The notes under the pieces: generated by a model | What the model saw: the letters and a program-made list of their open reading frames with translations, nothing else | Database searches by the model: none | Told to the model about the DNA's origin: nothing | NCBI RefSeq assembly: GCF_964355755.1 | Contig: NC_092673.1 | Coordinates: 17,667,648 to 17,731,647, forward strand | Reading direction: 5' to 3' | DNA from: Antedon mediterranea | Taxonomy: Eukaryota; Animalia; Echinodermata | Length of the DNA stretch: 64,000 bases | Made by a program: the position numbers and the translations under genes | In this document: positions 1 to 64,000 of the stretch, piece after piece | How positions within the stretch are numbered: position 1 is the stretch's first letter | How the letters are laid out: the number at the start of each line of letters is the position of its first letter

Positions 1-862
1 TAATGCAATTTAAAAAAGAAAGGTAATATGAAATTATTCTTTTCAAACTGAATGCTTTTAAGAAAAGTTCCGTCTCTTATCTTATGACTTTTTTGGAAAA
101 ATGATTAAAATTAAAATATAATATACTAGTAAGTGCTCACAGATGCTTCTCGAATTCATGAACTTTGGTAAATAACGGAAAATTGCACTGTACACAAAGC
201 AATACAGATATGATGGAATTTATGTAGTCAAATATAATTGTCATCCTGAGAATTACCTTAATTTTGTTTATTGCATGGTATTGTTCACCAAATTCCTGTC
301 TTGGTACATTTGATGATGGGATGGTATCAGACTTCATGATATGATATGATCTTCATCGAGGCAAATGATAAATTTGTTTTGATCGTCAATATAGTACACT
401 GGTTTTCATTTGGTGTTAAAAATTAGTACCGAAAGTATGTACCAACTTTCTCTACCATTGGGTTAAAATTCTAGAAGTTGAACTTAATTTACAGAAATTT
501 CCCATTACGTAAATTTATATATAAATTCATTAAACTGCTTTGTGGCCTCATATTTTTAATATCTGAACATTTGTTTGTACAATTTTATGAAATATTTATT
601 TTATAACGTTCAAATTTTGTGATTGATATTGTACAGTAAGTAGATTTTAATGATTATTTACATTAAGTAATAGGCTAACAATCACTACCTGTAGATCTGA
701 TCCATGGTAATTATATTTCGTTTTCATTTATTAATAATGATAATTAGGATTTTATCACATTATTTAGCAGTAATTGTTGTTGTTTATATTAACAAAAAAC
801 CCAATTTCACATAATGTCTGTTTTCAGTATTTATAAACATCATGATTATGATTCCTTTCCAG

Positions 863-970
863 AATGATGACACTCTATTACATTCATATCTGAGTAGTGT
901 ATATCCACCTACCTTAGAAATAGTGACGTGTCTCATTCAGCATGGGACACAAGTAGCGTTGCAAAATAAG
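863..970 (+). CDS. Ankyrin cassette exon A1: NDDTLLHSYLSSVYPPTLEIVTCLIQHGTQVALQNK
   Basis: Acceptor ttcctttccAG, donor AAG/GTAAAT, 108 nt, phase 0-0; ankyrin-like T(P/L)LH...LEIV..LIQHG pattern. Confidence 0.8.
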
Positions 971-3900
971 GTAAATGTACAGGGATTTGCTAGTGTAATA
1001 GGCTAACATTATATAGATATGCTGAAGTAAACCATTCAATGAGAGAAAAAAGTAACCACATTAACAAAAATCAAATTTGATTAAAACAAACCAAATAAAA
1101 AAATAACTAAATAGTTATATATGATTTATGATAACTGATTTAAAGTGTACAAATCTTTAAGTTTCTTAATGAACAAAAAAATCTATTTTTGTTTATATAT
1201 TCAGTTATTAAATAACAATTATTGACAATGGTCTAATTAATTGTAAATATGAAATAAAATGGGACAACTACTAAACAACTAAAAATGTTTAGGTTAAAAA
1301 AATTAATAGAATCTGATTTTAATAAAAAAATAATTATTAATTAAAAACCTGCTCCCTCCCTTACCTTACAAAAAATGCTTCTGTCAGTCTATCCAGCTAA
1401 TTATAAACATGGCATTAAACTACATCTGGAGATCCGTTTCCAACCTAGGATCTTTTTGTGCAAACATTTTGCCACAAAATGAAGAGAAATGTAAACAATG
1501 TTTTGTTAGTTTTCAAAATCTAAATTGTGTGAGTAATGCAATTTAAAAAAGAAAGGCAATATGAAATTATTCTTTTCGAACTGAATGCTTTTAAGAAAAG
1601 TTCCGTCTCTTATCTTATGACTTTTTTTGAAAAATGAATTCTCGTTAAAATATAATATACTAGTAAGTGCTCACAGATGCTTTTTGAATACATAAACTTT
1701 GGTAAATAACTGAAAATTATACTGTACACAAGGCAAATAAATACAGATATGATGGAGATCTGATCCATGGTAATATATTATATTTTGTTTTCATTTATCA
1801 ATAATGATAATTAGGATTTTATCACATTATTTAGCAGTAATTGTTGTTGTTTGTATTAACAAAAAAACCCAATTTCACATATGTCTGTTGTCAGTTTATA
1901 AACTTCATGATTATGATTCCTTTTCAGGATGGTGACACCAGATCTGATCTATGTTAAGATATTCTATTTTGTTCTCATTTATCAATAGTTAACAATTAGG
2001 ATTATTTACCACATTATTTAGCAGCAAAAAACAATTTCACATAATGTTTGTTGTCATTATTTATAAACTCCATTATGATTCCTTTCCAGTATGGTGACAC
2101 TCCATTACATCCATATCTGAGGAGTGGATATACTGCACCTACCTTAGAAATAGTGACGTGTCTCATTCAGCATGGGGCACCAGTAGCATTGAAAAATAAG
2201 GTAAAGGGATTTGCTAGTGTAATAAGCTAACATTATATAGATCTGCTGAAGTAAACCATTTAATGAGAGAAAAAAGTAAGCACATTAACAAAAATCAAAT
2301 TTGATTAAAACAAACCAAATAAAAAAATAACTAAATAGTTATATATGATTTATGATAACTGATTTAAAGTGTACAGTTACCTATCATATAACATAAATCT
2401 TTAATTTTCTTAATGAACAAAAAAATCTATTTTTTTTATATATTCAGTCATTAATTAACAATTATTGACAATGGTCTAATTAATTGTAAATATGAAATAA
2501 AATGCGACAACTACTAAACAACTAAAAATGTTTATGTTAAAAAAATTAATAGAATCTGATTTTAATAAAAAAATAATTATTAATTAATAACCTACTCCCT
2601 CCCTTACCTTACAAAAAATGCTTCTATCAGTCTATCCAGCTAATTATAAACATGGCCTTAAACTACATCTGGAGATCCTTTTCCAACCTAGGATATTTTT
2701 ATGCAAACATTTTGCCACAAAAGGAAGAGAAATGTAAATAATATTTAGCCTTTAGTTAGTGGTTTCCAAAATTTAAAATGTTTGAGCAATGCAATTTAAA
2801 AAAGAAAGCTAGTATGAAATTCCTTTCAAACTGAAAATAATGATAATTAGGATTTTATCACATTATTTAGCAGTAATTGTTGTTGTTTGTATTAACAAAA
2901 AAAAACCCAATTTTCACATAATGTCTGTTGTCAGTATTTATAAACTTCATTATGATTCCTTTCCAGGATGGTGACACTCTATTACATTCATATCTGAGGA
3001 ATGATAGAATACCTACCTTAGAAATAGTGACTTGTCTCATTCAGCATGGGACACCATTAGCATTGCAAAATAAGGTAATGTACAGGGATTTGCTAGTGTA
3101 ATAAGCTAACATTATATAGATATGCTGTGGTAAACCATTCTATTTTGTTCTACTCATTTATTTATTAATAATGATAATTATGATTATTTACCACAATATT
3201 TAGCAGCAATTGTTGTTGTTTGTATTGAAAAAAAACAAACAATTTCACATAATGTCTGTTGTCAGTATTTATAAACTTTATTATGATTCCTTTCCAGTAT
3301 GGTAACACTCCATTACATTCATATCTGTGGAGTGTACATACACCTACCTTAGAAATAGTGACGTGTCTCATTCAGCATGGGGCACCAGTAGCATTGCAAA
3401 ATAAGGTATTGTACAGGGATTTGCTAGTGTAATAGGCTAACATTCTATAGATATGATGTGGTAAACCATTCTATTTTGTTCTACTCATTTATTAATAATG
3501 ATAATTATGATTATTTTACCACAATATTTAGCAGCAATTGTTTTTGTTTGTATTGACAAAAAAAACAAACAATTTCACATAATGTCTGTAGTCAGTATTT
3601 ATAAACTCCATTATGATTCCTTTCCAGAATGGTGACACTCTATTACATTACTGTCTGAGGAGAGGATATCCACCTACCTTAGAAATAGTGACGTGTCTCA
3701 TTCAGCATGGGACACCAGTAGCATTGCAAAATGAGGTAATGTACAGGGATTTGCTAGTGTAATAGGCTAACATTATATAGATCTGCTGAAGTAAACCATT
3801 CTATTTTGTTCTACTCATTTATTAATAATGATAATTATGATTATTTACCACAATATTTAGTAGCAATTGTTGTTGTTTGTATTGACAAAAAAAACAAACA

Positions 3901-6900
3901 ATTTCACATAATGTCTGTTGTCAGTATTTATAAACTCCATTATGATTCCTTTCCAGAATGGTGACACTCTATTACATTCATATCTGATGATTGGATACCC
4001 TACCTTAGAAATAGTGACGTGTCTCATTCAGCATGGGACACCATTAGCATTGCAAAATAAGGTAAATGTACAGGGATTTGCTAGTGTAATAGGCTAACAT
4101 TGTATAGATATGCTGTGGTAAACCATTCTATTTTGTTCTACTCATTTATTAATAATGATAATTATGATTATTTACCACAATATTTAGTAGCAATTGTTGT
4201 TGTTTGTATTGACAAAAAAAACAAACAATTTCACATAATGTCTGTTGTCAGTATTTATAAACTCCATTATGATTCCTTTCCAGAATGGTGACACTCTATT
4301 ACATTCATATCTGGGGACAGGATATACACCTACCTTAGAAATAGTGACGTGTCTCATTCAGCATGGGGTACCAGTAGCATTGCAAAATAAGGTATTGTAC
4401 AGGGATTTGCTAGTGTAATAGGCTAACATTCTATAGATCTGCTGAAGTAAACCATTTAATGAGAGAAAAAAGTAAGCACATTAACAAAAATCAAATTTTA
4501 TTAAAAGAAATCAAATTAAAATAATAACTAAACAGTTATATATGATTTATGATAACTGATTTAAAGTATACAGTTATTCATCAAATAACATATATCTTTT
4601 TTCTTAATGAACAAAAACAATCTACTTGTAATTTTTTATATTCAGGTGAATCACTATAATTTTGTTTAAATATTTTTACCATAAAATAAATATATATTGG
4701 TCATATCAGGGAGTTGTAAAATGACAACTCCCTGGTCATATGTAGCTGTAAAGATAACAACAATTGAAAATGGTCTAATTAATTATAAATATGAAATAAA
4801 ATGTATGTTGACAAATAATAGAATAGCAAACAAAAATGTTTGTGTTATTGTTAACAAAATTAATAGAATCTGATTTTAATAAAAAAGAATTATTAATTGT
4901 TAATAACTTGCTCCCTCCCTTACCTTCCAAAAAAATACTTCTGTCAGTATATCCAGCTAATTACAGTTTGAATATGGCCTTTTAAAGAGATCTTTTTCCA
5001 GCATTTTTTTTTTTTGCAAATATTTTGCCACAAATGGAAGAGAAATGTAAATAATGTTTAGTTTATAGTGGTTTCCAAAATCTAAAATTGTTCGAACAAT
5101 GCAATTAGACATTTTTTTATATTCAGGTGAATCAGTATAATTTTGTTTACATATTTTTGACCGTAAAACAAATATAAATTGGTCATATGTAGCTGTAAAG
5201 ATAACAATGATTGACAATGGTCTAATTAATTGTAAAGATGAAATAAAATGGGACAACTACATTGATTAATAATAAAATAACAAATAAAAATGCTTATGTC
5301 AAAAAAATTAATAGAATCTGATTTTAATAAAAAAATAATTATTAATTAATAACCTGCTCCCTCCCTTACCTTACAAAAAAATGCTTCTGTAATAGTAATA
5401 GGCTAACAATCTTTAGATCTGATCCATGGTAAGATATTCTATTTTGTTCTCATTTATCAATCATGTCAATTAGGATTATTGACCACATTATTTAGCAGTA
5501 ATTCTTGCTATGGTTTGGGTTGACAAAAAAAAACCCAATTTCACATAATGTCTGTTGTCAGTATTATACACCAACAACATTGCAAAATAAGGTAATGTAC
5601 AGGGATTTGCTAGTGTAATAAGCTAACATTATATAGATCTGCTGAAGTAGACCATTTATTGAGAGAAAAAAGTAAGCACATTAACAAAAATAAAATTTGA
5701 TTAAAACAAACCAAATAAAAAAATAACTAACTAGATTTAAACTCGTCACTACGGACGAGTTAGGTTATCCGCAGCGCAAAAGGCATGTGCACGTCATACG
5801 TTAGAATATTACGCGCAGAAAAACGTTTACGCCATTGAAAAAATGATAGTGCGCCCTCTATTTTGCGTCACGTCTGAGTATATACGGTATACACTATATA
5901 CTATATACGTATAACCATACAGTGCAGAATAGTGAAAAGAAGTGACCAAAGTTATTAACGCTTTTGAACATGATGACGTAATAACAATTTTAAAAATTGT
6001 AAATCATGCGAAAGATAATTGATTGACCTAAACAATATAAAAAATGGAGGGCAATGGAATACGGATAATTGGAGATGTGCTCTATTAAATGTGATGAGCT
6101 ATGACGAAAGAGACAAAAATCCTATTATTTATATTCGAGTGGCCATACGATGACGTCACAATGTCCGGTTAGTCATATTGATGCATGATTTGATATCTGC
6201 AACTCATCTACTACCAGAATATGTAATTTTAAAAAAGTTCACCACGTAGTTTAGAATTTATGACTGTTTAAAAAAAGGCATAATTTTGACAAATTTTTGA
6301 ACTTTTTCATCAAAAATGCGCGTAAATTGTTTAATTCTACGTGCTCGTATGACGTGATTTTAAGTCGAAATTGTTTGAAAGTTGGTAAATTTTCTAAAAA
6401 AGACAGGAAAAACAAAAATCAAGCAAAAAAATGATGTTTTTGCGCTACGTGCGCACGTGCGCGTAAAAAAATTGCGCACGCGTGGGAATTTTTGAAATGC
6501 TCAAAATGACATGAAACGCGTAGAAAGTTGATTAGATATTGATTTTTCGCATTTTGAAATTTTAAACGCGCGTAACTTTTTGTGAAACATGCCATTTTTA
6601 ATCCATAGAAAGTTTGCGCTTGATATGACTTAAAGTTTCACCAAGTTTCAATACAAAACGACTTTTAGTTTTTAATATATGATCAATCATTGAAATTCAT
6701 AAAATCGCGCGTAACTTACGCTGCGCGAATCAAAGTTCATAAAAAAAAGTTTCTTGCACATCTACAGCTACAGGGCTATCTTTTGACAAAGTTATACAAT
6801 CATATGTTGGCCAGAATTAGAGATACGCTGCGAACAAAATTCGTGGAAAGAAAGAAGAACATAGGAAAAAAATGGGTTATCCGCCAAGTGCGGATAACCA

Positions 6901-9900
6901 AATAGTTATATATGATTTATGATCTGATTTAAAGTGTACAGTTACCTATCATATGACATAAATCTTTAATTTCCTTAATGAACAAAAAAATCTATTTTTT
7001 TTATATATTCAGTTATTAATTAACAATTATTGACAATGGTCTAATTAATTGTAAATATGAAATAAAATGCGACAACTACTAAACAACTAAAAATGTTTAT
7101 TAAAAAAAATAATAGAATCTGATTTTAATAAAAAATAATTATTAATTAAAAACCTGCTCCCTCTCTTACCTTACACAAAATGCTTCTGTCAGTCTATCCA
7201 GCTAATTATGAACATGGCCATAAAGAAATCCTTTTCCAACCTAGGATCTTTTTGTGCAAACATTTGCCACAAAATGAAATGTAAACAATGTTTTGTTAGT
7301 TTTCAAAATCTAAATTGTTTGAGTAATGCAATTTAAAAAAGAAAGGTAATATGAAATTATTCTTTTCAAACTGAATGCTTTTAAGAAAAGTTCCGTCTCT
7401 TATCTTATGACTTTTTTGGAAAAATGATTTCTCGCTAAAATATAATATACTAGTAAGTGCTCACAGATGGTTCTTAAATACATGACCTTTGGTAAATGAC
7501 TGAAAATTGTTTAAATACAAAGCAAATAAAATACAGATATGTTGGAATTTATGTAGTCAAATATAATTGTCATCCTGAGAATTACCTTAATTTTGTTTAT
7601 TGCATGGTATTGTTCACCAAATTCCTGTCTTGGTACAATTGATGATGGGATGGTATCAGGCTTCATGATATGATATGATTTTCATCGAGGCAAATGGTTT
7701 AAACTAAATTTGTTATCGTTAATATCTAACTTAGCTTAATTGGTTATCCGCACTTGGCGGATAACCTCTTGTTATTGTCAGGATCTTTTTTTTTTTTTTT
7801 TTTTTTTTCTATGTTATTCTTCTTTCTTTTCCAGAATTTTGTTGGTCGCATATCTCAAATTATGGCCAGCATAAGATTGTATAACTTTGTCATAAGATTG
7901 ACTTGTAGCTGTAGATGTGCAAGAAACTTTTTTTTTTAAATTTTGAGTCGCGCAGCGTAAGTTACGCGCGATTTTGTGAATTTTGCGTATTTTACATAGA
8001 TTGAAAACCAAAAAGCAATTTTAATTGAAACTTGGCAAAAGTGTAATTTATATCATGCGCTAACCTTCTATGGATTTAAAATGGCACTTTTCCAAAAAGT
8101 TACGCGCGCACGCGCGTTTAAAATTTCAAAATGCGAAAATTCAATTTCTAATCAACTTTCTACGCGTTTCAGGTCATTTTGAGCATTTAAAAAATTCCAA
8201 CGCGTGCGCATTTTTTTTACGCGCGCGTGCGCACGCAGCGCAAAAACATCTTTTTTTTGCTTGATTTTTGTTTTTCCTGTCTTTTTTTAGAAAATTTACC
8301 AACTTTCAAACAATTTCGACTTAAAATCACGTCATACGAGCACGTAGAATTGAACAATTTGCGCGCGTTTTTGATGAAAATGTTCAAAAATTCATGAAAA
8401 TTATGCCTTTTTTAAAACAGTCATAGATTGTAAACTACGAGGTGAACTTTTTTTAAATTACACATTCTGGAAGTTGATGAGTTGTAGATATCGAATCATG
8501 CATCGATATGGCTAACAGGACATAGTGACGTCATCGTATGGCCACTCAAATATAAAATATAGGATTTTTGTCTCTTTCGTCATAGCTCATCACATTTAAT
8601 AGAGCGCATCTCCACTTATCCTAATTCCATTTCCCTCCATTTTTTTATATTGTCTATGCCAATCAATTATCTTTCGCATGATATACCGTTTTTAAAATTG
8701 TGATGACGTCATCATGTCCAAAAGCGTCAATAACTTGGGCCACTTATTTTCACATATTCTTCACTGTATGTAGTACGTATACAATATATAGTGTATACTG
8801 TGTATACTTAGACGTGACGTAAAATAGAGAGCGCACTAACATTTTTTCAATGGCGTAATGGTTTTCTCTGCGCAATATTCTAACGTATGACGTGCACGTG
8901 GCGTTTGCTCTGCGGATAACCTAACTCGTCCGTAGTGACGAGTTCAAATCTAGTTATGATATTGGTTTCATTGGGAGTTAAAAATCAGTACCGAAAGTAT
9001 GTACCAACTTTCTCTACCATTGAGTATAAATTCTAGAAGTTGCACTTAATTTACTGAAATTTCCCATTACCTAAATTTATATGTAAATTCATTAAACTGC
9101 TTATTGGTCTCATATTGTTAACATCTAAACATGTATTTGTACAATTTTATGAAATATGTATTTTGTTAATGTTCAAATTTTGTGATTGATATTGTACAGT
9201 AAGTAGATGTTAATGATTACTTACATTAAGTAATAGGCTAACAATCACTAGATCTGATCCATGGTAATATATTATATTTTGTTTTCATTTATCAATAATG
9301 ATAATTAGGATTTTATCACATTATTTAGCAGTAATTGTTGTTATTTATATTAACAAAAAACCCAATTTTACATAATGTCTGTTGTCAGTATTTATAAACT
9401 TCATTATGATTCCTTTCCAGGATGGTGACACTCTATTACATTCATATATGAGGAATGTATATAGAATATCTACCTTAGAAATAGTGACTTGTCTCATTCA
9501 GCATGGGACACCAGTAGCATTGCAAAATAAGGTAAATGTACAGGAATTTGCTAGTGCAATAAGCTAACATTATATAGATCTGCTGAAGTAAACCACTTAA
9601 TGAGAGAAAAAAGTAAGCACATTAACAAAAATCAAATTTGATTAAAACAAACCAAATAAAAAAATAACTAAATAGTTATATATGATTTATGATAACTGAT
9701 TTAAAGTGTACAGTTACCTATCATATAACATAAATCTTTAATTTTCTTAATGAACAAAAAAATCTATTTTTTTTTATATATTCAGTCATTAATTAACAAT
9801 TATTGACAATGGTCTAATTAATTGTAAATATGAAATAAAATGCGACAACTACTAAACAACTAAAAATGTTTATGTTAAAAAAATTAATAGAATCTGATTT

Positions 9901-12900
9901 TAATAAAAAAATAATTATTAATTAATAACCTACTCCCTCCCTTACCTTACAAAAAATGCTTCTATCAGTCTATCCAGCTAATTATAAACATGGCCTTAAA
10001 CTACATCTGGAGATCCTTTTCCAACCTAGGATATTTTTATGCAAACATTTTGCCACAAAAGGAAGAGAAATGTAAATAATATTTAGCCTTTAGTTAGTGG
10101 TTTCCAAAATTTAAAATGTTTGAGCAATGCAATTTAAAAAAGAAAGCTAGTATGAAATTCCTTTCAAACTGAAAATAATGATAATTAGGATTTTATCACA
10201 TTATTTAGCAGTAATTGTTGTTGTTTGTATTAACAAAAAAAAACCCAATTTTCACATAATGTCTGTTGTCAGTATTTATAAACTTCATTATGATTCCTTT
10301 CCAGGATGGTGACACTCTATTACATTCATATCTGAGGAATGATAGAATACCTACCTTAGAAATAGTGACTTGTCTCATTCAGCATGGGACACCATTAGCA
10401 TTGCAAAATAAGGTAATGTACAGGGATTTGCTAGTGTAATAAGCTAACATTATATAGATATGCTGTGGTAAACCATTCTATTTTGTTCTACTCATTTATT
10501 AATAATGATAATTATGATTATTTACCACAATATTTAGCAGCAATTGTTGTTGTTTGTATTGAAAAAAAACAAACAATTTCACATAATGTCTGTTGTCAGT
10601 ATTTATAAACTTTATTATGATTCCTTTCCAGTATGGTAACACTCCATTACATTCATATCTGTGGAGTGTACATACACCTACCTTAGAAATAGTGACGTGT
10701 CTCATTCAGCATGGGGCACCAGTAGCATTGCAAAATAAGGTATTGTACAGGGATTTGCTAATGTAATAGGCTAACATTCTATAGATATGATGTGGTAAAC
10801 CATTCTATTTTGTTCTACTCATTTATTAATAATGATAATTATGATTATTTTACCACAATATTTAGCAGCAATTGTTTTTGTTTGTATTGACAAAAAAAAC
10901 AAACAATTTCACATAATGTCTGTAGTCAGTATTTATAAACTCCATTATGATTCCTTTCCAGAATGGTGACACTCTATTACATTACTGTCTGAGGAGAGGA
11001 TATCCACCTACCTTAGAAATAGTGACGTGTCTCATTCAGCATGGGACACCAGTAGCATTGCAAAATGAGGTAATGTACAGGGATTTGCTAGTGTAATAGG
11101 CTAACATTATATAGATATGCTGTGGTAAACCATTCTATTTTGTTCTACTCATTTATTAATAATGATAATTATGATTATTTACCACAATATTTAGTAGCAA
11201 TTGTTGTTGTTTGTATTGACAAAAAAAACAAACAATTTCACATAATGTCTGTTGTCAGTATTTATAAACTCCATTATGATTCCTTTCCAGAATGGTGACA
11301 CTCTATTACATTCATATCTGGGGACAGGATATACACCTACCTTAGAAATAGTGACGTGTCTCATTCAGCATGGGGTACCAGTAGCATTGCAAAATAAGGT
11401 ATTGTACAGGGATTTGCTAGTGTAATAGGCTAACATTCTATAGATCTGCTGAAGTAAACCATTTAATGAGAGAAAAAAGTAAGCACATTAACAAAAATCA
11501 AATTTTATTAAAAGAAATCAAATTAAAATAATAACTAAACAGTTATATATGATTTATGATAACTGATTTAAAGTATACAGTTATTCATCAAATAACATAT
11601 ATCTTTTTTCTTAATGAACAAAAACAATCTACTTGTAATTTTTTATATTCAGGTGAATCACTATAATTTTGTTTAAATATTTTTACCATAAAATAAATAT
11701 ATATTGGTCATATCAGGGAGTTGTAAAATGACAAAAATCTAAAATTGTTCGAACAATGCAATTAGACATTTTTTTATATTCAGGTGAATCAGTATAATTT
11801 TGTTTACATATTTTTGACCGTAAAACAAATATAAATTGGTCATATGTAGCTGTAAAGATAACAATGATTGACAATGGTCTAATTAATTGTAAAGATGAAA
11901 TAAAATGGGACAACTACATTGATTAATAATAAAATAACAAATAAAAATGCTTATGTCAAAAAAATTAATAGAATCTGATTTTAATAAAAAAATAATTATT
12001 AATTAATAACCTGCTCCCTCCCTTACCTTACAAAAAAATGCTTCTGTAATAGTAATAGGCTAACAATCTTAGATCTGATCCATGGTAAGATATTCTATTT
12101 TGTTCTCATTTATCAATCATGTCAATTAGGATTATTGACCACATTATTTAGCAGTAATTCTTGCTATGGTTTGGGTTGACAAAAAAAAACCCAATTTCAC
12201 ATAATGTCTGTTGTCAGTATTATACACCAACAACATTGCAAAATAAGGTAATGTACAGGGATTTGCTAGTGTAATAAGCTAACATTATATAGATCTGCTG
12301 AAGTAGACCATTTATTGAGAGAAAAAAGTAAGCACATTAACAAAAATAAAATTTGATTAAAACAAACCAAATAAAAAAATAACTAACTAGATTTAAACTC
12401 GTCACTACGGACGAGTTAGGTTATCCGCAGCGCAAAAGGCATGTGCACGTCATACGTTAGAATATTACGCGCAGAAAAACGTTTACGCCATTGAAAAAAT
12501 GATAGTGCGCCCTCTATTTTGCGTCACGTCTGAGTATATACGGTATACACTATATACTATATACGTATAACCATACAGTGCAGAATAGTGAAAAGAAGTG
12601 ACCAAAGTTATTAACGCTTTTGAACATGATGACGTAATAACAATTTTAAAAATTGTAAATCATGCGAAAGATAATTGATTGACCTAAACAATATAAAAAA
12701 TGGAGGGCAATGGAATACGGATAATTGGAGATGCGCTCTATTAAATGTGATGAGCTATGACGAAAGAGACAAAAATCCTATTATTTATATTCGAGTGGCC
12801 ATACGATGACGTCACAATGTCCGGTTAGTCATATTGATGCATGATTTGATATCTGCAACTCATCTACTACCAGAATATGTAATTTTAAAAAAGTTCACCA

Positions 12901-15900
12901 CGTAGTTTAGAATTTATGACTGTTTAAAAAAAGGCATAATTTTGACAAATTTTTGAACTTTTTCATCAAAAATGCGTGTAAATTGTTTAATTCTACGTGC
13001 TCGTATGACGTGATTTTAAGTCGAAATTGTTTGAAAGTTGGTAAATTTTCTAAAAAAGACAGGAAAAACAAAAATCAAGCAAAAAAATGATGTTTTTGCG
13101 CTACGTGCGCACGTGCGCGTAAAAAAATTGCGCACGCGTGGGAATTTTTGAAATGCTCAAAATGACATGAAACGCGTAGAAAGTTGATTAGATATTGATT
13201 TTTCGCATTTTGAAATTTTAAACGCGCGTAACTTTTTGTGAAACATGCCATTTTTAATCCATAGAAAGTTTGCGCTTGATATGACTTAAAGTTTCACCAA
13301 GTTTCAATACAAAACGACTTTTAGTTTTTAATATATGATCAATCATTGAAATTCATAAAATCGCGCGTAACTTACGCTGCGCGAATCAAAGTTCATAAAA
13401 AAAAGTTTCTTGCACATCTACAGCTACAGGGCTATCTTTTGACAAAGTTATACAATCATATGTTGGCCAGAATTAGAGATACGCTGCGAACAAAATTCGT
13501 GGAAAGAAAGAAGAACATAGGAAAAAAATGGGTTATCCGCCAAGTGCGGATAACCAAATAGTTATATATGATTTATGATCTGATTTAAAGTGTACAGTTA
13601 CCTATCATATGACATAAATCTTTAATTTCCTTAATGAACAAAAAAATCTATTTTTTTTATATATTCAGTTATTAATTAACAATTATTGACAATGGTCTAA
13701 TTAATTGTAAATATGAAATAAAATGCGACAACTACTAAACAACTAAAAATGTTTATTAAAAAAAATAATAGAATCTGATTTTAATAAAAAATTATTATTA
13801 ATTAAAAACCTGCTCCCTCCCTTACCTTACAAAAAATGCTTCTGTCAGTCTATCCAGCTAATTATGAACATGGCCATAAAGAAATCCTTTTCCAACCTAG
13901 GATCTTTTTGTGCAAACATTTGCCACAAAATGAAATGTAAACAATGTTTTGTTAGTTTTCAAAATCTAAATTGTTTGAGTAATGCAATTTAAAAAAGAAA
14001 GGTAATATGAAATTATTCTTTTCAAACTGAATGCTTTTAAGAAAAGTTCCGTCTCTTATCTTATGACTTTTTTGGAAAAATGATTTCTCGCTAAAATATA
14101 ATATACTAGTAAGTGCTCACAGATGGTTCTTAAATACATGACCTTTGGTAAATGACTGAAAATTGTTTAAATACAAAGCAAATAAAATACAGATATGTTG
14201 GAATTTATGTAGTCAAATATAATTGTCATCCTGAGAATTACCTTAATTTTGTTTATTGCATGGTATTGTTCACCAAATTCCTGTCTTGGTACAATTGATG
14301 ATGGGATGGTATCAGGCTTCATGATATGATATGATTTTCATCGAGGCAAATGGTTTAAACTAAATTTGTTATCGTTAATATCTAACTTAGCTTAATTATG
14401 ATATTGGTTTCATTGGGAGTTAAAAATCAGTACCGAAAGTATGTACCAACTTTCTCTACCATTGAGTATAAATTCTAGAAGTTGCACTTAATTTACTAAA
14501 ATTTCCCATTACCTAAATTTATATGTAAATTCATTAAACAACTTATTGGTCTCATATTGTTAACATCTAAACATTTGTTTGTACAATTTTATGAAATATG
14601 TATTTTATTAATGTTGAAATTTTGTGATTGATATTTATAAATTTACATAGGGATTTGCTGGTGTAATAGGCCAACATTAATTGTAATTGTTGTTTGTTTT
14701 GACAAAAAAACAAACAATTTCACATAATGTCTGTTGTCAGTATTTATAAACATCATGATTATGATTCCTTTCCAGGATGGTAATACTCCATTACATGTGT
14801 ATTTTAGGAGGAGTAGATTAATACCTACCTTAAAAATAGTGACTTTTCTGATTCAGCATGGGGGCACCATGTTGTTCTAGGAATTTCCATGCTAGTTGTG
14901 TCTACATTAATCCTCATAGGTTTAGAACATTCTTCAAAAATAGGTCTTCTGACTGGTGCTGCCATCTTTGTGCACTCCCAAAACTGAATGATTCATTCTT
15001 TAGTATCTCTTCGGATACAAATGAAAACGATGCATTGCTCAACTTGGATCCACTAGTATGTGGAATCAACAACGATTCCAGCAGTAATTCGGACTCTATC
15101 ATTGATCCTGCAGAGGTACTGAAAGGAAAAGGCATGCATTTTCTTCATGTTAATGCGCGGTCTCTACTACCCAAAATATCTGAACTTAGAACACTTGTTG
15201 GTGGAACCAAAGTGGCAGTCATTGCTGTCACTGAAACGCACCTTGACAGTTCCATTACCGATAATGAAATACACATCCCAGACTTCCAACTATATCGTCG
15301 AGACCGTGCCAGAGCAGGTGGTGGAGTATGTCTGTACTTCAAGTCTACCCTGGCCATTACTATGCGGTCTGACTGTAACAATGCCAACATTGAGGCACTA
15401 TGGTCTGAAGTACATCTCCCAAGAACAAGGCCTATTATCGTTGGAGTCTGTTATCGGCCACCAAAACAACGTCATGGTGAATTTATTGATGGAATGGATA
15501 ACATTATGGAACAACTACCGAGAAACTCAGAGATCTACATTTTCGGAGATACAAACATGTCTAGCTTGAAAAAGGATAGCAACTATATCAAATTCCAACA
15601 GACTCTGCACATCAGTGGAATGTCTCAAATTATGAGCGAACCCACACGCATCTGTGATTCCTGCGAATCTTGTCTTGATCATATTATCACCAACTCTTCG
15701 GACAAACTAAACAAATTCGGAGTGCTATCTATAGGCTTCAGTGATCACTTTCCTATATAGGCCACTCGTCACACACAGCGACAAAAACACCACACGCATA
15801 AAAAGGTGAAGATTAGATCAACTAAAAACTACAATAGAGAAAAGTTTATACGTCTTCTTCAAGAGACTGATTGGGACAATGTTCACAAGGCAGAAACCGT

Positions 15901-18900
15901 TGATTTTTCGTGGCAAGCCTTTTGTGTAAATTTCACAAATGTTTTGGATAAAGTTGCTCCTGTAAAAGAAGTCCGAATTAGACACTCTTCTCAGCCGTGG
16001 ATGACACCTGACATACTCAAAATTATTAAGGCCAGGGATATTTATCTTAATAAATTCAAAAGAACTCGTAATTTATTATATCGTACTGAATACTGTAAAC
16101 TTAGAAATCAGGTACAAAGAAATATAAAAGAAGCAAAGCAGACTCATTTTATTGACAAGATCAATACAAATCGACATAACCCTAAAAAGTTATGGAAGGT
16201 TATAAAAGATCTTGGGTATCAAAATAAACAAAATGAAACTGCTTCGATTACTCTTAAAATAAATGATAAACTATGTAGTGAGCCAAACATTATTGCCAGT
16301 CACTTTAACTCGTTTTTTACAAACGTAGCATCAGATCTGGTAAGAAAGCTCCCGCAAAGGTCATACCAATTTGATGTAAATTCTGAGAATTTTAAAAAAT
16401 ACTATGACGGTACTGACAAATTTTCCTTGCAACCTGTAAACAACGATATAGTTAAAAAGGAGATCTTGGGTCTCAGTATAAATAAAAGTACAGGTCTAGA
16501 TTGCATACCCACACGTTTTTTAAGGGATGCGTCCGAAATTATTGCAACTCCCATAACACGGATTATCAATTTCTCATTTGAAACGGAATGTTTTCCAAAT
16601 GAGATGAAATTGGCTCGTGTTCGACCAATTTACAAGAAAAAAAATAATCTTGAAACTGCTAACTATAGGCCTGTCAGTATACTGTCGGTGGTGTCAAAAA
16701 TTGTAGAAAAGATTGTTCACTCACAATTAAATGAGTTTTTGGAAAGGAACAAGCTTTTATATCGTTTTCAGTCTGGTTTCAGACAGTCCTTTTCAACAGA
16801 TCACTGTTTAATTCACTTGACAGACTTCATTAAAACTCAAACAGCGAAAGGGAAATTTACTAGTATCTTACTTATTGACATCCAAAAAGCTTTTGACTGC
16901 GTTAGTCATGACTTACTTTGTAAGAAACTCAGAAAAATTGGAATCGAATCTGTCAGCTGGTTTAAATCATATCTGGAATGTAGACATCAAACAGTCAATA
17001 TATTGGTGGGGCTGTTTCAGAGCCTTCAGAAATTGTATGTGGAGTGCCACAAGGGAGCATCCTGGGACCACTCCTGTTCCTCATCTACGTCAATGATATG
17101 CCTATGTCTGTCTCATCATTGTTAATGCAATATGCTGACGATAGTGCAATTGTCAATGCTCATCATGATCCTGATATTATCAGTAAAAATCTTGCTAGGG
17201 ATCTGTCTAATTGTAATAAATAGTTAATTGACAATAATTTATCACTTCACATGGGAAAAACTGAACTAATGTTGTTTGGTCCCAGGATGTCTCTCAAGAA
17301 CTACACAAATTTTAGCGTCCTTTACAATGGCTATACAATTTCTTTGAATAGCTCTATAAAATACCTTGGTATCGAACTAAGCAATAGGCTTAATAGTGAA
17401 TTAATTGTCTCAACAATTATTAAGAAAGTTAATGGTCATATTAAATTTGCGTATAGGAATTGTCGTAACTTTGATCGCTGTATTCGTAAACTCATAATGG
17501 AAGCCCTGGCTCTAAGCCATATAAATTATGCTATATCATCCTGGTACTGGGGTACAACCGCGGATTCCCGTACTAAACTTCAAAGAACACAAAATAAAGT
17601 AATTATTGTATTGTCTCATATATGGTACATCTGCAGCATTGCAAAATAGGGTAATGTAGGCTTACAAAGAATTGTCAGGACAATTTCACATTTTATTGTT
17701 ATCATGAGTATTTATAAACTTGAACTTCAGTATCAATTAGCCTCCATATTAATCAATAGTATTACTACCTCAACGAGCAGCATTATTTAATCAGACTTAC
17801 CGATATAGAATTCTCAAGTAAAAAATGTTTGATTGTTTTCACCTTTTTCTCTTTTTACACATAGCACATTCTAACAAGTTTGTTTTGATTTTGATATTCA
17901 TTTATAAGTCAACTATAATTGTAATGTGTTGTTGTTTTAATATTTCATTTGTATCTTGATAGTATCCAAATATTATTTGCTTTGAAAGTTTATTGTAAAA
18001 CTATTTGTTGTTTTATATTATGGCTCAAACATTTTAACACATTTACCTACTGTTCCAAAGTAAACTTTTATTCAATTTATCTCTCTCTCTCTTCCATCTT
18101 TCAATGTTGAAGGCGGTAGACTATAAACGGCAGCGCTTAAGTTTTGGTTTGGATACAGGAGTTATAGGTGGCGCACTGTACAAGTTGATGTCATTTATTG
18201 GCAAATAGTAATTTCTATTCACGTCCTAATTTACAACCAATGTTAAAAAATAGTAAAGCTACGTGTTATCACATGATGCTCTTTCATCCAATCTCTAGAT
18301 GGTAAATGTTTGAGCCATGACTGTATGTATGTGATGCGTATTAAAGTGTGTTATATTGTATATCAATAATTTCTCAAAAACTACTAATAGTAACTAAACC
18401 CATTTTTTAATAGGATGGAAATACACCTGTCTCTGTTTTAGAAAGTAACAGGTGGATAGGGCACAAGAGAAAAACTGAACTTTTAAACTTCTTTAAAAGT
18501 AAGTGAAGTTTTAATTATTAAAATTTTGGAATCAACTAGTTTTCATTACAAACGATAAAGATTTGATTTTTTGTCCCAAATGAAGAAGAATGTCCAGATA
18601 AAGAAAATTAACATTTATGATATCATTCACAGGTTCAGATGGCAATAGATTAAATAATCCACTGGGATTGTAGTAAACCATGGAGTAAAGAATAAGAGGA
18701 GGCACAACTCGGCCTAGCTATCCAGTTAATCCAATTAGTATCACGCTGTGCGGTAGTGCTTAAGCATAGGGTAATAAACTTCCCATAACGATCCTTTGAA
18801 GAACATCCTGTTTACCCGTGCAGCTCGCTGCAGAGTCGGCTCTGATTACGTAACACCCTAATTAAGGAAGAAGCCAGGCATGACATCGGTGACAAAAAAA

Positions 18901-21900
18901 GTAAACAGAGGCTGCGCAGTAGTTTCTAATACATCATAGTGAAGCATGACCTTTGTGCAGTTGTTCATTGTTCTTTGAGCTTTTTTCTCGAAAAAACCGT
19001 TTAAAAATCGAGTAAATTTTCACGGAGATATCGCAGTTTTTATACCAGCTAACAAATTAATCATATTTTTTGTCAAGCCATAGACGTATCATTTGGTAAA
19101 TCGAAATTTTACCGTTTAAGCAACTTTTTAATTTACGAACCCTAGTGCATTTTGTAGCATATTAAAGACTCCAACTTATTTTAAAATCACATTTTAGTGC
19201 GCGCAAATGCGCGCATGAAAAAAATTATATAATTTGTTCTCATGAATATTCAAAAATATACGTATAGTAGAATTCCAACGACACAATTTCTTATTTTTAT
19301 TACTGTATATGACATTTAATTTATGTTTCAGTCTATATTATGACTGTTTAGCAAAACTAACATTCTTCTATTTTAGTCTGATATTGTATAATTAAATTAT
19401 TTATGATATTAATATCATAAAATATATGATTTTTACGATCACTTAGAGTTCAGTGAACTTGTAGGACTTAAATTATATATCGTTTAACGATTTGTGGCTA
19501 CACATAGGCCTAGTAGTTCGTAATATATTATTATTTAATAAATAGCCTAAATAAGGATAATATTTAATCCCATAATGATGGACATATTTAGTGCATACCG
19601 TAACCGGTAGGCCTAATAGGTTCAGGCATAGGCGCGCCTATAGTAACAATAAACAATATCAATAATAATAATAGGTTTTTTTTATGTAGGTCTATATTAA
19701 TATATTAATAATTGTAATAACGTTAGAAAACAAATAGTAGTAATATTTTATTAAAGAAGAAATTAATCAATTAGTTTTAGTTTTCGGTTGGTCGTTATTA
19801 TAATATTATATAATATGGTATAAAATGGTACGGTACTACGAGAATATTCGTTTAGTATCAACCCGTAACAACAACTACAAATGATATGTGTTGGTTAAAA
19901 ATTCAATTACAAATATAGTCTATGCTCTTTTGTAATTATAAGCCATTGTATAAAAGGATTATGTACAGTTCGGTACATAGCGGTTAATCGTAAAATTAAA
20001 AAATCGGACATACGAACAATAGATCGCCAACATTATTCGTACCCTTTTGCTGTATTGCGTACGTCGATCATTACTGATGCGGCTGTAAACTTCGCCTGGA
20101 AAGTAACTAGTACAGTACACATTCTGGTCCCTGGATGGAACATGATATCACACGTAAACCGCAATGGAGCAGGTCCAATGTTAAACAATTCGTACAAAGG
20201 GGAACCGCCAGACAAGTGCGTACCTAATCATTGTTTATTAGATCGCTGGCAATAATGCATGCAAAGTGCAATAGCTCTCCGCTCCACCAAGCAACGTACA
20301 GTACTAAAAAAATGGAACGTCGCGGTTTTTCTAGGCGCTGAAGTTATACGAAGTGAACGCGAATGATTTTTACTGTATATTATATTCCCCGACGAAAAGT
20401 ACTCGCGTTTCCCAGACGGGGAAGAGGGGAGGGGGGGGGGAGACGACGAGGGGATACAGCCCCCGTAACCCCCCGCTGGCACCACCACTGGTCCTTATTA
20501 AACCCATTTATTCATCATGATTCATGATAAGTTGTCTGGAGAAATTACCAACATTTAGTACACAGTAAACCATATAAATATAATTCCTTTGTTGGTGCCG
20601 TATAAAACTCGTATTATTAATTTATTAATAAAAGATATCCAGTAGAATATATATATAGCGCTGCTTTTTAATAAAAATTAATAAACAAGGTCGGAATACA
20701 AGTTCAGTAGGTCTACAAACAGTATATAGTACACCTTTCACGCTTGAACGCACATCGCCTAGCAAGAGTATTGTGACGTCCTAATACGCATGTGTACTAA
20801 CACCAAAATTGACCGCGGGCAGTAAACATTGTACTCTTTGCTAATTGGGTTACGTAACGGCAGTGTTTAGCACCTCCTTAAATACTCATTACAAGCATAG
20901 CCTTAAGCAAGCGGTAAACACGATGAACTGACTGAACTATTCAAGTTGTGTCTCCTCTTATTCTTTAACATGGAAGTTGTGATATGTTGCAAGATGTGAA
21001 AACCTTATTTTTTATGATTTGAAAATTGCAAATAAATTAGAAAAATTATTTTGCCATTACGATAAAAATACACAAAAATGCAAACTTTAAAATTCCTTTG
21101 AATTAACAATATTGAATAAATTTGGCCACACTTTTTTTTTTATGGAACGTCATTTTTCACATCAAATCAATCTCTTTATTCATCAATACATCAAAACAAT
21201 TATACATAAACAAAATAAAGATGTGAAGATGAAAGGGACCTCCAAGAAACCCAAAGGGACTTGTGATAAAAGGCCCACTATAAGCTAGTTACAAATAAAA
21301 CATACAAAAAATAAATTAATAAAATTAATAAAAATCCTGTATAGACAAATACACGGGATGCGCATTGTTAAGGAATATTTGAACTTTATTAATTGCATAT
21401 AAATGTAAATGTAGAATATTTTTTTTTTAAATGTAATCTATTTTATATATAATGGTATTATTTAAAATATGTATTCGCAATCGGGGCAAACAATTTACGA
21501 TAGGAGGAGATAAATATTGAATTTAACAAGGCCATATAGATGGCTGCAGTCGCTTGCTCAAGTTAGTGTTTACCAACCGACCGACATAGTGAGTTGTAGA
21601 GTGGCGTTGCACATGACTAAAAATCTAATTTTCTTGTTAATCCCATTTTTTGTTTCCACAATGAATGAATTTTCTTCACATACTTTAAGCCAGCTTAAGA
21701 ATTCTATTTCTCTGTATGTAAAATTAAGCATCATACATAATGTATTTTACCTTGGCTCCTACAATTGTATTATCTTGCAACTTCTTATGCAAATAGGCAC
21801 AAAATAATAAGTAATATTTGAGCATAAACGCTTAAATAATTGTAAAAGTTGTTATAAATTAATGAGCTTTCAGTAGAGTACTTACACACAGAATAATAGA

Positions 21901-24900
21901 ATATTGCATTCATATTTTGTTTCTTTTTATTCCCAACTTGTTGTTACTTTTTTCTGGGAGCCTAGGCTTAAAGTTTTATACTTTTAAGGTTTCCTTCCAC
22001 ACATACTATGTTTATTAATTATTATCTTACATGTTTATATAATTATTATTTTATGTATTTTTAATATGTGTGAAGAATATTTATTCAATATCTATTGAAT
22101 ATTGCATAAACGAATTGAATTGCAAATATTTATCCTTGGCTTGGTGTAGGCCTACTAAAAAAGGTTGAGAATACAGAACCAAAACTGATAGTAATGTATG
22201 ACAAAGTGAACAAACTTTTATAGTCTAAGGAACTTTCTTAGCCAATACATACAAGATTAAACCATTAGGTAAGAGTTCAAAATCTATTTCAAAGACCCAT
22301 CCCTACAATTTTCGACTTTTTGTAAAAATAATGCAATATTACTTTAAAAACATTAAACCAGGTTATTCCTTGTCTTATGTACGTTTTATGGTAAATTATG
22401 ATAAAATGAAAGAAACAATGCACTACCTAAGTAGCTCGCAGTTTATTTATTATTATAAAGTTGATTAAAATCATTAATAAACTTATATTTCTTCTCAACT
22501 TTCTGATCGTACCAGACGTAGCCATTGCCAGTGGAACAAAGCAAATCGTTCACTTGTTTAGCCCAACAATGTTCATTTCTATTAGTTTTTCTTAATTGAA
22601 ACATGTAACATTTAAAAGGAAATCTATTTTTATCTATTTCCATGATTTGTAACCAATAATGAATAATAGAAATAAAGCAATCAATGTTTAAGGATAGTCT
22701 GCCTAATTCTGATTTGACAGCCACGCTGGGTGCGCTGTTTCCAATGCCTAAATAAATCTTAAAAACGTGTATGTAAATGATCAATTGGTGATAAATTCGA
22801 AAAGCCCCATGTCTCACTCCTGTAAATTAAAATTGGTAAAACTTTGTCAAAAATGTGTTTCCATATATTCTCTGGTAGGTATTTTGTTTTGCTATTAATT
22901 GATTGTAAATAGTACGTACGTTATTTGCTTTTTGACAATTGTGTTCAATTGTGTTATTCCACTGACCATTTGAATTGAAAACCACTTCCAAGTAAGTATA
23001 CGATTTAACAACTTCCATTTTAATGTTTATGTAATACCATTTTTCATATTTTCTTAATTTTTCACCTTTTTTAAATACCATTATGTTTTATTTGTTTACA
23101 TTTACACCCATGTGTCACAAAATATTTCCAATATAATTATTAAATTTTGTAAGCCTTTACTGTGTCTACGAATAGTAATAAATCAGCAGCATATAGCAGA
23201 TGGTTTATAAAGCAATCCCCGAATGGTATTTTTTCGTTATTTTGATTTAGCTAGTAATTCATAAATATATTAAAGATGATGGCAGGGGTGACCCTTGTTG
23301 TATTCCAATTGAACATTCAAATAGGAGTGTTAATGAGTTTCCTATTTTTACATGCGCTATCAATTGGAAACTAAATAATATATATGACGTCATATATATT
23401 ATTATTTACACCTATTCTTCTTAATTTTAATAATAGAAAATTATGATTTGTACTGTCAAGTGCACGTTTTAGATCAACGAAGCAACAACATATTCTACCC
23501 CTATATTTTTGAATTATGCTGTTAAGAATTAAAATATTATCTAATGTGCGGAATCCCTTGCGAAAACCTGATTGTTCTTGTTAAATAATGTTATTGTTTT
23601 CAAGTATGGTTAGTTATTCTAGTGTTAAGGATGTTTAAAAATATTTTGCCAAGAATTGGAATTAGAGAAATGCCCCTATATTAAATACTAGGCTAGACTT
23701 ACCAAATATTTATTTTGTTTTCAAATTTAGCGCCAGCTGAACCGCTGCTTCAATAGGCTAAAATAGTCCTTGGCTGTACTGCTAATAACTAATTGTACTG
23801 TATATTCATTACATTGGTGGTGGGCGGGGGGCGGTGTTCTTCTAAACACCAAGCCCTTCAAAGTATAACTAAGCTCGACCAAGTGTATAAAGTGTATATT
23901 TTACAAAATATTTATATTATACAAACATTTAGAGTGTTAATTGCATTTTAAGCAATAAATACATTTAGAGTAATTATGACACATTGTACATTCTAGGCTG
24001 ATGTTTAAATTTTTTATTTTTTTACAATTAATATTTACAAAAGTGTAGCGTACACACATAATGGGGAACTAACGACTGGGGACAGTGGGCACGTTTTCTG
24101 AGCGTGCTTTAGTAGGACCACAAAAGCGCCCTTATTGTAAGCAAAATTGTTTGACATCAGCCTAAACCATGGTGGGGCTCGAGTTATCTTTATTGTGTTT
24201 TGACAAACAGGTATAAAAACAAAATTGGTTACTGGTCATAAAACAGAATATAAATAAAAACATTCAAAAAGTTCAAAGCATATTGAAAACTTACGATAGA
24301 TGTTTTTAATCGCATTTCCTACTGCCTAATTCTGAATCACACCAGTTATTCATTTCAGGATTACTTTATTTTCACTTTACCCATTGAAACCATGCTAATC
24401 AACTGTATGTTGCTAGAATTTCAACGATTTAGATTCAGGGTCGCTGTCAAAAAATGTTGCATAACGTCTATATGTTTAAATGAGTTTGAGTTCCACAATT
24501 TTTTTTAGGACATAATTTAAATTAATAACTGTAGTTGTTAACTGTATACATTGTAGTTAAAAATATACATTATTATTTATTATAGTATATTCAGAATGAA
24601 TGATTGCTTGTACACAGTCACCCACAAGTGTTTGTAAGGCTTTGTATCACACAGAGCCTTTATATATAACCTTATACCATTGAAACAAAAAAAAAGACTT
24701 TTAATATAGTGTTTTTTATGAAAATATATAATATGTAATATTTTTGTTTTGTGCATTTTTTTAGATTTACCAAGTACTACTGTTGAGCAATTTCAAACAC
24801 AATTTCAGAAACAGACAAGTGACAAACAGAAAACAAAACTTCTTAAGCCAGAGAGTGGTAAGTTTAAGAATAAGACCTGCTGTATGTTTTATGATTGTAT

Positions 24901-27900
24901 CTATATATAATTTAACAGAATTGTGATTAAAATGGGATTTCAGTAAAGAGAGAATTAGACGCTAGTGTTATTTAAAAAATCATTTCTGAGCGGTACTGTA
25001 AAAAGGCGAAAAAGTGTGCAACTGATAACAAATAACAAATGGAGAGATTTTATTTATCATAAATAAAACAAACATTTGATTGTTTCCATTTAAAATACTG
25101 TAATAATGGAATGAAGCTAGTATGTGGCATGCTTGCTTGATTTTTGCTTGATTGTTGATTTTTAGGTTATATGCATTATCATGCGATCACGCGATGTACG
25201 CGCGATTTAACGAAATCACGTTTGTAATCATATCTTCACAAGCATGAATCACTTTTAAACAAAATTTTAAAAATAATATAGATCGTCAGAATGCTCGGGA
25301 ACACGTATTTTTTATTTCATTTTCTTGAAGTGTACAGTATGTATAATATGTATGATTTGTTATGAAATTAAGAGAACAAAAGTTGATAAAGTCATCATTA
25401 ATTGCATTTTAAATTTAAAAAAATTTATTTCGACATTCAAAAAATTATGACATTTTCTTAGGCCGAAATAAGAAACTTTCTTCTTTCAAAATAAAAGTTC
25501 ATATATTAAAGTTAAAACTATATAGTTTGACAGTGCATCGTTTTTTAACATTTTTAAAGATGTCATCATAGTAAAACATTATAATTCATTGCGGTATGTA
25601 ATAATCTATCTGCGCCAAAGTGGTTACTGCATAGTAAATACATGGAGGAATCTTTCTACAACTTTTAGTCAGTTGTGTATAGCTCGGTGGTCTGTGCTCG
25701 TGTCTATGGCATTTAAGGTACCGAGATCGAGTCTCACATTGGGAAAGGAAATAAGATTTTTTTTTATTATCCATATTGTTTGTTCAATTTTATTTTTTAG
25801 TGTATAGATTATACACATAATTTATAATGAAATCTATAAAATGTAAGTAATGTCTTTATTATTATGTAACAATGTGGTTTATGACATTATACGCAGAGGG
25901 ATCTTTGATCGAATTGTGATACCAGCTATTGTATTCCCGTTAGCAAGATCCTATATATAAATAATTAAAGATTCTGAGAAAATCAATCAATCAATATATC
26001 TTTAAAAATCAATTATCTTTATTTAAATCAATGCATATAACCTATAATTCGTCATAGTGACGAATTAAATTCTAGTTTTTTTTAAACTTTATTTACTCCA
26101 GATGTTGAAAAAATCTATTAAAATCTTGATTCAATTTTCAGATATTGCTGCACGTGAATTAGATTTTCAGAAAGCATACAATGAAGCCTTGAAAGATGGA
26201 TCCGTCCCAGTCAATCTTGGAATGCTTAAGGTGATTGGACAAGAAGGAGTTGGTAAAACATGCCTCATAAATGCATGTCTTGGAAAGATGTAAGTAGTTG
26301 GACAGTAAAATTGACATTACAAAATACATGTAGGTACTGCCTAATTATAACAATAATAGATAATAGAATTAAATTTTAACATTGTTTTGTAATTTTAAAT
26401 GAAAGATCATTTTAATTGTTGACTAAATAACTGATTTAAAATGTGTATTTTATAAATAAAGACTATTGAAATAGTAACTACTGGTATCTATAATTAAAAA
26501 GAGAAAATTGAATTTTACAGCACTAAAAATGAATGACATTCATTGTTGGTTTCAAATTATTATATTATTATTATATGTATCTCAGATTTGAGGAAGAACA
26601 TAAAGTTACAGATGGCATAGCAGTGATAAGGACTGTAAGCACAACATGGAAAGAGGCTAAAGCTGATAGTGGTAAACATGAATACAAATTAGCATATTAC
26701 TCTTCCCATCATCATACGTTATGTAACAATATTTATCTTTGATCTCATTATCATAGACACAAACAGGCCCACAATGAAACTGAGATGTAGAATGGAATTC
26801 AATAAATGCATACAACTGTAGTATGATGTCAACAGTCATATTTTCACATACATACAGCAATTGTTACTCTATGATCCCTTAACACACAAGCTATTGTTTG
26901 TTGATGTACTGTAATTTTAATTTTACTTTAAATAATCAATCAGTTAAAGTATTGTCACCTATTAATGTATCTGCTGAAATGTCTTTTTTCTGTACAGGTA
27001 ATCCTTCAAAACAGTATACAAAAATCGTCACTGACAAACTGAGAGAAAAGAAAACCAAAGACGTATGTCAATAATAGTGTAATGAAAACATAAAATGAAT
27101 AAAGTAGCACCTACAGGACTATTGCAAACCAGACACTTACGCCCGTATTCTTAAACCGGACTTTAGTCGTAGTTCGAGCTAAAACTAAAAAAATGACGTC
27201 ATTTTAATTCATAAACCGAACTTCAACTAAATCACCGACTAAATCAGGCCAACCTCGACTAAATCGAGACGGATTTTGATCGATTTTTTTAGTCCTGGAG
27301 GGGGCAGGCTAAATGGTCGACTAAATGGTTTTTAAACGATGTTTATAAAAAACGTAACAGTCATTGAGTTGTTATATTGGCCAGATATTGAAGAATGAAA
27401 TATCTATATTTATATTAGCTTAATTAAATATACATTGGTATAAGTTATAATAATGAAAATCATCTTTATTTACAACTGTATACAAATTACATTATTTTCT
27501 TCGCGCAAGTCCGACTTGAACTACGTCACGCCATAGCGACAATGGGAGATGCGGCAATTCACCACGCGATGGAATGTTTAGGAGGCCTTGCGCTTTCTTG
27601 TCACGCTAGGAAGTGCGTGGTTCGTCGCGATCATACTTTGTTGGAGGCCTAGAAAATATGAAAGTTACCGTACCGCCATGGTTCCTAAATATATTTTGAA
27701 GATTTTGTTTGTTGTTAATCAAAAGTACTTCACTGTTAAATTAATACTGATCTTGTTCTAATAATTAACGATTAAAATTATTTTTCATGTATAGTCCTGA
27801 TGCGTAAAAAGTTTTGTAAGAAAATGGAAAGTGATATCAATGCGCAAAATTTCGTCTGCTCCTCAAATACTCTCTTGTCATTGGCCAATGTTTAGCCTTT

Positions 27901-30900
27901 GTTACCCAGACGTGTGCAACTCGACAAAAAGCTCGACTTCATTAAGTCGAACTGCAAACTACTTCGTTTTTGAATCAAATTTGAAGTAATAGCTCGAACT
28001 ACGACTTTTTCAAGTCGAACTTCGAACTACGACTAAAGTCTGGTTTAAGAATACGGGCGTAAGGGTTTCTTTCTAAATGAATCAATGAGGCATTATGATT
28101 CTTTTTCAATCATTTTATAATCCAATTTACTTAAAAAATTAAAGTTGATTTTGCTTTTGAGAGTAAATAATATTAGTTTTCTCTTATATTAAATTGTAAA
28201 CAATACTGTATTTAACTTTGAATAAACATTTGTTTCTTTTTTATATCCATTTATTTATTTTTTTTATGTGTCAGATTGAGATTAAACCACTTACAGATGA
28301 TGATGATGGTATTGTTGTTGACTACAATAACGATGGCAACAATGATGGTATGTAACTTTCCATTAAATTCTAATTATTATTATTATATATTACATAGCCT
28401 ATGTAAATACGCGAACGTGATTGGTTGAAACTGCATCACATGACTACCGCTGCGAGGATAGTAAATCGTATATCGAGAACGATGATATTGACTGAGTAAT
28501 TTTCCCGTAATTATCGTGTCCCCTGTCATTAATCATATAAATTATCGAGTACGATGATATTGACTGTGTAATTTTTGTGTGCAACATTCGCGTTTGCCGA
28601 TAAATAAACAAAAGTCATCTACTGGGTCTTGAACTCGCGATGAAATTGTCACTCCATCACAAGACAACGTTTCATGCTCTGCGCCACACGGAACTTGCTT
28701 GAAGAAATTACTCAACTAAACTATTTAAACTATGCATACATAGCGCCCTCATTTATTTTTAGTCCTCTCTAGAGGTGATGAAACACCGTTTGTGATTGGT
28801 TAATACTCACAGTAGTATCGGGTACGCGCACGACGCACTGAACATCTGGTGATGATTCGACTCGAAAGAAGACGAATTATTATTTATTCGGCCCACCTGA
28901 TAATATTATTATTATTAATGTAGACTTATTGATGGAAATTCTTCTGTTATTATTTAAACGACCTAGGCTAGTGAATATGTTATTGTCAAGGAATCATTAA
29001 TTAGTAATTATCTGTATATTATTCTTCGAAAGGTAAGGTGTCTGGGCAGCTTGTTTACATACAATACAAAAAGGAGGCCTAGCCTAGCTACCCGACCCAG
29101 CAGATATTCTACTTAAGCCCCTTTCTCACAGATGTGCCTGCAATATACCGGTACAGTGCTGGCGTCGTGCCGGTATCGTTACCGGCATATACCCATTCTC
29201 ATCGGACTATCGTGCCGGAAATATAACCGGTATATACCGGCTTTCTGTGAGAAAGGAGTCGGGCATATTCGGCCAATAAAAAGTCTCTGATAAAATAATT
29301 ATTGAGGGCGTCCTTTATTGTTATTATTTTTGTCTAGCGATGATATGGCGGCGAATGTTAAGTTACAGATTATTATCTTCCTTTATAGCATATTTATGCA
29401 ATACATGCTATGTACAGTATATTGTGCATATATTATACAGGTATAGCAATTAATTTGCCGTCATCGGCAATCTGTAAAACACCTTAGAAGGCTGTAGTAG
29501 GCCTACAATCCTACAAGGCGACGAAAGGTCAGGCACCAACAAACAAAGAGTGCCAATATTGAATGGCCTAGCCTAGCGGCCTATAGATTATGCTACAAAT
29601 TTCTTCTTGTCCCCTTATTTTAAGCAGCTCTCTTATCTCATTATCCCTCCAGTTCGACATTATTATTGTTAATTGAATTGAATAGGCGCCAAAGTGATAC
29701 ACTTGACCGCACAAGGTGTCAAAGTCTCGACGGGGAACCCCGGAATATAACGGCGATACGTTCTCACAGAATGCCCGTCTGGCATTGCGGGGAATATCCC
29801 TAGAATATTACTAGGTCTAAAGCAGGTCATGTCGATGCCGGCATGGTGCCGGCATGATGCCAAGACGACCCGTTCTCACAGAAAACCATACCGGCATGGT
29901 AATGGTATATTCCCGCAATATTCCTGGCACACAACTCTGTGAGAAAGGGGCTTTATTGTAATATAACAGATATCGCCTTTTATATCGGTAAAATATAAGA
30001 TTAGACATCCCCTCGGGAATGATATTAAGTTCTTGGGAATTATATATTCCCTCGAACATAATATCATTCCCTCAGGGATGTCTAATCTTATATTTAACCT
30101 CTAAGCAGTCAATATCTGTATAATATTACATTTTTTGTAGTCAAAACACTAATTTGCAATTATCTGTTTGCAATTTCTGTCATATTAAGTTTGTGCTGTA
30201 GTTATTTGAAACAGATTATTAATTAGATTTTCCAATTTAAAGTAACTTTTAATTTTTCTATAAAATTATTAAATTTATGTGATCAGAGTTGGAGGTAAAG
30301 CAACCTATCAAGTGTAACAATTATGGTGACATACTTTTCTACCTCTACTCTGACTATAATGATGACAACAATGATGACGACTCGGTGTAACAATGATTAT
30401 GAAGACTGCAATGATGATAATGACTAGGTGTAACAATGATAATGATAATGAAGACTGCAATGATGATAATGACAATTAAAACAATGATGATAATCAGAAC
30501 AACTATAACAATATGTTAATGACTTTTACAATGATTTAGAAGTGATGCTTGTTTACATGTGTTGAGAGTGACCAAATTGTGTTTCCACTACAGATACTGA
30601 TAGAGCTACTGAAGCTATTCCATTTGATACAGATCAGCAGTTAGATAAAGATGTAATCAAGAAACTTGAGGAAAAAAAGGAGGACCCCTTGGAAGAAACA
30701 TTTAACATCTGGGATCATGGAGGTCAATTAATATACCATGGTATACATCGCGTAAGTTATAATATATGTATTTGCCTTGAAGTTAATATTATATTGAAAT
30801 TGTTTAAATACTTTGTACACAGCCAGTTAAAAGAAAATGTCTCTGTATATACTAACATAATGGTATGACCAAGGTTTAATTTGTTCATTCAGTAATCGCA

Positions 30901-33900
30901 AAATTCTTTCCATGGTACTGCTTTATATAAATTGTTATTACAAATTTTGCCTACGTCAACAAAAAAAGGATTTTCAGTAACTGTTTTCAATCATAACTTA
31001 TTTTAATAGTGTTATATGAATTTGTACTAGAAAAATGCTTTAATATAAAGATTATCAATAGTAAATGTATAAACACAGTTTATAAAAAGACAATTAAAAT
31101 GATACTTATTTATTAAGCTTTAAAGCATATTAATCAAATATTTGAATAAAAACAAATTGTGTTTTTGCAGATGTTCATGACATTACAAGCACTTTATATT
31201 GTAGTGTTCGACCTAAGTGTAGACCTCAATGATCCTGCTGTTTATATTGATTCCAATGGAGTAAGTATTTTGCTATATATTTTATGCATTACAAAGAGTT
31301 TTATTTCATACCTTCCAAATGAGCTGCATAAATTTACATAATTGAAACCTAACCATTTTAATTGTGGTTAGAAATCATTTACTTCTTCATTTCATTTTAC
31401 TAGAACAAAGATAAAATGTTTTTTAAACTAGTCTTTCTTTTTTATAGCAAAAGTGTAAACATCATTGGACCAATCTCCAGTTCATATTATCTTACATCCT
31501 GTCAGTTTATTCTCATAGTCGTATTGTGGAAGAAGACGAGGAGGTTCACAAACCAACTATCCTTATTGTGGGTACACATAAGGGTAAGCTTGGTGAGACT
31601 GAAACAGAACAAAATGATGAGGTTTATAATTACATTATTAAAATTAGCAATCAATCAAGTATACAATTCTGTTCTAAAAGCTAATGTAAAGAAACTAGCT
31701 ACTAGAATACTGTATCGAATACATTCATATCAAAAGTTCTTATATGAATGTATTCTATACAGTACTCTAATAGGACTTGAAGTATTTAGATATTATTTAA
31801 AAGAAATGACAGTTTTTACCTCATGTTTTCATTTATTTAAATTGTTTACAACCAGACAAAGAAGGCCTTTAAAAAGATTCGAGATGCACTTAAACAGAAA
31901 GAGTTTATAAAACATGTGTACAACGTATATTTTGCCGTTGAAAACAGCCAAGAAACTACAGATAAGAGCTTTAGTAATCTCAAACAAGTTATTGATGACC
32001 TTATGACTGCTTTAGAGAAAGAAGTTCCTTTAAAGTGGATGCGTTTTCGATGTGATCTACATGATCTAAGGAGAAAAAAACATTTTTCTTTGTGTCCAGT
32101 TGAAGAGGTAAATTCAATTGGCATCATTCCTCAGTGTTTTGTTTTCAGAATAGAAATATGTTGGAAATAGTAGTATTTAAAAAGGTATAAACAAAAGACT
32201 CTACCCACTATTATAACTACAGTACTATATAATAATATTGATAATATTTTTGTCATATTTTCATCTTCACTGCTCTAAATCTGAATGGTAAAATAATGTT
32301 AATGTAATATAATATAAATAATCCTATCCATGCTGTTATGGTTTCCTATCTGAAAAAAATCATGAGAGCAATTACATCGGCCTAGTATTTTTTATGGAAT
32401 ATTTGCATTGCAACACTGACAATTACATTCTGTGAGAAAAATTGCAGTTACGTTTCCCCCATCCTTCAGATCCAAAGTTATGCAGTACATGTTATCAAGT
32501 AAATTTCAAAACATTTCGGGCTGTAAAGGACAAAACTAATGTTGTAAATGTATACCTACCTTTGGTTTCATATTTTTGATATTTTAGTTGTATCTGAATA
32601 GTAAACAATTTTTTCTTTAGCTCAAAATTCTGGCAAGTAAGAATGGTATTACAGATGAAAAAAAACAATCCTTTCTTCTAAACTTTTTGTACGATCTTGG
32701 TGAAATTGTTTACAGGCCTGACAACAAATTATTGAAAGATAAAGCGGTGTTAGATCCGATGCAGCTGGTTGAAATTGTTACTGCTTTTGTAACGGTCATT
32801 CCACCAGAATTTCCAGTAAGTAGTCTCATGAAAATGTTAATGCAGTGTTTTTTTAGGAAATAATTGAGGTACATTTGAATTCCTATAGGTGCTGTAGTAT
32901 CAAAAGCAATGTCTGACAGTTTCCTTAATTTAACATTGAGGGGTATATTGTATATTAGATGTAATTGCATCTACAAGTCTTTATACATGTGCATCCCTTT
33001 AGACTCTAATTGTTTGATAACTTTAAATAAACACAAAATACTAATTATGGCTAATTGGTGGTGTTTTTTAGCCGGCCACGTATATCGATGCGTTTGATAA
33101 GCTTGACAAGGGCATACTGGAAGAAAAGTTGTTGCAAAAATTATGGAAAGAGCGTAAAGTTGACGACGGAAAGAATTTTGAGTTCCTTGTAGCACTGATG
33201 ATTCAATTAGGTTTCATTTGTGAGAGGAAGACAACCAGCAGCCAAGATGTGGCAAGTACATCTACAGTAGGTTTTATTCAGTTATCTTTTCTAACATGTT
33301 TTTTATGCAAGATTATGAAAAAGAAAAAAAAAATTGTTATGATACATACATAATTGGTGAAATTTTACATAAAATTTCAAAATAATTGTAGGGTTATGAC
33401 ATATCTTGTTTGATCTATCTACTGAAAGATGTTTCCAACATGTACAGGATATGATATTTAATTTTCTAAAAGAAATCTGAATGCCATTTTACAAATCAAC
33501 CATTTCAGGAATTTGTTGGAAAGCGATCATTCTTTGTGCCACTACGTCTTGCTTTCAAGACATCAAGTGAAGTAAAACCAGTGCCTGATGATTCACAATC
33601 TATCAGTATCTATTATGACTTTAAGGGATATCTGCCAGATGTATTGTTTCCATATATGATTATTGATTTCCTCAACAAATTTCAAAAGAAAGGAGTTGAC
33701 CCAATACTGTCATATAATCATGCTGAACTTGACTTCGACCAAGATCATGATGTGACTTTATCTCTTGTCAAATTCATAACTAAGGAAGATGAAAGAAAGT
33801 TCTTGTTAAAGGTACTGTATCATAAAATTTGAATTTGAATAAGTCATAATTTATTCTAAGCATAAACTCAATTAAAATATCAAAACATCATGTTTCTTCT

Positions 33901-36900
33901 TTTTTTAGGTGACTATTAAAAGAACTCCTGCTTGTAATGAAACAAGTAATGATGAACCCTCTTCTGAAGCATGCAAAGAGGTTTGTTCATTTCAGTTTGG
34001 AGAACTATATATTTTTTTTATAGATGTTTTGGTTGATATTGAGGTTGTTATAATATTACATATAGTTTAAAATAATTTAAACATTTAAAATAGGGTGTCA
34101 TCTTAATTTGTATTTTACTTTGTAATTCTTTAGATTGGTTTAGTTTTCAATAATAAATAACACCTAAGCCCACTATTGCTAAGATCTATCATTTATAAAG
34201 TTAAAACTTTATTGATTTCATTATATATATATATAATATAACATTGATTAGTAACAATTGATATAAAAACATCTTTAAAATTAAATTATAAAATGATTTT
34301 AATATAATATCAATTTAAAGTACAAGAAACTTAAAGTACAGTTGTCAAAAACTAGTTGTGATTGACTTTTTTAATATATAACATTAATTAATAACAAATG
34401 ATTTATAAAAACGTCTTCAAAAATTCACTAGATTTGTATTTTAGATATTTATTTTATTTGTTGTTGTTTTAGTTTTCCCTTTTATTGTATTGTAAATTTT
34501 TAGTGAACACAACATTTTAAGAATTTGTGCTACTGATTCAAAGTTGCTACATTAAGTATGTGTTTAATTGTCATATAGTGTTAATTGCAGTTTGCCAATT
34601 TATATTTCTAGGTTTTGTTAACGATCCAGAAGTCATTTGCACCTTCTAAAGATGGTGGTAGAAGAGGGATTCAATTTGAGAGATGCATACTTTGTGATGT
34701 ATGTAGTGATGCATCAGAAAAGAAGCACATTCTAAATCTTGAAGATTTCCAGTATAGAAAGTTAAAATGCACCAAAACTGGCAAGTCTGTTACGATGGAT
34801 GTTACACGTTACAAGCGGCTATTTGTAGGTAAGAGTAATATATATACAAGTTTATTTTCATTTATTTATTTGACCAATAACAATAAACTGAATGAACAAA
34901 ATGATTATTATGTAATTTAATTAAACAAACACATACAAATTATTAAATATCTTCATTCCTCTAATACCAGTAGTAGTACTATCATAATCATTATTGATAA
35001 TCTATACATTGTTACAACATGCTGCTATTAGCTTTGATATCTTCAATCCTCTTACCAGTAGTAGTACTAGTAGAATCATTATTGATAATCTCTACTTAGT
35101 TAAAATATTAAAATATTAACAATCTATTTGTTGATGTCAAGATAGTTAAAATTTAAAAATGTGAATGTTGGAGGTTCAATATTATAAAACTATTTATTTT
35201 TTTTATTTGACAAGAGTTTAATATGTTGGCTGTTAAGTTTGAACCTCATTAGGATGCAACACAAGAATGTAGGCACAACAAGTAATTTGACCAATGACAA
35301 GTGAATAAGCTCAGATGAGCTGTGCATTGCATCTGGGTGTGCATCCATGAGATACTTTGCTGGACCCAATGGTGTCCACTTACAGGAGATTCAACTAATA
35401 TTTTTTATTTTATTTGCAGATGAAACAGAAAAAAAGAGAAGAAATTCAGATCAAGGTAATTGATTGAAATAAGTAGATAAGTTTTGCAAAATGTTGTACT
35501 TTTATGGACTCAATGATATTTAATTATAATAAAGTATTTGCCTTTGTTAATGCTGTGCTGCCCTCAATGTCGATTATTTGGATCTCTAGGATGCAACACA
35601 AGAACGTAGGCACAACAATAGTAATTTGACCAATGACAAGTGAAGGATTGGATAAGCTCAGATGAGCTGTCGCTTGTTGTAGATTACTCGCATGGCAATT
35701 TCATCTTTGTGTCTCAAGTGATTATAGTTAAACATGGTATGCAGTGCTCCTCCTCTCCCTTAACAAACACTTAATTGATACTATCAGCTGAATCTGTCAT
35801 AAGTAGACACTTTTATAAGCAGATACTTTTCTGGACCCAATGGTGTCCACTTACAGAAGGTTCAACTAGTGTAATATTTTTCATTTTATTTGCAGATGAA
35901 ATTGGAAAGGGAAGAAAAAGAAGAAAAACAGACCAAGGTGATTGAAATATTATATATCAGATAAATAGATTATTTAAAAAAAAATTTAAATTGTACCTAT
36001 GTTTTACTTTTATGGATGATAATTATAACATGGGTTCAAGGATGTACAGTAGCCAATCAGATGCGCTGAAATGAATCCCATGGCGCTCTTTATTTTTTCA
36101 CTATCATGCACTGAAGTGGAAAAAGTTCCCAGCTAAAAAGCATAACACCACTGCGTGTAAATCATATGGCAGAGTATTACCGATCGTGCTAGGCATTGTA
36201 CCATTTTCTAGGCTAGGCGGTAATTTGGTCGGCAAGCAAAGTGGTGATTGCTGCTCCCTAGGCCTTGTCGGTGATTTGGTTGCCGAGCAGAGTGGTGATA
36301 ATAATTCACAGACCCATGTTGTAAAACAAATAACGCACAATTCTAAGTTTGTGCGTTACTGGAGATGCAACGCACTCTCTGGTATTAAAAATGTTGTGCA
36401 ACATACACCATTGTAAATACCCTCAAGTTTGCCGCATCTCCTCTAACGCACAAATTTAGACTTGTGCGTTTATTTGTATAATAAATTATTTGTCTTTGTT
36501 AATATCAATGAATGTTATTTTAGCATAAGATGGGTACTATGATTTATTCAGTGCATACATGTTCTAGAAATGGATATGTGTATATGGCACGTCATTGTGA
36601 GAGTCTAACAAATACGCAGAGTATTTATATTATAATATCATGGACTTATAAAGCTCTGTATGTTGTGAAACCTCTCAAAGCGCTGATCATACAGTAGAAA
36701 CTGAGGGAAAAAATTAAACCCAAACCTAAGTATGTGATATGCCCTTGCAATGTGTGACTTGGCCCGTCATCCCCGACTCAAGTGCTTCCTACTCTAGTAA
36801 AGACAATATAACTATAACAAGATATCAAATTTATATTCATGAAAGTGTTTTGGTATTGCGACTCGTAAACAAGCTTAAATTTGGTAAATCACCAGGTGAA

Positions 36901-39635
36901 GATGGTATAACTTCTACTATGCTCAAGATAACTGCTACATTTATTGCTGAGCCGCTTTCAAAATTGTTTAATTTATCCCTCTCAACCGGTACCATTCCCA
37001 ATGACTGGATGAAGGTCAACGTAATTTCTTTCCATAAATGAATTGGTATAGAAAATTTTAAGTAGCAAATTTATATTAATGGTGGTTTTCATCGCTGTTG
37101 GTTTTGATCGAATAATAAAAATTAAAATGATGAAGGAAATAACAGAATGTGATGATGATCTAAAACACTTCAATAGTTTATAAAATACATTGCTGCTTTT
37201 ATTATAACATTTGAACATGTGATAATGTGCTGTTGTGTTGGCAATATAGAATTTGTATAGCATCCATTGAATTCATTTCATTTCATTCATATTTTTCATC
37301 AAAAAAAAAAATTATAAAACATGTAAAGATATAATGCATAAAAGATGAAAAGGATCAACAACAAAAAGCTAAAAGCTTGTACAGGGTTGAAGACCTAAAA
37401 CAGCTAATAATATAATAGGAAATATACAATATATTAAAATATATATATAAAGTAACATTATTTCATTATTGTGTATTTTATTTGTTACAGATGATGTGGG
37501 GACAAGTTCAAATCAAGGTATGTTATATTAGGCCTATGTGTCGCTAATGTGATGTGCCCACATATGGACATGATGATGTCATATCACTACCATATTTGGG
37601 TATATCACTCATATTTGGGCACATCACACTTTTTATGTCAAACAAGTTTGATAGTGTATTAGTAATGCACTACTTTCTTAATGATCAAATCTCAATCATC
37701 CAGTGTAAAAGTGCCATGTATATAAACAAATACTAACATACTTTAAACATATACTTCTCATTTTTATCATTTTTAGGCAGTAGTGATGAGGATGAAAGAG
37801 AAGGAACATCACGGAGTCACCAACAAAGTGAAGGTAAGATACTAGTAGATAGAGATAGTGATATTGTGATGATAAGTCCTTAATTTTAATTGTTTAATAA
37901 ACCAAAACTTTCCACATATAGCCAAGTCTAGAATGACACACATGTGACTGTCTAATTTTCCAGAATTTACAATATTAAGTATTCCAACGTTGACAGTAGC
38001 TTCATATTTGTTTTGAACTTGACCCGAACCTGACATTATTCCACAAATATTTTTATTTTGAAATAGTAGAGTGGAGAGAGAAAATAAAACAAATTTAATA
38101 CTGTTTACTGTTTTACATTTTGTTGATATTCTATACTGATGATTAAGTAAAAATTTATTTTGATTTTTGAGTGGGTACAATAATGATCACTGTCAAATGA
38201 ATGTCCTGTCATTTTATTTGCAGACAACAAGACAATTGCAGGATCGAAAACTTGCGACAATTTCCAAGACCTAAAAGCTGGCCTCAGTGGTTGCTTTGAT
38301 GGCGAAAGATATCGTTGGCTAAGGTTCCTACTATTTGATAAGTTGGATGTCGGTGAAATTACAAATCAAGATTTCAATGGACATGACTTACTTAATGTAC
38401 TTGAAGCTAAAGGTTTAATCTTATCAACCAATGTTAATTTGCTGTTGGAGATTACAAAGTTATCAGATATCAAATATGCCAAAGATCTTGTATCAAAGTA
38501 TATGAGAGACAACGATCAGTTTAGAAATACTGATAAAACCAAGTTGTCGTCTTACAGAAAGCGGCTGTTTAAAGCCCTGAAACAAGTTGACCCACGTGCA
38601 TTACGTAATGTTATATCTTTCTACAAGTTAAGAAGATATAGCTTCTCCAATGTTTGGGATGCAGTTCTCTATCTGGAGATTCAGCAATTATTAGCAGATG
38701 ATCCAGACAAAATAAATCGGTTTGCAGATCGTCTCGGCACAATAGCAAGTAACACACTACTTGGTATGCATTTCTACTTTATATTATATTAAGTTTTTTG
38801 TATTGTTATTGAATCATTCATTTTTTTTAACAGTTTACGTAATTGTAATTTGATTAAAAAATATTTGGTTTCATTTTATTCATTAAAATTTTACATTAAC
38901 TGATTATTTATAGGCAATAGTGAGAAGAAATGAGACAGCATCATCAAGTCACCAATGTGAACAAAGTGAAGGTAAATTATTCAGTAAAGTTGGGAGATAA
39001 ACATAAAAAATGAAGATCATATATGATTATAATATGATTAAGATAATATTGACATAGAAGTTGGTGATATTGAGGATGATATTACTCTAAAATTTAGGAT
39101 TTATAATACACAGAATATAATAATGTAGATTATTATTATAGCAATAAAATAATAAGAGTGAGTAGTGTTTTTGTAGTTGTTTCTAAAGCTCAAATAATGA
39201 TGATTATTAAACAATACTTATAACAATGCTGAATTTATTACTTGAAATTTGAAAATGATTTTGTGGTTTTTCATGAATTTTTATTCATAAATCTTAAAAC
39301 AGTAATTATGATAAGAATGCTATCTACTGAATTTATTACAAGAAATTGGAAATGATTTTGTGGCGTTCCAGGAATTATACTGCAAACTTATTCAAATAAT
39401 GATTATGATTTCAACAATATTTATGATGCTATCTACTGAATTTATTACATTGGAAAATATTGTGGTGTTTTATGAATTTATATTCATTATTCATAATCTT
39501 AAAAAAACAATTACAATTTCCACAATAATCATGATAACTGTTATACTAAATTGATTGATACTGTTTTTCATCCGTATAGATCTCTCAGAGGATGATGAAG
39601 ACTTAAGTCACAGACTTAGTCCAACGATGCAATAA
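863..39635 (+). CDS. Gene A (5'-incomplete, multi-exon): Roco-family protein with variable ankyrin-repeat array - C-cap - Roc GTPase - COR - Cys/His motif - basic/acidic linker - tandem DED
   Basis: 12 intact phase-0 ankyrin exons, then 21 GT-AG exons (18414..39635) that join in one open frame of 987 aa with consistent phases. Motifs: P-loop GQEGVGKT, TDGI, WDHGGQ, VGTHK; COR VPLKW and FLYDLGEI; DED-like LSSYRKRLF. Confidence 0.85.
1928..1940 (+). pseudogene. Truncated ankyrin exon remnant (acceptor plus DGDT only)
   Basis: attccttttcAG GAT GGT GAC ACC is joined directly to intron-unit sequence agatctgatc; no donor. Confidence 0.65.
2090..2200 (+). CDS. Ankyrin cassette exon A2: YGDTPLHPYLRSGYTAPTLEIVTCLIQHGAPVALKNK
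   Basis: 111 nt, AG/GT, phase 0-0. Confidence 0.85.
2967..3074 (+). CDS. Ankyrin cassette exon A3: DGDTLLHSYLRNDRIPTLEIVTCLIQHGTPLALQNK
   Basis: 108 nt, AG/GT, phase 0-0. Confidence 0.85.
3298..3405 (+). CDS. Ankyrin cassette exon A4: YGNTPLHSYLWSVHTPTLEIVTCLIQHGAPVALQNK
   Basis: 108 nt, AG/GT, phase 0-0. Confidence 0.85.
3628..3735 (+). CDS. Ankyrin cassette exon A5: NGDTLLHYCLRRGYPPTLEIVTCLIQHGTPVALQNE
   Basis: 108 nt, AG/GT, phase 0-0. Confidence 0.85.
3957..4061 (+). CDS. Ankyrin cassette exon A6: NGDTLLHSYLMIGYPTLEIVTCLIQHGTPLALQNK
   Basis: 105 nt, AG/GT, phase 0-0. Confidence 0.85.
4284..4391 (+). CDS. Ankyrin cassette exon A7: NGDTLLHSYLGTGYTPTLEIVTCLIQHGVPVALQNK
   Basis: 108 nt, AG/GT, phase 0-0. 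Confidence 0.85.
4707..4734. mobile_element. 28-bp inverted-repeat insertion with 7-bp target-site duplication (probable DNA-transposon footprint)
   Basis: gtcatat-CAGGGAGTTGT-aaaatg-ACAACTCCCTG-gtcatat; the homologous empty site ggtcatatgtagctg is at ~5181. Confidence 0.7.
5568..5591 (+). pseudogene. Internally deleted ankyrin exon (acceptor and 5' three-quarters lost, donor kept)
   Basis: gtcagtattat joined to acaccaacaacattgcaaaataag/gtaat; the same lesion occurs at ~12225-12247 and ~59585-59608. Confidence 0.7.
5731..6899 (-). mobile_element. Non-autonomous Helentron/DINE-1-like (HINE) element, family 1
   Basis: Subterminal inverted repeats GGTTATCCGC/GCGGATAACC, terminal hairpin then CTAG, inserted in an A/T run with no long TSD; empty site aataactaaatagtt at ~1102. 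Confidence 0.7.
7742..8953 (+). mobile_element. HINE family 1 element (inverted relative to 5731-6899)
   Basis: 5' hairpin ggttatccgcacttggcggataacc; 3' gcggataacc-aactcgtc-cgtagt-gacgagtt-caaat-CTAG; empty site in the duplicated segment at ~14397. Confidence 0.75.
9421..9531 (+). CDS. Ankyrin cassette exon A8: DGDTLLHSYMRNVYRISTLEIVTCLIQHGTPVALQNK
   Basis: 111 nt, AG/GT, phase 0-0. Confidence 0.85.
10305..10412 (+). CDS. Ankyrin cassette exon A9 (duplicate of A3)
   Basis: 108 nt, same sequence as 2967-3074. Confidence 0.8.
10632..10739 (+). CDS. Ankyrin cassette exon A10 (duplicate of A4)
   Basis: 108 nt, same sequence as 3298-3405. Confidence 0.8.
10962..11069 (+). CDS. Ankyrin cassette exon A11 (duplicate of A5)
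   Basis: 108 nt, same sequence as 3628-3735. Confidence 0.8.
11291..11398 (+). CDS. Ankyrin cassette exon A12 (duplicate of A7)
   Basis: 108 nt, same sequence as 4284-4391. Confidence 0.8.
12387..13555 (-). mobile_element. HINE family 1 element (segmental-duplication copy of 5731-6899)
   Basis: Near-identical to 5731-6899 with the same flanks. Confidence 0.75.
14776..14869 (+). pseudogene. Ankyrin exon A13 (DGNTPLHVYFRRSRLIPTLKIVTFLIQHG...) interrupted by a LINE
   Basis: Intact acceptor, one extra G in the GGGG run, then LINE sequence. An ankyrin-type 3' end with donor (gcattgcaaaatagg/gtaat) reappears at ~17612-17649. Confidence 0.75.
14870..17605 (+). mobile_element. Non-LTR retrotransposon (CR1/L2-like) pseudo-ORF: partial PHD finger, APE endonuclease, reverse transcriptase; truncated at both ends
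   Basis: FHASC..WCCHLC; HVNARSL, ETHL, YRPP, SDH; QSGFR, DIQKAFD, GVPQGSILGPLLF, YADD. In-frame TAG at 15758 and 17221; frameshift near 17001. Confidence 0.92.
18414..18498 (+). CDS. Gene A C-terminal capping ankyrin exon DGNTPVSVLESNRWIGHKRKTELLNFFK
   Basis: Phase 0 to 1; DGNTP half-repeat; AG and GTAAGT sites. Confidence 0.75.
18678..20973. mobile_element. Non-autonomous DNA transposon with terminal inverted repeats (unclassified)
   Basis: ccatggagtaaagaataagaggaggcacaact ... agttgtgtctcctcttattctttaacatgg. Confidence 0.65.
22440..23700 (-). mobile_element. Heavily degraded LINE reverse-transcriptase fragment
   Basis: Minus-strand EQSGFRKGFRTLDNI-like and YAADLLL-like motifs, plus C-terminal SELGRLSL-like ORF pieces, with many stops. 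Confidence 0.7.
24765..24857 (+). CDS. Gene A linker exon (LPSTTVEQFQTQFQKQTSDKQKTKLLKPES)
   Basis: 93 nt, phase 1-1, polypyrimidine AG and GTAAGT. Confidence 0.7.
25164..26075 (+). mobile_element. HINE family 2 element (internally deleted)
   Basis: 5' aggttatatgca; 3' tgcatataacc-aattcgtca-tag-tgacgaatt-CTAG; similar to 43694-45020. Confidence 0.7.
26142..31621 (+). CDS. Gene A Roc GTPase exons: 26142-26289, 26586-26671, 26998-27062, 28275-28347, 30594-30751, 31171-31260, 31448-31621
   Basis: G1 GQEGVGKT, G2 TDGI, G3 FNIWDHGGQ, ALYIVVFDL, G4 IVGTHK; phases 1-2-1-0-1-0-0-0 join without stops. Confidence 0.88.
27140..28059. mobile_element. MITE with ~38-bp TIRs flanked by TA
   Basis: cgcccgtattcttaaaccggactttagtcgtagttcga ... 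tcgaactacgactaaagtctggtttaagaatacgggcg; a related single end lies at ~46299. Confidence 0.8.
29116..29952. mobile_element. PIF/Harbinger-like MITE
   Basis: TIR agcccctttctcacaga / tctgtgagaaaggggct with TTA on both flanks. Confidence 0.8.
30352..30535. repeat. Degenerate (AAT/GAT/AAC)n low-complexity tract
   Basis: Repeated aatgatgac / aacaatgat motifs. Confidence 0.6.
31856..34828 (+). CDS. Gene A Roc C-terminus and COR exons: 31856-32107, 32621-32815, 33072-33266, 33509-33811, 33909-33980, 34612-34828
   Basis: FAVEN, EVPLKW, LNFLYDLGEI, VLDPMQL, GILEEKLLQKLW, LMIQLGFI, FFVP, LPDVLF, then CILCDVC...H...C; canonical splice sites, open frame. Confidence 0.85.
35420..37833 (+). CDS. Gene A phase-1 micro-exons: 35420-35455 (DETEKKRRNSDQ), 35896-35937 (DEIGKGRKRRKTDQ), 37491-37517 (DDVGTSSNQ), 37777-37833 (GSSDEDEREGTSRSHQQSE)
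   Basis: Each has a strong acceptor and an AAG/GT donor; lengths 36, 42, 27 and 57 nt. Confidence 0.65.
36800..37037 (+). mobile_element. Short LINE (CR1-like) RT-region fragment
   Basis: KSPGEDGITSTMLK...IAEPLSKLFNLSLSTGTIPNDW, typical of the LINE RT N-terminal region. Confidence 0.75.
38224..38763 (+). CDS. Gene A tandem death-effector-domain-like exon (180 codons)
   Basis: LRFLLFD..DLLNVLEAKGLI..NVNLLLEI..DLVSKY, then LSSYRKRLF..WDAVLYLE, resembling caspase-8/cFLIP-type DED1-DED2; phase 1-1. Confidence 0.7.
38914..38971 (+). CDS. Alternative, frameshifted exon giving the C-terminus GNSEKK* (TGA 38931-38933)
   Basis: 58 nt, paralogous to exon 37777-37833; AG and GTAAAT sites. Confidence 0.55.
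39580..39635 (+). CDS. Gene A terminal coding exon DLSEDDEDLSHRLSPTMQ*
   Basis: Acceptor ttttcatccgtatAG, phase 1, TAA at 39633-39635. Confidence 0.6.
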
Positions 39636-39799
39636 ACATGGACATTCTATTCATACAAGAATTAGACAAAGTGTTAAAGTGTTGAAAACTGGTACCAGTA
39701 CAATCTACCTGTTAACTCTTTTATCTGTGAATTGAGTAGCGATTTGGTTGCGATGTAATGTTAGCGTGTCATACTAAATTTCCCCTTGTTTTATGAGAA

Positions 39800-40197
39800 A
39801 GTATCCCCTGAATAGGGGTGTCCTAAAGAAGGGATTTACTCCAGTAGTAAAGAGGAGGGGTGTGTCCCCTGAATAGGGATGTGTCCCCTGAATAGGGTTG
39901 TCTTAAAGAAGGGGTTTGCTCCAGTAGTAAAGAGGAGGGGTGTGTCCCCTGAATAAGGGTGTCTTAAAAAAGGGATTTACTCCAGTAGTAAAGAGGAGGG
40001 GTGTGTCCCCTGAATCTGGATGTGTCCCCTGAATAGGGGTGTCCTAAAGAAGGGGTTTACTCCAGTAGTAAAGAGGAGGGGTGTGTCCCTTGAATAGGGA
40101 TGTGTCCCCTGAATAGGGGTGTCCTAAAGAAGGGGTTTACTCCAGTAGTACAGAGGAGGGGTGTGTTCCCTGAACAGGGGTATGTCCCCTGAATAGG
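39800..40197. repeat. Minisatellite with 80- and 61-bp units (includes a 19-bp subrepeat) in the putative 3' UTR
   Basis: ccagtagta recurs at 39841, 39921, 39982, 40062 and 40142. Confidence 0.9.
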
Positions 40198-41635
40198 ATT
40201 TCAGTGTACTAAACAGTACATGAATGTTGGTAACAAAGAAAAGACGACAAAACAAATACTGGAACATTTACAAAAAATAACAGTAGGTCTACAAGCATGT
40301 GGGTATAAAACATTGCTACTGTTCCTGTTGCAGACATTACATATTGCTATATTTAGAGATAAGACCATTTTAACTGTTTTTATATTTTGTTGTGCATTTA
40401 TATTAGAGTCTCTATGTTGAGATTACAGCCAAAAATCAAATGACAAACATACATTTTTTGAATAAGAATTGATTTAAGTAAGAAGAATATGTGCTACCTC
40501 AGACCTCAATGCCATAAACGAATAATATATTAATAAATTAATTTTAGATTATAATTAGAATGTCTTGAGGAACAGAATATCTCAACTTAAATAATATGCC
40601 TATTTTCTTACATTTTGAAATAAACTATGAATATTATTTTTCCATGAAAGAAATTTATCAAACAAGACTTTCTCTACTTCATTTATTACATTCTATCCAA
40701 TTAAGAGATCCAATTTTGTTTAAAATGTTCCTTCTGTTTTGAAAAATAATTAAAAAAAAAAAAAATAATCCACTCTTGATTCCCCTTTTTATAAAAAAAA
40801 TATTTTCCCCTGAAGGAATTCAACCTTGCTTGTCAAATGAAACGACAACATTATAGTACAGTACAGTAAATGAACTGAGATTAAATATTAATTAATTATC
40901 CAATTTTTTTTTTAACTTGAGAGAATATCCAGTTAATCATATAGTTTTATATGCAGAATTACAAAACCAAAAATATATGCAAATGAGACCAGGTAAACGG
41001 AAGAACAGAATCAGAGCCATATATATAAAGTCGTAACTATATATATATGGCTCTGAACAGAATTAAATCCTTGCACCCTCTAATCCTTCCCCTTACCACA
41101 CTAGACATAGACACAACTGTTCAATCTCAATGTGTTACTAAACGCCACTTCTCTAGCCCGTTTCCATATTTGATCCGATTATTAAACAAACAATGCTTAA
41201 ATCTAAATTAATGTTTGATGAATTGTTTATACAGTAGTGTTCAATTTTTTTGTACAGTACTCAATTATATATTTGTTATGAATGAATTTTATAATGTCTA
41301 TTTGTTGAATGAATATATTTTGATGTTTTTTCACTTTTAATTCAATTTTAATTAAACTCAATTCAGTATGCTGCTATGTTTTAATGTTATTCATATTTTG
41401 TAATAAATACTAAATTATGAATGAAAAACTTATTTGTTTATTTGTAAGGATAGTGTTTTTTGAAGGGGGAGATTTTAACATCGAGGATATAAAATTATAC
41501 GTTCTAGCTATTGTTAAAAATGTATTGTATATTATAGGAATATAATATCCATTTCAACAACCCGCTGGAGGTCGAGTAATAAAGTTCTTCGATAATATTG
41601 CAGCGATAAAAATATGTAGACAAATTGTGATTGCG

Positions 41636-41711
41636 CCCTCTATAAAAAATAAAGTTTTATAACCATCACACGCATTTTATACAGAAAGAATGTCCGAAAC
41701 AAGAAGTAAGT
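41636..41711 (+). promoter_or_regulatory. Candidate promoter and short first exon of gene B
   Basis: TATA-like ctataaaa at 41640 and a strong donor AA/GTAAGT at 41706, just downstream of the gene A polyA-like AATAAA (41402). Inference only. Confidence 0.35.
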
Positions 41712-41982
41712 TTTGTTTCATTATCATACCATATCATATACGGAATTCTTTATACTGTGTTGTTTTAATAGCAGGTCTTTTTTTGGATCTTATATTCGTA
41801 TCCTAGGGCTAGGCTATAGGCCCTACCTAGCTAGCTAACAAACTAGGCGAGGTCAGGTCTAGGCCCTAGAATAGTAGGCTAGGTAGCCTACTAGTAGGGC
41901 CTAGGCCTCTACTACTACTACTACTAGCTCTAGGCCGAACCATCTACGTACTACACTACTAGGCCTAGGGGCGCTAGTTCCG

Positions 41983-42772
41983 TTTCGCACCTGTCTTTTA
42001 TTTCGACTCCAAATGTGTTAAGGAACTTTATCCTGAATACCACACTTTAGAATTAGACCTCATAAGTACTTTTACGATGGAGAATCACAGAAAAAGTAAC
42101 AAATATATCCTTTAAATCGATGAAACACTCCATGTTCAATATTGACATTTCTATGGAGCGCCAAAAGAGCAACTATAATAGAGGGCTAAAAAGGCAGTGG
42201 AATGCGCATATTTAATGCATCTATTGGTGAAAATTACGTTCAATTTAAATATATTTTATCAATGTTAATACTAACTAAACTGTTGATACTGTACATGGTT
42301 TTCGACAAATCGACAAATTCATCATCATAAGATGTACTGTAGGTTATATACCTCAATGATCTAAATAATATCCGTTTTAGTCCTGGACATAGACCAATTA
42401 GATGCTGATTTAGGGTCGTTTAATAATGTTCTTTGAAAACAGCACATTATCGCCAGTAACATGTAACAATTGACAAAAAATTGTGAATTAAAACGTGTAT
42501 TTCATAAATAGATGCATTAAAAGTAGACGCATTCCATTGAATTTTTAACCCTCTATTATAGTTGCTCTTTTGGCGCTCCATAGAGACGAAAAAAATGAAC
42601 TTTGTGTATGCGAAATTTGCGAACGGTGTGCAAGAAACACGTCTGTAAAATCATCAATTTAAAGGATTTACTTGTTACTTTTTATGTGATTCTTCTTCAT
42701 ACAAGTACTTATGAGGCTCCAATACTAAGGTGTGGTATTCAAAATAAGTTTGGAGTCGAAATAAAACAGCTA
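41983..42772. mobile_element. Foldback/MITE-like element; a related copy is nested at ~51758-52431
   Basis: Long imperfect inverted repeats (ttttatttcgactccaaa...gaataccacac / gtgtggtattc...tttggagtcgaaataaaa; ctatggagcgccaaaagagcaac / gttgctcttttggcgctccatag). Confidence 0.65.
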
Positions 42773-43693
42773 GGGCCAGGCATGGCCCAGGCGATCGGGG
42801 AGCCCAATAATGTTGTAAGACGATCGGGCACAAAATAAAAATGTAGGGTCTCACAACTAAATGACAACTCAAGTCAAACAAATGTTTGTGCTCCCGAAGC
42901 CATCTTGCAGAGATGACCAGCTGAGAGTAAAAACGGAGAATATATTACAAGAATGAGTAATCTGCAATTTTTGCATTAGAAATTTGTAACAGAGCGTGGA
43001 TGCCCGCCCTCATGAGAGCGGATGTATACAGACTAAAGAAGACTTGATTTGACAGATATTATGTCATATTAAATAGAATTATGATAATACAGTAGTAGAA
43101 CCTTCATTTTACGTACGGTACGCGTGAGACCAAAAGACATACGTAAAACATGGGATTCGTAAAATCCAGGTTGACCTTAAATTGACCCCAAATACGTAGA
43201 TTATAGCTAAAAAGGCTGCCATGTTTGCCTACAGTACTTTACTGCACAGCATGCAGGTGGTCACTAGCTAGGCCTTGCCTAGACTAATCTAGGCCAGGCT
43301 AGGAGGCCTAGCAAGATGTGAGGCCTAACTATGATATCTTCCTAACACTATCTTGTTTATATGAAGTTTGCAAACGATAGATAGGTAAACACGATTTATA
43401 TTTTCTATTTAATAGGCTAGCATGCAAGACTGATTGGGAAGTCATGTGACTCACAGAAGCAGTGACAATTATAACACCTTTTAGTCAAGTAGCGTCTGTT
43501 GATGTAGAGCTGTTCAGTTGGACTGCTTTACCAGTGGATGGAGGATTGTTTCCAGAGTAGGATACCAACAATTCTGTTGTTCAGATTTGTTGTAGTGTGA
43601 GTTTTTATATTATTTTAAAAGAATATTTAATTTGACTTACAGACTAATTAGATGATATTAAATATCAATAATCAATAATATTAAATTAATGAT

Positions 43694-45020
43694 ATGCATA
43701 TAACCTCTTGATTCTGTCAGGATCTTTATTTATTTATTTATTTATTCTTTCCTTAGCACTATTTTGTCCGTGAATTATCTTGATATCAGTTTCATCTAGC
43801 TAAGTCAATTTTTCAGAGTATATTCCTTATGGCCAGGAATCGATGTGGTTACGTTTTCACGGTGCGCAATCAAACATTACGCGGTCTACGCGCGATTTAA
43901 TGAAATCACGTTTGTAATCATATCTTCACAAGCATGAATCATTTTTAAACAAAATTTGGTACTCATAAATTTCAGGTCATATTTTATCATATGGCAATAC
44001 AATTACGTGCGTAGAGCAAATAACGCATGCGTTTTGCACGCGCAAAACCGCGTGCGCAAAAACGCGTGCAAAAATTACTGTTGTATAACCTTTCTTTAAT
44101 AATATCATCATATTTTATTCACTTTTCAACGCGAAACAGCGTTATACGAGCACGTCAAAAGTGACAGGCTACGCACGTGTAAGTTAACAAAATGGTGAAA
44201 ATATGCTAAATTTTAAAATTAATATATATCGTTAGAATGCTCGGGAACACCTATTTTTTATTTCATTTTCTTGAAGTGTATGTATCATATGTATGATTTA
44301 TTATGAAATTAGGAGAAAAAAAGTTGATTAAGTCATCATTAATGGCATATTAAATTTAAAAAATTAATTTTGACAATCAAACAAATTATAACATTTTCTT
44401 AGGCCGAAATAACAAACTTAACATTAACTTTCTTCTTTAAGAAGTTCATATATTAAAGTTAAAAGTATACAGTTTGACAGTGCATCATTTTTTTTAATTT
44501 TTAAAGATGTCATCATAGTAAAACATTATAATTCATTGCGGTATGTTATAATCTATCTGCACCAAAGTGGTTACTGCATAGTAAATACACGGAGGAATCT
44601 TTCCATAACTTTAGTCAGTTGTGTATGGCTCGGTGGTCTTTGCTCGTGTCTATAGCATTCAAGGTACCGCGTTCGAGTCTTACCTTGGGAAACGAAACAA
44701 AATAAGATTTTTTTTTATTATCCGTATTGTTTGTTCAATTGTATTTCTTAGTGTATACGTAGATTATACACATGATTTATAATGAAATCTAAATAAAAAC
44801 ACAAATGTGGTTTATGACATTATATACGCAGAAGGATCTTTGATCGGATTATGATACCGGCTATTGTATTTGTGTTAGCAAGATCCTATAATATATTATA
44901 AATAACTAACGATTCTGAGAAAATCAATCAATCAATATATCTTAAATCAATCAATCAATTATCTTTATTTAAATCAATGCATATAACCTATAATTCGTGA
45001 TAGTGACGAATTAAATCTAG
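43694..45020 (+). mobile_element. HINE family 2 element
   Basis: 5' atgcatataacctcttgattctgtcaggatc plus (ttta)n; 3' tgcatataacc, hairpin, CTAG. Confidence 0.72.
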
Positions 45021-45264
45021 TTGTGCTTTGTTTTATGACAATTACACGAATAGCAATACTTTGTTTGGAAATGTTGGTTTATGGCAACCAGTTGAATCCA
45101 TTGAAGTGTTTCTCAACTATTTTATTTTTACACTTACAGCAAAAATTGCAATTCAAATTACAGATTTTAATTAGAAATTCAGAGGCTTAAAAGCTATCTT
45201 GGTGAACACTACAAGGCTGATCACTATCTTTTGCTCAAATTCAGAGGCTTAAAAGCTAATCTTG

Positions 45265-45982
45265 GGGCCTGTTCGTAGGGGTTGAAAATACCAGCTTATT
45301 CCCGATTTCCGTTCGCGTGATCCAATTAACTTTTGCCTCAGGCTACAAAAAATTCGAGGTAAAATGTTCACCAAATTTGCAGGTTATTTCAGCGATAATC
45401 CAATTATACTCGGCCTTCGAGGATAATAAATCTCCGATAGAGGCAATGTGTCAAATTTTGACAAACGTTCGCTGCCTAGGCCCGTCATTTCTCCTACGAA
45501 GCTCTTCCATACACGCTTCGAGAGCGATCGTCAGCTGGTGCTGTCCTTGTTGGTGTAGACCGCTTAGTAGGCCTAGCTGGTCGGGGAGCCGCTGGTCGAT
45601 GGTGTTTCCGTCGTGTAACATTGGGTTCAAATTCTTCGTCAATGAGTAAAATAATGGTCGTCAGGAGAAGGCATATTTCGGCAGGATTATCGGCGTTAAA
45701 GAGGCATAAGGTTTGTCGCAAGGATAAGCAGTGTAAAAGGTAGCAAGTAATTGTTATTGTAAAGAAAGATCGCGAGTAAAAAATATACAACACGAAACTA
45801 GCGTGCGAAAATGGGGTCGTAGGTTGTAAAGACAACTGACCTTAGAACGTAATTTCCGGTTTGTGATTCGTCGATTAAGCATTTTAAGCGGTTAAATATT
45901 TCAAGTACGAACAACGCTCAATTTATAACCCGAGGCATGGGTGAAATTAAGCGCTTATTTTAACCACCGTACGAACACGACC
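45265..45982. mobile_element. Harbinger-like MITE inserted in a ~60-bp tandem repeat (45175-46080)
   Basis: Imperfect TIR gggcctgttcgta / tacgaacacgacc with TTG on both flanks; the host repeat ggtgaacactacaagg...gctcaaat lies on both sides. Confidence 0.6.
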
Positions 45983-47889
45983 TTGGTGAACACTACAAGG
46001 GTGATCACTATCTTTTGCTCAAATTCAGAGGCTTAAAATTGGTGAACACTACAAGGGTGATCACTATCGTTTGCTCAAATGCTGCCTATGTTATCACTTG
46101 TCTATTGTTTAATAGCACATGAATTGTTCAATAAACTTGTGTTAAAATGTTAATATCAAACCTACTAATGTCTACTGTTGGAGATTACAAAGGTCACAGA
46201 AGGTAGGCTGCTGAATATCTTGTACTAAGTATATATTGAACAAAACATGTCTGACGTGAAAATATAAAAAGGTGTATTAGCCTGATAGTACAGTGATACG
46301 CCGTATTCTTAAACCGGACTTTAGTCTAGTCTAGTTTGAGCTACGGGGCTCTAGCTCTAGTTTTCAACATTTTCTTGGTACAGCCCCAACCATAAAGCTG
46401 GTCATAGGTACTTATAAATTTCATTTCATATTTCAAAGCACAATAAGTGCATTTTCCAGGACACAGCTCTATTTTTTTCTTAGCTCAGTCCCTGCTTGTG
46501 GGTACGTTTTACATTCGTGTACATTTTCTATGGTACAATTTACCCGATAAATATAGGCATATTTTGAACTTTAAAGGTCACTTTATTTTTAAAATTGAAA
46601 AAATGGATTGCCACAGTCATTGCGCATCGGTTCATTTGTCGGTTTATATTTTGTTTCATGTTTTGAAGTATAATAAGTGCATTTTCCGGAACCTAACAGC
46701 TCTATTTTTCAAAAATTTCTTAGCTCAGTCCCAACCATGATAGGGACTTATATATTTTGTTTCATGTTTTGAAGTATAAAAATTCCAATTTCCGGGACCT
46801 CCAACTCTATTTTTCTAATGTTCTTAGCTCCATCCCAACCTTGGTGGGCTGGTTCTCCATAGACTTGTAATTTTCGTTACATACATCAATGTATAATTGC
46901 AATTTCCGAGGACCTAGCCGTTCTATCTTTCAAAATGTTCTTACACTACAGATCAGCCTAAGGCGCATATTTACAATTTTTGCACCCCCATACAGCAACC
47001 AGCTTACGCCTCTGCAATAAACAATATACCTCTTGGCCTGTGGGTACGTTTTACGTTTGCGTATATTTTCTATGCAACAACTCACACATAATTTGAAACT
47101 TTGAACATAATTTGAAAAATCCAGGGTACTGATAAATAATAATGATTTGTTGTGTTTATGTGGGTCTGTTATCCCTAGCAACAAGATATTCTGCTAAAGC
47201 CCATTTCAAAATGTGTTATCAATAGATGGTTCATAGATTATGTAGTAGTATGTAGAATATTACAAAATTGTTGACCAAATAACTGATACGTTTTTCTGAT
47301 ACTCGCAATTGCCTAGAGGGAGGTTTTTGCTGTTTTTTTGGGGTGTAATGTATAGCGGCTTAATTAAAGAAAAGTCATAATTGCTGTTTGGGAAAATGAA
47401 TCCACAAAACAATGTTTCCAGTTGTTGATCTGTCCATCATCCATATGAACAAAATGATTTTTTTAAATATTTAAAGATGAGACCATGGCCAGTTTATGCA
47501 CTTGTCAATTGTATGACCCACTATACGACCCCCGGGAGAGGTGCGTCATTTACAAATAATTACCGACGCAGGGGTGCGTCAAAAAACCTAGAAGGTACGT
47601 CACATCAATGAACGATGGTGTGTCAATGTCCGTCACTTTACCACTAAAAATATCATAAAAAACCTGGTCACGGTGCTTGTCACCTGTTCATCTCTTTCTT
47701 TTCGCTGCCTTTTTGTTGTGCGCAGTTTAATAAATAAAATAAATAATCTTCATTCAGTGATGCTAGCATACAGGTGCAATTGAATTGTCGTAGCCTTTAA
47801 TGCAAAAGTTTCTGTCTGATGGAATTATATTTTACCTTTCATATTTTCAGAAGACAATAATTGTTAAATGAAGACACTGTATTTTTACA

Positions 47890-50800
47890 ATGGAAAGGTA
47901 CGTTTTTAACAATTATTTCAAACAAAAATAACCAGCTCCAATATGTGTTGATATTATTGAAATATGTAACTATTAAAAACAGATTAAAATTTTTGAATAG
48001 TTATATTGAATAAATACACATACTGTACTTTATAAGGCCTAAAAAAAAAAAATTGTTTGTTTGCTGTCAAGTTTTTTTTTTTGGTAAGGGTGGAAAAAAG
48101 TTTTTTTTTTTTTTTTTTTTTTTTTTAATGTTAATTTCTCTTTTAATTGCTCGCGAATTTGAGAGTAACAAAACACACTGAATAAAACAACGAGCTCAAA
48201 CATCTATTCATAATTTGTTTCACACTTTAATTCTGTTTTGGTCGCGTTAGGCCCCGTGTCTAAACTAGCCTAGGCTAGAGGCCTACTACACAGTAGGTCG
48301 TTGTTAGCAGGCCTAATTAAATATTTTAATTTTTAGAAGTTAGTGTACCGCTAATGCTATTGTATATTTCGGTGTATAAGTCGCACCTGTGTATAATAGG
48401 ACGCACCCGACCCCTAACTGAGAGTAAAATATCGGTATTTTGTATATCGTCGATGTATAATACGGCCGCGCCCAGCCTCAACAAGAAGGGAAGTCCCCCA
48501 TTCCGTCAGTTCTTTCTAACTTGTTATGAATGAGTTTCGCACCCGCAACATCGAGTGCATGACCGCACGTACGTGTGTGTGGGCTAGCCTCGCTCGATCC
48601 TTTTATCGAGAGGCGCACGTTTTCACGGACAATCGTTTTCGATTAGTATCTATGTATCCTAGAAGTGTGTACGCTAGGTCTATGCTATAATCAACTAGAG
48701 AATATACTAGTCGAATACTGTGTACACAATGTGGTTGCCAAAGGGCTCGCTCGCGCTGGGGGTACGACGGTCCTGCGTATAACTATAATACTATTCCAAT
48801 CGTAAACGTTTTCAAATGAAATTTTATCGGAGCGCCTAAAACAGCTCCATAATGAACAAATCTTTTCATCATATTTAGTACAAAATCACGCTAAAATGCC
48901 TTGAAAACTAGCAGGTTGCTGTTACGCTAGTACACTGTAGCTAGGCTAGGCCTACTCTTTAGACTTTAGTAATACTAATAGGCCTAGGCCTTACCTTAAA
49001 AAGCCCAGGCCTAGCCAACGAGGTGGCGATATTTGTGTGTTGAGGCATTTATGTTCGGTGTATAAGACGCACCCTTAATTTAGAGGTTAAATTTGCGTGT
49101 CAAAAGTGCGATAATACACCGAAATATACGCTACGTTATTATTTTTATTGTTTCATCCTCGCACACTCGATTTTTACACCTTTTCGGCCAAAAAACTCAT
49201 AAAAAAAACTTTTTTTTAAAAAAGCGCCCTCAACGTAAAAAAAAAACTTTTTCTTATTTCCGCCCCAAATTTTTGGCGAAATTAGGGGCGGCGGATGACA
49301 GCAAACAAACTATTTTTTTTTTTTTGGCCTAATCATAATTTATAGGTCAAATAAAAAGAAAACACTTTGATTAAGATATTCTTATGAGAAAAATACTTCA
49401 AACTTTCTTAAAAGATTATGAAATCATAAATATTACAATTAACAGGCCCATCCTCATTAAATATAATAATAATATATTTACCTCAATCATCATTTTCATA
49501 AAAGAACATAATAATTCATTATTTTTACATTTTAACAGGAACAAATTACAAGATGCTTTCTACAGGAATGATTTGCAAAAAATTAAACAAATTTGTAAGA
49601 CGCAACCAGATCTTCTGAAATCTATCGATGAGGTATAAAAACAGATATATTTTTATAATATCAAAGAAGAATTCTTTTCATTAAAGTTTAACATTTAATA
49701 GTTTAAAGCTTTTTTACATAATGAATTACAATTCTTTTGCATGTACTGATTAACCACATTAGGCTAAAAATAATAATATAAATACACACTGATGATGGAG
49801 GTATAACCTGCATGCACTGATTAACCACATTAGGCTAAAAATAATAATATAAATACACACTGATGATGGAGGTATAACCTGCATGCACTGATTAACAACA
49901 TTAGGCTAAAAATAATAATATAAATACACACTGATGATGGAGGTATAACCTGCATGTACTGATTAACCACATTAGGCTAAAAATAATAATATAATACACA
50001 CTGATGATGGAGGTATAACCTGCATGTACTGATTAACCACATTAGGCTAAAAATAATAATATAATACACACTGATGATGGAGGTATAACCTGCATGCACT
50101 GATTAACAACATTAGGCTAAAAATAATAATATAAATACACACTGATGATGGAGGTATAACCTGCATGCACTGATTAACAACATTAGGCTAAAAATAATAA
50201 TATAATACACACTGATGATGGAGGTATAACCTGCATGTACTGATTAACCACATTAGGCTAAAAATAATAATATAAATACACACTGATGATGGAGGTATAA
50301 CCTGCATGCACTGATTAACAACATTAGGCTAAAAATAATAATATAAATACACACTGATGACGGAGGTATAACCTGCATGTACTGATTAACCACATTAGGC
50401 TAAAAATAATAATATAAATACACACTGATGATGGGTGTATAACCTGCATGTACTGATTAACAACATTAGGCTAAAAATAATAATACTGTATAAATACACA
50501 CTGATGACGGAGGTATAATCTGCATGTACTGATTAACCACATTAGGCTAAAAATAATAATATAAATACACACTGATGATGGAGGTATAACCTGCATGTAC
50601 TGATTAACCACATTAGGCTAAAAATAATAATATAAATACACACTGATGATGGAGGTATAACCTGCATGTACTGATTAACAACATTAGGCTAAAAATAATA
50701 ATATAAATACACACTGATGATGGAGGTATAACCTGCATGTACTGATCAACAACATTAGGCTAAAAATAACAATATAAATACACACTGATGATGGAGGTAT

Positions 50801-53800
50801 AACCTGCATGTACTGATTAACAACATTAGGCTAAAAATAATAATATAAATACACACTGATGGAGGAGGTATAACCTGCATGTACTGATTAACCACATTAG
50901 GCTAAAAATAATAATATAAATACACACTGATGATGGAGGTATAACCTGCATGTACTGATTAACAACATTAGGCTAAAAATAATAATATAAATACACACTG
51001 ATGATGGAGGTATAACCTGCATGTACTGATCAACAACATTAGGCTAAAAATAACAATATAAATACACACTGATGATGGAGGTATAACCTGCATGTACTGA
51101 TTAACAACATTAGGCTAAAAATAATAATATAAATACCCACTGATAATGGAGGTATAACCTGCATGTACTGATCAACCACATTAGGCTAAAAATAATAATA
51201 TAAATACACACTGATGACAGAGGTATAACCTGCATGTACTGATCAACCACATTAGGCTAAAAATAATAATATAAATACACACTGATGATGGAGGTATAAC
51301 CTGCATGCACTGATTAACCACATTAGGCTAAAAATAATAATATAAATACACACTGATGATGGAGGTATAACCTGCATGTACTGATTAACAACATTAGGCT
51401 AAAAATAATAATATAAATACACACTGATGATGGGGGTGTCACGAAACCTAAGACCATGAAAGCTAAGACCCCCTAAGACCTAAGACCACGAAAGCTAAGA
51501 TCCAAGACCTAAGATTACAAATTCTAAGATATACTACAGCTTAAAAACAATACTTGTTTATCCATACATAATTTTAAACATAGTAGGTTTCATTTATTAC
51601 CATAAATATAATTAAATACTACCGCAAAACATAGATAAACTCACGTTATTTTCGCCCGTTGTGTAAATGTATATTTTTTCTTTACAACAAACAAACTTGA
51701 CGGATTGTTTGTTGGTATATAATTACTCCAATTGTGTTGGTTCAGAGGATGTTTTTTTTTCGCACCTGCCTTTCTTGTATTTTGACTCCAAATTTGTTAA
51801 CTGACTTTATCCTGAATACCACACTTTAAAATTAGGACTTATAAACTTTCAGAAGGAGAAACACATAAAAACAAATAAATAAATCCTTTAAATTGATGAT
51901 TTTACAGACGTGTTTCTTTGTATACTGTAACTCCTCCCATGCTCAATGTTTTTGTTTCTATGGAGCGCCAAAAGAGCAACAATAATAGAACAAGTATAAA
52001 AACAGAAAGAAAACGAAAAAAAAAAACAAAAAAACTTATTATCATGATTTTTAAATAAAAATTTGTTTGCGAGTATTTATTTCTTCGTACTAGCATGATT
52101 ATACTATTATCATTACAATTTTAATTTTATATTGTTCCATCCACACTGTAGATGGACTCCACAGAGTTTTCAGCCCTCAATATAATTTTTGCTCTTTTGA
52201 CGTTCCATAGAAACAAAAACATTGAACATTGGGTAGGCCTACAGTCTGTACTCTGTAGGCTAGTCATGCAAAATTTGCAAACAGTATGTGTGCGAGAAAA
52301 ACGTCTGTAAAATCATCAATTTAAATATGTATTTGTTACTTTTTATGTGATTCTATTTCATAAAAGTGCTAATTCTAAGGTGTGGTATTCAGAATAAATG
52401 TTGGAGGTTAAAATACAAGGCAGGTGCGAAAGATAAATATTGTAATCTTAGGCCTTGGGTCTTAGCTTTCGTGATCTTACATCTTAGGAGGTCTTAGCTT
52501 TCGTGGTCTTAGGTTTCGTGACACCCCTGATGATGGAGGTATAACCTGCATGTACTGATCAACCACATTAGGCTAAAAATAACAATATAAATACACACTG
52601 ACGATGGAGGTATAACCTGCATGTACTGATTAACAAGATTAGGCTAAAAATAATAATATAAATACACACTGATGGAGGAGGTATAACCTGCATGTACTGA
52701 TTAACCACATTGGGCTAAAAATAATAATATAAATACACACTGATGATGGAGGTATAACCTGCATGTACTGATTAACCACATTAGGCAAAAAATAATATTA
52801 TAAATACACACTGATGATGGAGGTATAACCTGCATGCACTGATTAACCACATTAGGCTAAAAATAATAATATAAATACACACTGATGATGGAGGTATAAC
52901 CTGCATGTACTGATTAACAACATTAGGCTAAAAATAATAATATAAATACACACTGATGATGGAGGTATAACCTGCATGTACTGATTAACCACATTAGGCT
53001 AAAAATAATAATATAAATACACACTGATGATAGAGGTATAACCTGCATGTACTGATTAACCACATTAGGCTAAAAATAATAATATAAATACACATTGATG
53101 ATGGAGGTATAACCTGCATGTACTGATTAACCACATTAGGCTAAAAATAATAATATAAATACACACTGATGATGGAGGTATAACCTGCATGCACTGATTA
53201 ACAACATTAGGCTAAAAATAATAATATATACACACTGATGATGGAGGTATAACCTGCATGCACTGATTAACAACATTAGGCTAAAAATAATAATATAAAT
53301 ACACACTGATGATGGAGGTATAACCTGCATGTACTGATTAACCACATTAGACTAAAAATAATAATATAAATACACACTGATGATGGGGTGTATAACCTGC
53401 ATGTACTGATTAACCACATTAGGCTAAAAATAATAATATAAATACACACTGATGATGGAGGTATAACCTGCATGCACTGATTAACCACATTAGGCTAAAA
53501 ATAATTATATAACTAGATTTAATTCGTCACTATGACGAATTATAGGTTATATGCATTGATTTAAATCAAGATATATTGATTGATTGATTTTCTCAGAATC
53601 TTTAATTATTTTAATATATGATAGGATCTTGCTAACGGGAATACAATAGCCGGTATAACAATCCGATCAAAGATCCCTATGCGTATAAATAATGTCATAA
53701 ACCACATTATTACATAAGTAATAAAGACATTACTTACTTTTTTATCGATTTCATTATAAATTATGTGTACTAGAGGGTTTGCTCGCTTCGCTCGCGCACC

Positions 53801-56800
53801 CTCTAGTGGGTGTACCCGAATGGTTCTCGAAAACATGACCAACGCCTCTGGAAATTGAAGCCCGGGTGACACCTACAGTATGCACATGACTGATGAGTAA
53901 TGTATGTTTATTTTGTGATGTTTCATGGTGGTCCATAAATTAGGTACGCCAAAAATATCGCTTCCAGGGTAATATAGCAAATTAGAGTATATTGTGGTAG
54001 GGCAAGTTATAAGGTAACGTGGGTATTCTATGTGGGACTGTTGTTGTGAAATGCCATTAACGTTCTGATGAGGTAGTAAGAATGTGAATAAATAATTAGT
54101 TCAATTACTAAAACAAATTGTATTTCACGTAAAGTAAAGCCCACCCTTTATAATTGATTAGTTGAATATCTAAAACAAATAAATTGTAGTTCACGATTCA
54201 GTTGAATCACTAAAATCACATTGTAGTTCACGCAAAAGTAAAGGCTACTAAAACAAATTTTAGTTCACTAAAGTAAATGCCTTTTAGTTGAATATCTAAA
54301 ACAAATTAATTGCAGTAGTTCACGATCAGTTGAACACCTGAAATATTTGTATTTAATATTGAATGTCGCCACCAACGGCCATTTTGCAGGAAGCCGGAAG
54401 CCAGTTGAACAACAGCGCGAGTGTGTGAAAATAACCCTGTGATATCCACAAATTTCGATAGGTAACACTACATTTTGTCGTTGTAAAAGACAAAAATGGA
54501 ACAATAGCGTAGTACTGAAAACTAGTTATCAAATCTACGTTTCGCGGTACATATAAGTTAGATATGGTAGGTATCCAAGGCGGAGATTTATACTGAAGTT
54601 TTTCCATTGTGCTCGCCTCCTATATCAGAATTAACCATAATTTATATATAGATAATCTGTACACTAAAAAATAAAATCGAACAAACAATACGGATAACAA
54701 AAATTCTTTTTCCAAGGTGAGACTCGAACTCGTTACCTTGAGTGCTATCGACCACCGAGCCATACACAACTGACTAAAAGTTGTAGAAAGATTCCTCCAT
54801 GTATCTATGCAGTGACCACTTTGGTGCAGATAGATTATTACATACCGCAATGAATTATAATTTTTTACTATGATGACATCTTTAAAAATGTTATAAAAAT
54901 GATGCACTGTCAAACTATATACTTTTAACTTTGAATATATGAACTTTTGAAGGAAGAAAGTTAATGTTAAGTTTGTTGTTTTGGTCTAAGAAAATGTCAT
55001 AATTTGTTTGATTGTCGAAATTAATTTGTTTAAATTTAATATGCAATTAATGATGACTTAATCAACTTTTGTTCTCTTAATTTCATAATAAATCATACAT
55101 ATGATACATACACTTCAAGAAAATGAAATAAAAAATAGGTGTTCCCGAGCATTCTGACGATCTATATTAATTTTAAAATTTAGCATATTTTCACGATTTG
55201 TTAACTTACACGTGCGTAGCCTGTCACTTTTGACGTGCTCGTATAACGCAATTTAGCGTTGAAAAGAATAAAATATGATGATATTATTAAAGAAAGGTTG
55301 TACAACAGAAATCAGACAAAAATAGTGCGCATTAACATTTAACGCGCAGTGCGCGTGCAAAAATCTGCACACTCATGGCAATAAAATTGCCTGAAACGTA
55401 CTCTAATTTCATCGAAAATAAATTTTGACAATTTTGAAAATTTTAAGCGCATGTACGCATGCGTTATATGTGCTACGCACATAATTGTATGGCCATATGA
55501 TGAAATATGACCTGACATTTATGAGTACCAAATTTTGTTTAATTGTGATTCATGCTTGTGAAGATATGATTACAAACATGATTTCGTTAGACCGCGTAAT
55601 TTTTGATTGCGCACCGTGAAAACATAACCACATCGATTCCTGGCCATAAGGAATATATTCTGAAAAATTGACTTAGCTAGATGAAACTGATATCAAGATA
55701 ATTGACGGACAAAATAGTGCTAAGGAAAGAATATATAAAGAAATAAATAAATAAAGATTCTGACAGAATCAAGAGGTTATATGCATGATAATGCATATAA
55801 CCTAATAAATCAAAGCTTAGCAGAATCTAAATGAAGCATACAGGCCAATTTACACAGACGAGCGGTAACGGTAAGCAGTAATCGTGAGCGAAAAACCGTG
55901 TGGCTTTTCCTATTTACACAGCACGTGGAGTTCGCGAATGGAGTGGTGGAAAGTAGGTGCGTGTAGACCTCGAGGCTAATGCATGTTAAAGTCACTACTG
56001 GCCTGGATGTGACTGACTGTGTCAGTAGGCCTAGCACACACAGGCCTAAGTTTTAGAGGGATTTGTTGCCTAATAACGTACTAAAATGTATATTTTCTTT
56101 TCACTATCCTTATAGGAACAATAGTCACGTCGTAGGTGTTTGTATTTCTGAATAAAAAGACTCGACGGACGCCAAAAAAGTTGTTGATAGATGACGTCAT
56201 TTCAATCATGTCGTTGGTTGGCCAGAATCCATAATTACCGCGCGGTATTTTCACAAAATCGAATCAACCGCTCGTCCGCTCCGCGTTCTGTGTAACAGGT
56301 CATAGGAAATAACATAGATTCTATTTTTGCGTTTTCCGCTCAACTTTACCGCTCGTTTGTGTAAATTGGCCTTAACAAGACATGATTTTGTGAAAAATGT
56401 TACAATGAGAGAAAAATGTAAGCACTTTATTAAAACAAACCAAATGAAAATAATAACTAAATAGTTTATATAATTTATAACTGATTTAAAGTGAACTGTA
56501 GGCCTACCTGTCAAATACCATATATCTTTAATCTACTTATAATTCTTTTTGACAATGGTCTAATTAATTGTAAATGAAACGGGACAACTAGATTGACCAA
56601 TATTAAAGAACAAATAAAAAAATGTTTGAAACAAATTAATAGAATCTGATTTCAATAAAAAAGAATTATTACTTGTTAATAACCTGCTCCCTCCCTTACC
56701 TGACAAAAAAATACTTCTGTCAGTCTATCCAGCTAATTATGAACATGGTCTTAAAAAGATCCTTTTCCAACCTAGGATCTTTTTGTGCAAACATTTTGTA

Positions 56801-59800
56801 TGTACCAACTTTCTCTACCATTGAGTAAAAATTCTAGAAGTTGTATTTAATTTACTGAAACTTCCCATTACTTAAATTTATATATAGATTCAATAATCTG
56901 ATTATTGGCCTCATATTTTAATATCTCAACATTTGTTTGTACAAATTTCTGAAATATGTATTTTATTAATGTTCAAATTTTGTGATTGATAATGTACAGC
57001 AAGTAGATTTTAATGATTATTACATTAAGTAATAGTCTAACAATCTCTAGATCTGTATTTTCTATTTTTTCTCATTTATCTATAATGACAATTAGGATTA
57101 TTTAACACATTATGGTTTGTATTCATAGAAAACCAATTTCACATAATGTCTGTTGTCAGTATATAAAATTCATGATTATGATTCCTTTCCAGTATGGTGA
57201 CACTCCATTACATGGATATCTGAGATATGAAGATCCTACCTTAGATATAGTGAATTATCTCATTCAGCATGGGGCACCAGCAACATTGCAAAATAAGGTA
57301 ATAATGTACAGGGATTTGCTAGTGTAATAGGCTAACATTGTATTGATCTGCTGAAGTAAACTATTTAATTAATGAGAGAAAAAAATAAGCAAACAAAAAT
57401 CAAACAAAACAAACCAAATAAAAATAATAACTAAATAGTTATATATGATTTATGATAACTGATTTAAAGTGTACAGTTACCTATCACATAACATATATCT
57501 TTAATTTTCTTAATGAACAAAAAAATCTACTTGTAATTTTTTTTTAATCAGTATAATTTTGTTTACATATTTATGACCGTAAAACAAATATATATTGCTC
57601 ATATGTAGCTGTAAAGATAACAATGATTGACAATGGTCTAGTTAATTGTAAATATGAAATAAAATGGGACAACTACAGTATGTTGACAAATAATAAGATA
57701 GCAAATAAAAAAATGTTTATGCTATTGTTAATAAAAAAGAATTAGTAATTGTTAATAACCTGCTTCTGTCAGTCTATCCAGCTAATTATGAACATGGTCT
57801 TAAAGAGATCCTTTTTCAATCTAGGATCATTTTGTGCAAACATTTTGTCGCAAAAGGCAGAGAAATACAATGCAATTTTAAAAAGAAAGGTCTCTTATTT
57901 TATGACTTTCGTTTAAAAAATTTATTCTAATAAAGTTGCTAGTTAAAATTTAATATAATAGTGCCAACAGATGGTTCTCAAATACATGACCTTTGGTCAA
58001 TAACTGAAAATTGCCTAAGGGCCTGTTTCTGCTGAGCAGAAATAATCGATTATTAACCAATTATTTTTTTAATCGATTATTTTTGGGCAGCAGAAATGGC
58101 GCAAAATGAAATAACCGATTAAAAAATAATCGATTAAAAACACTCAATCCATTGCATGTTTTAACCGATTATTTCTTGTTTTAACCGATTATTGCGGAGC
58201 AGTTTTGAGCTGCAACATACATAGCGATTATTGACCGCACTTTGACCTCTAGAGTATGGCAACCCTCACTCACAAAGTATGCTGTTTATTTGCCCGATCG
58301 ATGACGATCAGCAAAACAACGATGTGGACCGATGAGATAACTTTTGATTGTTATTATTTTGTGGGAATTATACCGAGAGACTCCAGGATTCTGCGTTACA
58401 AGAACAACGTTACATCCCTCCCAGTCCAGGCTACGATGCTTTGCATGTCTTTGTTTAGTCCTGTTGTTTTCGTTAGAAATTATAGCCCAGCTAGGCCCTA
58501 CCCTAGAGTAGAACCAATAGCGAAACGAACTTTCTTGCCGACGTGCCCTTATTAATATACATCATTATTCTGTTGTATGTGGTACGGTAGTAGGCCTAGA
58601 TGTTTATTTTACAAATAATATAGCTTTACGTAAGAGTTCAATTTTAAATTTTTAATCCTACATGTGAGAGTTTTAGGCAGCGATAGGATGTAAACAAACC
58701 AACTCTCATCGGCCTTCCATAACTTGAACTGCGTTGTGGGTATGGATGACGTGATTTTTAAAAAGCTATTACCAGATAACCGATTAACGTCAGAGAACAT
58801 TTACAGTTGCAACACGGTCAATTCTGTGGTTTGTGGTACTTAGGAAAATCGATTATTTTTATTTTTATTTTTTCAGCAGAAACAGACCCTTAGTCACACT
58901 GTACACAAAGCAAATAAATACAGATATGTTGGAATTTGTGCAGTCAAATATAATTGTCATCCTGAGAATTACCTTAATTTTGTTTATTGCATGGTATTGT
59001 TCACCAAATTCCTGTCTTGGTACATTTGATGATGGGATGGTATAAAGGCTTCATGATATGATATGATCTTCATTGAGGAAAATGGTTTAAACTAAATTTG
59101 TTTTAATCGTTAATATCTAATATCTTAATAGCTTAATTATGATAATGGTTTCATTGGGTGTTAAAAATCAGTACCAAAAGTATGTACTAACTTTCTCTAC
59201 CATTGAGTAAAAATTCTAGAAATTGCACTTAATTTACTGAAATTTCCCATTACCTAAATTTATATATAAATTCATTAAACTGCTTATTAGCCTCAAATTG
59301 TTACCATCTCAACATTTGTTTGTACAATTTTATGAAATATGTATTTTATTAATGTTCAAATTTTGTGATTGATAATGTACAGCAAGTAGATTTTAATGAT
59401 TACTTACATTAAGTAATAGGCTAACAATCTCTAGATCTGATCCATGGTAAGATATTCTATTTTGTTCTCATTTATCAATCATGTCAATTAGGATTATTGA
59501 CTACATTATTTAGCAGTAATTCTTGCTATGGTTTGGGTTGACAAAAAAAACCCCCAATTTCACGTAATGTCTGTTGCCAATATTACACCAGCAACATTGC
59601 AAAAGAAGGTAATTATGTACAGGGATTTGCTAGTGTAATAGGCTAACATTCTATAGATATGATGTGGTAAACCATTCTATTTTGTTCTACTCATTTATTA
59701 ATAATGATATTTATGATTATTTACCACTTTATTTAGCAGCAAATGTTGTTGTTTGTATTGAAAAAAAACAAACAATTTCACATAATGTCTGTTGTCAGTA

Positions 59801-62800
59801 TTTATAAATTTCATGATTATGATTCCTTTCCAGAATGGTGACACTCCATTACATTCATATCTGTGGAGTGGATATAAATCTACCTTGGAAATAGTGACGT
59901 GCCTCATACAGCATGGGACACCAGTAGCATTGAAAAATAAGGTAATGTACATGGGATTTGCTAGTGTAATATAGGCTAACATTCTATAGATCTGCTGAAG
60001 TAAACCATTCAATGAGAGAAAAAACCCGGCAATAAAACCTGACAAACATCCAATGCCAAAAATTGAGGACATATTTGCGACACTAGCTGGAGGAGAGAAA
60101 TTCTCAAAGTTAGACCTAAAAAACGCATACTTACACTTGGAAATGAGTGAGGAAGCAAAACGAATACTCACCATTAACACACAAAAAGGACTATACCAGG
60201 TAAATAGACTACCCTACGGTATAACCCCAGCGACCGGCATATGGCAGCGGATTATGGGGCAAGTACTCCAAGGTATCCCAGGAGTTGCCTGCATACTAGA
60301 CGATATGATTATAACTGGTCAAAATGACGACGTTCATTTGGAGCGCTTAAAACAAGTGTTGGAAAACTAAGGGAAAATGGTCTAATTCTGAATAAGAACA
60401 AATGTCAATTTCTGAAAACAAAGGTAATCTTCTTAGGTCATGTGATAGACAAACAAGGTCTAAAGTCTTTAGACAAGATTGACGCGGTAGTAGTAAATGC
60501 CCCAGCACCCACAGACGTATCAACGCTACAATCGTTTATTGGTTTAATCAATTATTACTATCGTTTCTTACCAAACTTGTCATCTATTCTCTACCCATTG
60601 CATCAGATACTACAGAAAGAAAAAAAATGGGAGGTCTAGCAAATGTGAGAAAGCATTTGTTAAAGTAAAAAACATGATAGCGGAAGAGTGTGTACTCGCG
60701 CACTACGATCCAAAGCTACCTGTGAGATTAGCAACTGACGCATCCCCATACGGTCTTGGTGCCGTATTATCACACGTCGTAAACGGTGAAGAGCGCCCAA
60801 TAGCGTTTGCTTCGAGAAGCCTTACTGTCGTGGAAAAGAATTATTCGCAAATAGACAAAGAAGCGCTAGGTATCATTTATGGAGTAAAGAAATTCACAGC
60901 ATACCTGTTAGGGAGAAAATTCACATTGTTAACCGATAACCAACCACTCACAAGACTGTTTAGTCCAACGAAAGCGATTCCAGCTACGGCAGCAGCCAGG
61001 TTAACGCGACAAGCAATTTTTCTTTCGGGATTTGACTATGAAATTGTCTACCGTCCAAGCACAGATAACATGAACGCTGACGCATTGTCGAGACTACCAC
61101 TACACATGCAAAGTGAAAAGTCAAACAAACCTGACGACATAGAGTTATTTTACGCGGATTGCTATGAAGCATTGCCTGTCACGTTTAAACAAATTAAGGA
61201 ACATACCAGACGTGATCCAATATTATCTAGAGTACTAGAGTACACGAAAAACGGTTGGCCCAACCAACGAGACGACGAACTTGAAGCATTTTACCGTAGA
61301 AAGGACGAATTAAATCTAATCGATGAATGTTTATTTAATGGGGGAACCGAATAATTATTCCTCCCAAGCTACGCAAAGAAGTAAGCGACGAACTCCAACC
61401 AGGGACATCTCGGGGTAGTAAAAATGAAATCTATCGCGAGTAGCTACTGTTGGTGGCCCAGAATGGACCACGATATTGAGACATTAGCGAAAGCATGTCC
61501 AGGTTGCCAACTTAACATGAAGGAGCCACCAAAAGCACCATTACACTCGTGGGAGTGGCCTGAAAACGTATACGACCGCATCCATATCGATTACGCAGGT
61601 CCTATCGACGGCATTATGTACTTAGTAGTTGTACTGAGACGAGCACTCCAAAGGGCCAGAAGTATTAGCGACTAGAGATACCTCTTTGAGTAAAACCATT
61701 ACCATGCTGAGAAGTCTATTCGCACGATACGGCCTATGCCAGATACTTGTGTCAGACAACGGACCGCAATTTAAGTCAAGTGAGTTCGAAATGTTCTTGA
61801 AAAGCAATGGTATTACTTCGGCACCTTATCATCCTGCGACTAATGGTCTAGCAGTGCGCATAGTCCAAACATTTAAAAATGCCTTGAAAATGGCAAAACT
61901 GGACAAAGGAAGTAAACAGCTAAAGTTAGACAATTTCTTATTACACTACAGGAATTCACTACATGCAACAACCGGTGTAAGTCGAGCACAGTTATTCTTA
62001 AATAGAAATTTGAGAACAAGACTTGACCTAATTAAACCTGATCTAAAGCGGAAAGTGTTCGAGAATCAAAACAAGCAAAGAATAAACCCAGGAAAACAAC
62101 GCGAGTTCAAAATTGGACAAAAAGTGTTAGCTAGAGATTACAGAAATGAGGATAAGTGGGTAACAGCTAAAATTATAGCAGTAAATGGCCCACTGTCATA
62201 CGAAGTGAAAACACAACAAGGAGGACTGTGGAATAGACATGTCGAACAATTGCGCGAAACGCTATTGAAAACTACAGAAATCACCCAACCGACATTGACA
62301 CCACAGTACATACCGGAAGCGACACCAACACCAACAATGGAAACAGCACCTTCAATCGCAAACAATCAGCAAAGCGAAGAAGCAGTAAATAAAGAAATCA
62401 TGAACGCTAAAACACCAAGACGCTCCAAGAGAGTGGTCAAAAGCCCTAAAAGTCTTATAGCTGAAATATAATGAACTCATTGTCTTCCAATAAAATACAC
62501 AAGACATTTTGAACTGAACATTGATTTTTAATTCATATATAAATCTCAATTATTCTCTTTCACCTTGTACAACAATATGTAATGGATGAACACTAAACTG
62601 TTCACTATCAATTATCATTATTAATGGACCTTAAGATATATTCACTTTACAGATTCATAATTTTAAATATGTTTGTATGTCTAAATAGGAACCAAGTCAA
62701 ATAGCATACAATTATTGAATGTTCTTTTGTTTATATCGTACAGGTATAATAAAACCTAAAATAATTAAAAACAATATAAAACATAGAAAAAAGATTCTTA

Positions 62801-64000
62801 CGGATAACTTTAACTCATATATTGTTGACACACCCAAATGTTTAACCTACCTTTAAATTATTTCTGGGAGAATTGTAATGTATTATGTATAGCTATAGTA
62901 TTCTCAGATACTCCTAAATATTAGTATAGCGCCACCTATGTTGAAATAAAACTGATTTACAAAATGGACGATAGTTTACACTGTGTTTATGTCATGAGGT
63001 CTATAAACAATCAATTGTAATCCACAAACATCTTCAGTACACAACAATATTCTATTTTGTTTTCATTTATCAATAATGATAATTAGGATTTTATCACATT
63101 ATTTAGCAGTAATTGTTGTTGTTTGTATTAACAACAACAAAAAACAATTTCACATAATGTCTGTTGTTAGTATTTATAAACTTCATTATGATTCCTTTCC
63201 AGCATGGTGAAACTCCATTACTTTTATATCTGATGAGTAGAAATACAACACCTACCTTAGAAATAGTGACGTGTCTCATTCAGCATGGGGCACCAGTAGC
63301 ATTGCAAGATGAGGTAATGTACAGGGATTTGCTAGTGTAATAGGCTAACATTCTATAGATATGCTGTGGTAAACCATTCTATTTTGTTCTACTCATTTAT
63401 TAATAATGATAATTATGATTATTTTACCACAATATTTAGCAGCAATTGTTGTTGTTTGTATTGACAAAAAAAACAAACAATTTCACATAATGTCTGTTGT
63501 CAGTATTTATAAACTTTATTATGATTCCTTTCCAGGATGGTGACACTCTATTACATACATATCTGAGACATGAAGACCCTACCTTAGAAATAGTGACTTG
63601 TCTCATTCAGCATGGGACACCAGTAGCATTGCAAAAGAAGGTAATGTACAGGGATTTGCTAGTGTAATAGGCTAACATTCTATAGATATGATGTGGTAAA
63701 CCATTCTATTTTGTTCTACTCATTTATTAATAATGATAATTATGATTATTTACCACAATATTTAGTAGCAATTGTTGTTGTTTGTATTGACAAAAAAAAA
63801 ACAATTTCACATAATGTCTGTTGTCAGTATTTATAAACTTCATTATGATTCCTTTCCAGAATGGTAACACTCCATTACATTCATATCTGATGATTGGATA
63901 CCCTACCTTAGAAATAGTGACGTGTCTCATTCAGCATGGGGCACCATTAGCATTGCAAAATAAGGTAATGTACAGGGATTTGCTAGTGTAATAGGCTAAC
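47890..64000 (+). CDS. Gene B (3'-incomplete paralog): start exon 47890-47897, N-cap exon 49539-49632, ankyrin cassette exons B1-B5
   Basis: ATG GAA AG/GTAC joined to a phase-2 exon gives MERNKLQDAFYRNDLQKIKQICKTQPDLLKSIDE ending in phase 0, compatible with the downstream ankyrin exons. Confidence 0.75.
48036..49329. mobile_element. Harbinger-like non-autonomous element with a nested Tc1/mariner-like MITE (~48360-49132)
   Basis: TIR ggcc-polyA-ttgtttgtttgctgtca / tgacagcaaacaaac-polyT-ggcc with TAA flanks; inner TIR gtatatttcggtgtat / atacaccgaaatatac. Confidence 0.65.
49539..49632 (+). CDS. Gene B N-terminal capping exon (RNKLQDAFYRNDLQKIKQICKTQPDLLKSIDE)
   Basis: 94 nt, phase 2 to 0; L..A....DL..IK..  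...D pattern like an ankyrin N-cap. Confidence 0.7.
49739..53505. repeat. 71-bp tandem satellite (~38 units), interrupted by a TIR element
   Basis: Unit gcatgtactgattaaccacattaggctaaaaataataatataaatacacactgatgatggaggtataacct. Confidence 0.95.
51433..52527. mobile_element. TIR non-autonomous element with 8-10 bp TSD (hAT- or Mutator-like), containing a nested foldback element
   Basis: ggggtgtcacgaaacctaagacca / tggtcttaggtttcgtgacacccc; tgatgatg is duplicated on both sides. Confidence 0.85.
53513..55803 (-). mobile_element. HINE family 2 element carrying a nested ~850-bp insertion (~53769-54620)
   Basis: CTAG-hairpin-ggttatatgca at the left end, aggttatatgcatgataatgcatataacct at the right; the insert starts with the hairpin actagagggt...accctctagt. 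Confidence 0.7.
55842..56372. mobile_element. MITE (Harbinger-like TIRs)
   Basis: aggccaatttacacagacgagcggtaa / ttaccgctcgtttgtgtaaattggcct. Confidence 0.75.
57193..57297 (+). CDS. Ankyrin cassette exon B1: YGDTPLHGYLRYEDPTLDIVNYLIQHGAPATLQNK
   Basis: 105 nt, AG/GT, phase 0-0. Confidence 0.85.
58018..58890. mobile_element. MITE inserted in an ankyrin-array intron unit
   Basis: TIR agggcctgtttctgctga / tcagcagaaacagaccct with TA flanks and subterminal aatcgatt repeats; empty site aaaattgcactgtacac at ~180. Confidence 0.78.
59834..59941 (+). CDS. Ankyrin cassette exon B2: NGDTPLHSYLWSGYKSTLEIVTCLIQHGTPVALKNK
   Basis: 108 nt, AG/GT, phase 0-0. Confidence 0.85.
60025..63046 (+). mobile_element. 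5'-truncated Ty3/Gypsy LTR retrotransposon: frameshifted pol (RT - RNase H - integrase) plus probable 3' LTR 62874-63046
   Basis: FSKLDLKNAY, LPYG, ILDD; TDASPYGLGAVL, EKEA-like DKEA, NADALSR; WWPRMD..C..C, HIDYAGP, SDNGPQF, PYHPATNG. Purine tract gggagaa, then TGTAATGTA...AATAAA...TACACAACA. Confidence 0.92.
63203..63313 (+). CDS. Ankyrin cassette exon B3: HGETPLLLYLMSRNTTPTLEIVTCLIQHGAPVALQDE
   Basis: 111 nt, AG/GT, phase 0-0. Confidence 0.85.
63536..63640 (+). CDS. Ankyrin cassette exon B4: DGDTLLHTYLRHEDPTLEIVTCLIQHGTPVALQKK
   Basis: 105 nt, AG/GT, phase 0-0. Confidence 0.85.
63860..63964 (+). CDS. Ankyrin cassette exon B5: NGNTPLHSYLMIGYPTLEIVTCLIQHGAPLALQNK
   Basis: 105 nt, AG/GT, phase 0-0. 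Confidence 0.85.

What the first reader, a model, noticed from the sequence alone, without database searches (positions are those of the whole stretch)
863..39635. Candidate diversified immune receptor: library of hypervariable single-ankyrin cassette exons fused to Roc-COR-DED
Seen: at least 12 intact one-repeat-per-exon ankyrin cassettes (8 distinct sequences, plus decayed copies), all phase 0-0, in near-identical intron units (minimal unit ~330 bp). They precede a unique C-cap exon and a Roc-COR-tandem-DED core, and a second gene with the same array follows. Any subset of cassettes can be spliced, deleted or duplicated in frame. Known parallels: shuffling LRR exons in Ectocarpus ROCO genes, variable WD/TPR/ANK repeats in fungal NLRs, Dscam alternative exons, lamprey VLR cassettes. 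Inference: an animal 'natural DARPin' sensor coupled to a GTPase switch and a death-fold effector. I do not know of this ankyrin-exon version being described.
Basis: partly seen in the sequence, partly recalled or inferred. Interest (0 to 1): 0.95.

Follow-up and report, generated by a model that had tools for sequence, protein, structure and literature searches.

The report
Feather-star ankyrin-cassette ROCO receptor family
In a feather star genome, rows of tiny interchangeable exons, each coding one ankyrin binding repeat with a highly variable tip, sit in front of a GTPase-switch and death-effector core, likely forming a fast-diversifying family of intracellular immune sensors like those proposed for brown algae.

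Summary
Twelve intact, phase 0-0, one-repeat ankyrin exons (8 distinct) precede a C-cap exon and an open Roc-COR-tandem-DED core. A second gene follows, with its own N-cap exon and five more cassettes. The DED exon is 100% identical to an Antedon mediterranea (crinoid) protein from an expanded family.

New support:
- One public run shows exact cassette-to-cassette and N-cap-to-cassette junctions, absent from three DNA-like runs.
- Five annotated paralogs join these repeats to Roc.
- Two annotated isoforms differ by exactly one repeat.
- A recent duplicate lost exactly one 327-nt unit.
- Binding-face codons are about 13 times more diverse than the neighbouring introns, with signs of recombination.

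Limits:
- Splicing to Roc was not seen in RNA, and the annotated model of this locus starts inside COR.
- Four of the twelve cassettes come from a 99.8%-identical duplication.
- The nonsynonymous versus synonymous test is not significant.
- Immune function, ligand and somatic rearrangement are untested.

Verdict: a real animal, ankyrin-based parallel of brown-algal exon-shuffling ROCO genes, probably diversified in the germline with some exon skipping.

The parts
863..970 (+). Ankyrin cassette exon 1 (108 nt, phase 0-0)
1928..1938 (+). Decayed cassette: intact acceptor plus 5' fragment only
2090..2200 (+). Ankyrin cassette exon 2 (111 nt)
2967..4391 (+). Five cassettes in compact ~330-bp units: 2967-3074, 3298-3405, 3628-3735, 3957-4061, 4284-4391
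   Evidence: exon-end to exon-start joint in run X1
5568..5591 (+). Decayed cassette: 3' fragment with donor (copy at 12224-12247)
9421..11398 (+). Five cassettes in the recent duplicate: 9421-9531 (distinct); 10305-10412, 10632-10739, 10962-11069, 11291-11398 (identical to 2967, 3298, 3628, 4284); the 3957 unit is missing
14776..17650 (+). Broken cassette: 5' part at 14776-~14872, a decayed LINE (endonuclease and reverse transcriptase frames), then a 3' cassette fragment with donor at ~17611-17650
18414..18498 (+). C-cap exon (phase 0-1), single copy in the window
   Evidence: matches P0019 residues 76-104 at 66%
24765..24857 (+). Linker exon
   Evidence: 97% to P0012
26142..32107 (+). Roc GTPase exons: 26142-26289 (P-loop), 26586-26671, 26998-27062, 28275-28347, 30594-30751 (switch II), 31171-31260, 31448-31621 (G4), 31856-32107
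32621..34828 (+). COR exons: 32621-32815, 33072-33266, 33509-33811, 33909-33980, 34612-34828
35420..37833 (+). Four short phase 1-1 linker exons: 35420-35455, 35896-35937, 37491-37517, 37777-37833
   Evidence: present in P0001
38224..38763 (+). Tandem death effector domain exon (540 nt)
38914..38933 (+). Last coding exon to the stop, as in annotated P0001
39580..39635 (+). Possible alternative last exon (in frame if 38914 is skipped); no support beyond frame
47890..47897 (+). Gene 2: start-codon exon end (donor at 47898)
   Evidence: frame and likeness to paralog N-termini
49539..49632 (+). Gene 2: ankyrin N-cap exon (phase 2-0)
57193..63964 (+). Gene 2 cassettes: 57193-57297, 59834-59941, 63203-63313, 63536-63640, 63860-63964; decayed fragment 59585-59608; Gypsy-type retrotransposon fragment ~60025-63048 in an intron

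Best explanation
This is one member of an expanded crinoid ROCO gene family whose ankyrin domain is built from N-cap, single-repeat cassette and C-cap exons, and which likely acts as an intracellular non-self sensor: the variable ankyrin face would bind a ligand, the Roc-COR switch would relay it, and the tandem DED would recruit caspase-8/FADD-like partners. Diversity most likely arises in the germline. Unequal crossover adds and removes whole ~330-bp units, and gene conversion homogenises introns and framework. Selection likely keeps the binding-face codons and loop lengths different, and occasional exon skipping adds isoforms. Shown: exon anatomy, open frame, domains, unit loss, mosaic cassettes, cassette-cassette and N-cap-cassette junctions in one run. 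Inferred: splicing to Roc at this locus, selection, ligand binding, DED signalling, immune role.
For: Anatomy. Splicing: run X1 has a joint 4389->4282 'goes back 108' (both=2, so the exact exon ends 4391->4284; 3 contigs), absent from X2-X4. X1 loose ends match a cassette end and an N-cap exon end (24 of 29 letters like window 49604-49632, compared by eye), and X1 cover is several-fold richer over exon than intron relative to X3. Fusion: 5 of 9 Antedon models with these repeats carry Roc, 2 also DED; P0019 joins cassettes, C-cap, linker and this Roc subtype. Skipping: isoforms P0119 and P0027 differ by one 36-residue repeat. Unit loss: an exact 327-nt unit is missing from a 99.8%-identical duplicate. 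Mosaicism: 24 of 45 site pairs fail the four-gamete test. Diversity: 0.27 at seven DARPin-equivalent codons against 0.021 in six compact introns; helix-2 framework pN 0.027 < pS 0.093; 17 of 17 intact exons keep frame while 5 of 5 intron gaps are not multiples of three. The variable patch 4314-4326 shows many other letters in 4 of 4 runs. Folds.
Against: No C-cap-to-Roc junction was seen: one search listed 15 of 392 joints and none was a splice junction. The annotated model at this locus (P0001) starts inside COR, and 0 of 15 family models first found through the DED carry ankyrin repeats. The cassette-to-C-cap loose end in X1 resembles a paralog's cap, not this one. X1 is only guessed to be RNA, also covers introns, and is one sample. 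Nonsynonymous versus synonymous excess is not significant (40:7 alleles, p=0.10; surface set p=0.22). The intron test treats non-independent sites as independent, and the surface set was fixed after I had seen the alignment. This allele has orphan acceptors (1928, 14776) that must be skipped, and transposons inside the array. The G4 motif lacks its usual aspartate. There is no ligand, infection or cell-death evidence.
Confidence: 0.6

Rival explanations
1. Dscam-like splicing library: most mRNAs use only a few cassettes, chosen combinatorially, so each animal or cell makes many receptors from one gene.
For: Any subset stays in frame, and the units share near-identical splice sites. One annotated single-cassette skip exists. 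Most annotated models hold only 2-4 repeats, one holds 8. Brown-algal ROCO genes show such splicing (PMC11378527, passages).
Against: Only one skip, in a truncated paralog. Contig joints cannot tell which cassettes are joined. No sign of mutually exclusive splicing was sought or seen. Short models may be annotation fragments.
Confidence: 0.2
2. Neutral or decaying tandem array: the units amplify by recombination drive, and this copy's cassettes are no longer joined to a working core.
For: Five decayed cassettes, a LINE and a Gypsy-type insertion, a split annotation, a very young duplication, and a non-significant N versus S test.
Against: All 17 intact exons keep frame despite length variation. 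The framework is conserved while the binding face exceeds intron diversity about 13-fold. The core has no stop in 975 codons. Spliced junctions exist.
Confidence: 0.12
3. Somatic rearrangement or targeted hypermutation of cassettes in immune cells (VLR-like).
For: The variable patch differs at synonymous sites too (2 alleles in 3 sites), as patchwise conversion would give. The idea was proposed for Ectocarpus ROCO genes (PMC3341825, abstract).
Against: All cassettes lie in sense orientation inside the gene as complete exons, with no empty acceptor locus or signal sequences noticed. PMC11378527 (passage) notes that no somatic recombinants have been reported in algae. Germline processes explain what is seen.
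Confidence: 0.04
4. A non-immune role (allorecognition, gamete recognition or a stress/autotomy death switch) with the same molecular mechanics.
For: Fungal NLRs with diversified ANK/WD/TPR repeats are mainly known from allorecognition (PMC4986451, PMC13449251, passages). Many algal ROCO genes respond to other stresses (PMC11378527, abstract).
Against: The predicted proteins look cytosolic. Repeated gene duplication plus surface diversification is typical of host-pathogen conflict (general knowledge).
Confidence: 0.1

Closest known systems
Brown-algal exon-shuffling LRR-ROCO genes (Ectocarpus, Saccharina; PMC3341825 abstract and section 15, PMC11378527 abstract, introduction and passages)
   Same: One repeat per exon ahead of Roc-COR; variable repeat number; dead exons among live ones; recombination between units; diversification of the binding face; alternative splicing; expanded family.
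   Different: Ankyrin not LRR; 105-111-nt length-variable exons, not a fixed 72 nt; dedicated N- and C-cap exons; C-terminal tandem DED effector; an animal; no inverted exons seen in this window (all hits on +).
Fungal NLRs with highly conserved ANK repeats (Podospora; PMC4986451 passages)
   Same: Near-identical ankyrin repeats, repeat-number polymorphism, concerted evolution, variable sites on inner helix and hairpin.
   Different: NACHT/NB-ARC ATPase instead of Roc-COR; effector N-terminal and repeats C-terminal; one-exon-per-repeat organisation not described in the passages read.
DAPK1 (ROCO group 3; PMC6337361 passages; its ankyrin repeats recalled)
   Same: Roc-COR followed by a death-fold domain, no LRR.
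   Different: No kinase here; tandem DED not DD; DAPK1 is a conserved single gene.
Ordinary ANK-Roc-COR(-death fold) proteins of crinoids and amphioxus (P0131, P0188 Anneissia; P0158 Antedon; P0222 Branchiostoma)
   Same: Same domain order; the last internal repeat already has a long inter-helix loop before a similar C-cap.
   Different: Their repeats are divergent, not near-identical cassettes. Among proteins held here only the 10 Antedon models score above 39 bits with the cassette profile (next best 25).
DARPins (engineered; PMC8683736, PMC8229355 passages)
   Same: N-cap, self-compatible internal repeats, C-cap; variable residues at hairpin and inner-helix positions; P0017 model TM about 0.78 to DARPins.
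   Different: Natural, 35-37 residues per repeat with a variable loop between the helices; binding untested.
Dscam and lamprey VLR (recalled, not read)
   Same: Modular cassettes that could give combinatorial receptors.
   Different: No mutually exclusive choice and no somatic assembly shown.

Membership tests
ROCO proteins | Roc G-domain directly followed by COR | tested here: met
   Pfam Roc and COR-A above cut-off in close paralogs P0013 and P0006; window exons hit both; PDB Roc-COR hits
ROCO proteins | G1, G2 and G3 motifs | tested here: met
   P-loop, switch I threonine and DxxG present in the window exons and paralogs
ROCO proteins | G4/G5 guanine-specificity motifs | tested here: inconclusive
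   G4 lacks its aspartate in the window and 11 of 11 subtype-B domains checked, but has it in 4 of 4 subtype-A domains; Roco G4-G5 are known to vary (PMC6337361 passage)
ROCO proteins | GTP binding, hydrolysis and nucleotide-dependent dimer switch | not testable with these tools
   Needs biochemistry
Exon-shuffling ROCO receptors (brown-algal type) | One repeat per symmetric exon N-terminal to Roc-COR | tested here: met
Exon-shuffling ROCO receptors (brown-algal type) | The repeat is a 72-nt type I LRR exon | tested here: not met
   Ankyrin, 105-111 nt: works like it, not a member
Exon-shuffling ROCO receptors (brown-algal type) | Unit gain/loss, recombination and non-coding repeat copies | tested here: met
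Exon-shuffling ROCO receptors (brown-algal type) | Diversifying selection on the binding face | tested here: inconclusive
   Far above the intron baseline, but N versus S p=0.10; no codon site models run
Exon-shuffling ROCO receptors (brown-algal type) | Alternative splicing of repeat exons | tested here: inconclusive
   One annotated single-repeat skip in a paralog; junctions in run X1 do not identify the cassettes
Tandem-DED proteins (caspase-8/cFLIP type module) | Two adjacent death effector domains | tested here: met
   First half weak Pfam DED (E 0.0018); second half Z 7.5, rmsd 2.2, 70 aligned to caspase-8 DED; top Foldseek rows all tandem DED, best E 0.075, probability 0.97; model pLDDT only 68
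NLR/STAND receptors | NACHT or NB-ARC ATPase | tested here: not met
   Pfam gives Roc/COR and no NACHT or NB-ARC in paralogs
DAPK | N-terminal kinase domain | tested here: not met
   Gene 2 and the paralogs begin with the ankyrin N-cap
VLR-like somatic receptors | Somatic assembly of cassettes into an incomplete germline gene | not testable with these tools
   No paired germline and somatic data

The most novel reading that the evidence does not exclude
A deuterostome has evolved a natural DARPin library: combinatorial splicing of hypervariable single-ankyrin exons, on top of germline copy-number change, gives each feather star a large repertoire of intracellular receptors wired through a Roc-COR switch to DED-driven cell death. 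It would have arisen independently of brown-algal LRR-ROCO genes, Dscam and VLR, and possibly again in molluscs.
Probability: 0.25. Interest if true: 0.9.

Novelty: new variant of a known kind. Interest (0 to 1): 0.72.

Why it matters
It points to ROCO GTPases as an overlooked class of diversified intracellular sensors in animals, alongside NLRs. The same solution, one repeat per exon ahead of Roc-COR, appears with a different repeat in a lineage far from brown algae. It offers a compact, testable case of how invertebrates diversify receptors (germline shuffling, splicing or somatic change). Its cap-repeat-cap design with a variable inter-helix loop is a natural counterpart of engineered DARPins. 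I found no description in nine searches of the held open-access library; subscription journals and supplements were not covered.

Tried and rejected
No whole genome was held, so family size and paralog exon structure could not be counted. No RNA holder was listed on record. One search (11250-31240) showed intron cover in all four runs and no splice joint among the 15 of 392 shown; I first read X1 as DNA and revised that. Summed contig depth was not used as a copy number. The nonsynonymous versus synonymous binomial tests were not significant, and the last lines of that script failed, so no loop tally was made. A false duplication by the assembler is not excluded for 9.3-14.4 kb; it seems less likely because the copies differ by two deletions and 9 substitutions in 4852 nt. 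I found no remnant of a subtype-A Roc between the C-cap and the window's Roc. Foldseek gave no DED match at E<=0.001. The placozoan immunity paper PMC6321704 had no Roc mention. Three of four look-ups in earlier scan findings were empty. No complex prediction was run.

Full report
Observation. A search with one unit found 17 intact cassette exons and several fragments, all on the + strand. All 17 have AG/GT ends, lengths of 105, 108 or 111 nt and open frames; 8 of the first 12 and 13 of all 17 are distinct. Tandem Repeats Finder gives periods of 324-330 bp. Three of four exons scanned hit Pfam Ank. A model of the annotated paralog P0017 (N-cap plus three such repeats; pLDDT 86.5) matches DARPins at TM about 0.78. 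The downstream core is open over 20 exons to a stop at codon 976, in exon 38914; skipping that exon gives a stop at 39635 instead. Twelve cassettes plus core read to residue 1409.

Identity. The DED exon is 100% identical to P0001, named Antedon mediterranea; 12 of 12 hits were from this species and list the same 36.2-Mb longest contig. Close paralogs pass Pfam Roc and COR-A and match solved Roc-COR structures. The 179-residue C-terminal module is a likely tandem DED: weak Pfam DED on the first half, Z 7.5 to caspase-8 DED on the second, and tandem-DED assemblies at the top of Foldseek although E is only 0.075. Paralog N-termini revealed gene 2's N-cap exon at 49539-49632 and a start-codon exon ending at 47897. 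The gene plan is therefore N-cap, n cassettes, C-cap, Roc-COR, DEDs.

Are the cassettes joined to Roc? Against: P0001 starts inside COR, and none of the 15 models first recovered has ankyrin repeats. Many of these begin at internal methionines, and one (P0012) puts a DED piece in front of a Roc, so they look fragmentary (my inference). For: a cassette profile found 9 Antedon clusters among 103 hits (7992 candidates scored). Five carry Roc, two of these also DED, a sixth has a partial Roc, and three are ankyrin-only. P0019 joins two cassettes, a C-cap and linker like the window's, and the same Roc subtype. These are predicted models. In the window the C-cap ends in phase 1 and the linker starts in phase 1, with no other Roc between them.

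Transcripts. Run X1 (guessed RNA, with intron cover too) laid on one unit shows a joint from exon end back to exon start, 108 nt, in 3 contigs, absent from X2-X4. It also shows loose ends matching a cassette end, an N-cap exon end, and a next cassette or a paralog's C-cap start. X1/X3 depth ratios worked out by hand are 0.10-0.13 at three exon sites and about 0.02 at three intron sites, and 0.11-0.13 in the C-cap exon against 0.02-0.03 beside it. The tool warns that contig depth is a poor measure, so the junctions carry the weight. They come from one sample and cannot be assigned to this locus. No junction to Roc exons was among the 15 of 392 joints shown. Annotated isoforms X1 and X2 of a truncated paralog differ by exactly one 36-residue repeat; that NCBI isoforms rest on transcript support is recalled, not checked.

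Diversification. From 2205 on, the block to 7738 is repeated from 9542 with 9 mismatches in 4852 nt. The copy lacks exactly one 327-nt unit, and the cassette at its left edge differs. Among 13 distinct cassettes, 24 of 45 informative site pairs show four gametes, which points to recombination or conversion, though recurrent mutation can contribute. Variation concentrates at residues 1, 3, 5, 8, 11-12 and the following length-variable loop, while helix 2 is conserved (pN 0.027, pS 0.093). Six compact introns have diversity 0.021 (10 alleles in 183 columns). The six exons that follow them have 0.27 at seven codons equivalent to positions that vary among DARPin repeats, and 0.038 elsewhere (approximate Fisher p 6e-8 for that set, 1e-4 for all nonsynonymous sites). 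Nonsynonymous versus synonymous alleles alone are 40:7 against sites 75:24, p=0.10. Homogenisation of flanks with retention of divergent tips is therefore well supported, while selection is likely but not proven. Other letters crowd at 4314-4326 in 4 of 4 runs, so the pattern is not peculiar to this assembly.

Origin. A profile-free search with P0013 found 2515 proteins, 150 listed. Among ten named, crinoid and amphioxus proteins include ordinary ANK-Roc-COR forms with Death, DED or HEPN tails. Their last internal repeat already has a long inter-helix loop, so the cassette is likely an amplified copy of that repeat. Among all proteins held, only Antedon models score above 39 bits with the cassette profile. 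A tree of 31 Roc-COR pieces places cassette-bearing proteins in two well-separated clades; P0029 has one Roc-COR of each. This suggests the cassette module moved between ROCO subtypes, or that P0029 is a fused model; no clade test was run.

Mechanism. Most likely a cytosolic sensor: ankyrin face binds, Roc-COR switches, tandem DED nucleates a caspase-8/FADD-type platform. Nucleotide-dependent monomer-dimer cycling of Roco proteins is from PMC6337361 (passages); fusion of this GTPase class to variable repeats and effectors in counter-invader systems is from PMC8195603 (passages). Every functional step here is inferred. The subtype-B G4 motif lacks its aspartate, so GTP specificity is open. The window's allele needs two orphan acceptors skipped and may be partly impaired.

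Comparison and novelty. The closest system is the brown-algal LRR-ROCO family (PMC3341825: abstract, outline, section 15; PMC11378527: abstract, introduction, passages). This works like it but fails the LRR criterion. Fungal NLR ankyrin repeats show the same evolutionary regime (PMC4986451, passages). PMC9334734 (passages) reports Roc-COR fused to TIR proteins in Aplysia. PMC13449251, PMC6321704, PMC8683736 and PMC8229355 were seen as passages only; other papers only as search listings. Nine searches showed no account of ankyrin-cassette ROCO genes in animals; subscription papers and supplements were not seen and may list the domain architecture. An earlier unchecked scan note reports a similar mussel gene; I did not test it.

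Verdict. Real, expressed at family level, and a new variant of a known kind. Interest 0.72.

Noticed in passing
window 31448-31621: The Roc G4 motif lacks its aspartate in this whole subtype (window plus 11 of 11 domains checked) but not in the other cassette-bearing subtype; nucleotide specificity may differ.
   Followed up: partly
protein P0029: Annotated model with cassettes followed by two Roc-COR units from different clades; either a tandem intermediate or a fused prediction.
   Followed up: partly
window 35420-37833 and 38914-38971: Short phase 1-1 linker exons, some duplicated, present in different subsets among paralogs: a second modular region between COR and DED.
   Followed up: no
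window 49738-51437 and 52527-53512: A 71-bp minisatellite (about 38 copies, 95% matches) in the intron after gene 2's N-cap, split by an insertion with 88-nt inverted ends.
   Followed up: no
window 5722-6893, 7801-8963, 12378-13549: Three copies of a ~1.2-kb high-copy element inside the array, two in opposite orientation, near the duplication edges.
   Followed up: no
window 12263-17940 and 18675-20967: All four runs hold contigs that skip these stretches, so other alleles or paralogs lack the LINE-bearing segment and a later insertion.
   Followed up: no
window 14852-17649 and 60025-63048: Decayed LINE and Gypsy-type retrotransposon fragments, each broken by stops or frameshifts, inside the two arrays.
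   Followed up: partly
proteins P0120-P0265: Crinoid-type Roc-COR and tandem-DED modules occur in many architectures (KIX/TAZ, ZU5, Macro, HEPN, multiple DED pairs), suggesting a wider conflict-gene expansion.
   Followed up: no
window 39804-40197: Compound 19/61/80-bp repeat just downstream of gene 1.
   Followed up: no

Follow-up and report, generated by a model that had tools for sequence, protein, structure and literature searches.

Variation among the ankyrin exons of two tandem Roco-family genes of a crinoid is focused on the predicted binding face, probably by diversifying selection

Introduction

Eighteen ankyrin exons of 105, 108 or 111 nt, phase 0 at both ends, are present in a stretch of 64,000 nt of Antedon mediterranea (hereafter the window). 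The question raised by this locus is why differences between exons that are otherwise so similar cluster on the predicted binding face of the repeats. An earlier note on this DNA had proposed diversifying selection on top of concerted evolution. We examined to which genes the exons belong, how they vary, and whether selection, mutation or relaxed constraint accounts for the clustering.

Results

Organization of the two genes

The 18 exons are best explained as coding for the ankyrin part of two Roco-family genes arranged in tandem, in which an N-cap, the ankyrin array, a C-cap, ROC-COR and a predicted tandem death-effector domain (DED) would follow one another. The array of gene A comprises 13 exons (863-14886) and that of gene B five (57193-63964); no ankyrin exon was found on the minus strand within the window. 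The features are as follows.

863..970, plus strand: ankyrin exon 1 of gene A, with the loop SSVYP
1928..1938, plus strand: 5' stub of an ankyrin exon, a dead unit
2090..2200, plus strand: gene A ankyrin exon 2 (RSGYTA), above the Pfam Ank cut-off
2967..4391, plus strand: gene A ankyrin exons 3-7 (2967-3074, 3298-3405, 3628-3735, 3957-4061, 4284-4391)
near 5565-5591, 12221-12247 and 59582-59608: ankyrin exon 3' stubs lacking the acceptor
9421..9531, plus strand: gene A ankyrin exon 8 (RNVYRI)
10305..11398, plus strand: gene A ankyrin exons 9-12, identical to exons 3, 4, 5 and 7
14776..14871, plus strand: broken ankyrin exon 13 (RRSRLI), with an extra base near the 3' end, then the LINE, and no donor site
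14872..17605, plus strand: LINE (AP endonuclease and RT, broken) inside the last gene A ankyrin unit
near 17608-17650: degenerate ankyrin exon 3' remnant after the LINE
18414..18498, plus strand: C-capping repeat exon, which starts in phase 0 and ends in phase 1; P0015 has a homologous segment after its last repeat
24765..24857, plus strand: linker exon, also in P0006, P0012 and P0015
26142..31621, plus strand: ROC GTPase exons, 88% identical to P0015, with the P-loop GQEGVGKT in 26142-26289, WDHGGQ in 30594-30751 and ILIVGTHKG in 31448-31621
31856..34828, plus strand: COR exons (Pfam COR-A, E 1.9e-7)
38224..38763, plus strand: predicted tandem DED exon, 100% identical to P0001
38914: start of the gene A terminal exon
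47890-47897, plus strand: start of gene B
49539-49632, plus strand: gene B N-cap exon, like the N-terminal 34 residues of P0013 and P0014 in kind
57193-57297, 59834-59941, 63203-63313, 63536-63640 and 63860-63964, plus strand: gene B ankyrin exons 14-18; the array runs past the window end

The gene A array extends upstream of the window, of which positions 1-630 are homologous to the array intron at 13980-14635. Exons 3 to 7 sit in a 330-bp tandem unit consisting of exon and intron. The block of exons 9 to 12 lacks the exon 6 unit, and repeat number differs between two blocks of the window. A LINE and an LTR element both lie inside the ankyrin arrays.

The earlier note had overlooked the ANK-ROC-COR-tandem-DED context. 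In gene A, the P-loop and the later G motifs are in frame. Single exons gave weak Pfam Roc and COR-A matches; the near-identical paralogue P0004 passes both cut-offs, and Roc also passes in P0015. These matches predict ROC followed by COR, the arrangement that defines Roco proteins. Phases from ankyrin to ROC-COR are compatible in gene A, and both parts are joined in the models of the paralogues P0015 and P0042, the latter being a full ANK-Roc-COR-DED protein. The predicted DED exon is below the Pfam DED cut-off (E 0.0016), and 11 of 12 family members match (best E 1.1e-8). Its structural model is poor (pLDDT 52.7), its top ten Foldseek hits are all caspase-8/cFLIP DED assemblies (E 0.06-0.13), and no PDB sequence matched it. 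Pfam returned no NACHT or NB-ARC match in the exons or the paralogues. This family is not an NLR, although it may act in a similar way.

Ankyrin exon-exon joints were detected in the public runs X5 and X9, in contigs that do not reveal which exons are joined; none was listed for X1 or X6. Introns and the LINE are covered in X5 too, so that this run does not represent spliced RNA alone. Joints from ankyrin to cap or from cap to ROC were absent from the 15 of 87 joints listed (runs on 14640-26720, repeat-swamped).

Ankyrin fold and register

Of five exons submitted to Pfam, three exceeded the Ank cut-off, one was just below it and one had no match. Paralogue P0013 passes the cut-off, and its AF2 model (pLDDT 89.7) has a TM of about 0.8 to DARPins. 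In this model, codons 8, 11 and 12 map to helix 1 and codons 1 and 3 to the loop before it. The register was fixed by alignment to DARPin 6mol. The correspondence with the randomised positions of DARPins put forward in the earlier note holds for codons 1, 3, 11 and 12; it does not extend to positions 33 and 2, which hardly vary, and DARPins contain nothing equivalent to the insertion of variable length in the loop. Position 14 belongs to the classical DARPin set, consistent with the 6mol repeats, whereas codon 8 is not known to be randomised in classical DARPins. According to PMC4308713, the position of codon 8 is randomised in ANK-N5C, and the high-entropy positions of natural ankyrins in general are the same positions.

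Site variability was repeated in the six distinct repeats of a set of seven paralogue repeats (rho 0.60, p 2e-4). It was also repeated in the Roco ankyrin arrays P0042 and P0047 (rho 0.49 and 0.44; face versus rest, p 0.009 and 0.0004, respectively).

Variation among the ankyrin exons

Variation was analyzed in the 13 unique intact exons of the 18, leaving out the duplicates (exons 9 to 12) and the broken exon 13. All loop sequences named in the earlier note were present, and gene B has a fifth exon, with a MIGY loop, beyond those that it listed. Its residue sets were also recovered at codon 1 (N/Y/D/H), codon 3 (D/N/E) and codon 8 (S/P/Y/G/L/T), with V at the last position in exon 13 only. 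The statement that these segments differ between nearly all exons applies to the loop (12 of 13 distinct), but not to codon 3, where 10 of 13 exons have D, nor to codon 8, where 8 of 13 have S. ACG/ACT is indeed the main recurrent silent change (ACT in 3 of 13), although AGG/AGA and TAT/TAC in the loop also recur (2 of 13 each). Off-face codons 5, 29 and 31 are variable as well.

Framework and introns had been described as barely changing. Introns are in fact as variable as the framework: pairwise differences amount to 7.5% in proximal introns and, in the P..K framework, to 4.6% in gene A and 10.8% in gene B. For the loop they are 35-46%. Changes were likewise said to be almost all non-synonymous, and 49 non-synonymous and 9 silent changes were counted over 35 codons, but the neutral share is already 73-75% non-synonymous. 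The overall excess is modest (P 0.024-0.049).

Units of genes A and B are no more distant from each other (0.075) than units within gene A (0.076), and off-face identity is 0.86. Fifty-one of 120 site pairs are incompatible; in a PHI-like test, incompatibility did not fall off as sites lay further apart (p 0.18-0.44). The block 2025-7741 recurs at 9354-14397, each segment showing 0-5 mismatches. Gains and losses are unit-sized, as are the dead stubs, and each symmetric exon encodes one repeat. High internal repeat identity combined with intra- and intergenic exchange, one of the marks of fungal HiC-type arrays, is thus found here.

Tests for selection on the predicted binding face

The face was defined as seven codons picked from the ankyrin-design literature, the remaining 26 codons serving as the rest. 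Among the 13 unique exons (33-35 codons), 23 non-synonymous and 2 silent changes were counted on the face, versus 17 and 5 elsewhere. Neutral simulations were run with independent, block-shared or single genealogies as recombination settings. The non-synonymous face count was reached by none of 1,500 simulations in any of six settings, the neutral expectation being 6.8-7.0, i.e. about 3.3 times fewer than observed. Change was focused on the face by permutation (P 1e-4), in gene A alone (P 2e-4), in gene B alone (P 5e-5) and without exon 14; with either of two six-site sets, P was 0.001-0.01. The non-synonymous excess was about 5-fold at ankyrin positions 3, 5, 10, 13 and 14 (codons 1, 3, 8, 11 and 12), and the loop varies alongside by whole codons. 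The number of codons with at least four residues was not significant on its own (P 0.05-0.10). Exon 6 of gene A and exon 18 of gene B differ by three bases, all non-synonymous.

As a neutral standard, 68 intron columns and silent sites were used, excluding the 18 nt before the acceptor, which do not vary in any of the 18 units. Anchored in this way, a fixed-site model returned an omega of about 4.9 for the face and 1.0 for the rest, with a free face rate of 1.1. Purifying selection on the framework is thus not visible within the window: the framework is homogenised, not visibly conserved.

The earlier note had also suggested PAML site models. In our own implementation, these gave 2dL values of 19-23 (M1a/M2a) and 21-23 (M7/M8) with an omega2 of about 6.3. 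The limitation of this approach is that 34-40% of neutral recombining data sets were falsely positive (27/68 and 23/68; nominal 5%), and 7 of 136 neutral simulations with recombination gave an M1a/M2a statistic as high as the 19.0 observed. Because of this false-positive rate, site models were dropped as main evidence.

Alternative explanations

Differences might cluster without selection for new residues, through local hypermutability or because homogenisation was escaped, if the indel-rich loop blocked gene conversion or mutated faster. In-frame indels are in the loop, synonymous diversity is raised in the codon set of the earlier note (piS 0.20 versus 0.048 elsewhere), and a HOT model comes near M2a with all 35 codons (lnL -493.9 versus -493.0). 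Without the intron anchor, the general model is no better than one with a single omega and a faster face (p 0.33). Matched hot-spot simulations, however, expect 5.3-6.2 silent changes instead of the 2 observed, rejecting the hot-spot null at P 0.006-0.028 (LRT p 0.02-0.025); the comparison with selection loses significance (p 0.07) once the ambiguous loop codons 13-14 are included. No silent allele was seen at eight four-fold sites in the hypervariable half; the four-fold site of codon 2 is variable genome-wide. Moreover, codons 9 and 10 carry one singleton each amid hypervariable codons, and codons 1 and 3 are far from the indels. The substitution spectrum (9 transitions, 18 transversions) is not deaminase-like, and deaminase-type hypermutation was rejected on this basis. 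We regard this neutral origin of the clustering, by mutation or by escape from homogenisation, as improbable.

Relaxed constraint alone, i.e. surface residues tolerating change and buried ones not, with homogenisation sharpening the contrast, is a still less probable explanation. The same positions have high entropy in natural ankyrins generally (PMC4308713), and in comparison with a related species the framework has accumulated silent changes. Relaxation, however, caps omega at 1. If introns are a fair neutral standard, a face omega of 1 at the neutral rate is rejected (2dL 32.5, tree-based), and the excess of face changes reported above points the same way.

A decaying array or an assembly artefact (pseudogenic repeat DNA, or two haplotypes assembled in tandem) would fit the framework omega of about 1, the broken exon 13, four stubs, the LINE and LTR element in the arrays, the near-identical block copy and the lack of a precomputed ankyrin domain in any of 23 Antedon proteins examined, but is very improbable, as frame, GT donor and AG acceptor are intact in 17 of 18 exons with length changes in multiples of 3 only, the gene A tail is open for 975 codons across GT-AG exons, and exon-exon joints exist. 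All tests were run on data without the duplicates, and false duplication would leave their outcome unchanged.

Together, these results make us fairly confident that diversifying selection acts on the face codons. Both parts of the earlier proposal are retained, on the basis of the face omega, the rejection of the hot-spot null, the likeness of A and B units and the variability of these sites in other arrays; the framework constraint was overstated.

Discussion

Concerted evolution together with selection for new binding specificities is the account that we consider probable for the clustering in the two Roco genes. Unequal crossing-over and gene conversion would shuffle and homogenise the units; selection would favour new specificities, with exchange between copies keeping the remainder alike. 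Each repeat may contribute one patch of a concave binding surface, ligand binding would switch the GTPase formed by ROC-COR, and partners of the caspase-8/FADD type might be recruited by the predicted tandem DED. The arrays likely mark a hitherto undescribed family of Roco GTPase sensors selected for many targets. The family could act as an intracellular non-self sensor; we see the chances of such an immune role as evenly balanced. A broader scheme, which we hold to be doubtful, is a natural DARPin library in crinoids, in which Roco ankyrin exons of several subfamilies would be swapped between genes and alternatively spliced, giving a large set of individual-specific intracellular receptors that trigger DED/caspase-8 death on pathogens or non-self tissue. 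If true, this would be a class of receptors so far undescribed in deuterostomes.

The ROC-COR core with ankyrin repeats is shared with other animal Roco proteins, such as DAPK1, which also has a death-fold domain, and LRRK2; the kinase domain is absent here. The new genes offer a way to test what is sensed by Roco proteins that lack a kinase. The ANK-Roc gene of Anneissia japonica (LOC117112651, P0031) has, by eye, ordinary divergent ankyrins and not a homogenised array. No description of such a pattern in crinoid Roco genes was found in the literature searched. Echinoderm immune repertoires are known mainly through expansions of TLR, NLR and Transformer genes; ANK-ROC-COR-DED Roco genes would add a further expanded class, the sensor part of which is mostly missed by current gene models.

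With DARPins the arrays share the fold, in the paralogue model, and with ANK-N5C a fixed framework and variation at positions 3, 5, 10 and 13 (PMC4308713). In contrast to designed libraries, the repeats are natural, positions 33 and 2 are nearly fixed, repeats are 35-37 residues long with a variable insertion, and the binding face is predicted. They would provide an ankyrin scaffold of natural origin whose loop varies in length, a property absent from designed libraries.

The pattern itself is already known from fungal NLR ankyrins and from brown-algal ROCO LRR exons. Dyrka et al. (2014, PMC4986451) describe ANK, WD40 and TPR repeats of Podospora anserina NLRs as highly conserved internally. 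Positive selection at binding-face sites, the other mark of fungal HiC-type arrays, is also found here, with a margin over the hot-spot null of only P 0.006-0.028. Compared with the fungal ankyrins as described there, ROC-COR takes the place of NACHT/NB-ARC as the switch, the repeats lie at the N-terminus and the predicted effector, a tandem DED, at the C-terminus, each repeat occupies one exon, introns are homogenised along with exons, a length-variable insertion of 1-4 residues lies at the turn between helices 1 and 2, and the host is an animal. In brown-algal LRR-ROCO genes, every LRR has an exon of its own (Zambounis et al., 2012, PMC3341825; Teng et al., 2024, PMC11378527). Both systems have an expanded, clustered Roco family in which a repeat fills a single symmetric exon, exons are exchanged within and between genes, and dead exons lie in introns; in both, the concave face shows signs of diversifying selection and a role as immune receptors is proposed. 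The crinoid genes differ in having ankyrin instead of LRR repeats, a C-terminal predicted DED pair and, within the window, no opposite-strand exons; alternative splicing is reported for the algae. These likenesses suggest convergent evolution in an animal, brown algae and fungi towards shuffling of repeat-per-unit modules combined with selection on the binding face.

Layout and concerted evolution of the ankyrin arrays

The two tandem Roco-family genes, designated gene A and gene B, lie in AT-rich DNA containing many introns. A motif scan of both strands of the window revealed 18 ankyrin-like exons (1 to 13 in gene A and 14 to 18 in gene B), with none on the minus strand. These exons are 105, 108, or 111 nt long, follow an AG acceptor in phase 0 and, in 17 of the 18 cases, end at a GT donor and contain no stop codon. 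The Pfam Ank cut-off was passed by three of the five exons tested. Exon 13 contains an extra base and then continues into a LINE. The 18 nt directly upstream of the exons are invariant in all 18 units, including that of the broken exon 13, and could be a constrained splice signal or a conversion tract.

Exons 9 to 12 are identical to exons 3, 4, 5, and 7 because a block of ca. 5.7 kb is present twice, with 0 to 5 mismatches per segment. The exon 6 unit, exactly, is missing from the second copy, and four stubs of deleted ankyrin exons were detected within introns. The repeat is either a very recent block duplication or two haplotypes in tandem. Repeats and mobile elements in and around the arrays are the following.

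2025-7741 and 9354-14397: the two block copies, distinguished by one entire ankyrin unit and by an inserted element near 7742-8963
5722-6872, 7801-8963 (inverted), and 12378-13528: non-coding element, present in high copy number and bearing a hairpin at its end
25262-26077 and 44208-45022: pieces related to the hairpin-ended element
14872-17605: broken LINE (endonuclease and RT) in the last ankyrin unit
49738-51437 and 52527-53512: 71-bp minisatellite (24 and 14 copies) in the gene B intron following the N-cap exon, interrupted by an element of about 1.1 kb whose ends are inverted
59999-62471: broken Ty3/gypsy-like LTR retrotransposon (RT, RNase H, integrase) inside a gene B ankyrin intron

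We take the hairpin-ended element to be reminiscent of Helentron-type non-autonomous elements. The LINE may be old and common to paralogues, since contigs of X5, a public sequencing run from another study, extend over it as well.

The repeat framework is homogenised, since intron flanks differ as much between units of gene A and gene B (0.075) as within gene A (0.076), and since gene A exon 6 and gene B exon 18, which have the MIGY loop in common, differ at three bases, all non-synonymous. Within the window, framework omega was near 1. Silent changes were found at five framework third positions, most strongly in a related species (among the 40 of 93 letter-table rows listed).

Diversification of the predicted binding face

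The register was fixed by aligning paralogue P0013 with solved DARPins: exon codons 1, 3, 8, 11, and 12 correspond to ankyrin positions 3, 5, 10, 13, and 14, the variable-length insertion being located directly after the last of these. In an AF2 model of P0013 (pLDDT 89.7), helix 1 contains codons 8, 11, and 12, and the loop preceding it contains codons 1 and 3; the modelled fold resembles DARPins (TM about 0.8). The classical DARPin randomised set includes position 14. In the ANK-N5C library, positions 2, 3, 5, 10, 13, and 33 are randomised and placed in the beta-turn and helix 1, forming one binding surface (PMC4308713). The union of both sets (33, 2, 3, 5, 10, 13, and 14), which is literature-derived and was fixed after the data had been seen, defines the face.

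All tests were performed on the 13 unique intact exons, after removal of four duplicates and exon 13. The residues listed in the earlier note are present in the exons. Its contention that introns barely change needs correction, since introns (7.5%) and framework (4.6-10.8%) are equally variable, versus 35-46% for the loop, the length-variable segment following helix 1. Codons 3 and 8, described as differing between nearly all exons, carry the majority residue in 10 and 8 of the 13 exons, respectively. Changes are predominantly non-synonymous, as proposed (49 versus 9 synonymous), but the excess over all codons is modest (P 0.024-0.049) because the neutral share is already 73-75%. Standard site models of the suggested kind were significant (2dL 19-23, omega about 6.3), but 34-40% of neutral simulations run with recombination came out as false positives, and 7 of 136 reached a 2dL of 19. 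Furthermore, 51 of the 120 informative site pairs were incompatible with a single tree. We therefore relied on tree-free counts as the main evidence.

These counts, excluding the ambiguous loop codons 13-14, revealed 23 non-synonymous and 2 synonymous changes at the seven face codons, and 17 and 5, respectively, at the other 26. The non-synonymous face count was reached by none of 1,500 neutral simulations in each of six settings (simulated mean 6.8-7.0), the simulations being scaled about 10% below the observed total; in a scale-free test of the share, no more than 1 of 1,500 reached it. Focusing on the face was significant by permutation (P 1e-4), a result that stands for gene A, for gene B, without exon 14, and with either six-site set. 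With 68 intron columns as the anchor, a fixed-site model gave an omega of 4.9 for the face and 1.0 elsewhere. Off-face codons 5, 29, and 31 were also variable, and the number of codons with at least four residues was non-significant by itself.

A neutral mutation hot-spot at the face, acting without selection, is the serious alternative. Such a hot-spot should also generate silent changes, of which 5.3-6.2 were expected in matched simulations versus 2 observed (P 0.006-0.028), and silent alleles were present at none of the eight four-fold sites among the variable codons. However, the contrast with selection falls to p 0.07 once codons 13-14 are included and, when introns are omitted, a single omega with a faster face fits equally well (p 0.33). 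Taken as a whole, the signal is real, and reading it as diversification of the predicted binding face under selection is moderately well supported.

The same sites were variable, with new residues, in six distinct repeats from three paralogues (rho 0.60). Two further Antedon Roco subfamilies, represented by P0042 and P0047 on other contigs, have their own homogenised ankyrin frameworks: their arrays are each 85-87% alike internally and agree with the window array at just 73% and 55% of majority framework residues. Variation was again mainly at positions 3, 5, 10, 13, and 14 (rho 0.49 and 0.44). These protein-level comparisons show focusing, not dN/dS. For unitigs aligned to one ankyrin unit, 12 of the 28 exon rows listed are located in codons 11-13.

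Gene structure and family

Downstream from the gene A array, 20 GT-AG exons (18414-38763) and a terminal exon provide 975 codons in frame, which run from a cap and a linker through ROC and COR to a C-terminal exon of helical character. Over exon 38226-38762, identity to a protein of Antedon mediterranea is 100%, and all 12 matches obtained with this exon belong to that species. The near-identical paralogue P0004 passed the Pfam cut-offs for Roc and COR-A, and in P0015, another paralogue, two ankyrin repeats, cap, and Roc are found on one protein. The last domain of gene A is probably a tandem DED: its own Pfam match is below cut-off, but DED was matched by 11 of 12 family members, and for a low-confidence model the top-ranking matches were caspase-8/cFLIP assemblies, at weak E-values. 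The start of gene B is at 47890, and its N-cap exon resembles those of P0013 and P0014.

35420-35455 and 35896-35937: pair of very small duplicated exons carrying basic, NLS-like motifs and located between COR and the DED pair
38914-39634: two candidate acceptors, 38914 leading to an immediate protein end, as in paralogue P0001, and 38921 leaving the frame open into a further exon at 39580

Paralogues vary in the small exons with NLS-like motifs and also at the C-terminus, where DED, death, or kinase domains or predicted membrane tails occur.

The family has undergone expansion: of 26 matches to family member P0006, 18 are on a contig of identical length, 15 of these 18 having Roc and/or COR. 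A precomputed ankyrin domain was found in none of the 23 Antedon matches to P0006. P0042 (XP_071964198.1) is a full ANK-Roc-COR-DED gene model, and P0031 is an ANK-Roc protein of Anneissia japonica.

In X5, guessed to be RNA (same species code), three contigs join an ankyrin exon end to an ankyrin exon start, and loose ends run on into adjacent exon sequence. A comparable joint was found in run X9 (other species code), and none in runs X1 (492 contigs) or X6 (158 contigs). The joints indicate splicing at the level of the family rather than of a particular gene or exon order.

Proposed mechanism and comparison with known systems

The observed features, namely symmetric exons, gain and loss of whole units, homogenisation between genes, and face-focused amino-acid change, form the basis of a model in which unequal crossing-over and conversion would disperse repeat variants and bring them into new combinations, while selection would retain those altering the binding surface. 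From the domain layout, the ankyrin array may act as a sensor, ROC-COR as a switch, and the DED pair as an output feeding into signalling of the caspase-8/FADD type. A candidate role, and the likeliest reason for selection on the face, is use in immunity or allorecognition.

No description of crinoid Roco genes was found in the searched, largely open-access literature, or in passages of PMC8195603, PMC9334734, PMC13449251, PMC8683736, and PMC8229355. The feather-star genes form an animal Roco family without earlier description in that literature. They are not NLRs, since NACHT/NB-ARC is absent, and they do not belong to the LRR-ROCO class. The regime of their arrays is one already reported for the ankyrin repeats of fungal NLRs (PMC4986451) and for brown-algal ROCO genes in which each exon encodes one LRR (PMC3341825, PMC11378527).

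What the first reader, a model, noticed from the sequence alone, without database searches (positions are those of the whole stretch)
2220..14634. Recent tandem duplication shows the array expanding and one cassette being cleanly lost or gained
Seen: copy 1 carries A3-A4-A5-A6-A7; copy 2 carries A3-A4-A5-A7. The offset drops from 7334 to 7007, exactly one 327-bp exon+intron unit (MIGY). The copies also differ by a ~350-bp deletion and a 1.2-kb element. This is direct evidence of unit-wise unequal recombination at two scales.
Basis: seen in the sequence. Interest (0 to 1): 0.7.

Follow-up and report, generated by a model that had tools for sequence, protein, structure and literature searches.

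The report
Shuffled ankyrin cassettes in feather-star ROCO
In a feather star, a likely real and recent duplication inside a row of one-exon-per-repeat ankyrin cassettes differs between its two copies by exactly one whole cassette, likely dropped by recombination, so the predicted binding surface of a candidate immune-sensor gene would be rebuilt piece by piece, as is known for brown-algal and fungal sensors.

Summary
Observation confirmed. Two copies (core 2260-9055 and 9597-14497; 6 substitutions in 4,900 aligned bases) differ by a 327-bp exon+intron unit (A6, 'MIGY'), a 350-bp deletion and a 1,214-bp HINE-like transposon. The units are phase-0 exons, each one ankyrin repeat, in front of an open ROC-COR-DED reading frame; the DED exon is 100% identical to an Antedon mediterranea protein. 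Copy 2's intron switches from intron 5 to intron 6 inside a 7-base window, and MIGY has a near-twin in the next gene, so loss is more likely than gain (about 70%). Cassettes are recombinant mosaics across two genes (p=0.001), with diversity peaking at helix 1 and the loop; positive selection was not shown. Public contigs fit three near-identical copies better than two alleles, but no raw reads were available, so an assembly artefact keeps about 15%. It works like exon shuffling in brown-algal ROCO genes, here with ankyrin repeats in an animal. New variant of a known kind; immune role inferred.

The parts
2260..9055 (+). copy 1 of the young duplicated core (A3-A7, spacers, broken cassette, two HINE-like elements)
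9597..14497 (+). copy 2 of the young core (A3-A4-A5-A7; lacks A6 unit, the 350-bp segment and the second element)
9056..9596 (+). non-duplicated junction between the copies, with its own intact cassette A8
3776..4102 (+). 327-bp exon+intron unit present only in copy 1; switch point within 3776-3782/4103-4109
4727..5076 (+). 350-bp spacer segment deleted in copy 2 (junction at about 11734, 1-base overlap); related spacer present in gene 2
7740..8953 (+). HINE/Helentron-like non-autonomous element inserted in copy 1 only; site empty in copy 2 (14395/14396) and in gene 2 (about 59135)
5730..6902 (-). older copy of the same element family, present in both copies (copy 2: about 12386-13558)
863..970 (+). 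ankyrin cassette exon A1 (108 nt, phase 0-0)
2090..2200 (+). ankyrin cassette exon A2 (111 nt)
2967..3074 (+). cassette exon A3 (copy 2: 10305-10412)
3298..3405 (+). cassette exon A4 (copy 2: 10632-10739); Pfam Ank above cut-off
3628..3735 (+). cassette exon A5 (copy 2: 10962-11069); Pfam Ank above cut-off
3957..4061 (+). cassette exon A6 (MIGY loop, 105 nt), copy 1 only; 3 differences from gene-2 cassette B5
4284..4391 (+). cassette exon A7 (copy 2: 11291-11398)
9421..9531 (+). cassette exon A8 (111 nt)
14776..14869 (+). broken cassette A9, cut by a LINE (about 14870-17610); a more degraded cassette end follows at 17611-17658
5394..5734 (+). relic cassette lacking acceptor and most of the exon (also 12051-12390 and, in gene 2, about 59363-59630); a further stub at 1928-1938
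18414..18498 (+). predicted C-capping ankyrin exon, phase 0 start
   Evidence: like the C-caps of P0015 and P0023
24765..34828 (+). linker, ROC and COR exons (14 predicted AG/GT exons, open frame)
38224..38763 (+). death-effector-domain-like exon; stop in the next exon (38914-38971)
47890..49632 (+). gene 2: start-codon exon (47890) and N-cap exon (49539-49632), ending in phase 0
   Evidence: like the N-caps of P0017 and P0021
57193..63964 (+). gene 2 cassette array B1-B5 (57193, 59834, 63203, 63536, 63860)

Best explanation
Two near-identical copies of part of an array of single-ankyrin-repeat exons lie in front of a feather-star ROC-COR-DED reading frame and differ by one whole exon-plus-intron unit, likely lost from copy 2 by unequal recombination after a likely real duplication, in an array that likely builds the variable binding surface of a predicted immune or cell-death sensor. 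How it works: every cassette is a 105-111-nt phase 0-0 exon flanked on both sides by a related 45-60-bp motif about 330 bp apart (shown), and the introns are as homogeneous as the exon framework (shown). Any misaligned crossover or conversion therefore adds, removes or fuses repeats in frame (inferred). This acts on the 330-bp unit, on an older unit of about 1.55 kb, on multi-kb blocks and between neighbouring genes (mosaic pattern shown, mechanism inferred). Cassettes are likely spliced in a chain between N-cap and C-cap exons (weak contig hint plus family gene models), giving up to 12 internal repeats on this haplotype. Variation concentrates at helix 1 and the following loop (shown); ligand binding, ROC switching and DED signalling are inferred by analogy. 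Odds: real duplication 0.8, loss rather than gain 0.7, chain splicing 0.7, immune-type sensor 0.5.
For: Alignment and switch point. Exon anatomy and Pfam Ank (2 of 5 cassettes above cut-off, 3 of 5 at E about 0.002-0.003). Open downstream frame over 20 exons; 100% match to P0001. Family with the same repeats in the same species and ROC-COR relatives in a second crinoid (15 of 27 hits Anneissia japonica, 3 with ankyrin domains). Mosaicism: 38.5% of pairs among 34 informative sites incompatible, neighbour test p=0.001; A6 closest to A7 upstream (0 differences) but to gene-2 B5 in the loop. Diversity 0.268 in the loop vs 0.066 in the 3' exon and 0.04-0.08 in introns. All 13 distinct intact cassettes keep frame, length classes differing only by 3. 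Model of family member P0014 is an ankyrin stack (pLDDT 86.6). Both copies carry private substitutions. In run X2, contigs break on both sides of the copy-2 junction at 11734; copy-1-type continuation depth 28.4, copy-2 junction about 10.8 by my subtraction. Run X5 has a cassette-end to cassette-start joint and no such fusion exists in the window.
Against: No raw or long reads; no listed contig spans the duplication. The tool states contig depth is no copy number, and the copy-2 depth is my subtraction; X4 shows no copy-2 junction contig; the third copy could be a paralogue. The X5 joint has only 23 bases on its short side (below the tool's 31-base bridging rule), depth 6, cannot be assigned to this gene, and X5's RNA status is a guess. 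Positive selection not shown: pN/pS 1.63 overall, 1.48 in the framework, 1.10 at codons 11-14, which also fits neutral change. No NCBI model returned joins this window's cassettes to ROC; P0001 starts inside COR. The first exons of gene 1 lie outside the window. Four kinds of broken cassette lie in the array. The switch point lies outside the 196-bp identical A6/A7 tract where a crossover would be expected most often. No functional data.
Confidence: 0.6

Rival explanations
1. Assembly artefact: two allelic haplotypes placed in tandem; the differences are then allelic variation in cassette number.
For: No spanning reads seen. One solution of the X2 depths gives copy 1 and copy 2 one dose each, with a third near-identical copy that might be a paralogue. 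X4 has no copy-2 junction contig.
Against: No N gap. The join is 540 bp of unique sequence with its own intact cassette, flanked by the end of one copy and the start of the other; two alleles would need A8 on opposite sides of the block. Copy-1-type to copy-2-type depth in X2 is about 28:11; treated as counts, 1:1 gives p=0.009 and 2:1 gives p=0.61 (rough, contig depth).
Confidence: 0.15
2. Neutral churn: the array is a decaying, recombination-prone repeat tract, partly or wholly disconnected from the ROC-COR-DED gene, and cassette number has no function.
For: pN/pS not distinguishable from 1 in the framework. Relic cassettes, a LINE and two transposons in the array. 5.0-kb and 7.0-kb introns. 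The NCBI model for this gene has no ankyrin part.
Against: 13 of 13 distinct intact cassettes are stop-free with AG/GT ends and loop indels only in threes. The frame from C-cap to DED is open. Diversity peaks in one exon segment, not in introns. Family models join such repeats to ROC (P0013, P0015, P0016, P0023).
Confidence: 0.2
3. Dscam-like mutually exclusive splicing: one cassette is chosen per transcript, so gain or loss changes the isoform menu, not the repeat number.
For: Near-identical phase-0 exons in an array between N-cap and C-cap, each with full splice sites. Skipping any of them keeps the frame.
Against: Introns of 219-223 nt are long enough for chain splicing. Cassette-to-cassette joint and loose end in X5 (weak). 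Family models hold 2-8 chained repeats (computed models). No conserved intron structure found (covariation term -0.06; only the 3' part of the introns tested).
Confidence: 0.1
4. A6 was gained by copy 1 (conversion or crossover from a haplotype or paralogue carrying MIGY) instead of lost from copy 2.
For: A6 is a mosaic: identical to A7 over 196 bp upstream and into the exon, but B5-like in the loop. Copy-1 intron 5 is itself a hybrid of terminal-type and tandem-type introns.
Against: Loss is one crossover that reproduces copy 2's intron exactly; gain needs a pre-built mosaic insert. MIGY exists in gene 2, so it is not a fresh duplicate of a neighbour.
Confidence: 0.3
5. Somatic rearrangement: copy 2 or the A6 loss arose in a cell lineage of the sequenced animal, as in an adaptive-like system.
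For: Copy-2 junction depth is about 0.4 of the copy-1 type in X2 and absent from X4's contigs.
Against: Both copies hold private substitutions and separate large changes, which takes many generations. A germline three-copy solution fits the depths, and an unrelated unique junction in X2 has depth 9. No recombinase or signal sequence identified.
Confidence: 0.04

Closest known systems
Brown-algal ROCO genes with shuffled LRR exons (Ectocarpus, Saccharina; PMC3341825, PMC11378527)
   Same: ROC-COR core behind a repeat sensor; one exon per repeat; relic exons in the array; clustered paralogues; proposed immune role.
   Different: Ankyrin repeats of 35-37 aa in phase-0 exons of 105-111 nt here, against 72-nt LRR exons (phase 2 in PMC11378527). 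No reverse-strand cassettes here. C-terminal DED-like domain here. Animal host. Diversifying selection and splice variants were reported there and are not shown here.
Fungal NLRs with high internal conservation (Podospora het-d/het-e WD40 repeats; PMC12222747)
   Same: Very similar repeats kept alike by concerted evolution; unit gain, loss and shuffling; a few hypervariable sites; occasional near-identical repeats in different genes.
   Different: Switch is ROC-COR, not an NLR nucleotide-binding domain; repeats are ankyrin and separated by homogenised introns; ligand unknown here.
DAPK1-type ANK-ROC-COR-death-domain proteins
   Same: Ankyrin repeats, ROC-COR and a death-fold domain in this order (architecture recalled).
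   Different: No kinase domain in the family members seen; DED-like instead of death domain; many paralogues with unstable repeat number.
DARPins (designed ankyrin repeat proteins)
   Same: N-cap, interchangeable internal repeats, C-cap; closest folds in the PDB (TM about 0.78); variable codons 1, 3, 11, 12 match the randomised positions (positions recalled).
   Different: Natural; longer variable inter-helix loop; binding untested.
Arthropod Dscam exon arrays
   Same: Tandem arrays of duplicated exons.
   Different: Mutual exclusion not supported here; intracellular protein predicted.

Membership tests
ROCO proteins | ROC GTPase followed by COR | tested here: met
   Window exons: COR-A E=1.9e-7, Roc pieces weak (E=0.07, 0.022); close paralogues P0003-P0006 pass the Pfam cut-offs for Roc and COR-A; P-loop, DxxG and G4-like motifs in the open frame
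ROCO proteins | GTP binding/hydrolysis and dimer switching | not testable with these tools
   needs biochemistry
Brown-algal exon-shuffling ROCO type | one symmetric exon per repeat | tested here: met
   17 intact cassette exons, all phase 0-0, 105/108/111 nt
Brown-algal exon-shuffling ROCO type | repeat is an LRR | tested here: not met
   Pfam Ank; ankyrin fold of family member P0014
Brown-algal exon-shuffling ROCO type | inactivated exons in the array | tested here: met
   relics at 1928, 5394-5734 (and its copies), 14776, 17611
Brown-algal exon-shuffling ROCO type | exons on the non-coding strand | tested here: not met
   all 23 BLAST hits of a cassette in the window are on +
Brown-algal exon-shuffling ROCO type | diversifying selection on the binding face | tested here: inconclusive
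   diversity peak in loop but pN/pS 1.1-1.5 there and 1.48 in framework
Brown-algal exon-shuffling ROCO type | splice variants with different repeat sets | not testable with these tools
   only contigs offered
Fungal HIC NLR sensors | high repeat identity with recombination and unit-number change | tested here: met
   67-83% amino-acid identity to A4; mosaicism p=0.001; 327-bp unit difference
Fungal HIC NLR sensors | NACHT or NB-ARC domain | tested here: not met
   ROC-COR instead
DAPK1 | N-terminal kinase domain | tested here: not met
   gene 2 starts at the N-cap; no kinase family listed for P0013, P0016, P0020, P0023; gene 1's own 5' end is outside the window
Dscam-type arrays | mutually exclusive use of cassettes | tested here: inconclusive
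   weak cassette-to-cassette joint in X5 points against it
Dscam-type arrays | conserved intronic pairing elements | tested here: inconclusive
   no covarying structure in 14 intron 3' parts; long-range docking pairs not tested
HINE / non-autonomous Helentron (the 1.2-kb element) | palindromic subterminal repeats, 3' stem-loop, TT target, empty paralogous site | tested here: met
   ends and empty sites, against the features in PMC4067079 passages
HINE / non-autonomous Helentron (the 1.2-kb element) | autonomous Rep/Helicase partner with the same ends | not testable with these tools
   no whole genome held

The most novel reading that the evidence does not exclude
Feather stars run a natural DARPin library: a crinoid-expanded family of ANK-ROC-COR-DED receptors whose ankyrin repeats are exchangeable exon cassettes, reshuffled within and between genes fast enough that individuals and haplotypes differ in receptor specificity, possibly multiplied by exon skipping. 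This would be an animal, ankyrin-based convergence on the brown-algal ROCO repertoire, with a small chance (about 4%) of somatic rearrangement.
Probability: 0.35. Interest if true: 0.8.

Novelty: new variant of a known kind. Interest (0 to 1): 0.5.

Why it matters
The duplication and the lost cassette are, by themselves, ordinary concerted evolution. Their value is as a dated snapshot: three large changes against six substitutions in 4.9 kb show how fast this array is rebuilt. It points to an apparently undescribed candidate immune-receptor family in crinoids, the echinoderm class with least-known immunity (my knowledge), and gives a PCR- and long-read-testable case of a modular ankyrin binding surface evolving by exon exchange in an animal. 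It also shows that automatic annotation misses these cassette-to-ROC links.

Tried and rejected
Whole genome not held, so cluster size and other haplotypes could not be mapped. No RNA holder listed on record; this is no evidence on expression. (9200-26700, 90% likeness, runs X1, X2, X5, X6) was crowded by transposon contigs and showed 15 of 206 joints; no exon-exon joint was among them. Stretches without contig cover in X5 were not used. X5/X2 depth ratio is higher in 8 exon bins than in 21 other bins (median 0.20 vs 0.033, p=0.03; the first, transposon-end bin of the 30 was dropped), but the tool says contig depth cannot rank parts of a gene, so it is not counted. A conserved intron hairpin seen by eye was rejected. 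Positive selection was tested and not shown (gap columns of the loop were dropped, only 13 distinct cassettes). A recombination hot spot in the flanking motif was considered: the A6 switch, the hybrid intron 5 and several spacer jumps lie in or next to it, but events are few and not independent, so it is not claimed. 17611-17658 as the remainder of A9 was rejected (it overlaps A9's retained part and is more degraded). No earlier findings of this scan matched. Not found in print in the held library by searches (listings only; most subscription papers are not covered). No complex prediction was sent: no partner is known.
Full report
1. Observation. The offset is 7337-7338, then 7334, then 7007 after a 327-bp gap (3776-4102), 6657 after a 350-bp gap (4727-5076) and 5442 after a 1,214-bp gap (7740-8953). 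The young core is 2260-9055 against 9597-14497: 6 substitutions and 3 small indels in 4,900 aligned bases. About 540 bp that are not duplicated (9056-9596) separate the copies and hold another intact cassette, A8. The window has no N.

2. What the cassettes are. Each unit holds an AG/GT exon of 105, 108 or 111 nt in phase 0-0. There are 17 intact copies, 13 distinct: 12 copies in gene 1 and 5 in gene 2. Pfam calls all 5 tested cassettes Ank, 2 above the cut-off. Downstream, 20 predicted exons give an open frame from a C-cap (18414) through ROC and COR to a DED-like exon (38224-38763), with the stop in the next exon. Pfam support is firm for ROC-COR in close paralogues and weak for DED (E about 0.002, below cut-off). 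The DED exon is 100% identical to Antedon mediterranea protein P0001; all 12 hits are from that species and share one longest-contig length, from which I infer one chromosome. A second gene starts at 47890 with an N-cap exon ending in phase 0, followed by cassettes B1-B5. Family models in the same species have N-cap, 2 to 8 repeats, C-cap, ROC-COR and often DED (my regex counted 1 to 7 and missed some). ROC-COR relatives are also many in Anneissia japonica (15 of 27 hits). A model of family member P0014 is a confident ankyrin stack whose nearest solved folds are mostly DARPins.

3. The three differences. (a) A6 unit. Copy 2's intron carries the intron-5 base at 3775 and the intron-6 bases from 4110, so the switch lies in 7 bases. 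This is a homologous, frame-safe event. A6 differs from gene-2 cassette B5 at only 3 of 105 bases, so MIGY is older than this duplication or was exchanged between genes. One crossover explains loss; gain needs a ready-made mosaic. I put loss at 0.7. Against: the switch lies just outside a 196-bp identical tract, and A6 is itself a mosaic. (b) 350 bp. One base of overlap at the junction and related sequence in gene 2: a non-homologous deletion in copy 2. (c) 1,214 bp. Palindromic subterminal repeats, a 3' stem-loop, TT at the site, and empty sites in copy 2 and gene 2 match HINE features (PMC4067079, passages): an insertion in copy 1.

4. Scales of recombination. The region is built from an older unit of about 1.55 kb (spacer, cassette, spacer); a related 45-60-bp motif lies on both sides of each exon, about 330 bp apart, and defines the tandem unit. 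Among 13 distinct units, 38.5% of pairs of 34 informative sites are incompatible and neighbouring sites are less so than shuffled order (0.215 vs 0.385, p=0.001). Nearest neighbours cross the two genes (A6-B5, A4-B2). The kilobase duplication is not one crossover between today's flanks, since A8 is neither A2 nor A9; a duplication of spacer-block-A8 followed by loss of the second A8, or a long conversion, would fit (inferred).

5. Real or artefact. Only contigs were offered (13 runs, none on record as RNA). In one search (8880-12390, 98% likeness; X2, X4, X5), X2 contigs end and begin exactly at 11734, the copy-2 junction. The copy-1-type continuation has depth 28.4; subtracting listed contigs from the bin mean leaves about 10.8 for the copy-2 junction. 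The shared left flank is 39.6 and the shared right flank 25.9; three copies of about 13 each fit all four numbers, two alleles do not fit as well. An unrelated unique junction has depth 9. Against: the tool says depth is no copy number; X4 has no copy-2 contig; the third copy may be a paralogue; whether sample S1 is the window's source is not established. The unique gap-free junction with its own cassette is the stronger argument. Real duplication: about 0.8. Private substitutions in both copies argue for germline age, not a somatic event.

6. Splicing. X5 shows one joint from a cassette's last base to a cassette's first codon (9531 to 10633 with one other base, depth 6, short side 23) and a loose end of exon-end sequence before A7's start; X2 and X4 show neither, and no such fusion exists in the window. 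This is below the tool's bridging rule and cannot be assigned to this gene, so it is a weak hint of chain splicing at family level. Skipping is neither shown nor excluded.

7. Variation. Diversity is 0.268 at exon bases 25-48, 0.126 at 1-24, 0.066 at 49-108 and 0.04-0.08 in flanking introns. In the P0014 model this segment is the end of helix 1 and the inter-helix loop. pN/pS is 1.63 overall, 1.48 in the framework and 1.10 at codons 11-14: positive selection is not shown, and neither is purifying selection on amino acids. What is shown is retention of frame and splice sites in 13 of 13 distinct intact cassettes, beside four kinds of relic.

8. Comparison. Brown-algal ROCO genes encode each LRR in one exon, shuffle them, keep relic exons and are proposed immune receptors (PMC3341825, passages; PMC11378527, part 1 of 6 and passages; the latter notes that somatic recombination has not been reported there). 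Fungal HNWD NLRs gain and lose near-identical repeats by unequal crossing-over (PMC12222747, passages). The locus works like these but is a member of neither: the repeat is ankyrin and the switch is ROC-COR. It is a ROCO gene, not DAPK1. DAPK1 architecture, Dscam mechanism and DARPin randomised positions are recalled, not from a call. Searches listed no paper on this crinoid family (listings only; library incomplete). No supplements were read.

9. Verdict. Observation confirmed; interpretation partly supported. The event is ordinary concerted evolution, caught young; the host system, an ankyrin-cassette ROCO family in crinoids, is a new variant of a known kind with an inferred immune role. Interest 0.5; 0.8 if a functional, polymorphic receptor repertoire is shown (probability about 0.35).

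Noticed in passing
window 14870-17610: LINE-like element with endonuclease and reverse-transcriptase frames broken by stops cuts cassette A9. Contigs of X1, X2 and X5 differ from the window at about 15 shared sites in it, so other copies or alleles are the majority.
   Followed up: partly
window 60024-63046: Gypsy-like LTR retrotransposon pol fragment (RT, RNase H, integrase-like frames by eye) inside gene 2's cassette array; the array resumes just after the flank motif.
   Followed up: no
window 49738-51437 and 52527-53515: Two blocks of a 71-bp tandem repeat (about 95% alike) in the intron after gene 2's N-cap exon.
   Followed up: no
window 5394-5734, 12051-12390, about 59363-59630: The same relic cassette deletion is shared by gene 1 and gene 2, so the arrays share history or exchange long tracts.
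   Followed up: partly
window 1928-1938: Cassette stub that keeps its splice acceptor but has no donor; could act as a poison acceptor.
   Followed up: no
window 18414-32740: The frame from the C-cap through ROC is open, yet the matching NCBI model P0001 starts inside COR; the annotation looks split.
   Followed up: partly
window 25262-26077, 43694-45022, 53511-55786: A second dispersed repeat family in three places, both orientations; very high contig depth.
   Followed up: no
window 35350-35945: Two small charged exons (36 and 42 nt) between COR and DED lie in a local duplication; paralogues differ in the number of such phase-1 exons.
   Followed up: no
proteins P0013, P0014, P0016: Other family models also hold identical or near-identical neighbouring repeats, a sign of recent unit duplications elsewhere.
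   Followed up: partly
protein P0023: Model with two ankyrin repeats and two different ROC-COR modules in a row; either a true tandem ROCO or a merged annotation.
   Followed up: no
proteins P0133, P0139, P0140: Anneissia japonica relatives have 2-3 dissimilar ankyrin repeats; the last, with a long inter-helix loop, resembles the Antedon cassette by eye, suggesting the amplified unit's origin.
   Followed up: no
window 39801-40197: Short G-rich minisatellite downstream of gene 1.
   Followed up: no

What the first reader, a model, noticed from the sequence alone, without database searches (positions are those of the whole stretch)
3957..63964. Mosaic cassettes and sequence exchange between the two paralogous genes
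Seen: A6 (3957) and B5 (63860), 60 kb apart in different genes, share the identical variable segment ATG ATT GGA TAC (MIGY) on different frameworks (GDTLL..GTP versus GNTPL..GAP). B2 combines WS (as in A4) with GY (A2/A5/A7). A8 looks like A3 (RN..RI) with VY as in A1. B1 and B4 share R.ED on different frameworks. Inference: short-tract gene conversion or intra-exon unequal crossover recombines the variable sites, and the paralogs act as a shared donor pool.
Basis: partly seen in the sequence, partly recalled or inferred. Interest (0 to 1): 0.75.

Follow-up and report, generated by a model that had tools for sequence, protein, structure and literature searches.

The report
Shuffled ankyrin cassettes in feather-star genes
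In a feather star, a family of signalling genes builds its binding end from one-repeat ankyrin exons that have been recombined into patchworks with a highly variable binding patch, likely drawing on the whole gene family as a shared parts pool for what may be an immune sensor.

Summary
Recombination among the cassettes is real; exchange between exactly these two genes is likely but not proven. The window holds two crinoid ankyrin-Roc-COR-DED (ROCO) genes, each ankyrin repeat on its own phase-0 exon. A6 and B5 share the identical MIGY tract, but their exons differ at only 3 of 105 nt: near-copies with patchy differences, not a tract grafted onto a foreign frame. Across 13 non-redundant units, PHI p=2e-4, 0 of 400 no-recombination simulations reach the signal under each of two models, partition trees conflict, and grouping by gene is rejected (AU p<=0.015). 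B4 is the best mosaic: A4-type introns, A3/A8-type frame, B1-type tract. Two reader examples fail: B2 is one base from the majority tract, and A3 is A8 minus 3 nt. Gene A's constant exons also switch nearest paralogue along the gene, and about 19 related models lie on a contig of one length, so the pool is the family. Close precedents: brown-algal ROCO exon shuffling and fungal HNWD repeats. No animal ankyrin-ROCO case turned up in 6 literature searches.

The parts
863..970 (+). cassette exon A1, one ankyrin repeat, phase 0
   Evidence: AG/GT ends, open frame; Pfam Ank on the sister exon A5, E 2e-5
1928..1939 (+). truncated cassette (acceptor plus about 12 nt, then fused to the next unit's 5' intron)
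2090..2200 (+). cassette exon A2 (first cassette of block 1; replaced by A8 in block 2)
2967..4391 (+). 330-bp tandem of cassette exons A3 (2967-3074), A4 (3298-3405), A5 (3628-3735), A6 (3957-4061), A7 (4284-4391)
3987..3998 (+). MIGY variable tract of A6
3776..4102 (+). 327-bp unit carrying A6, present in block 1 and absent from block 2
5395..5660 (+). dead unit: acceptor and most of the exon deleted; second copy at 12052-12316
9421..11398 (+). block 2 cassettes: A8 (9421-9531) and A9-A12 (10305, 10632, 10962, 11291), the last four identical in exon sequence to A3, A4, A5, A7
14776..17650 (+). cassette A13 split by a LINE-type element (endonuclease and RT frames 14852-17125); exon tail resumes near 17620
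18414..18498 (+). gene A C-cap exon
   Evidence: 19 of 28 identical to the matching part of P0017
24765..38933 (+). gene A constant exons: linker, Roc, COR, acidic microexons, DED-like exon (38224-38763), stop; 21 exons from 18414 give one open frame of 975 residues
   Evidence: Pfam Roc and COR-A on close paralogues; DED weak (E 0.0025)
47890..49632 (+). gene B start (ATG at 47890, exon ends 47897) and N-cap exon 49539-49632, ending in phase 0
   Evidence: read; similar to N-termini of P0014, P0016, P0019
57193..57297 (+). cassette exon B1 (most divergent unit)
59413..59681 (+). dead unit of gene B with the same deletion as in gene A (15 of 265 substitutions)
59834..59941 (+). cassette exon B2
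63203..63964 (+). tandem cassette exons B3 (63203-63313), B4 (63536-63640, the nested mosaic), B5 (63860-63964; MIGY tract at 63890); the array runs off the window

Best explanation
These are ankyrin-Roc-COR-DED genes whose one-repeat ankyrin exons have recombined into patchworks, likely by germ-line unequal crossover and short gene conversion across the whole gene family, with a variable patch on the predicted binding face likely kept diverse by selection. Shown: one repeat per phase-0 exon; a recombination signal; gain or loss of a whole 327-bp unit and replacement of one cassette between two blocks that otherwise differ at 6 bases in about 5 kb; tract diversity far above the flanking introns; a patchwork of constant exons. 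Inferred: near-identical flanking introns supply the homology; crossovers in them change cassette number and order, conversion tracts that start or end inside the exon mix frame and tract; donors can be any family member; the protein would act as an intracellular variable sensor signalling through Roc-COR and DED.
For: PHI on 13 units (A9-A12 and A13 dropped as duplicates or broken): 416 of 861 informative pairs incompatible, p=2e-4, unchanged without the tract. Simulation on one tree with hot spots kept in place: 0 of 400 reach the observed ratio under each of 2 models. GENECONV-like test: 18 of 78 pairs p<0.05 against 3.1 expected; A6-A7 and the cross-gene pair A4-B4 pass globally. 5' intron, exon and 3' intron reject each other's trees, and by-gene trees are rejected in 5 of 5 data sets (AU p 0.0008-0.015). 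B4: introns 1 of 201 from A4 but exon 15 differences; shares markers with A3/A8 at exon positions 1 and 69 and four tract markers with B1. All 3 A6/B5 exon differences are states seen in other units (chance about 0.002). Block comparison. Among 7 internal-type units tract diversity is 0.39 against 0.03 in the 5' intron; pN/pS 8.7 in codons 1-10. The most variable residues (1, 3, 8, 11-14) match randomised positions 3, 5, 10, 13 of a designed ankyrin library plus the loop after them (PMC4308713, passages). Gene A's nearest paralogue changes along the gene: P0004 95-100% over exons 26586-31171 bar one acidic exon, P0074 89-95% over 31856-33072, P0002 94-100% over most of 33509-38914; amino-acid PHI p=5e-4. 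Framework variants at 3957, 3963, 3970, 4019, 4044 occur in contigs of 4 of 4 runs from three coded organisms.
Against: No constant exon is present for both A and B in the window and no genome was held, so the A/B split cannot be dated; shared ancestry explains non-clustering. At the 3% background of cassette introns A6/B5 is not unusually close (p 0.26). PHI on the exon alone is weak (p 0.015 at the shortest range, 0.08-0.45 beyond). Selection is suggestive only: pN/pS is 0.99 in the 3' frame and the count of distinct frame variants is not significant (p 0.13). AU tests on short partitions overstate conflict. The paralogue proteins are automatic models, some visibly fused (P0009, P0012, P0022), so part of the constant-exon patchwork may be annotation chimerism. 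Immune function is untested.
Confidence: 0.72

Rival explanations
1. The array was built and recombined inside one ancestral gene; A and B inherited it by duplication and have not exchanged since. A6 and B5 are simply the same ancestral cassette.
For: The same exon-deleted dead unit lies in both genes; A6/B5 are close over the whole unit, not only the tract; framework variants are shared across three coded organisms, so they are old.
Against: A/B closeness is uneven: 1 of 201 (A4/B4 introns) against 15 of 265 (dead unit) and 23 of 460 (best spacer); constant exons of gene A switch nearest paralogue.
Confidence: 0.2
3. Part of the pattern is an assembly artefact: blocks 1 and 2 are two alleles placed in tandem, or repeats were mis-joined.
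For: The blocks differ at 6 substitutions in about 5 kb; no laid contig spans the stretch.
Against: The tests used only one copy of the duplicated exons; tandem cassette joints are seen in contigs of 3 of 4 runs; if allelic, the A6 indel and the A2/A8 swap would be a polymorphism and still show shuffling.
Confidence: 0.04

Closest known systems
Brown-algal ROCO genes with shuffled LRR exons (PMC3341825, passages; PMC11378527, abstract, introduction and passages)
   Same: Roc-COR gene family; one repeat per exon; dead or skipped exons in the array; repeat number differs between recent duplicates; variation on the binding face; proposed immune receptors.
   Different: Ankyrin, not LRR, repeats; phase 0, not phase 2; an animal; a C-terminal DED-like domain; no inverted exons found here; recombination shown here inside exons, with near-identical introns.
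Podospora HNWD / fungal NLR repeats (PMC1805685 and PMC4986451, passages)
   Same: Repeat units exchanged within and between family members as a shared pool, with a few hypervariable binding-face positions; fungal NLR ankyrin arrays show the same regime.
   Different: There the nucleotide-binding domain is NACHT or NB-ARC and function in non-self recognition is known for het-d/het-e; here it is Roc-COR, repeats sit on separate exons, and function is untested.
Sea-urchin Sp185/333 (SpTransformer) (search listing and abstract starts only)
   Same: Clustered echinoderm gene family described as mosaic and rapidly diversified.
   Different: Two-exon genes with mosaic elements in one exon; no Roc-COR or ankyrin resemblance was sought or found here.
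Arthropod Dscam exon arrays (passage in PMC11378527; mutual exclusivity and docking sites recalled)
   Same: Tandem arrays of interchangeable exons.
   Different: Cassette-to-cassette joins occur here, so strict one-of-many choice is not met; no docking-type pairing stood out.

Membership tests
ROCO proteins | Roc GTPase domain followed by COR | tested here: met
   Gene A's exons are 95-100% identical to P0004 over most of Roc and 65-90% over COR; P0004 and P0006 pass Pfam cut-offs for Roc and COR-A. Gene B's Roc-COR lies outside the window and is inferred.
ROCO exon-shuffling system (brown-algal type) | one repeat per exon, same phase | tested here: met
   17 intact cassettes of 105-111 nt, all phase 0 (B3 end read)
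ROCO exon-shuffling system (brown-algal type) | repeat is a 24-residue LRR | tested here: not met
   repeat is ankyrin
ROCO exon-shuffling system (brown-algal type) | gain, loss and inactivation of repeat exons | tested here: met
ROCO exon-shuffling system (brown-algal type) | alternative splicing of repeat exons | tested here: inconclusive
   one run guessed to be RNA shows cassette-to-cassette joins (3 contigs) and C-cap-like loose ends (6 contigs); isoforms cannot be read from contigs
HNWD-type concerted repeat pool | repeats exchanged between loci whose other domains are clearly older | tested here: inconclusive
   by-gene grouping rejected and constant exons patchwork, but the A/B split is undated
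HNWD-type concerted repeat pool | positive selection at binding-face codons | tested here: inconclusive
   pN/pS 8.7 in codons 1-10, 1.46 in the tract, 0.99 in the 3' frame; variant count p 0.13; no codon model run
HNWD-type concerted repeat pool | NACHT/NB-ARC nucleotide-binding domain | tested here: not met
   Roc-COR instead
Dscam-type mutually exclusive array | only one array exon per transcript | tested here: not met
   cassette-to-cassette joint 4059 to 3955 in 3 contigs of run X5 only; X5 is RNA by guess, so this is provisional
Dscam-type mutually exclusive array | docking/selector RNA pairing | tested here: inconclusive
   16 flank-region scans, 6 shuffles each; 4 beat all shuffles, by 0.5-4 kcal, none a long perfect duplex; gene A's N-cap intron and gene B's C-cap intron were not available
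Somatically diversified receptors (VLR, Ig) | rearrangement in somatic cells | not testable with these tools
   only contigs were offered, no raw or single-cell reads

The most novel reading that the evidence does not exclude
Feather stars carry a natural DARPin-like library: dozens of recombining ankyrin cassettes from which each cell picks a subset, by splice choice and possibly somatic rearrangement, to build a variable intracellular receptor wired to a Roc-COR switch and a death effector domain.
Probability: 0.15. Interest if true: 0.9.

Novelty: new variant of a known kind. Interest (0 to 1): 0.6.

Why it matters
Exon-level shuffling of ROCO repeats was described in brown algae with LRRs, and shared repeat pools in fungal NLRs. 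An invertebrate deuterostome doing the same with ankyrin repeats, with variation at the positions engineers randomise in designed ankyrin libraries, would show convergence on one design and give a concrete, testable candidate for a variable intracellular recognition system in crinoids. The genes are badly served by automatic annotation: the models are unnamed, split or fused.

Tried and rejected
No whole genome was held, so the cluster could not be read. Contig depth is not used as copy number or expression: summed depth on the cassette is far above that on the LINE and rises over the exon in X5, but the tool rules out such use. No joint from cassette A12 to the gene A C-cap was among the 15 joints shown of 137. 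Docking-site search gave nothing clear, and 3 of 3 inter-cassette introns fold no better than shuffles. A site-specific recombination motif was considered: imperfect direct repeats flank each unit and three junctions fall at an AGATCT-like hexamer, but other junctions do not, and homology explains it; not claimed. B2 and A8 rejected as mosaics. ESM Atlas gave no hit for the DED exon. Earlier scan notes: nothing in 3 look-ups. Structure and complex prediction were not run. Supplements of the papers were not read.

Full report
What the window is. The DED-like exon at 38224-38763 matches a protein that NCBI names Antedon mediterranea at 100% (P0001), so this is crinoid DNA. Gene A (5' end before the window) has ankyrin cassette exons, a C-cap exon, and 20 further exons that give one open frame of 975 residues through Roc, COR and a DED-like domain. 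Gene B starts at 47890, has an N-cap exon ending in phase 0 and five cassettes before the window ends. Every intact cassette is 105-111 nt, phase 0, one ankyrin repeat, so any subset splices in frame. The 12 hits, the crinoid hits and 29 hits include about 19 Roc-COR or DED models of this type on a contig of the same length, and four other models with cassettes or N-caps of this kind: the family is much larger than two genes.

The observation. The MIGY tract occurs twice, at 3987 and 63890, the only identical tract in 78 pairs. The 'different frameworks' are 3 nt in 105; A6 and B5 are nearest neighbours and differ at 4-6 sites over the 282-nt unit, by alignment. All 3 exon differences are states found in other units (chance about 0.002), which fits patchy conversion of near-copies better than a tract moved onto a foreign frame. 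B4 is a nested mosaic: its introns differ from A4's at 1 of 201 sites while the exons differ at 15; it shares frame markers with A3/A8 and tract markers with B1. B2 and A8 do not hold: B2 is one base from the majority tract, and A3's tract is A8's minus 3 nt.

Formal tests, on 13 of 18 cassettes (A9-A12 dropped as exact exon copies, A13 as broken). PHI: 42 informative sites, 416 of 861 pairs incompatible, p=2e-4 at 4 of 4 ranges, the same without the tract; the exon alone gives p 0.015 to 0.45. Simulations on a single tree with site rates kept in place never reached the observed ratio 0.59 (0 of 400, twice). A GENECONV-like permutation gave 18 of 78 pairs at p<0.05 against 3.1 expected, with A6-A7 and A4-B4 globally significant; rate differences between intron and tract can inflate that test. 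The three partitions reject each other's trees and by-gene trees fail in 5 of 5 data sets; AU values on such short data are generous.

Recent events. Two blocks of gene A (about 2260-7740 and 9600-14400) differ at 6 substitutions, yet block 1 has an extra 327-bp unit carrying A6, and the first cassette is replaced over about 220 bp (A2 versus A8). Each unit is flanked by imperfect direct repeats in which the tandem junctions lie, a ready substrate for unequal crossover (inference). Dead units, a truncated exon and a LINE-split cassette show turnover.

Between genes. Non-clustering alone proves little, since A and B share a dead unit with the same deletion. The case for later exchange: A/B spacers differ at 5-11% (6 comparisons) and the dead unit at 5.7%, against 0.5% for A4/B4 introns (p 5e-4 at 5%, 0.017 at 3%); A6/B5 is less decisive (p 0.013 and 0.26). 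Independently, gene A's constant exons switch nearest paralogue from P0004 to P0074 to P0002 along the gene, with amino-acid PHI p=5e-4 on 10 sequences, subject to chimeric models. Direct A-to-B transfer cannot be told from a third donor.

Diversity and likely role. Among 7 internal-type units the tract is 0.39 diverse and the 5' intron 0.03. Variable residues sit at cassette positions 1, 3, 8 and 11-14, which align with randomised positions 3, 5, 10 and 13 of a designed ankyrin library and the following loop (PMC4308713, passages; many designed ankyrin chains among PDB hits). Tract lengths vary only in whole codons. Selection is suggested, not established. A sensor role is inferred from architecture and analogy only.

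Other samples. Contigs of 4 of 4 laid runs, from three coded organisms, carry the cassette and five of the same framework variants among the 40 rows shown of 78, and 3 of 4 show the tandem joint: the system and its variants are shared across these organisms. Run X5, guessed to be RNA, alone shows an exon-end to exon-start joint (3 contigs) and loose ends resembling a C-cap exon (6 contigs): cassettes appear to be spliced both to each other and to a cap. NCBI models of this subfamily hold 2-3 cassettes in a row.

Known systems. Brown-algal ROCO genes shuffle one-LRR exons (PMC3341825, PMC11378527) and fungal HNWD/NLR repeats form a shared pool under diversifying selection (PMC1805685, PMC4986451); I read passages of these, not whole texts or supplements. 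Six searches listed no paper on ankyrin-cassette ROCO genes in crinoids or other animals; the library lacks most subscription journals. Verdict: real recombination, family-wide exchange likely (0.72), a new variant of a known kind, interest 0.6.

Noticed in passing
window 49738-51437 and 52527-53512: A 71-bp satellite (about 24 and 14 copies, 95% matches) starts about 100 bp after gene B's N-cap exon and is split by a 1-kb insert with inverted ends.
   Followed up: no
window 60025-63047: Gypsy-type retroelement remnant (RT, RNase H, integrase) between B2 and B3; it starts abruptly inside RT right after B2's 3' flank, as if its left part was deleted in an array rearrangement (read).
   Followed up: partly
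window 5711-6872, 7801-8974, 12367-13528: A 1.2-kb element, high-copy by contig counts, lies three times in gene A's array, once inverted at the block 1/2 boundary; it may have seeded the block duplication.
   Followed up: no
window 35420-37833 and 38914-39634: Small phase-1 exons with acidic and basic runs before the DED exon, two of them in duplicated intron context (35390-35455, 35866-35937); exon-like pieces also follow the stop.
   Followed up: no
proteins P0013, P0015, P0020, P0022: Related ankyrin arrays are attached to a second, different Roc-COR subfamily on contigs of three lengths, and a second crinoid (Anneissia japonica, P0082) has an ankyrin-Roc protein of gene A's Roc type with unrelated-looking repeats.
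   Followed up: partly
window 49540-49632: The N-cap helix also varies between paralogues at binding-face-like positions (B versus P0014, P0016, P0019).
   Followed up: no
window 39801-40197: GC-richer 19/61/80-bp compound tandem repeat just downstream of gene A.
   Followed up: no
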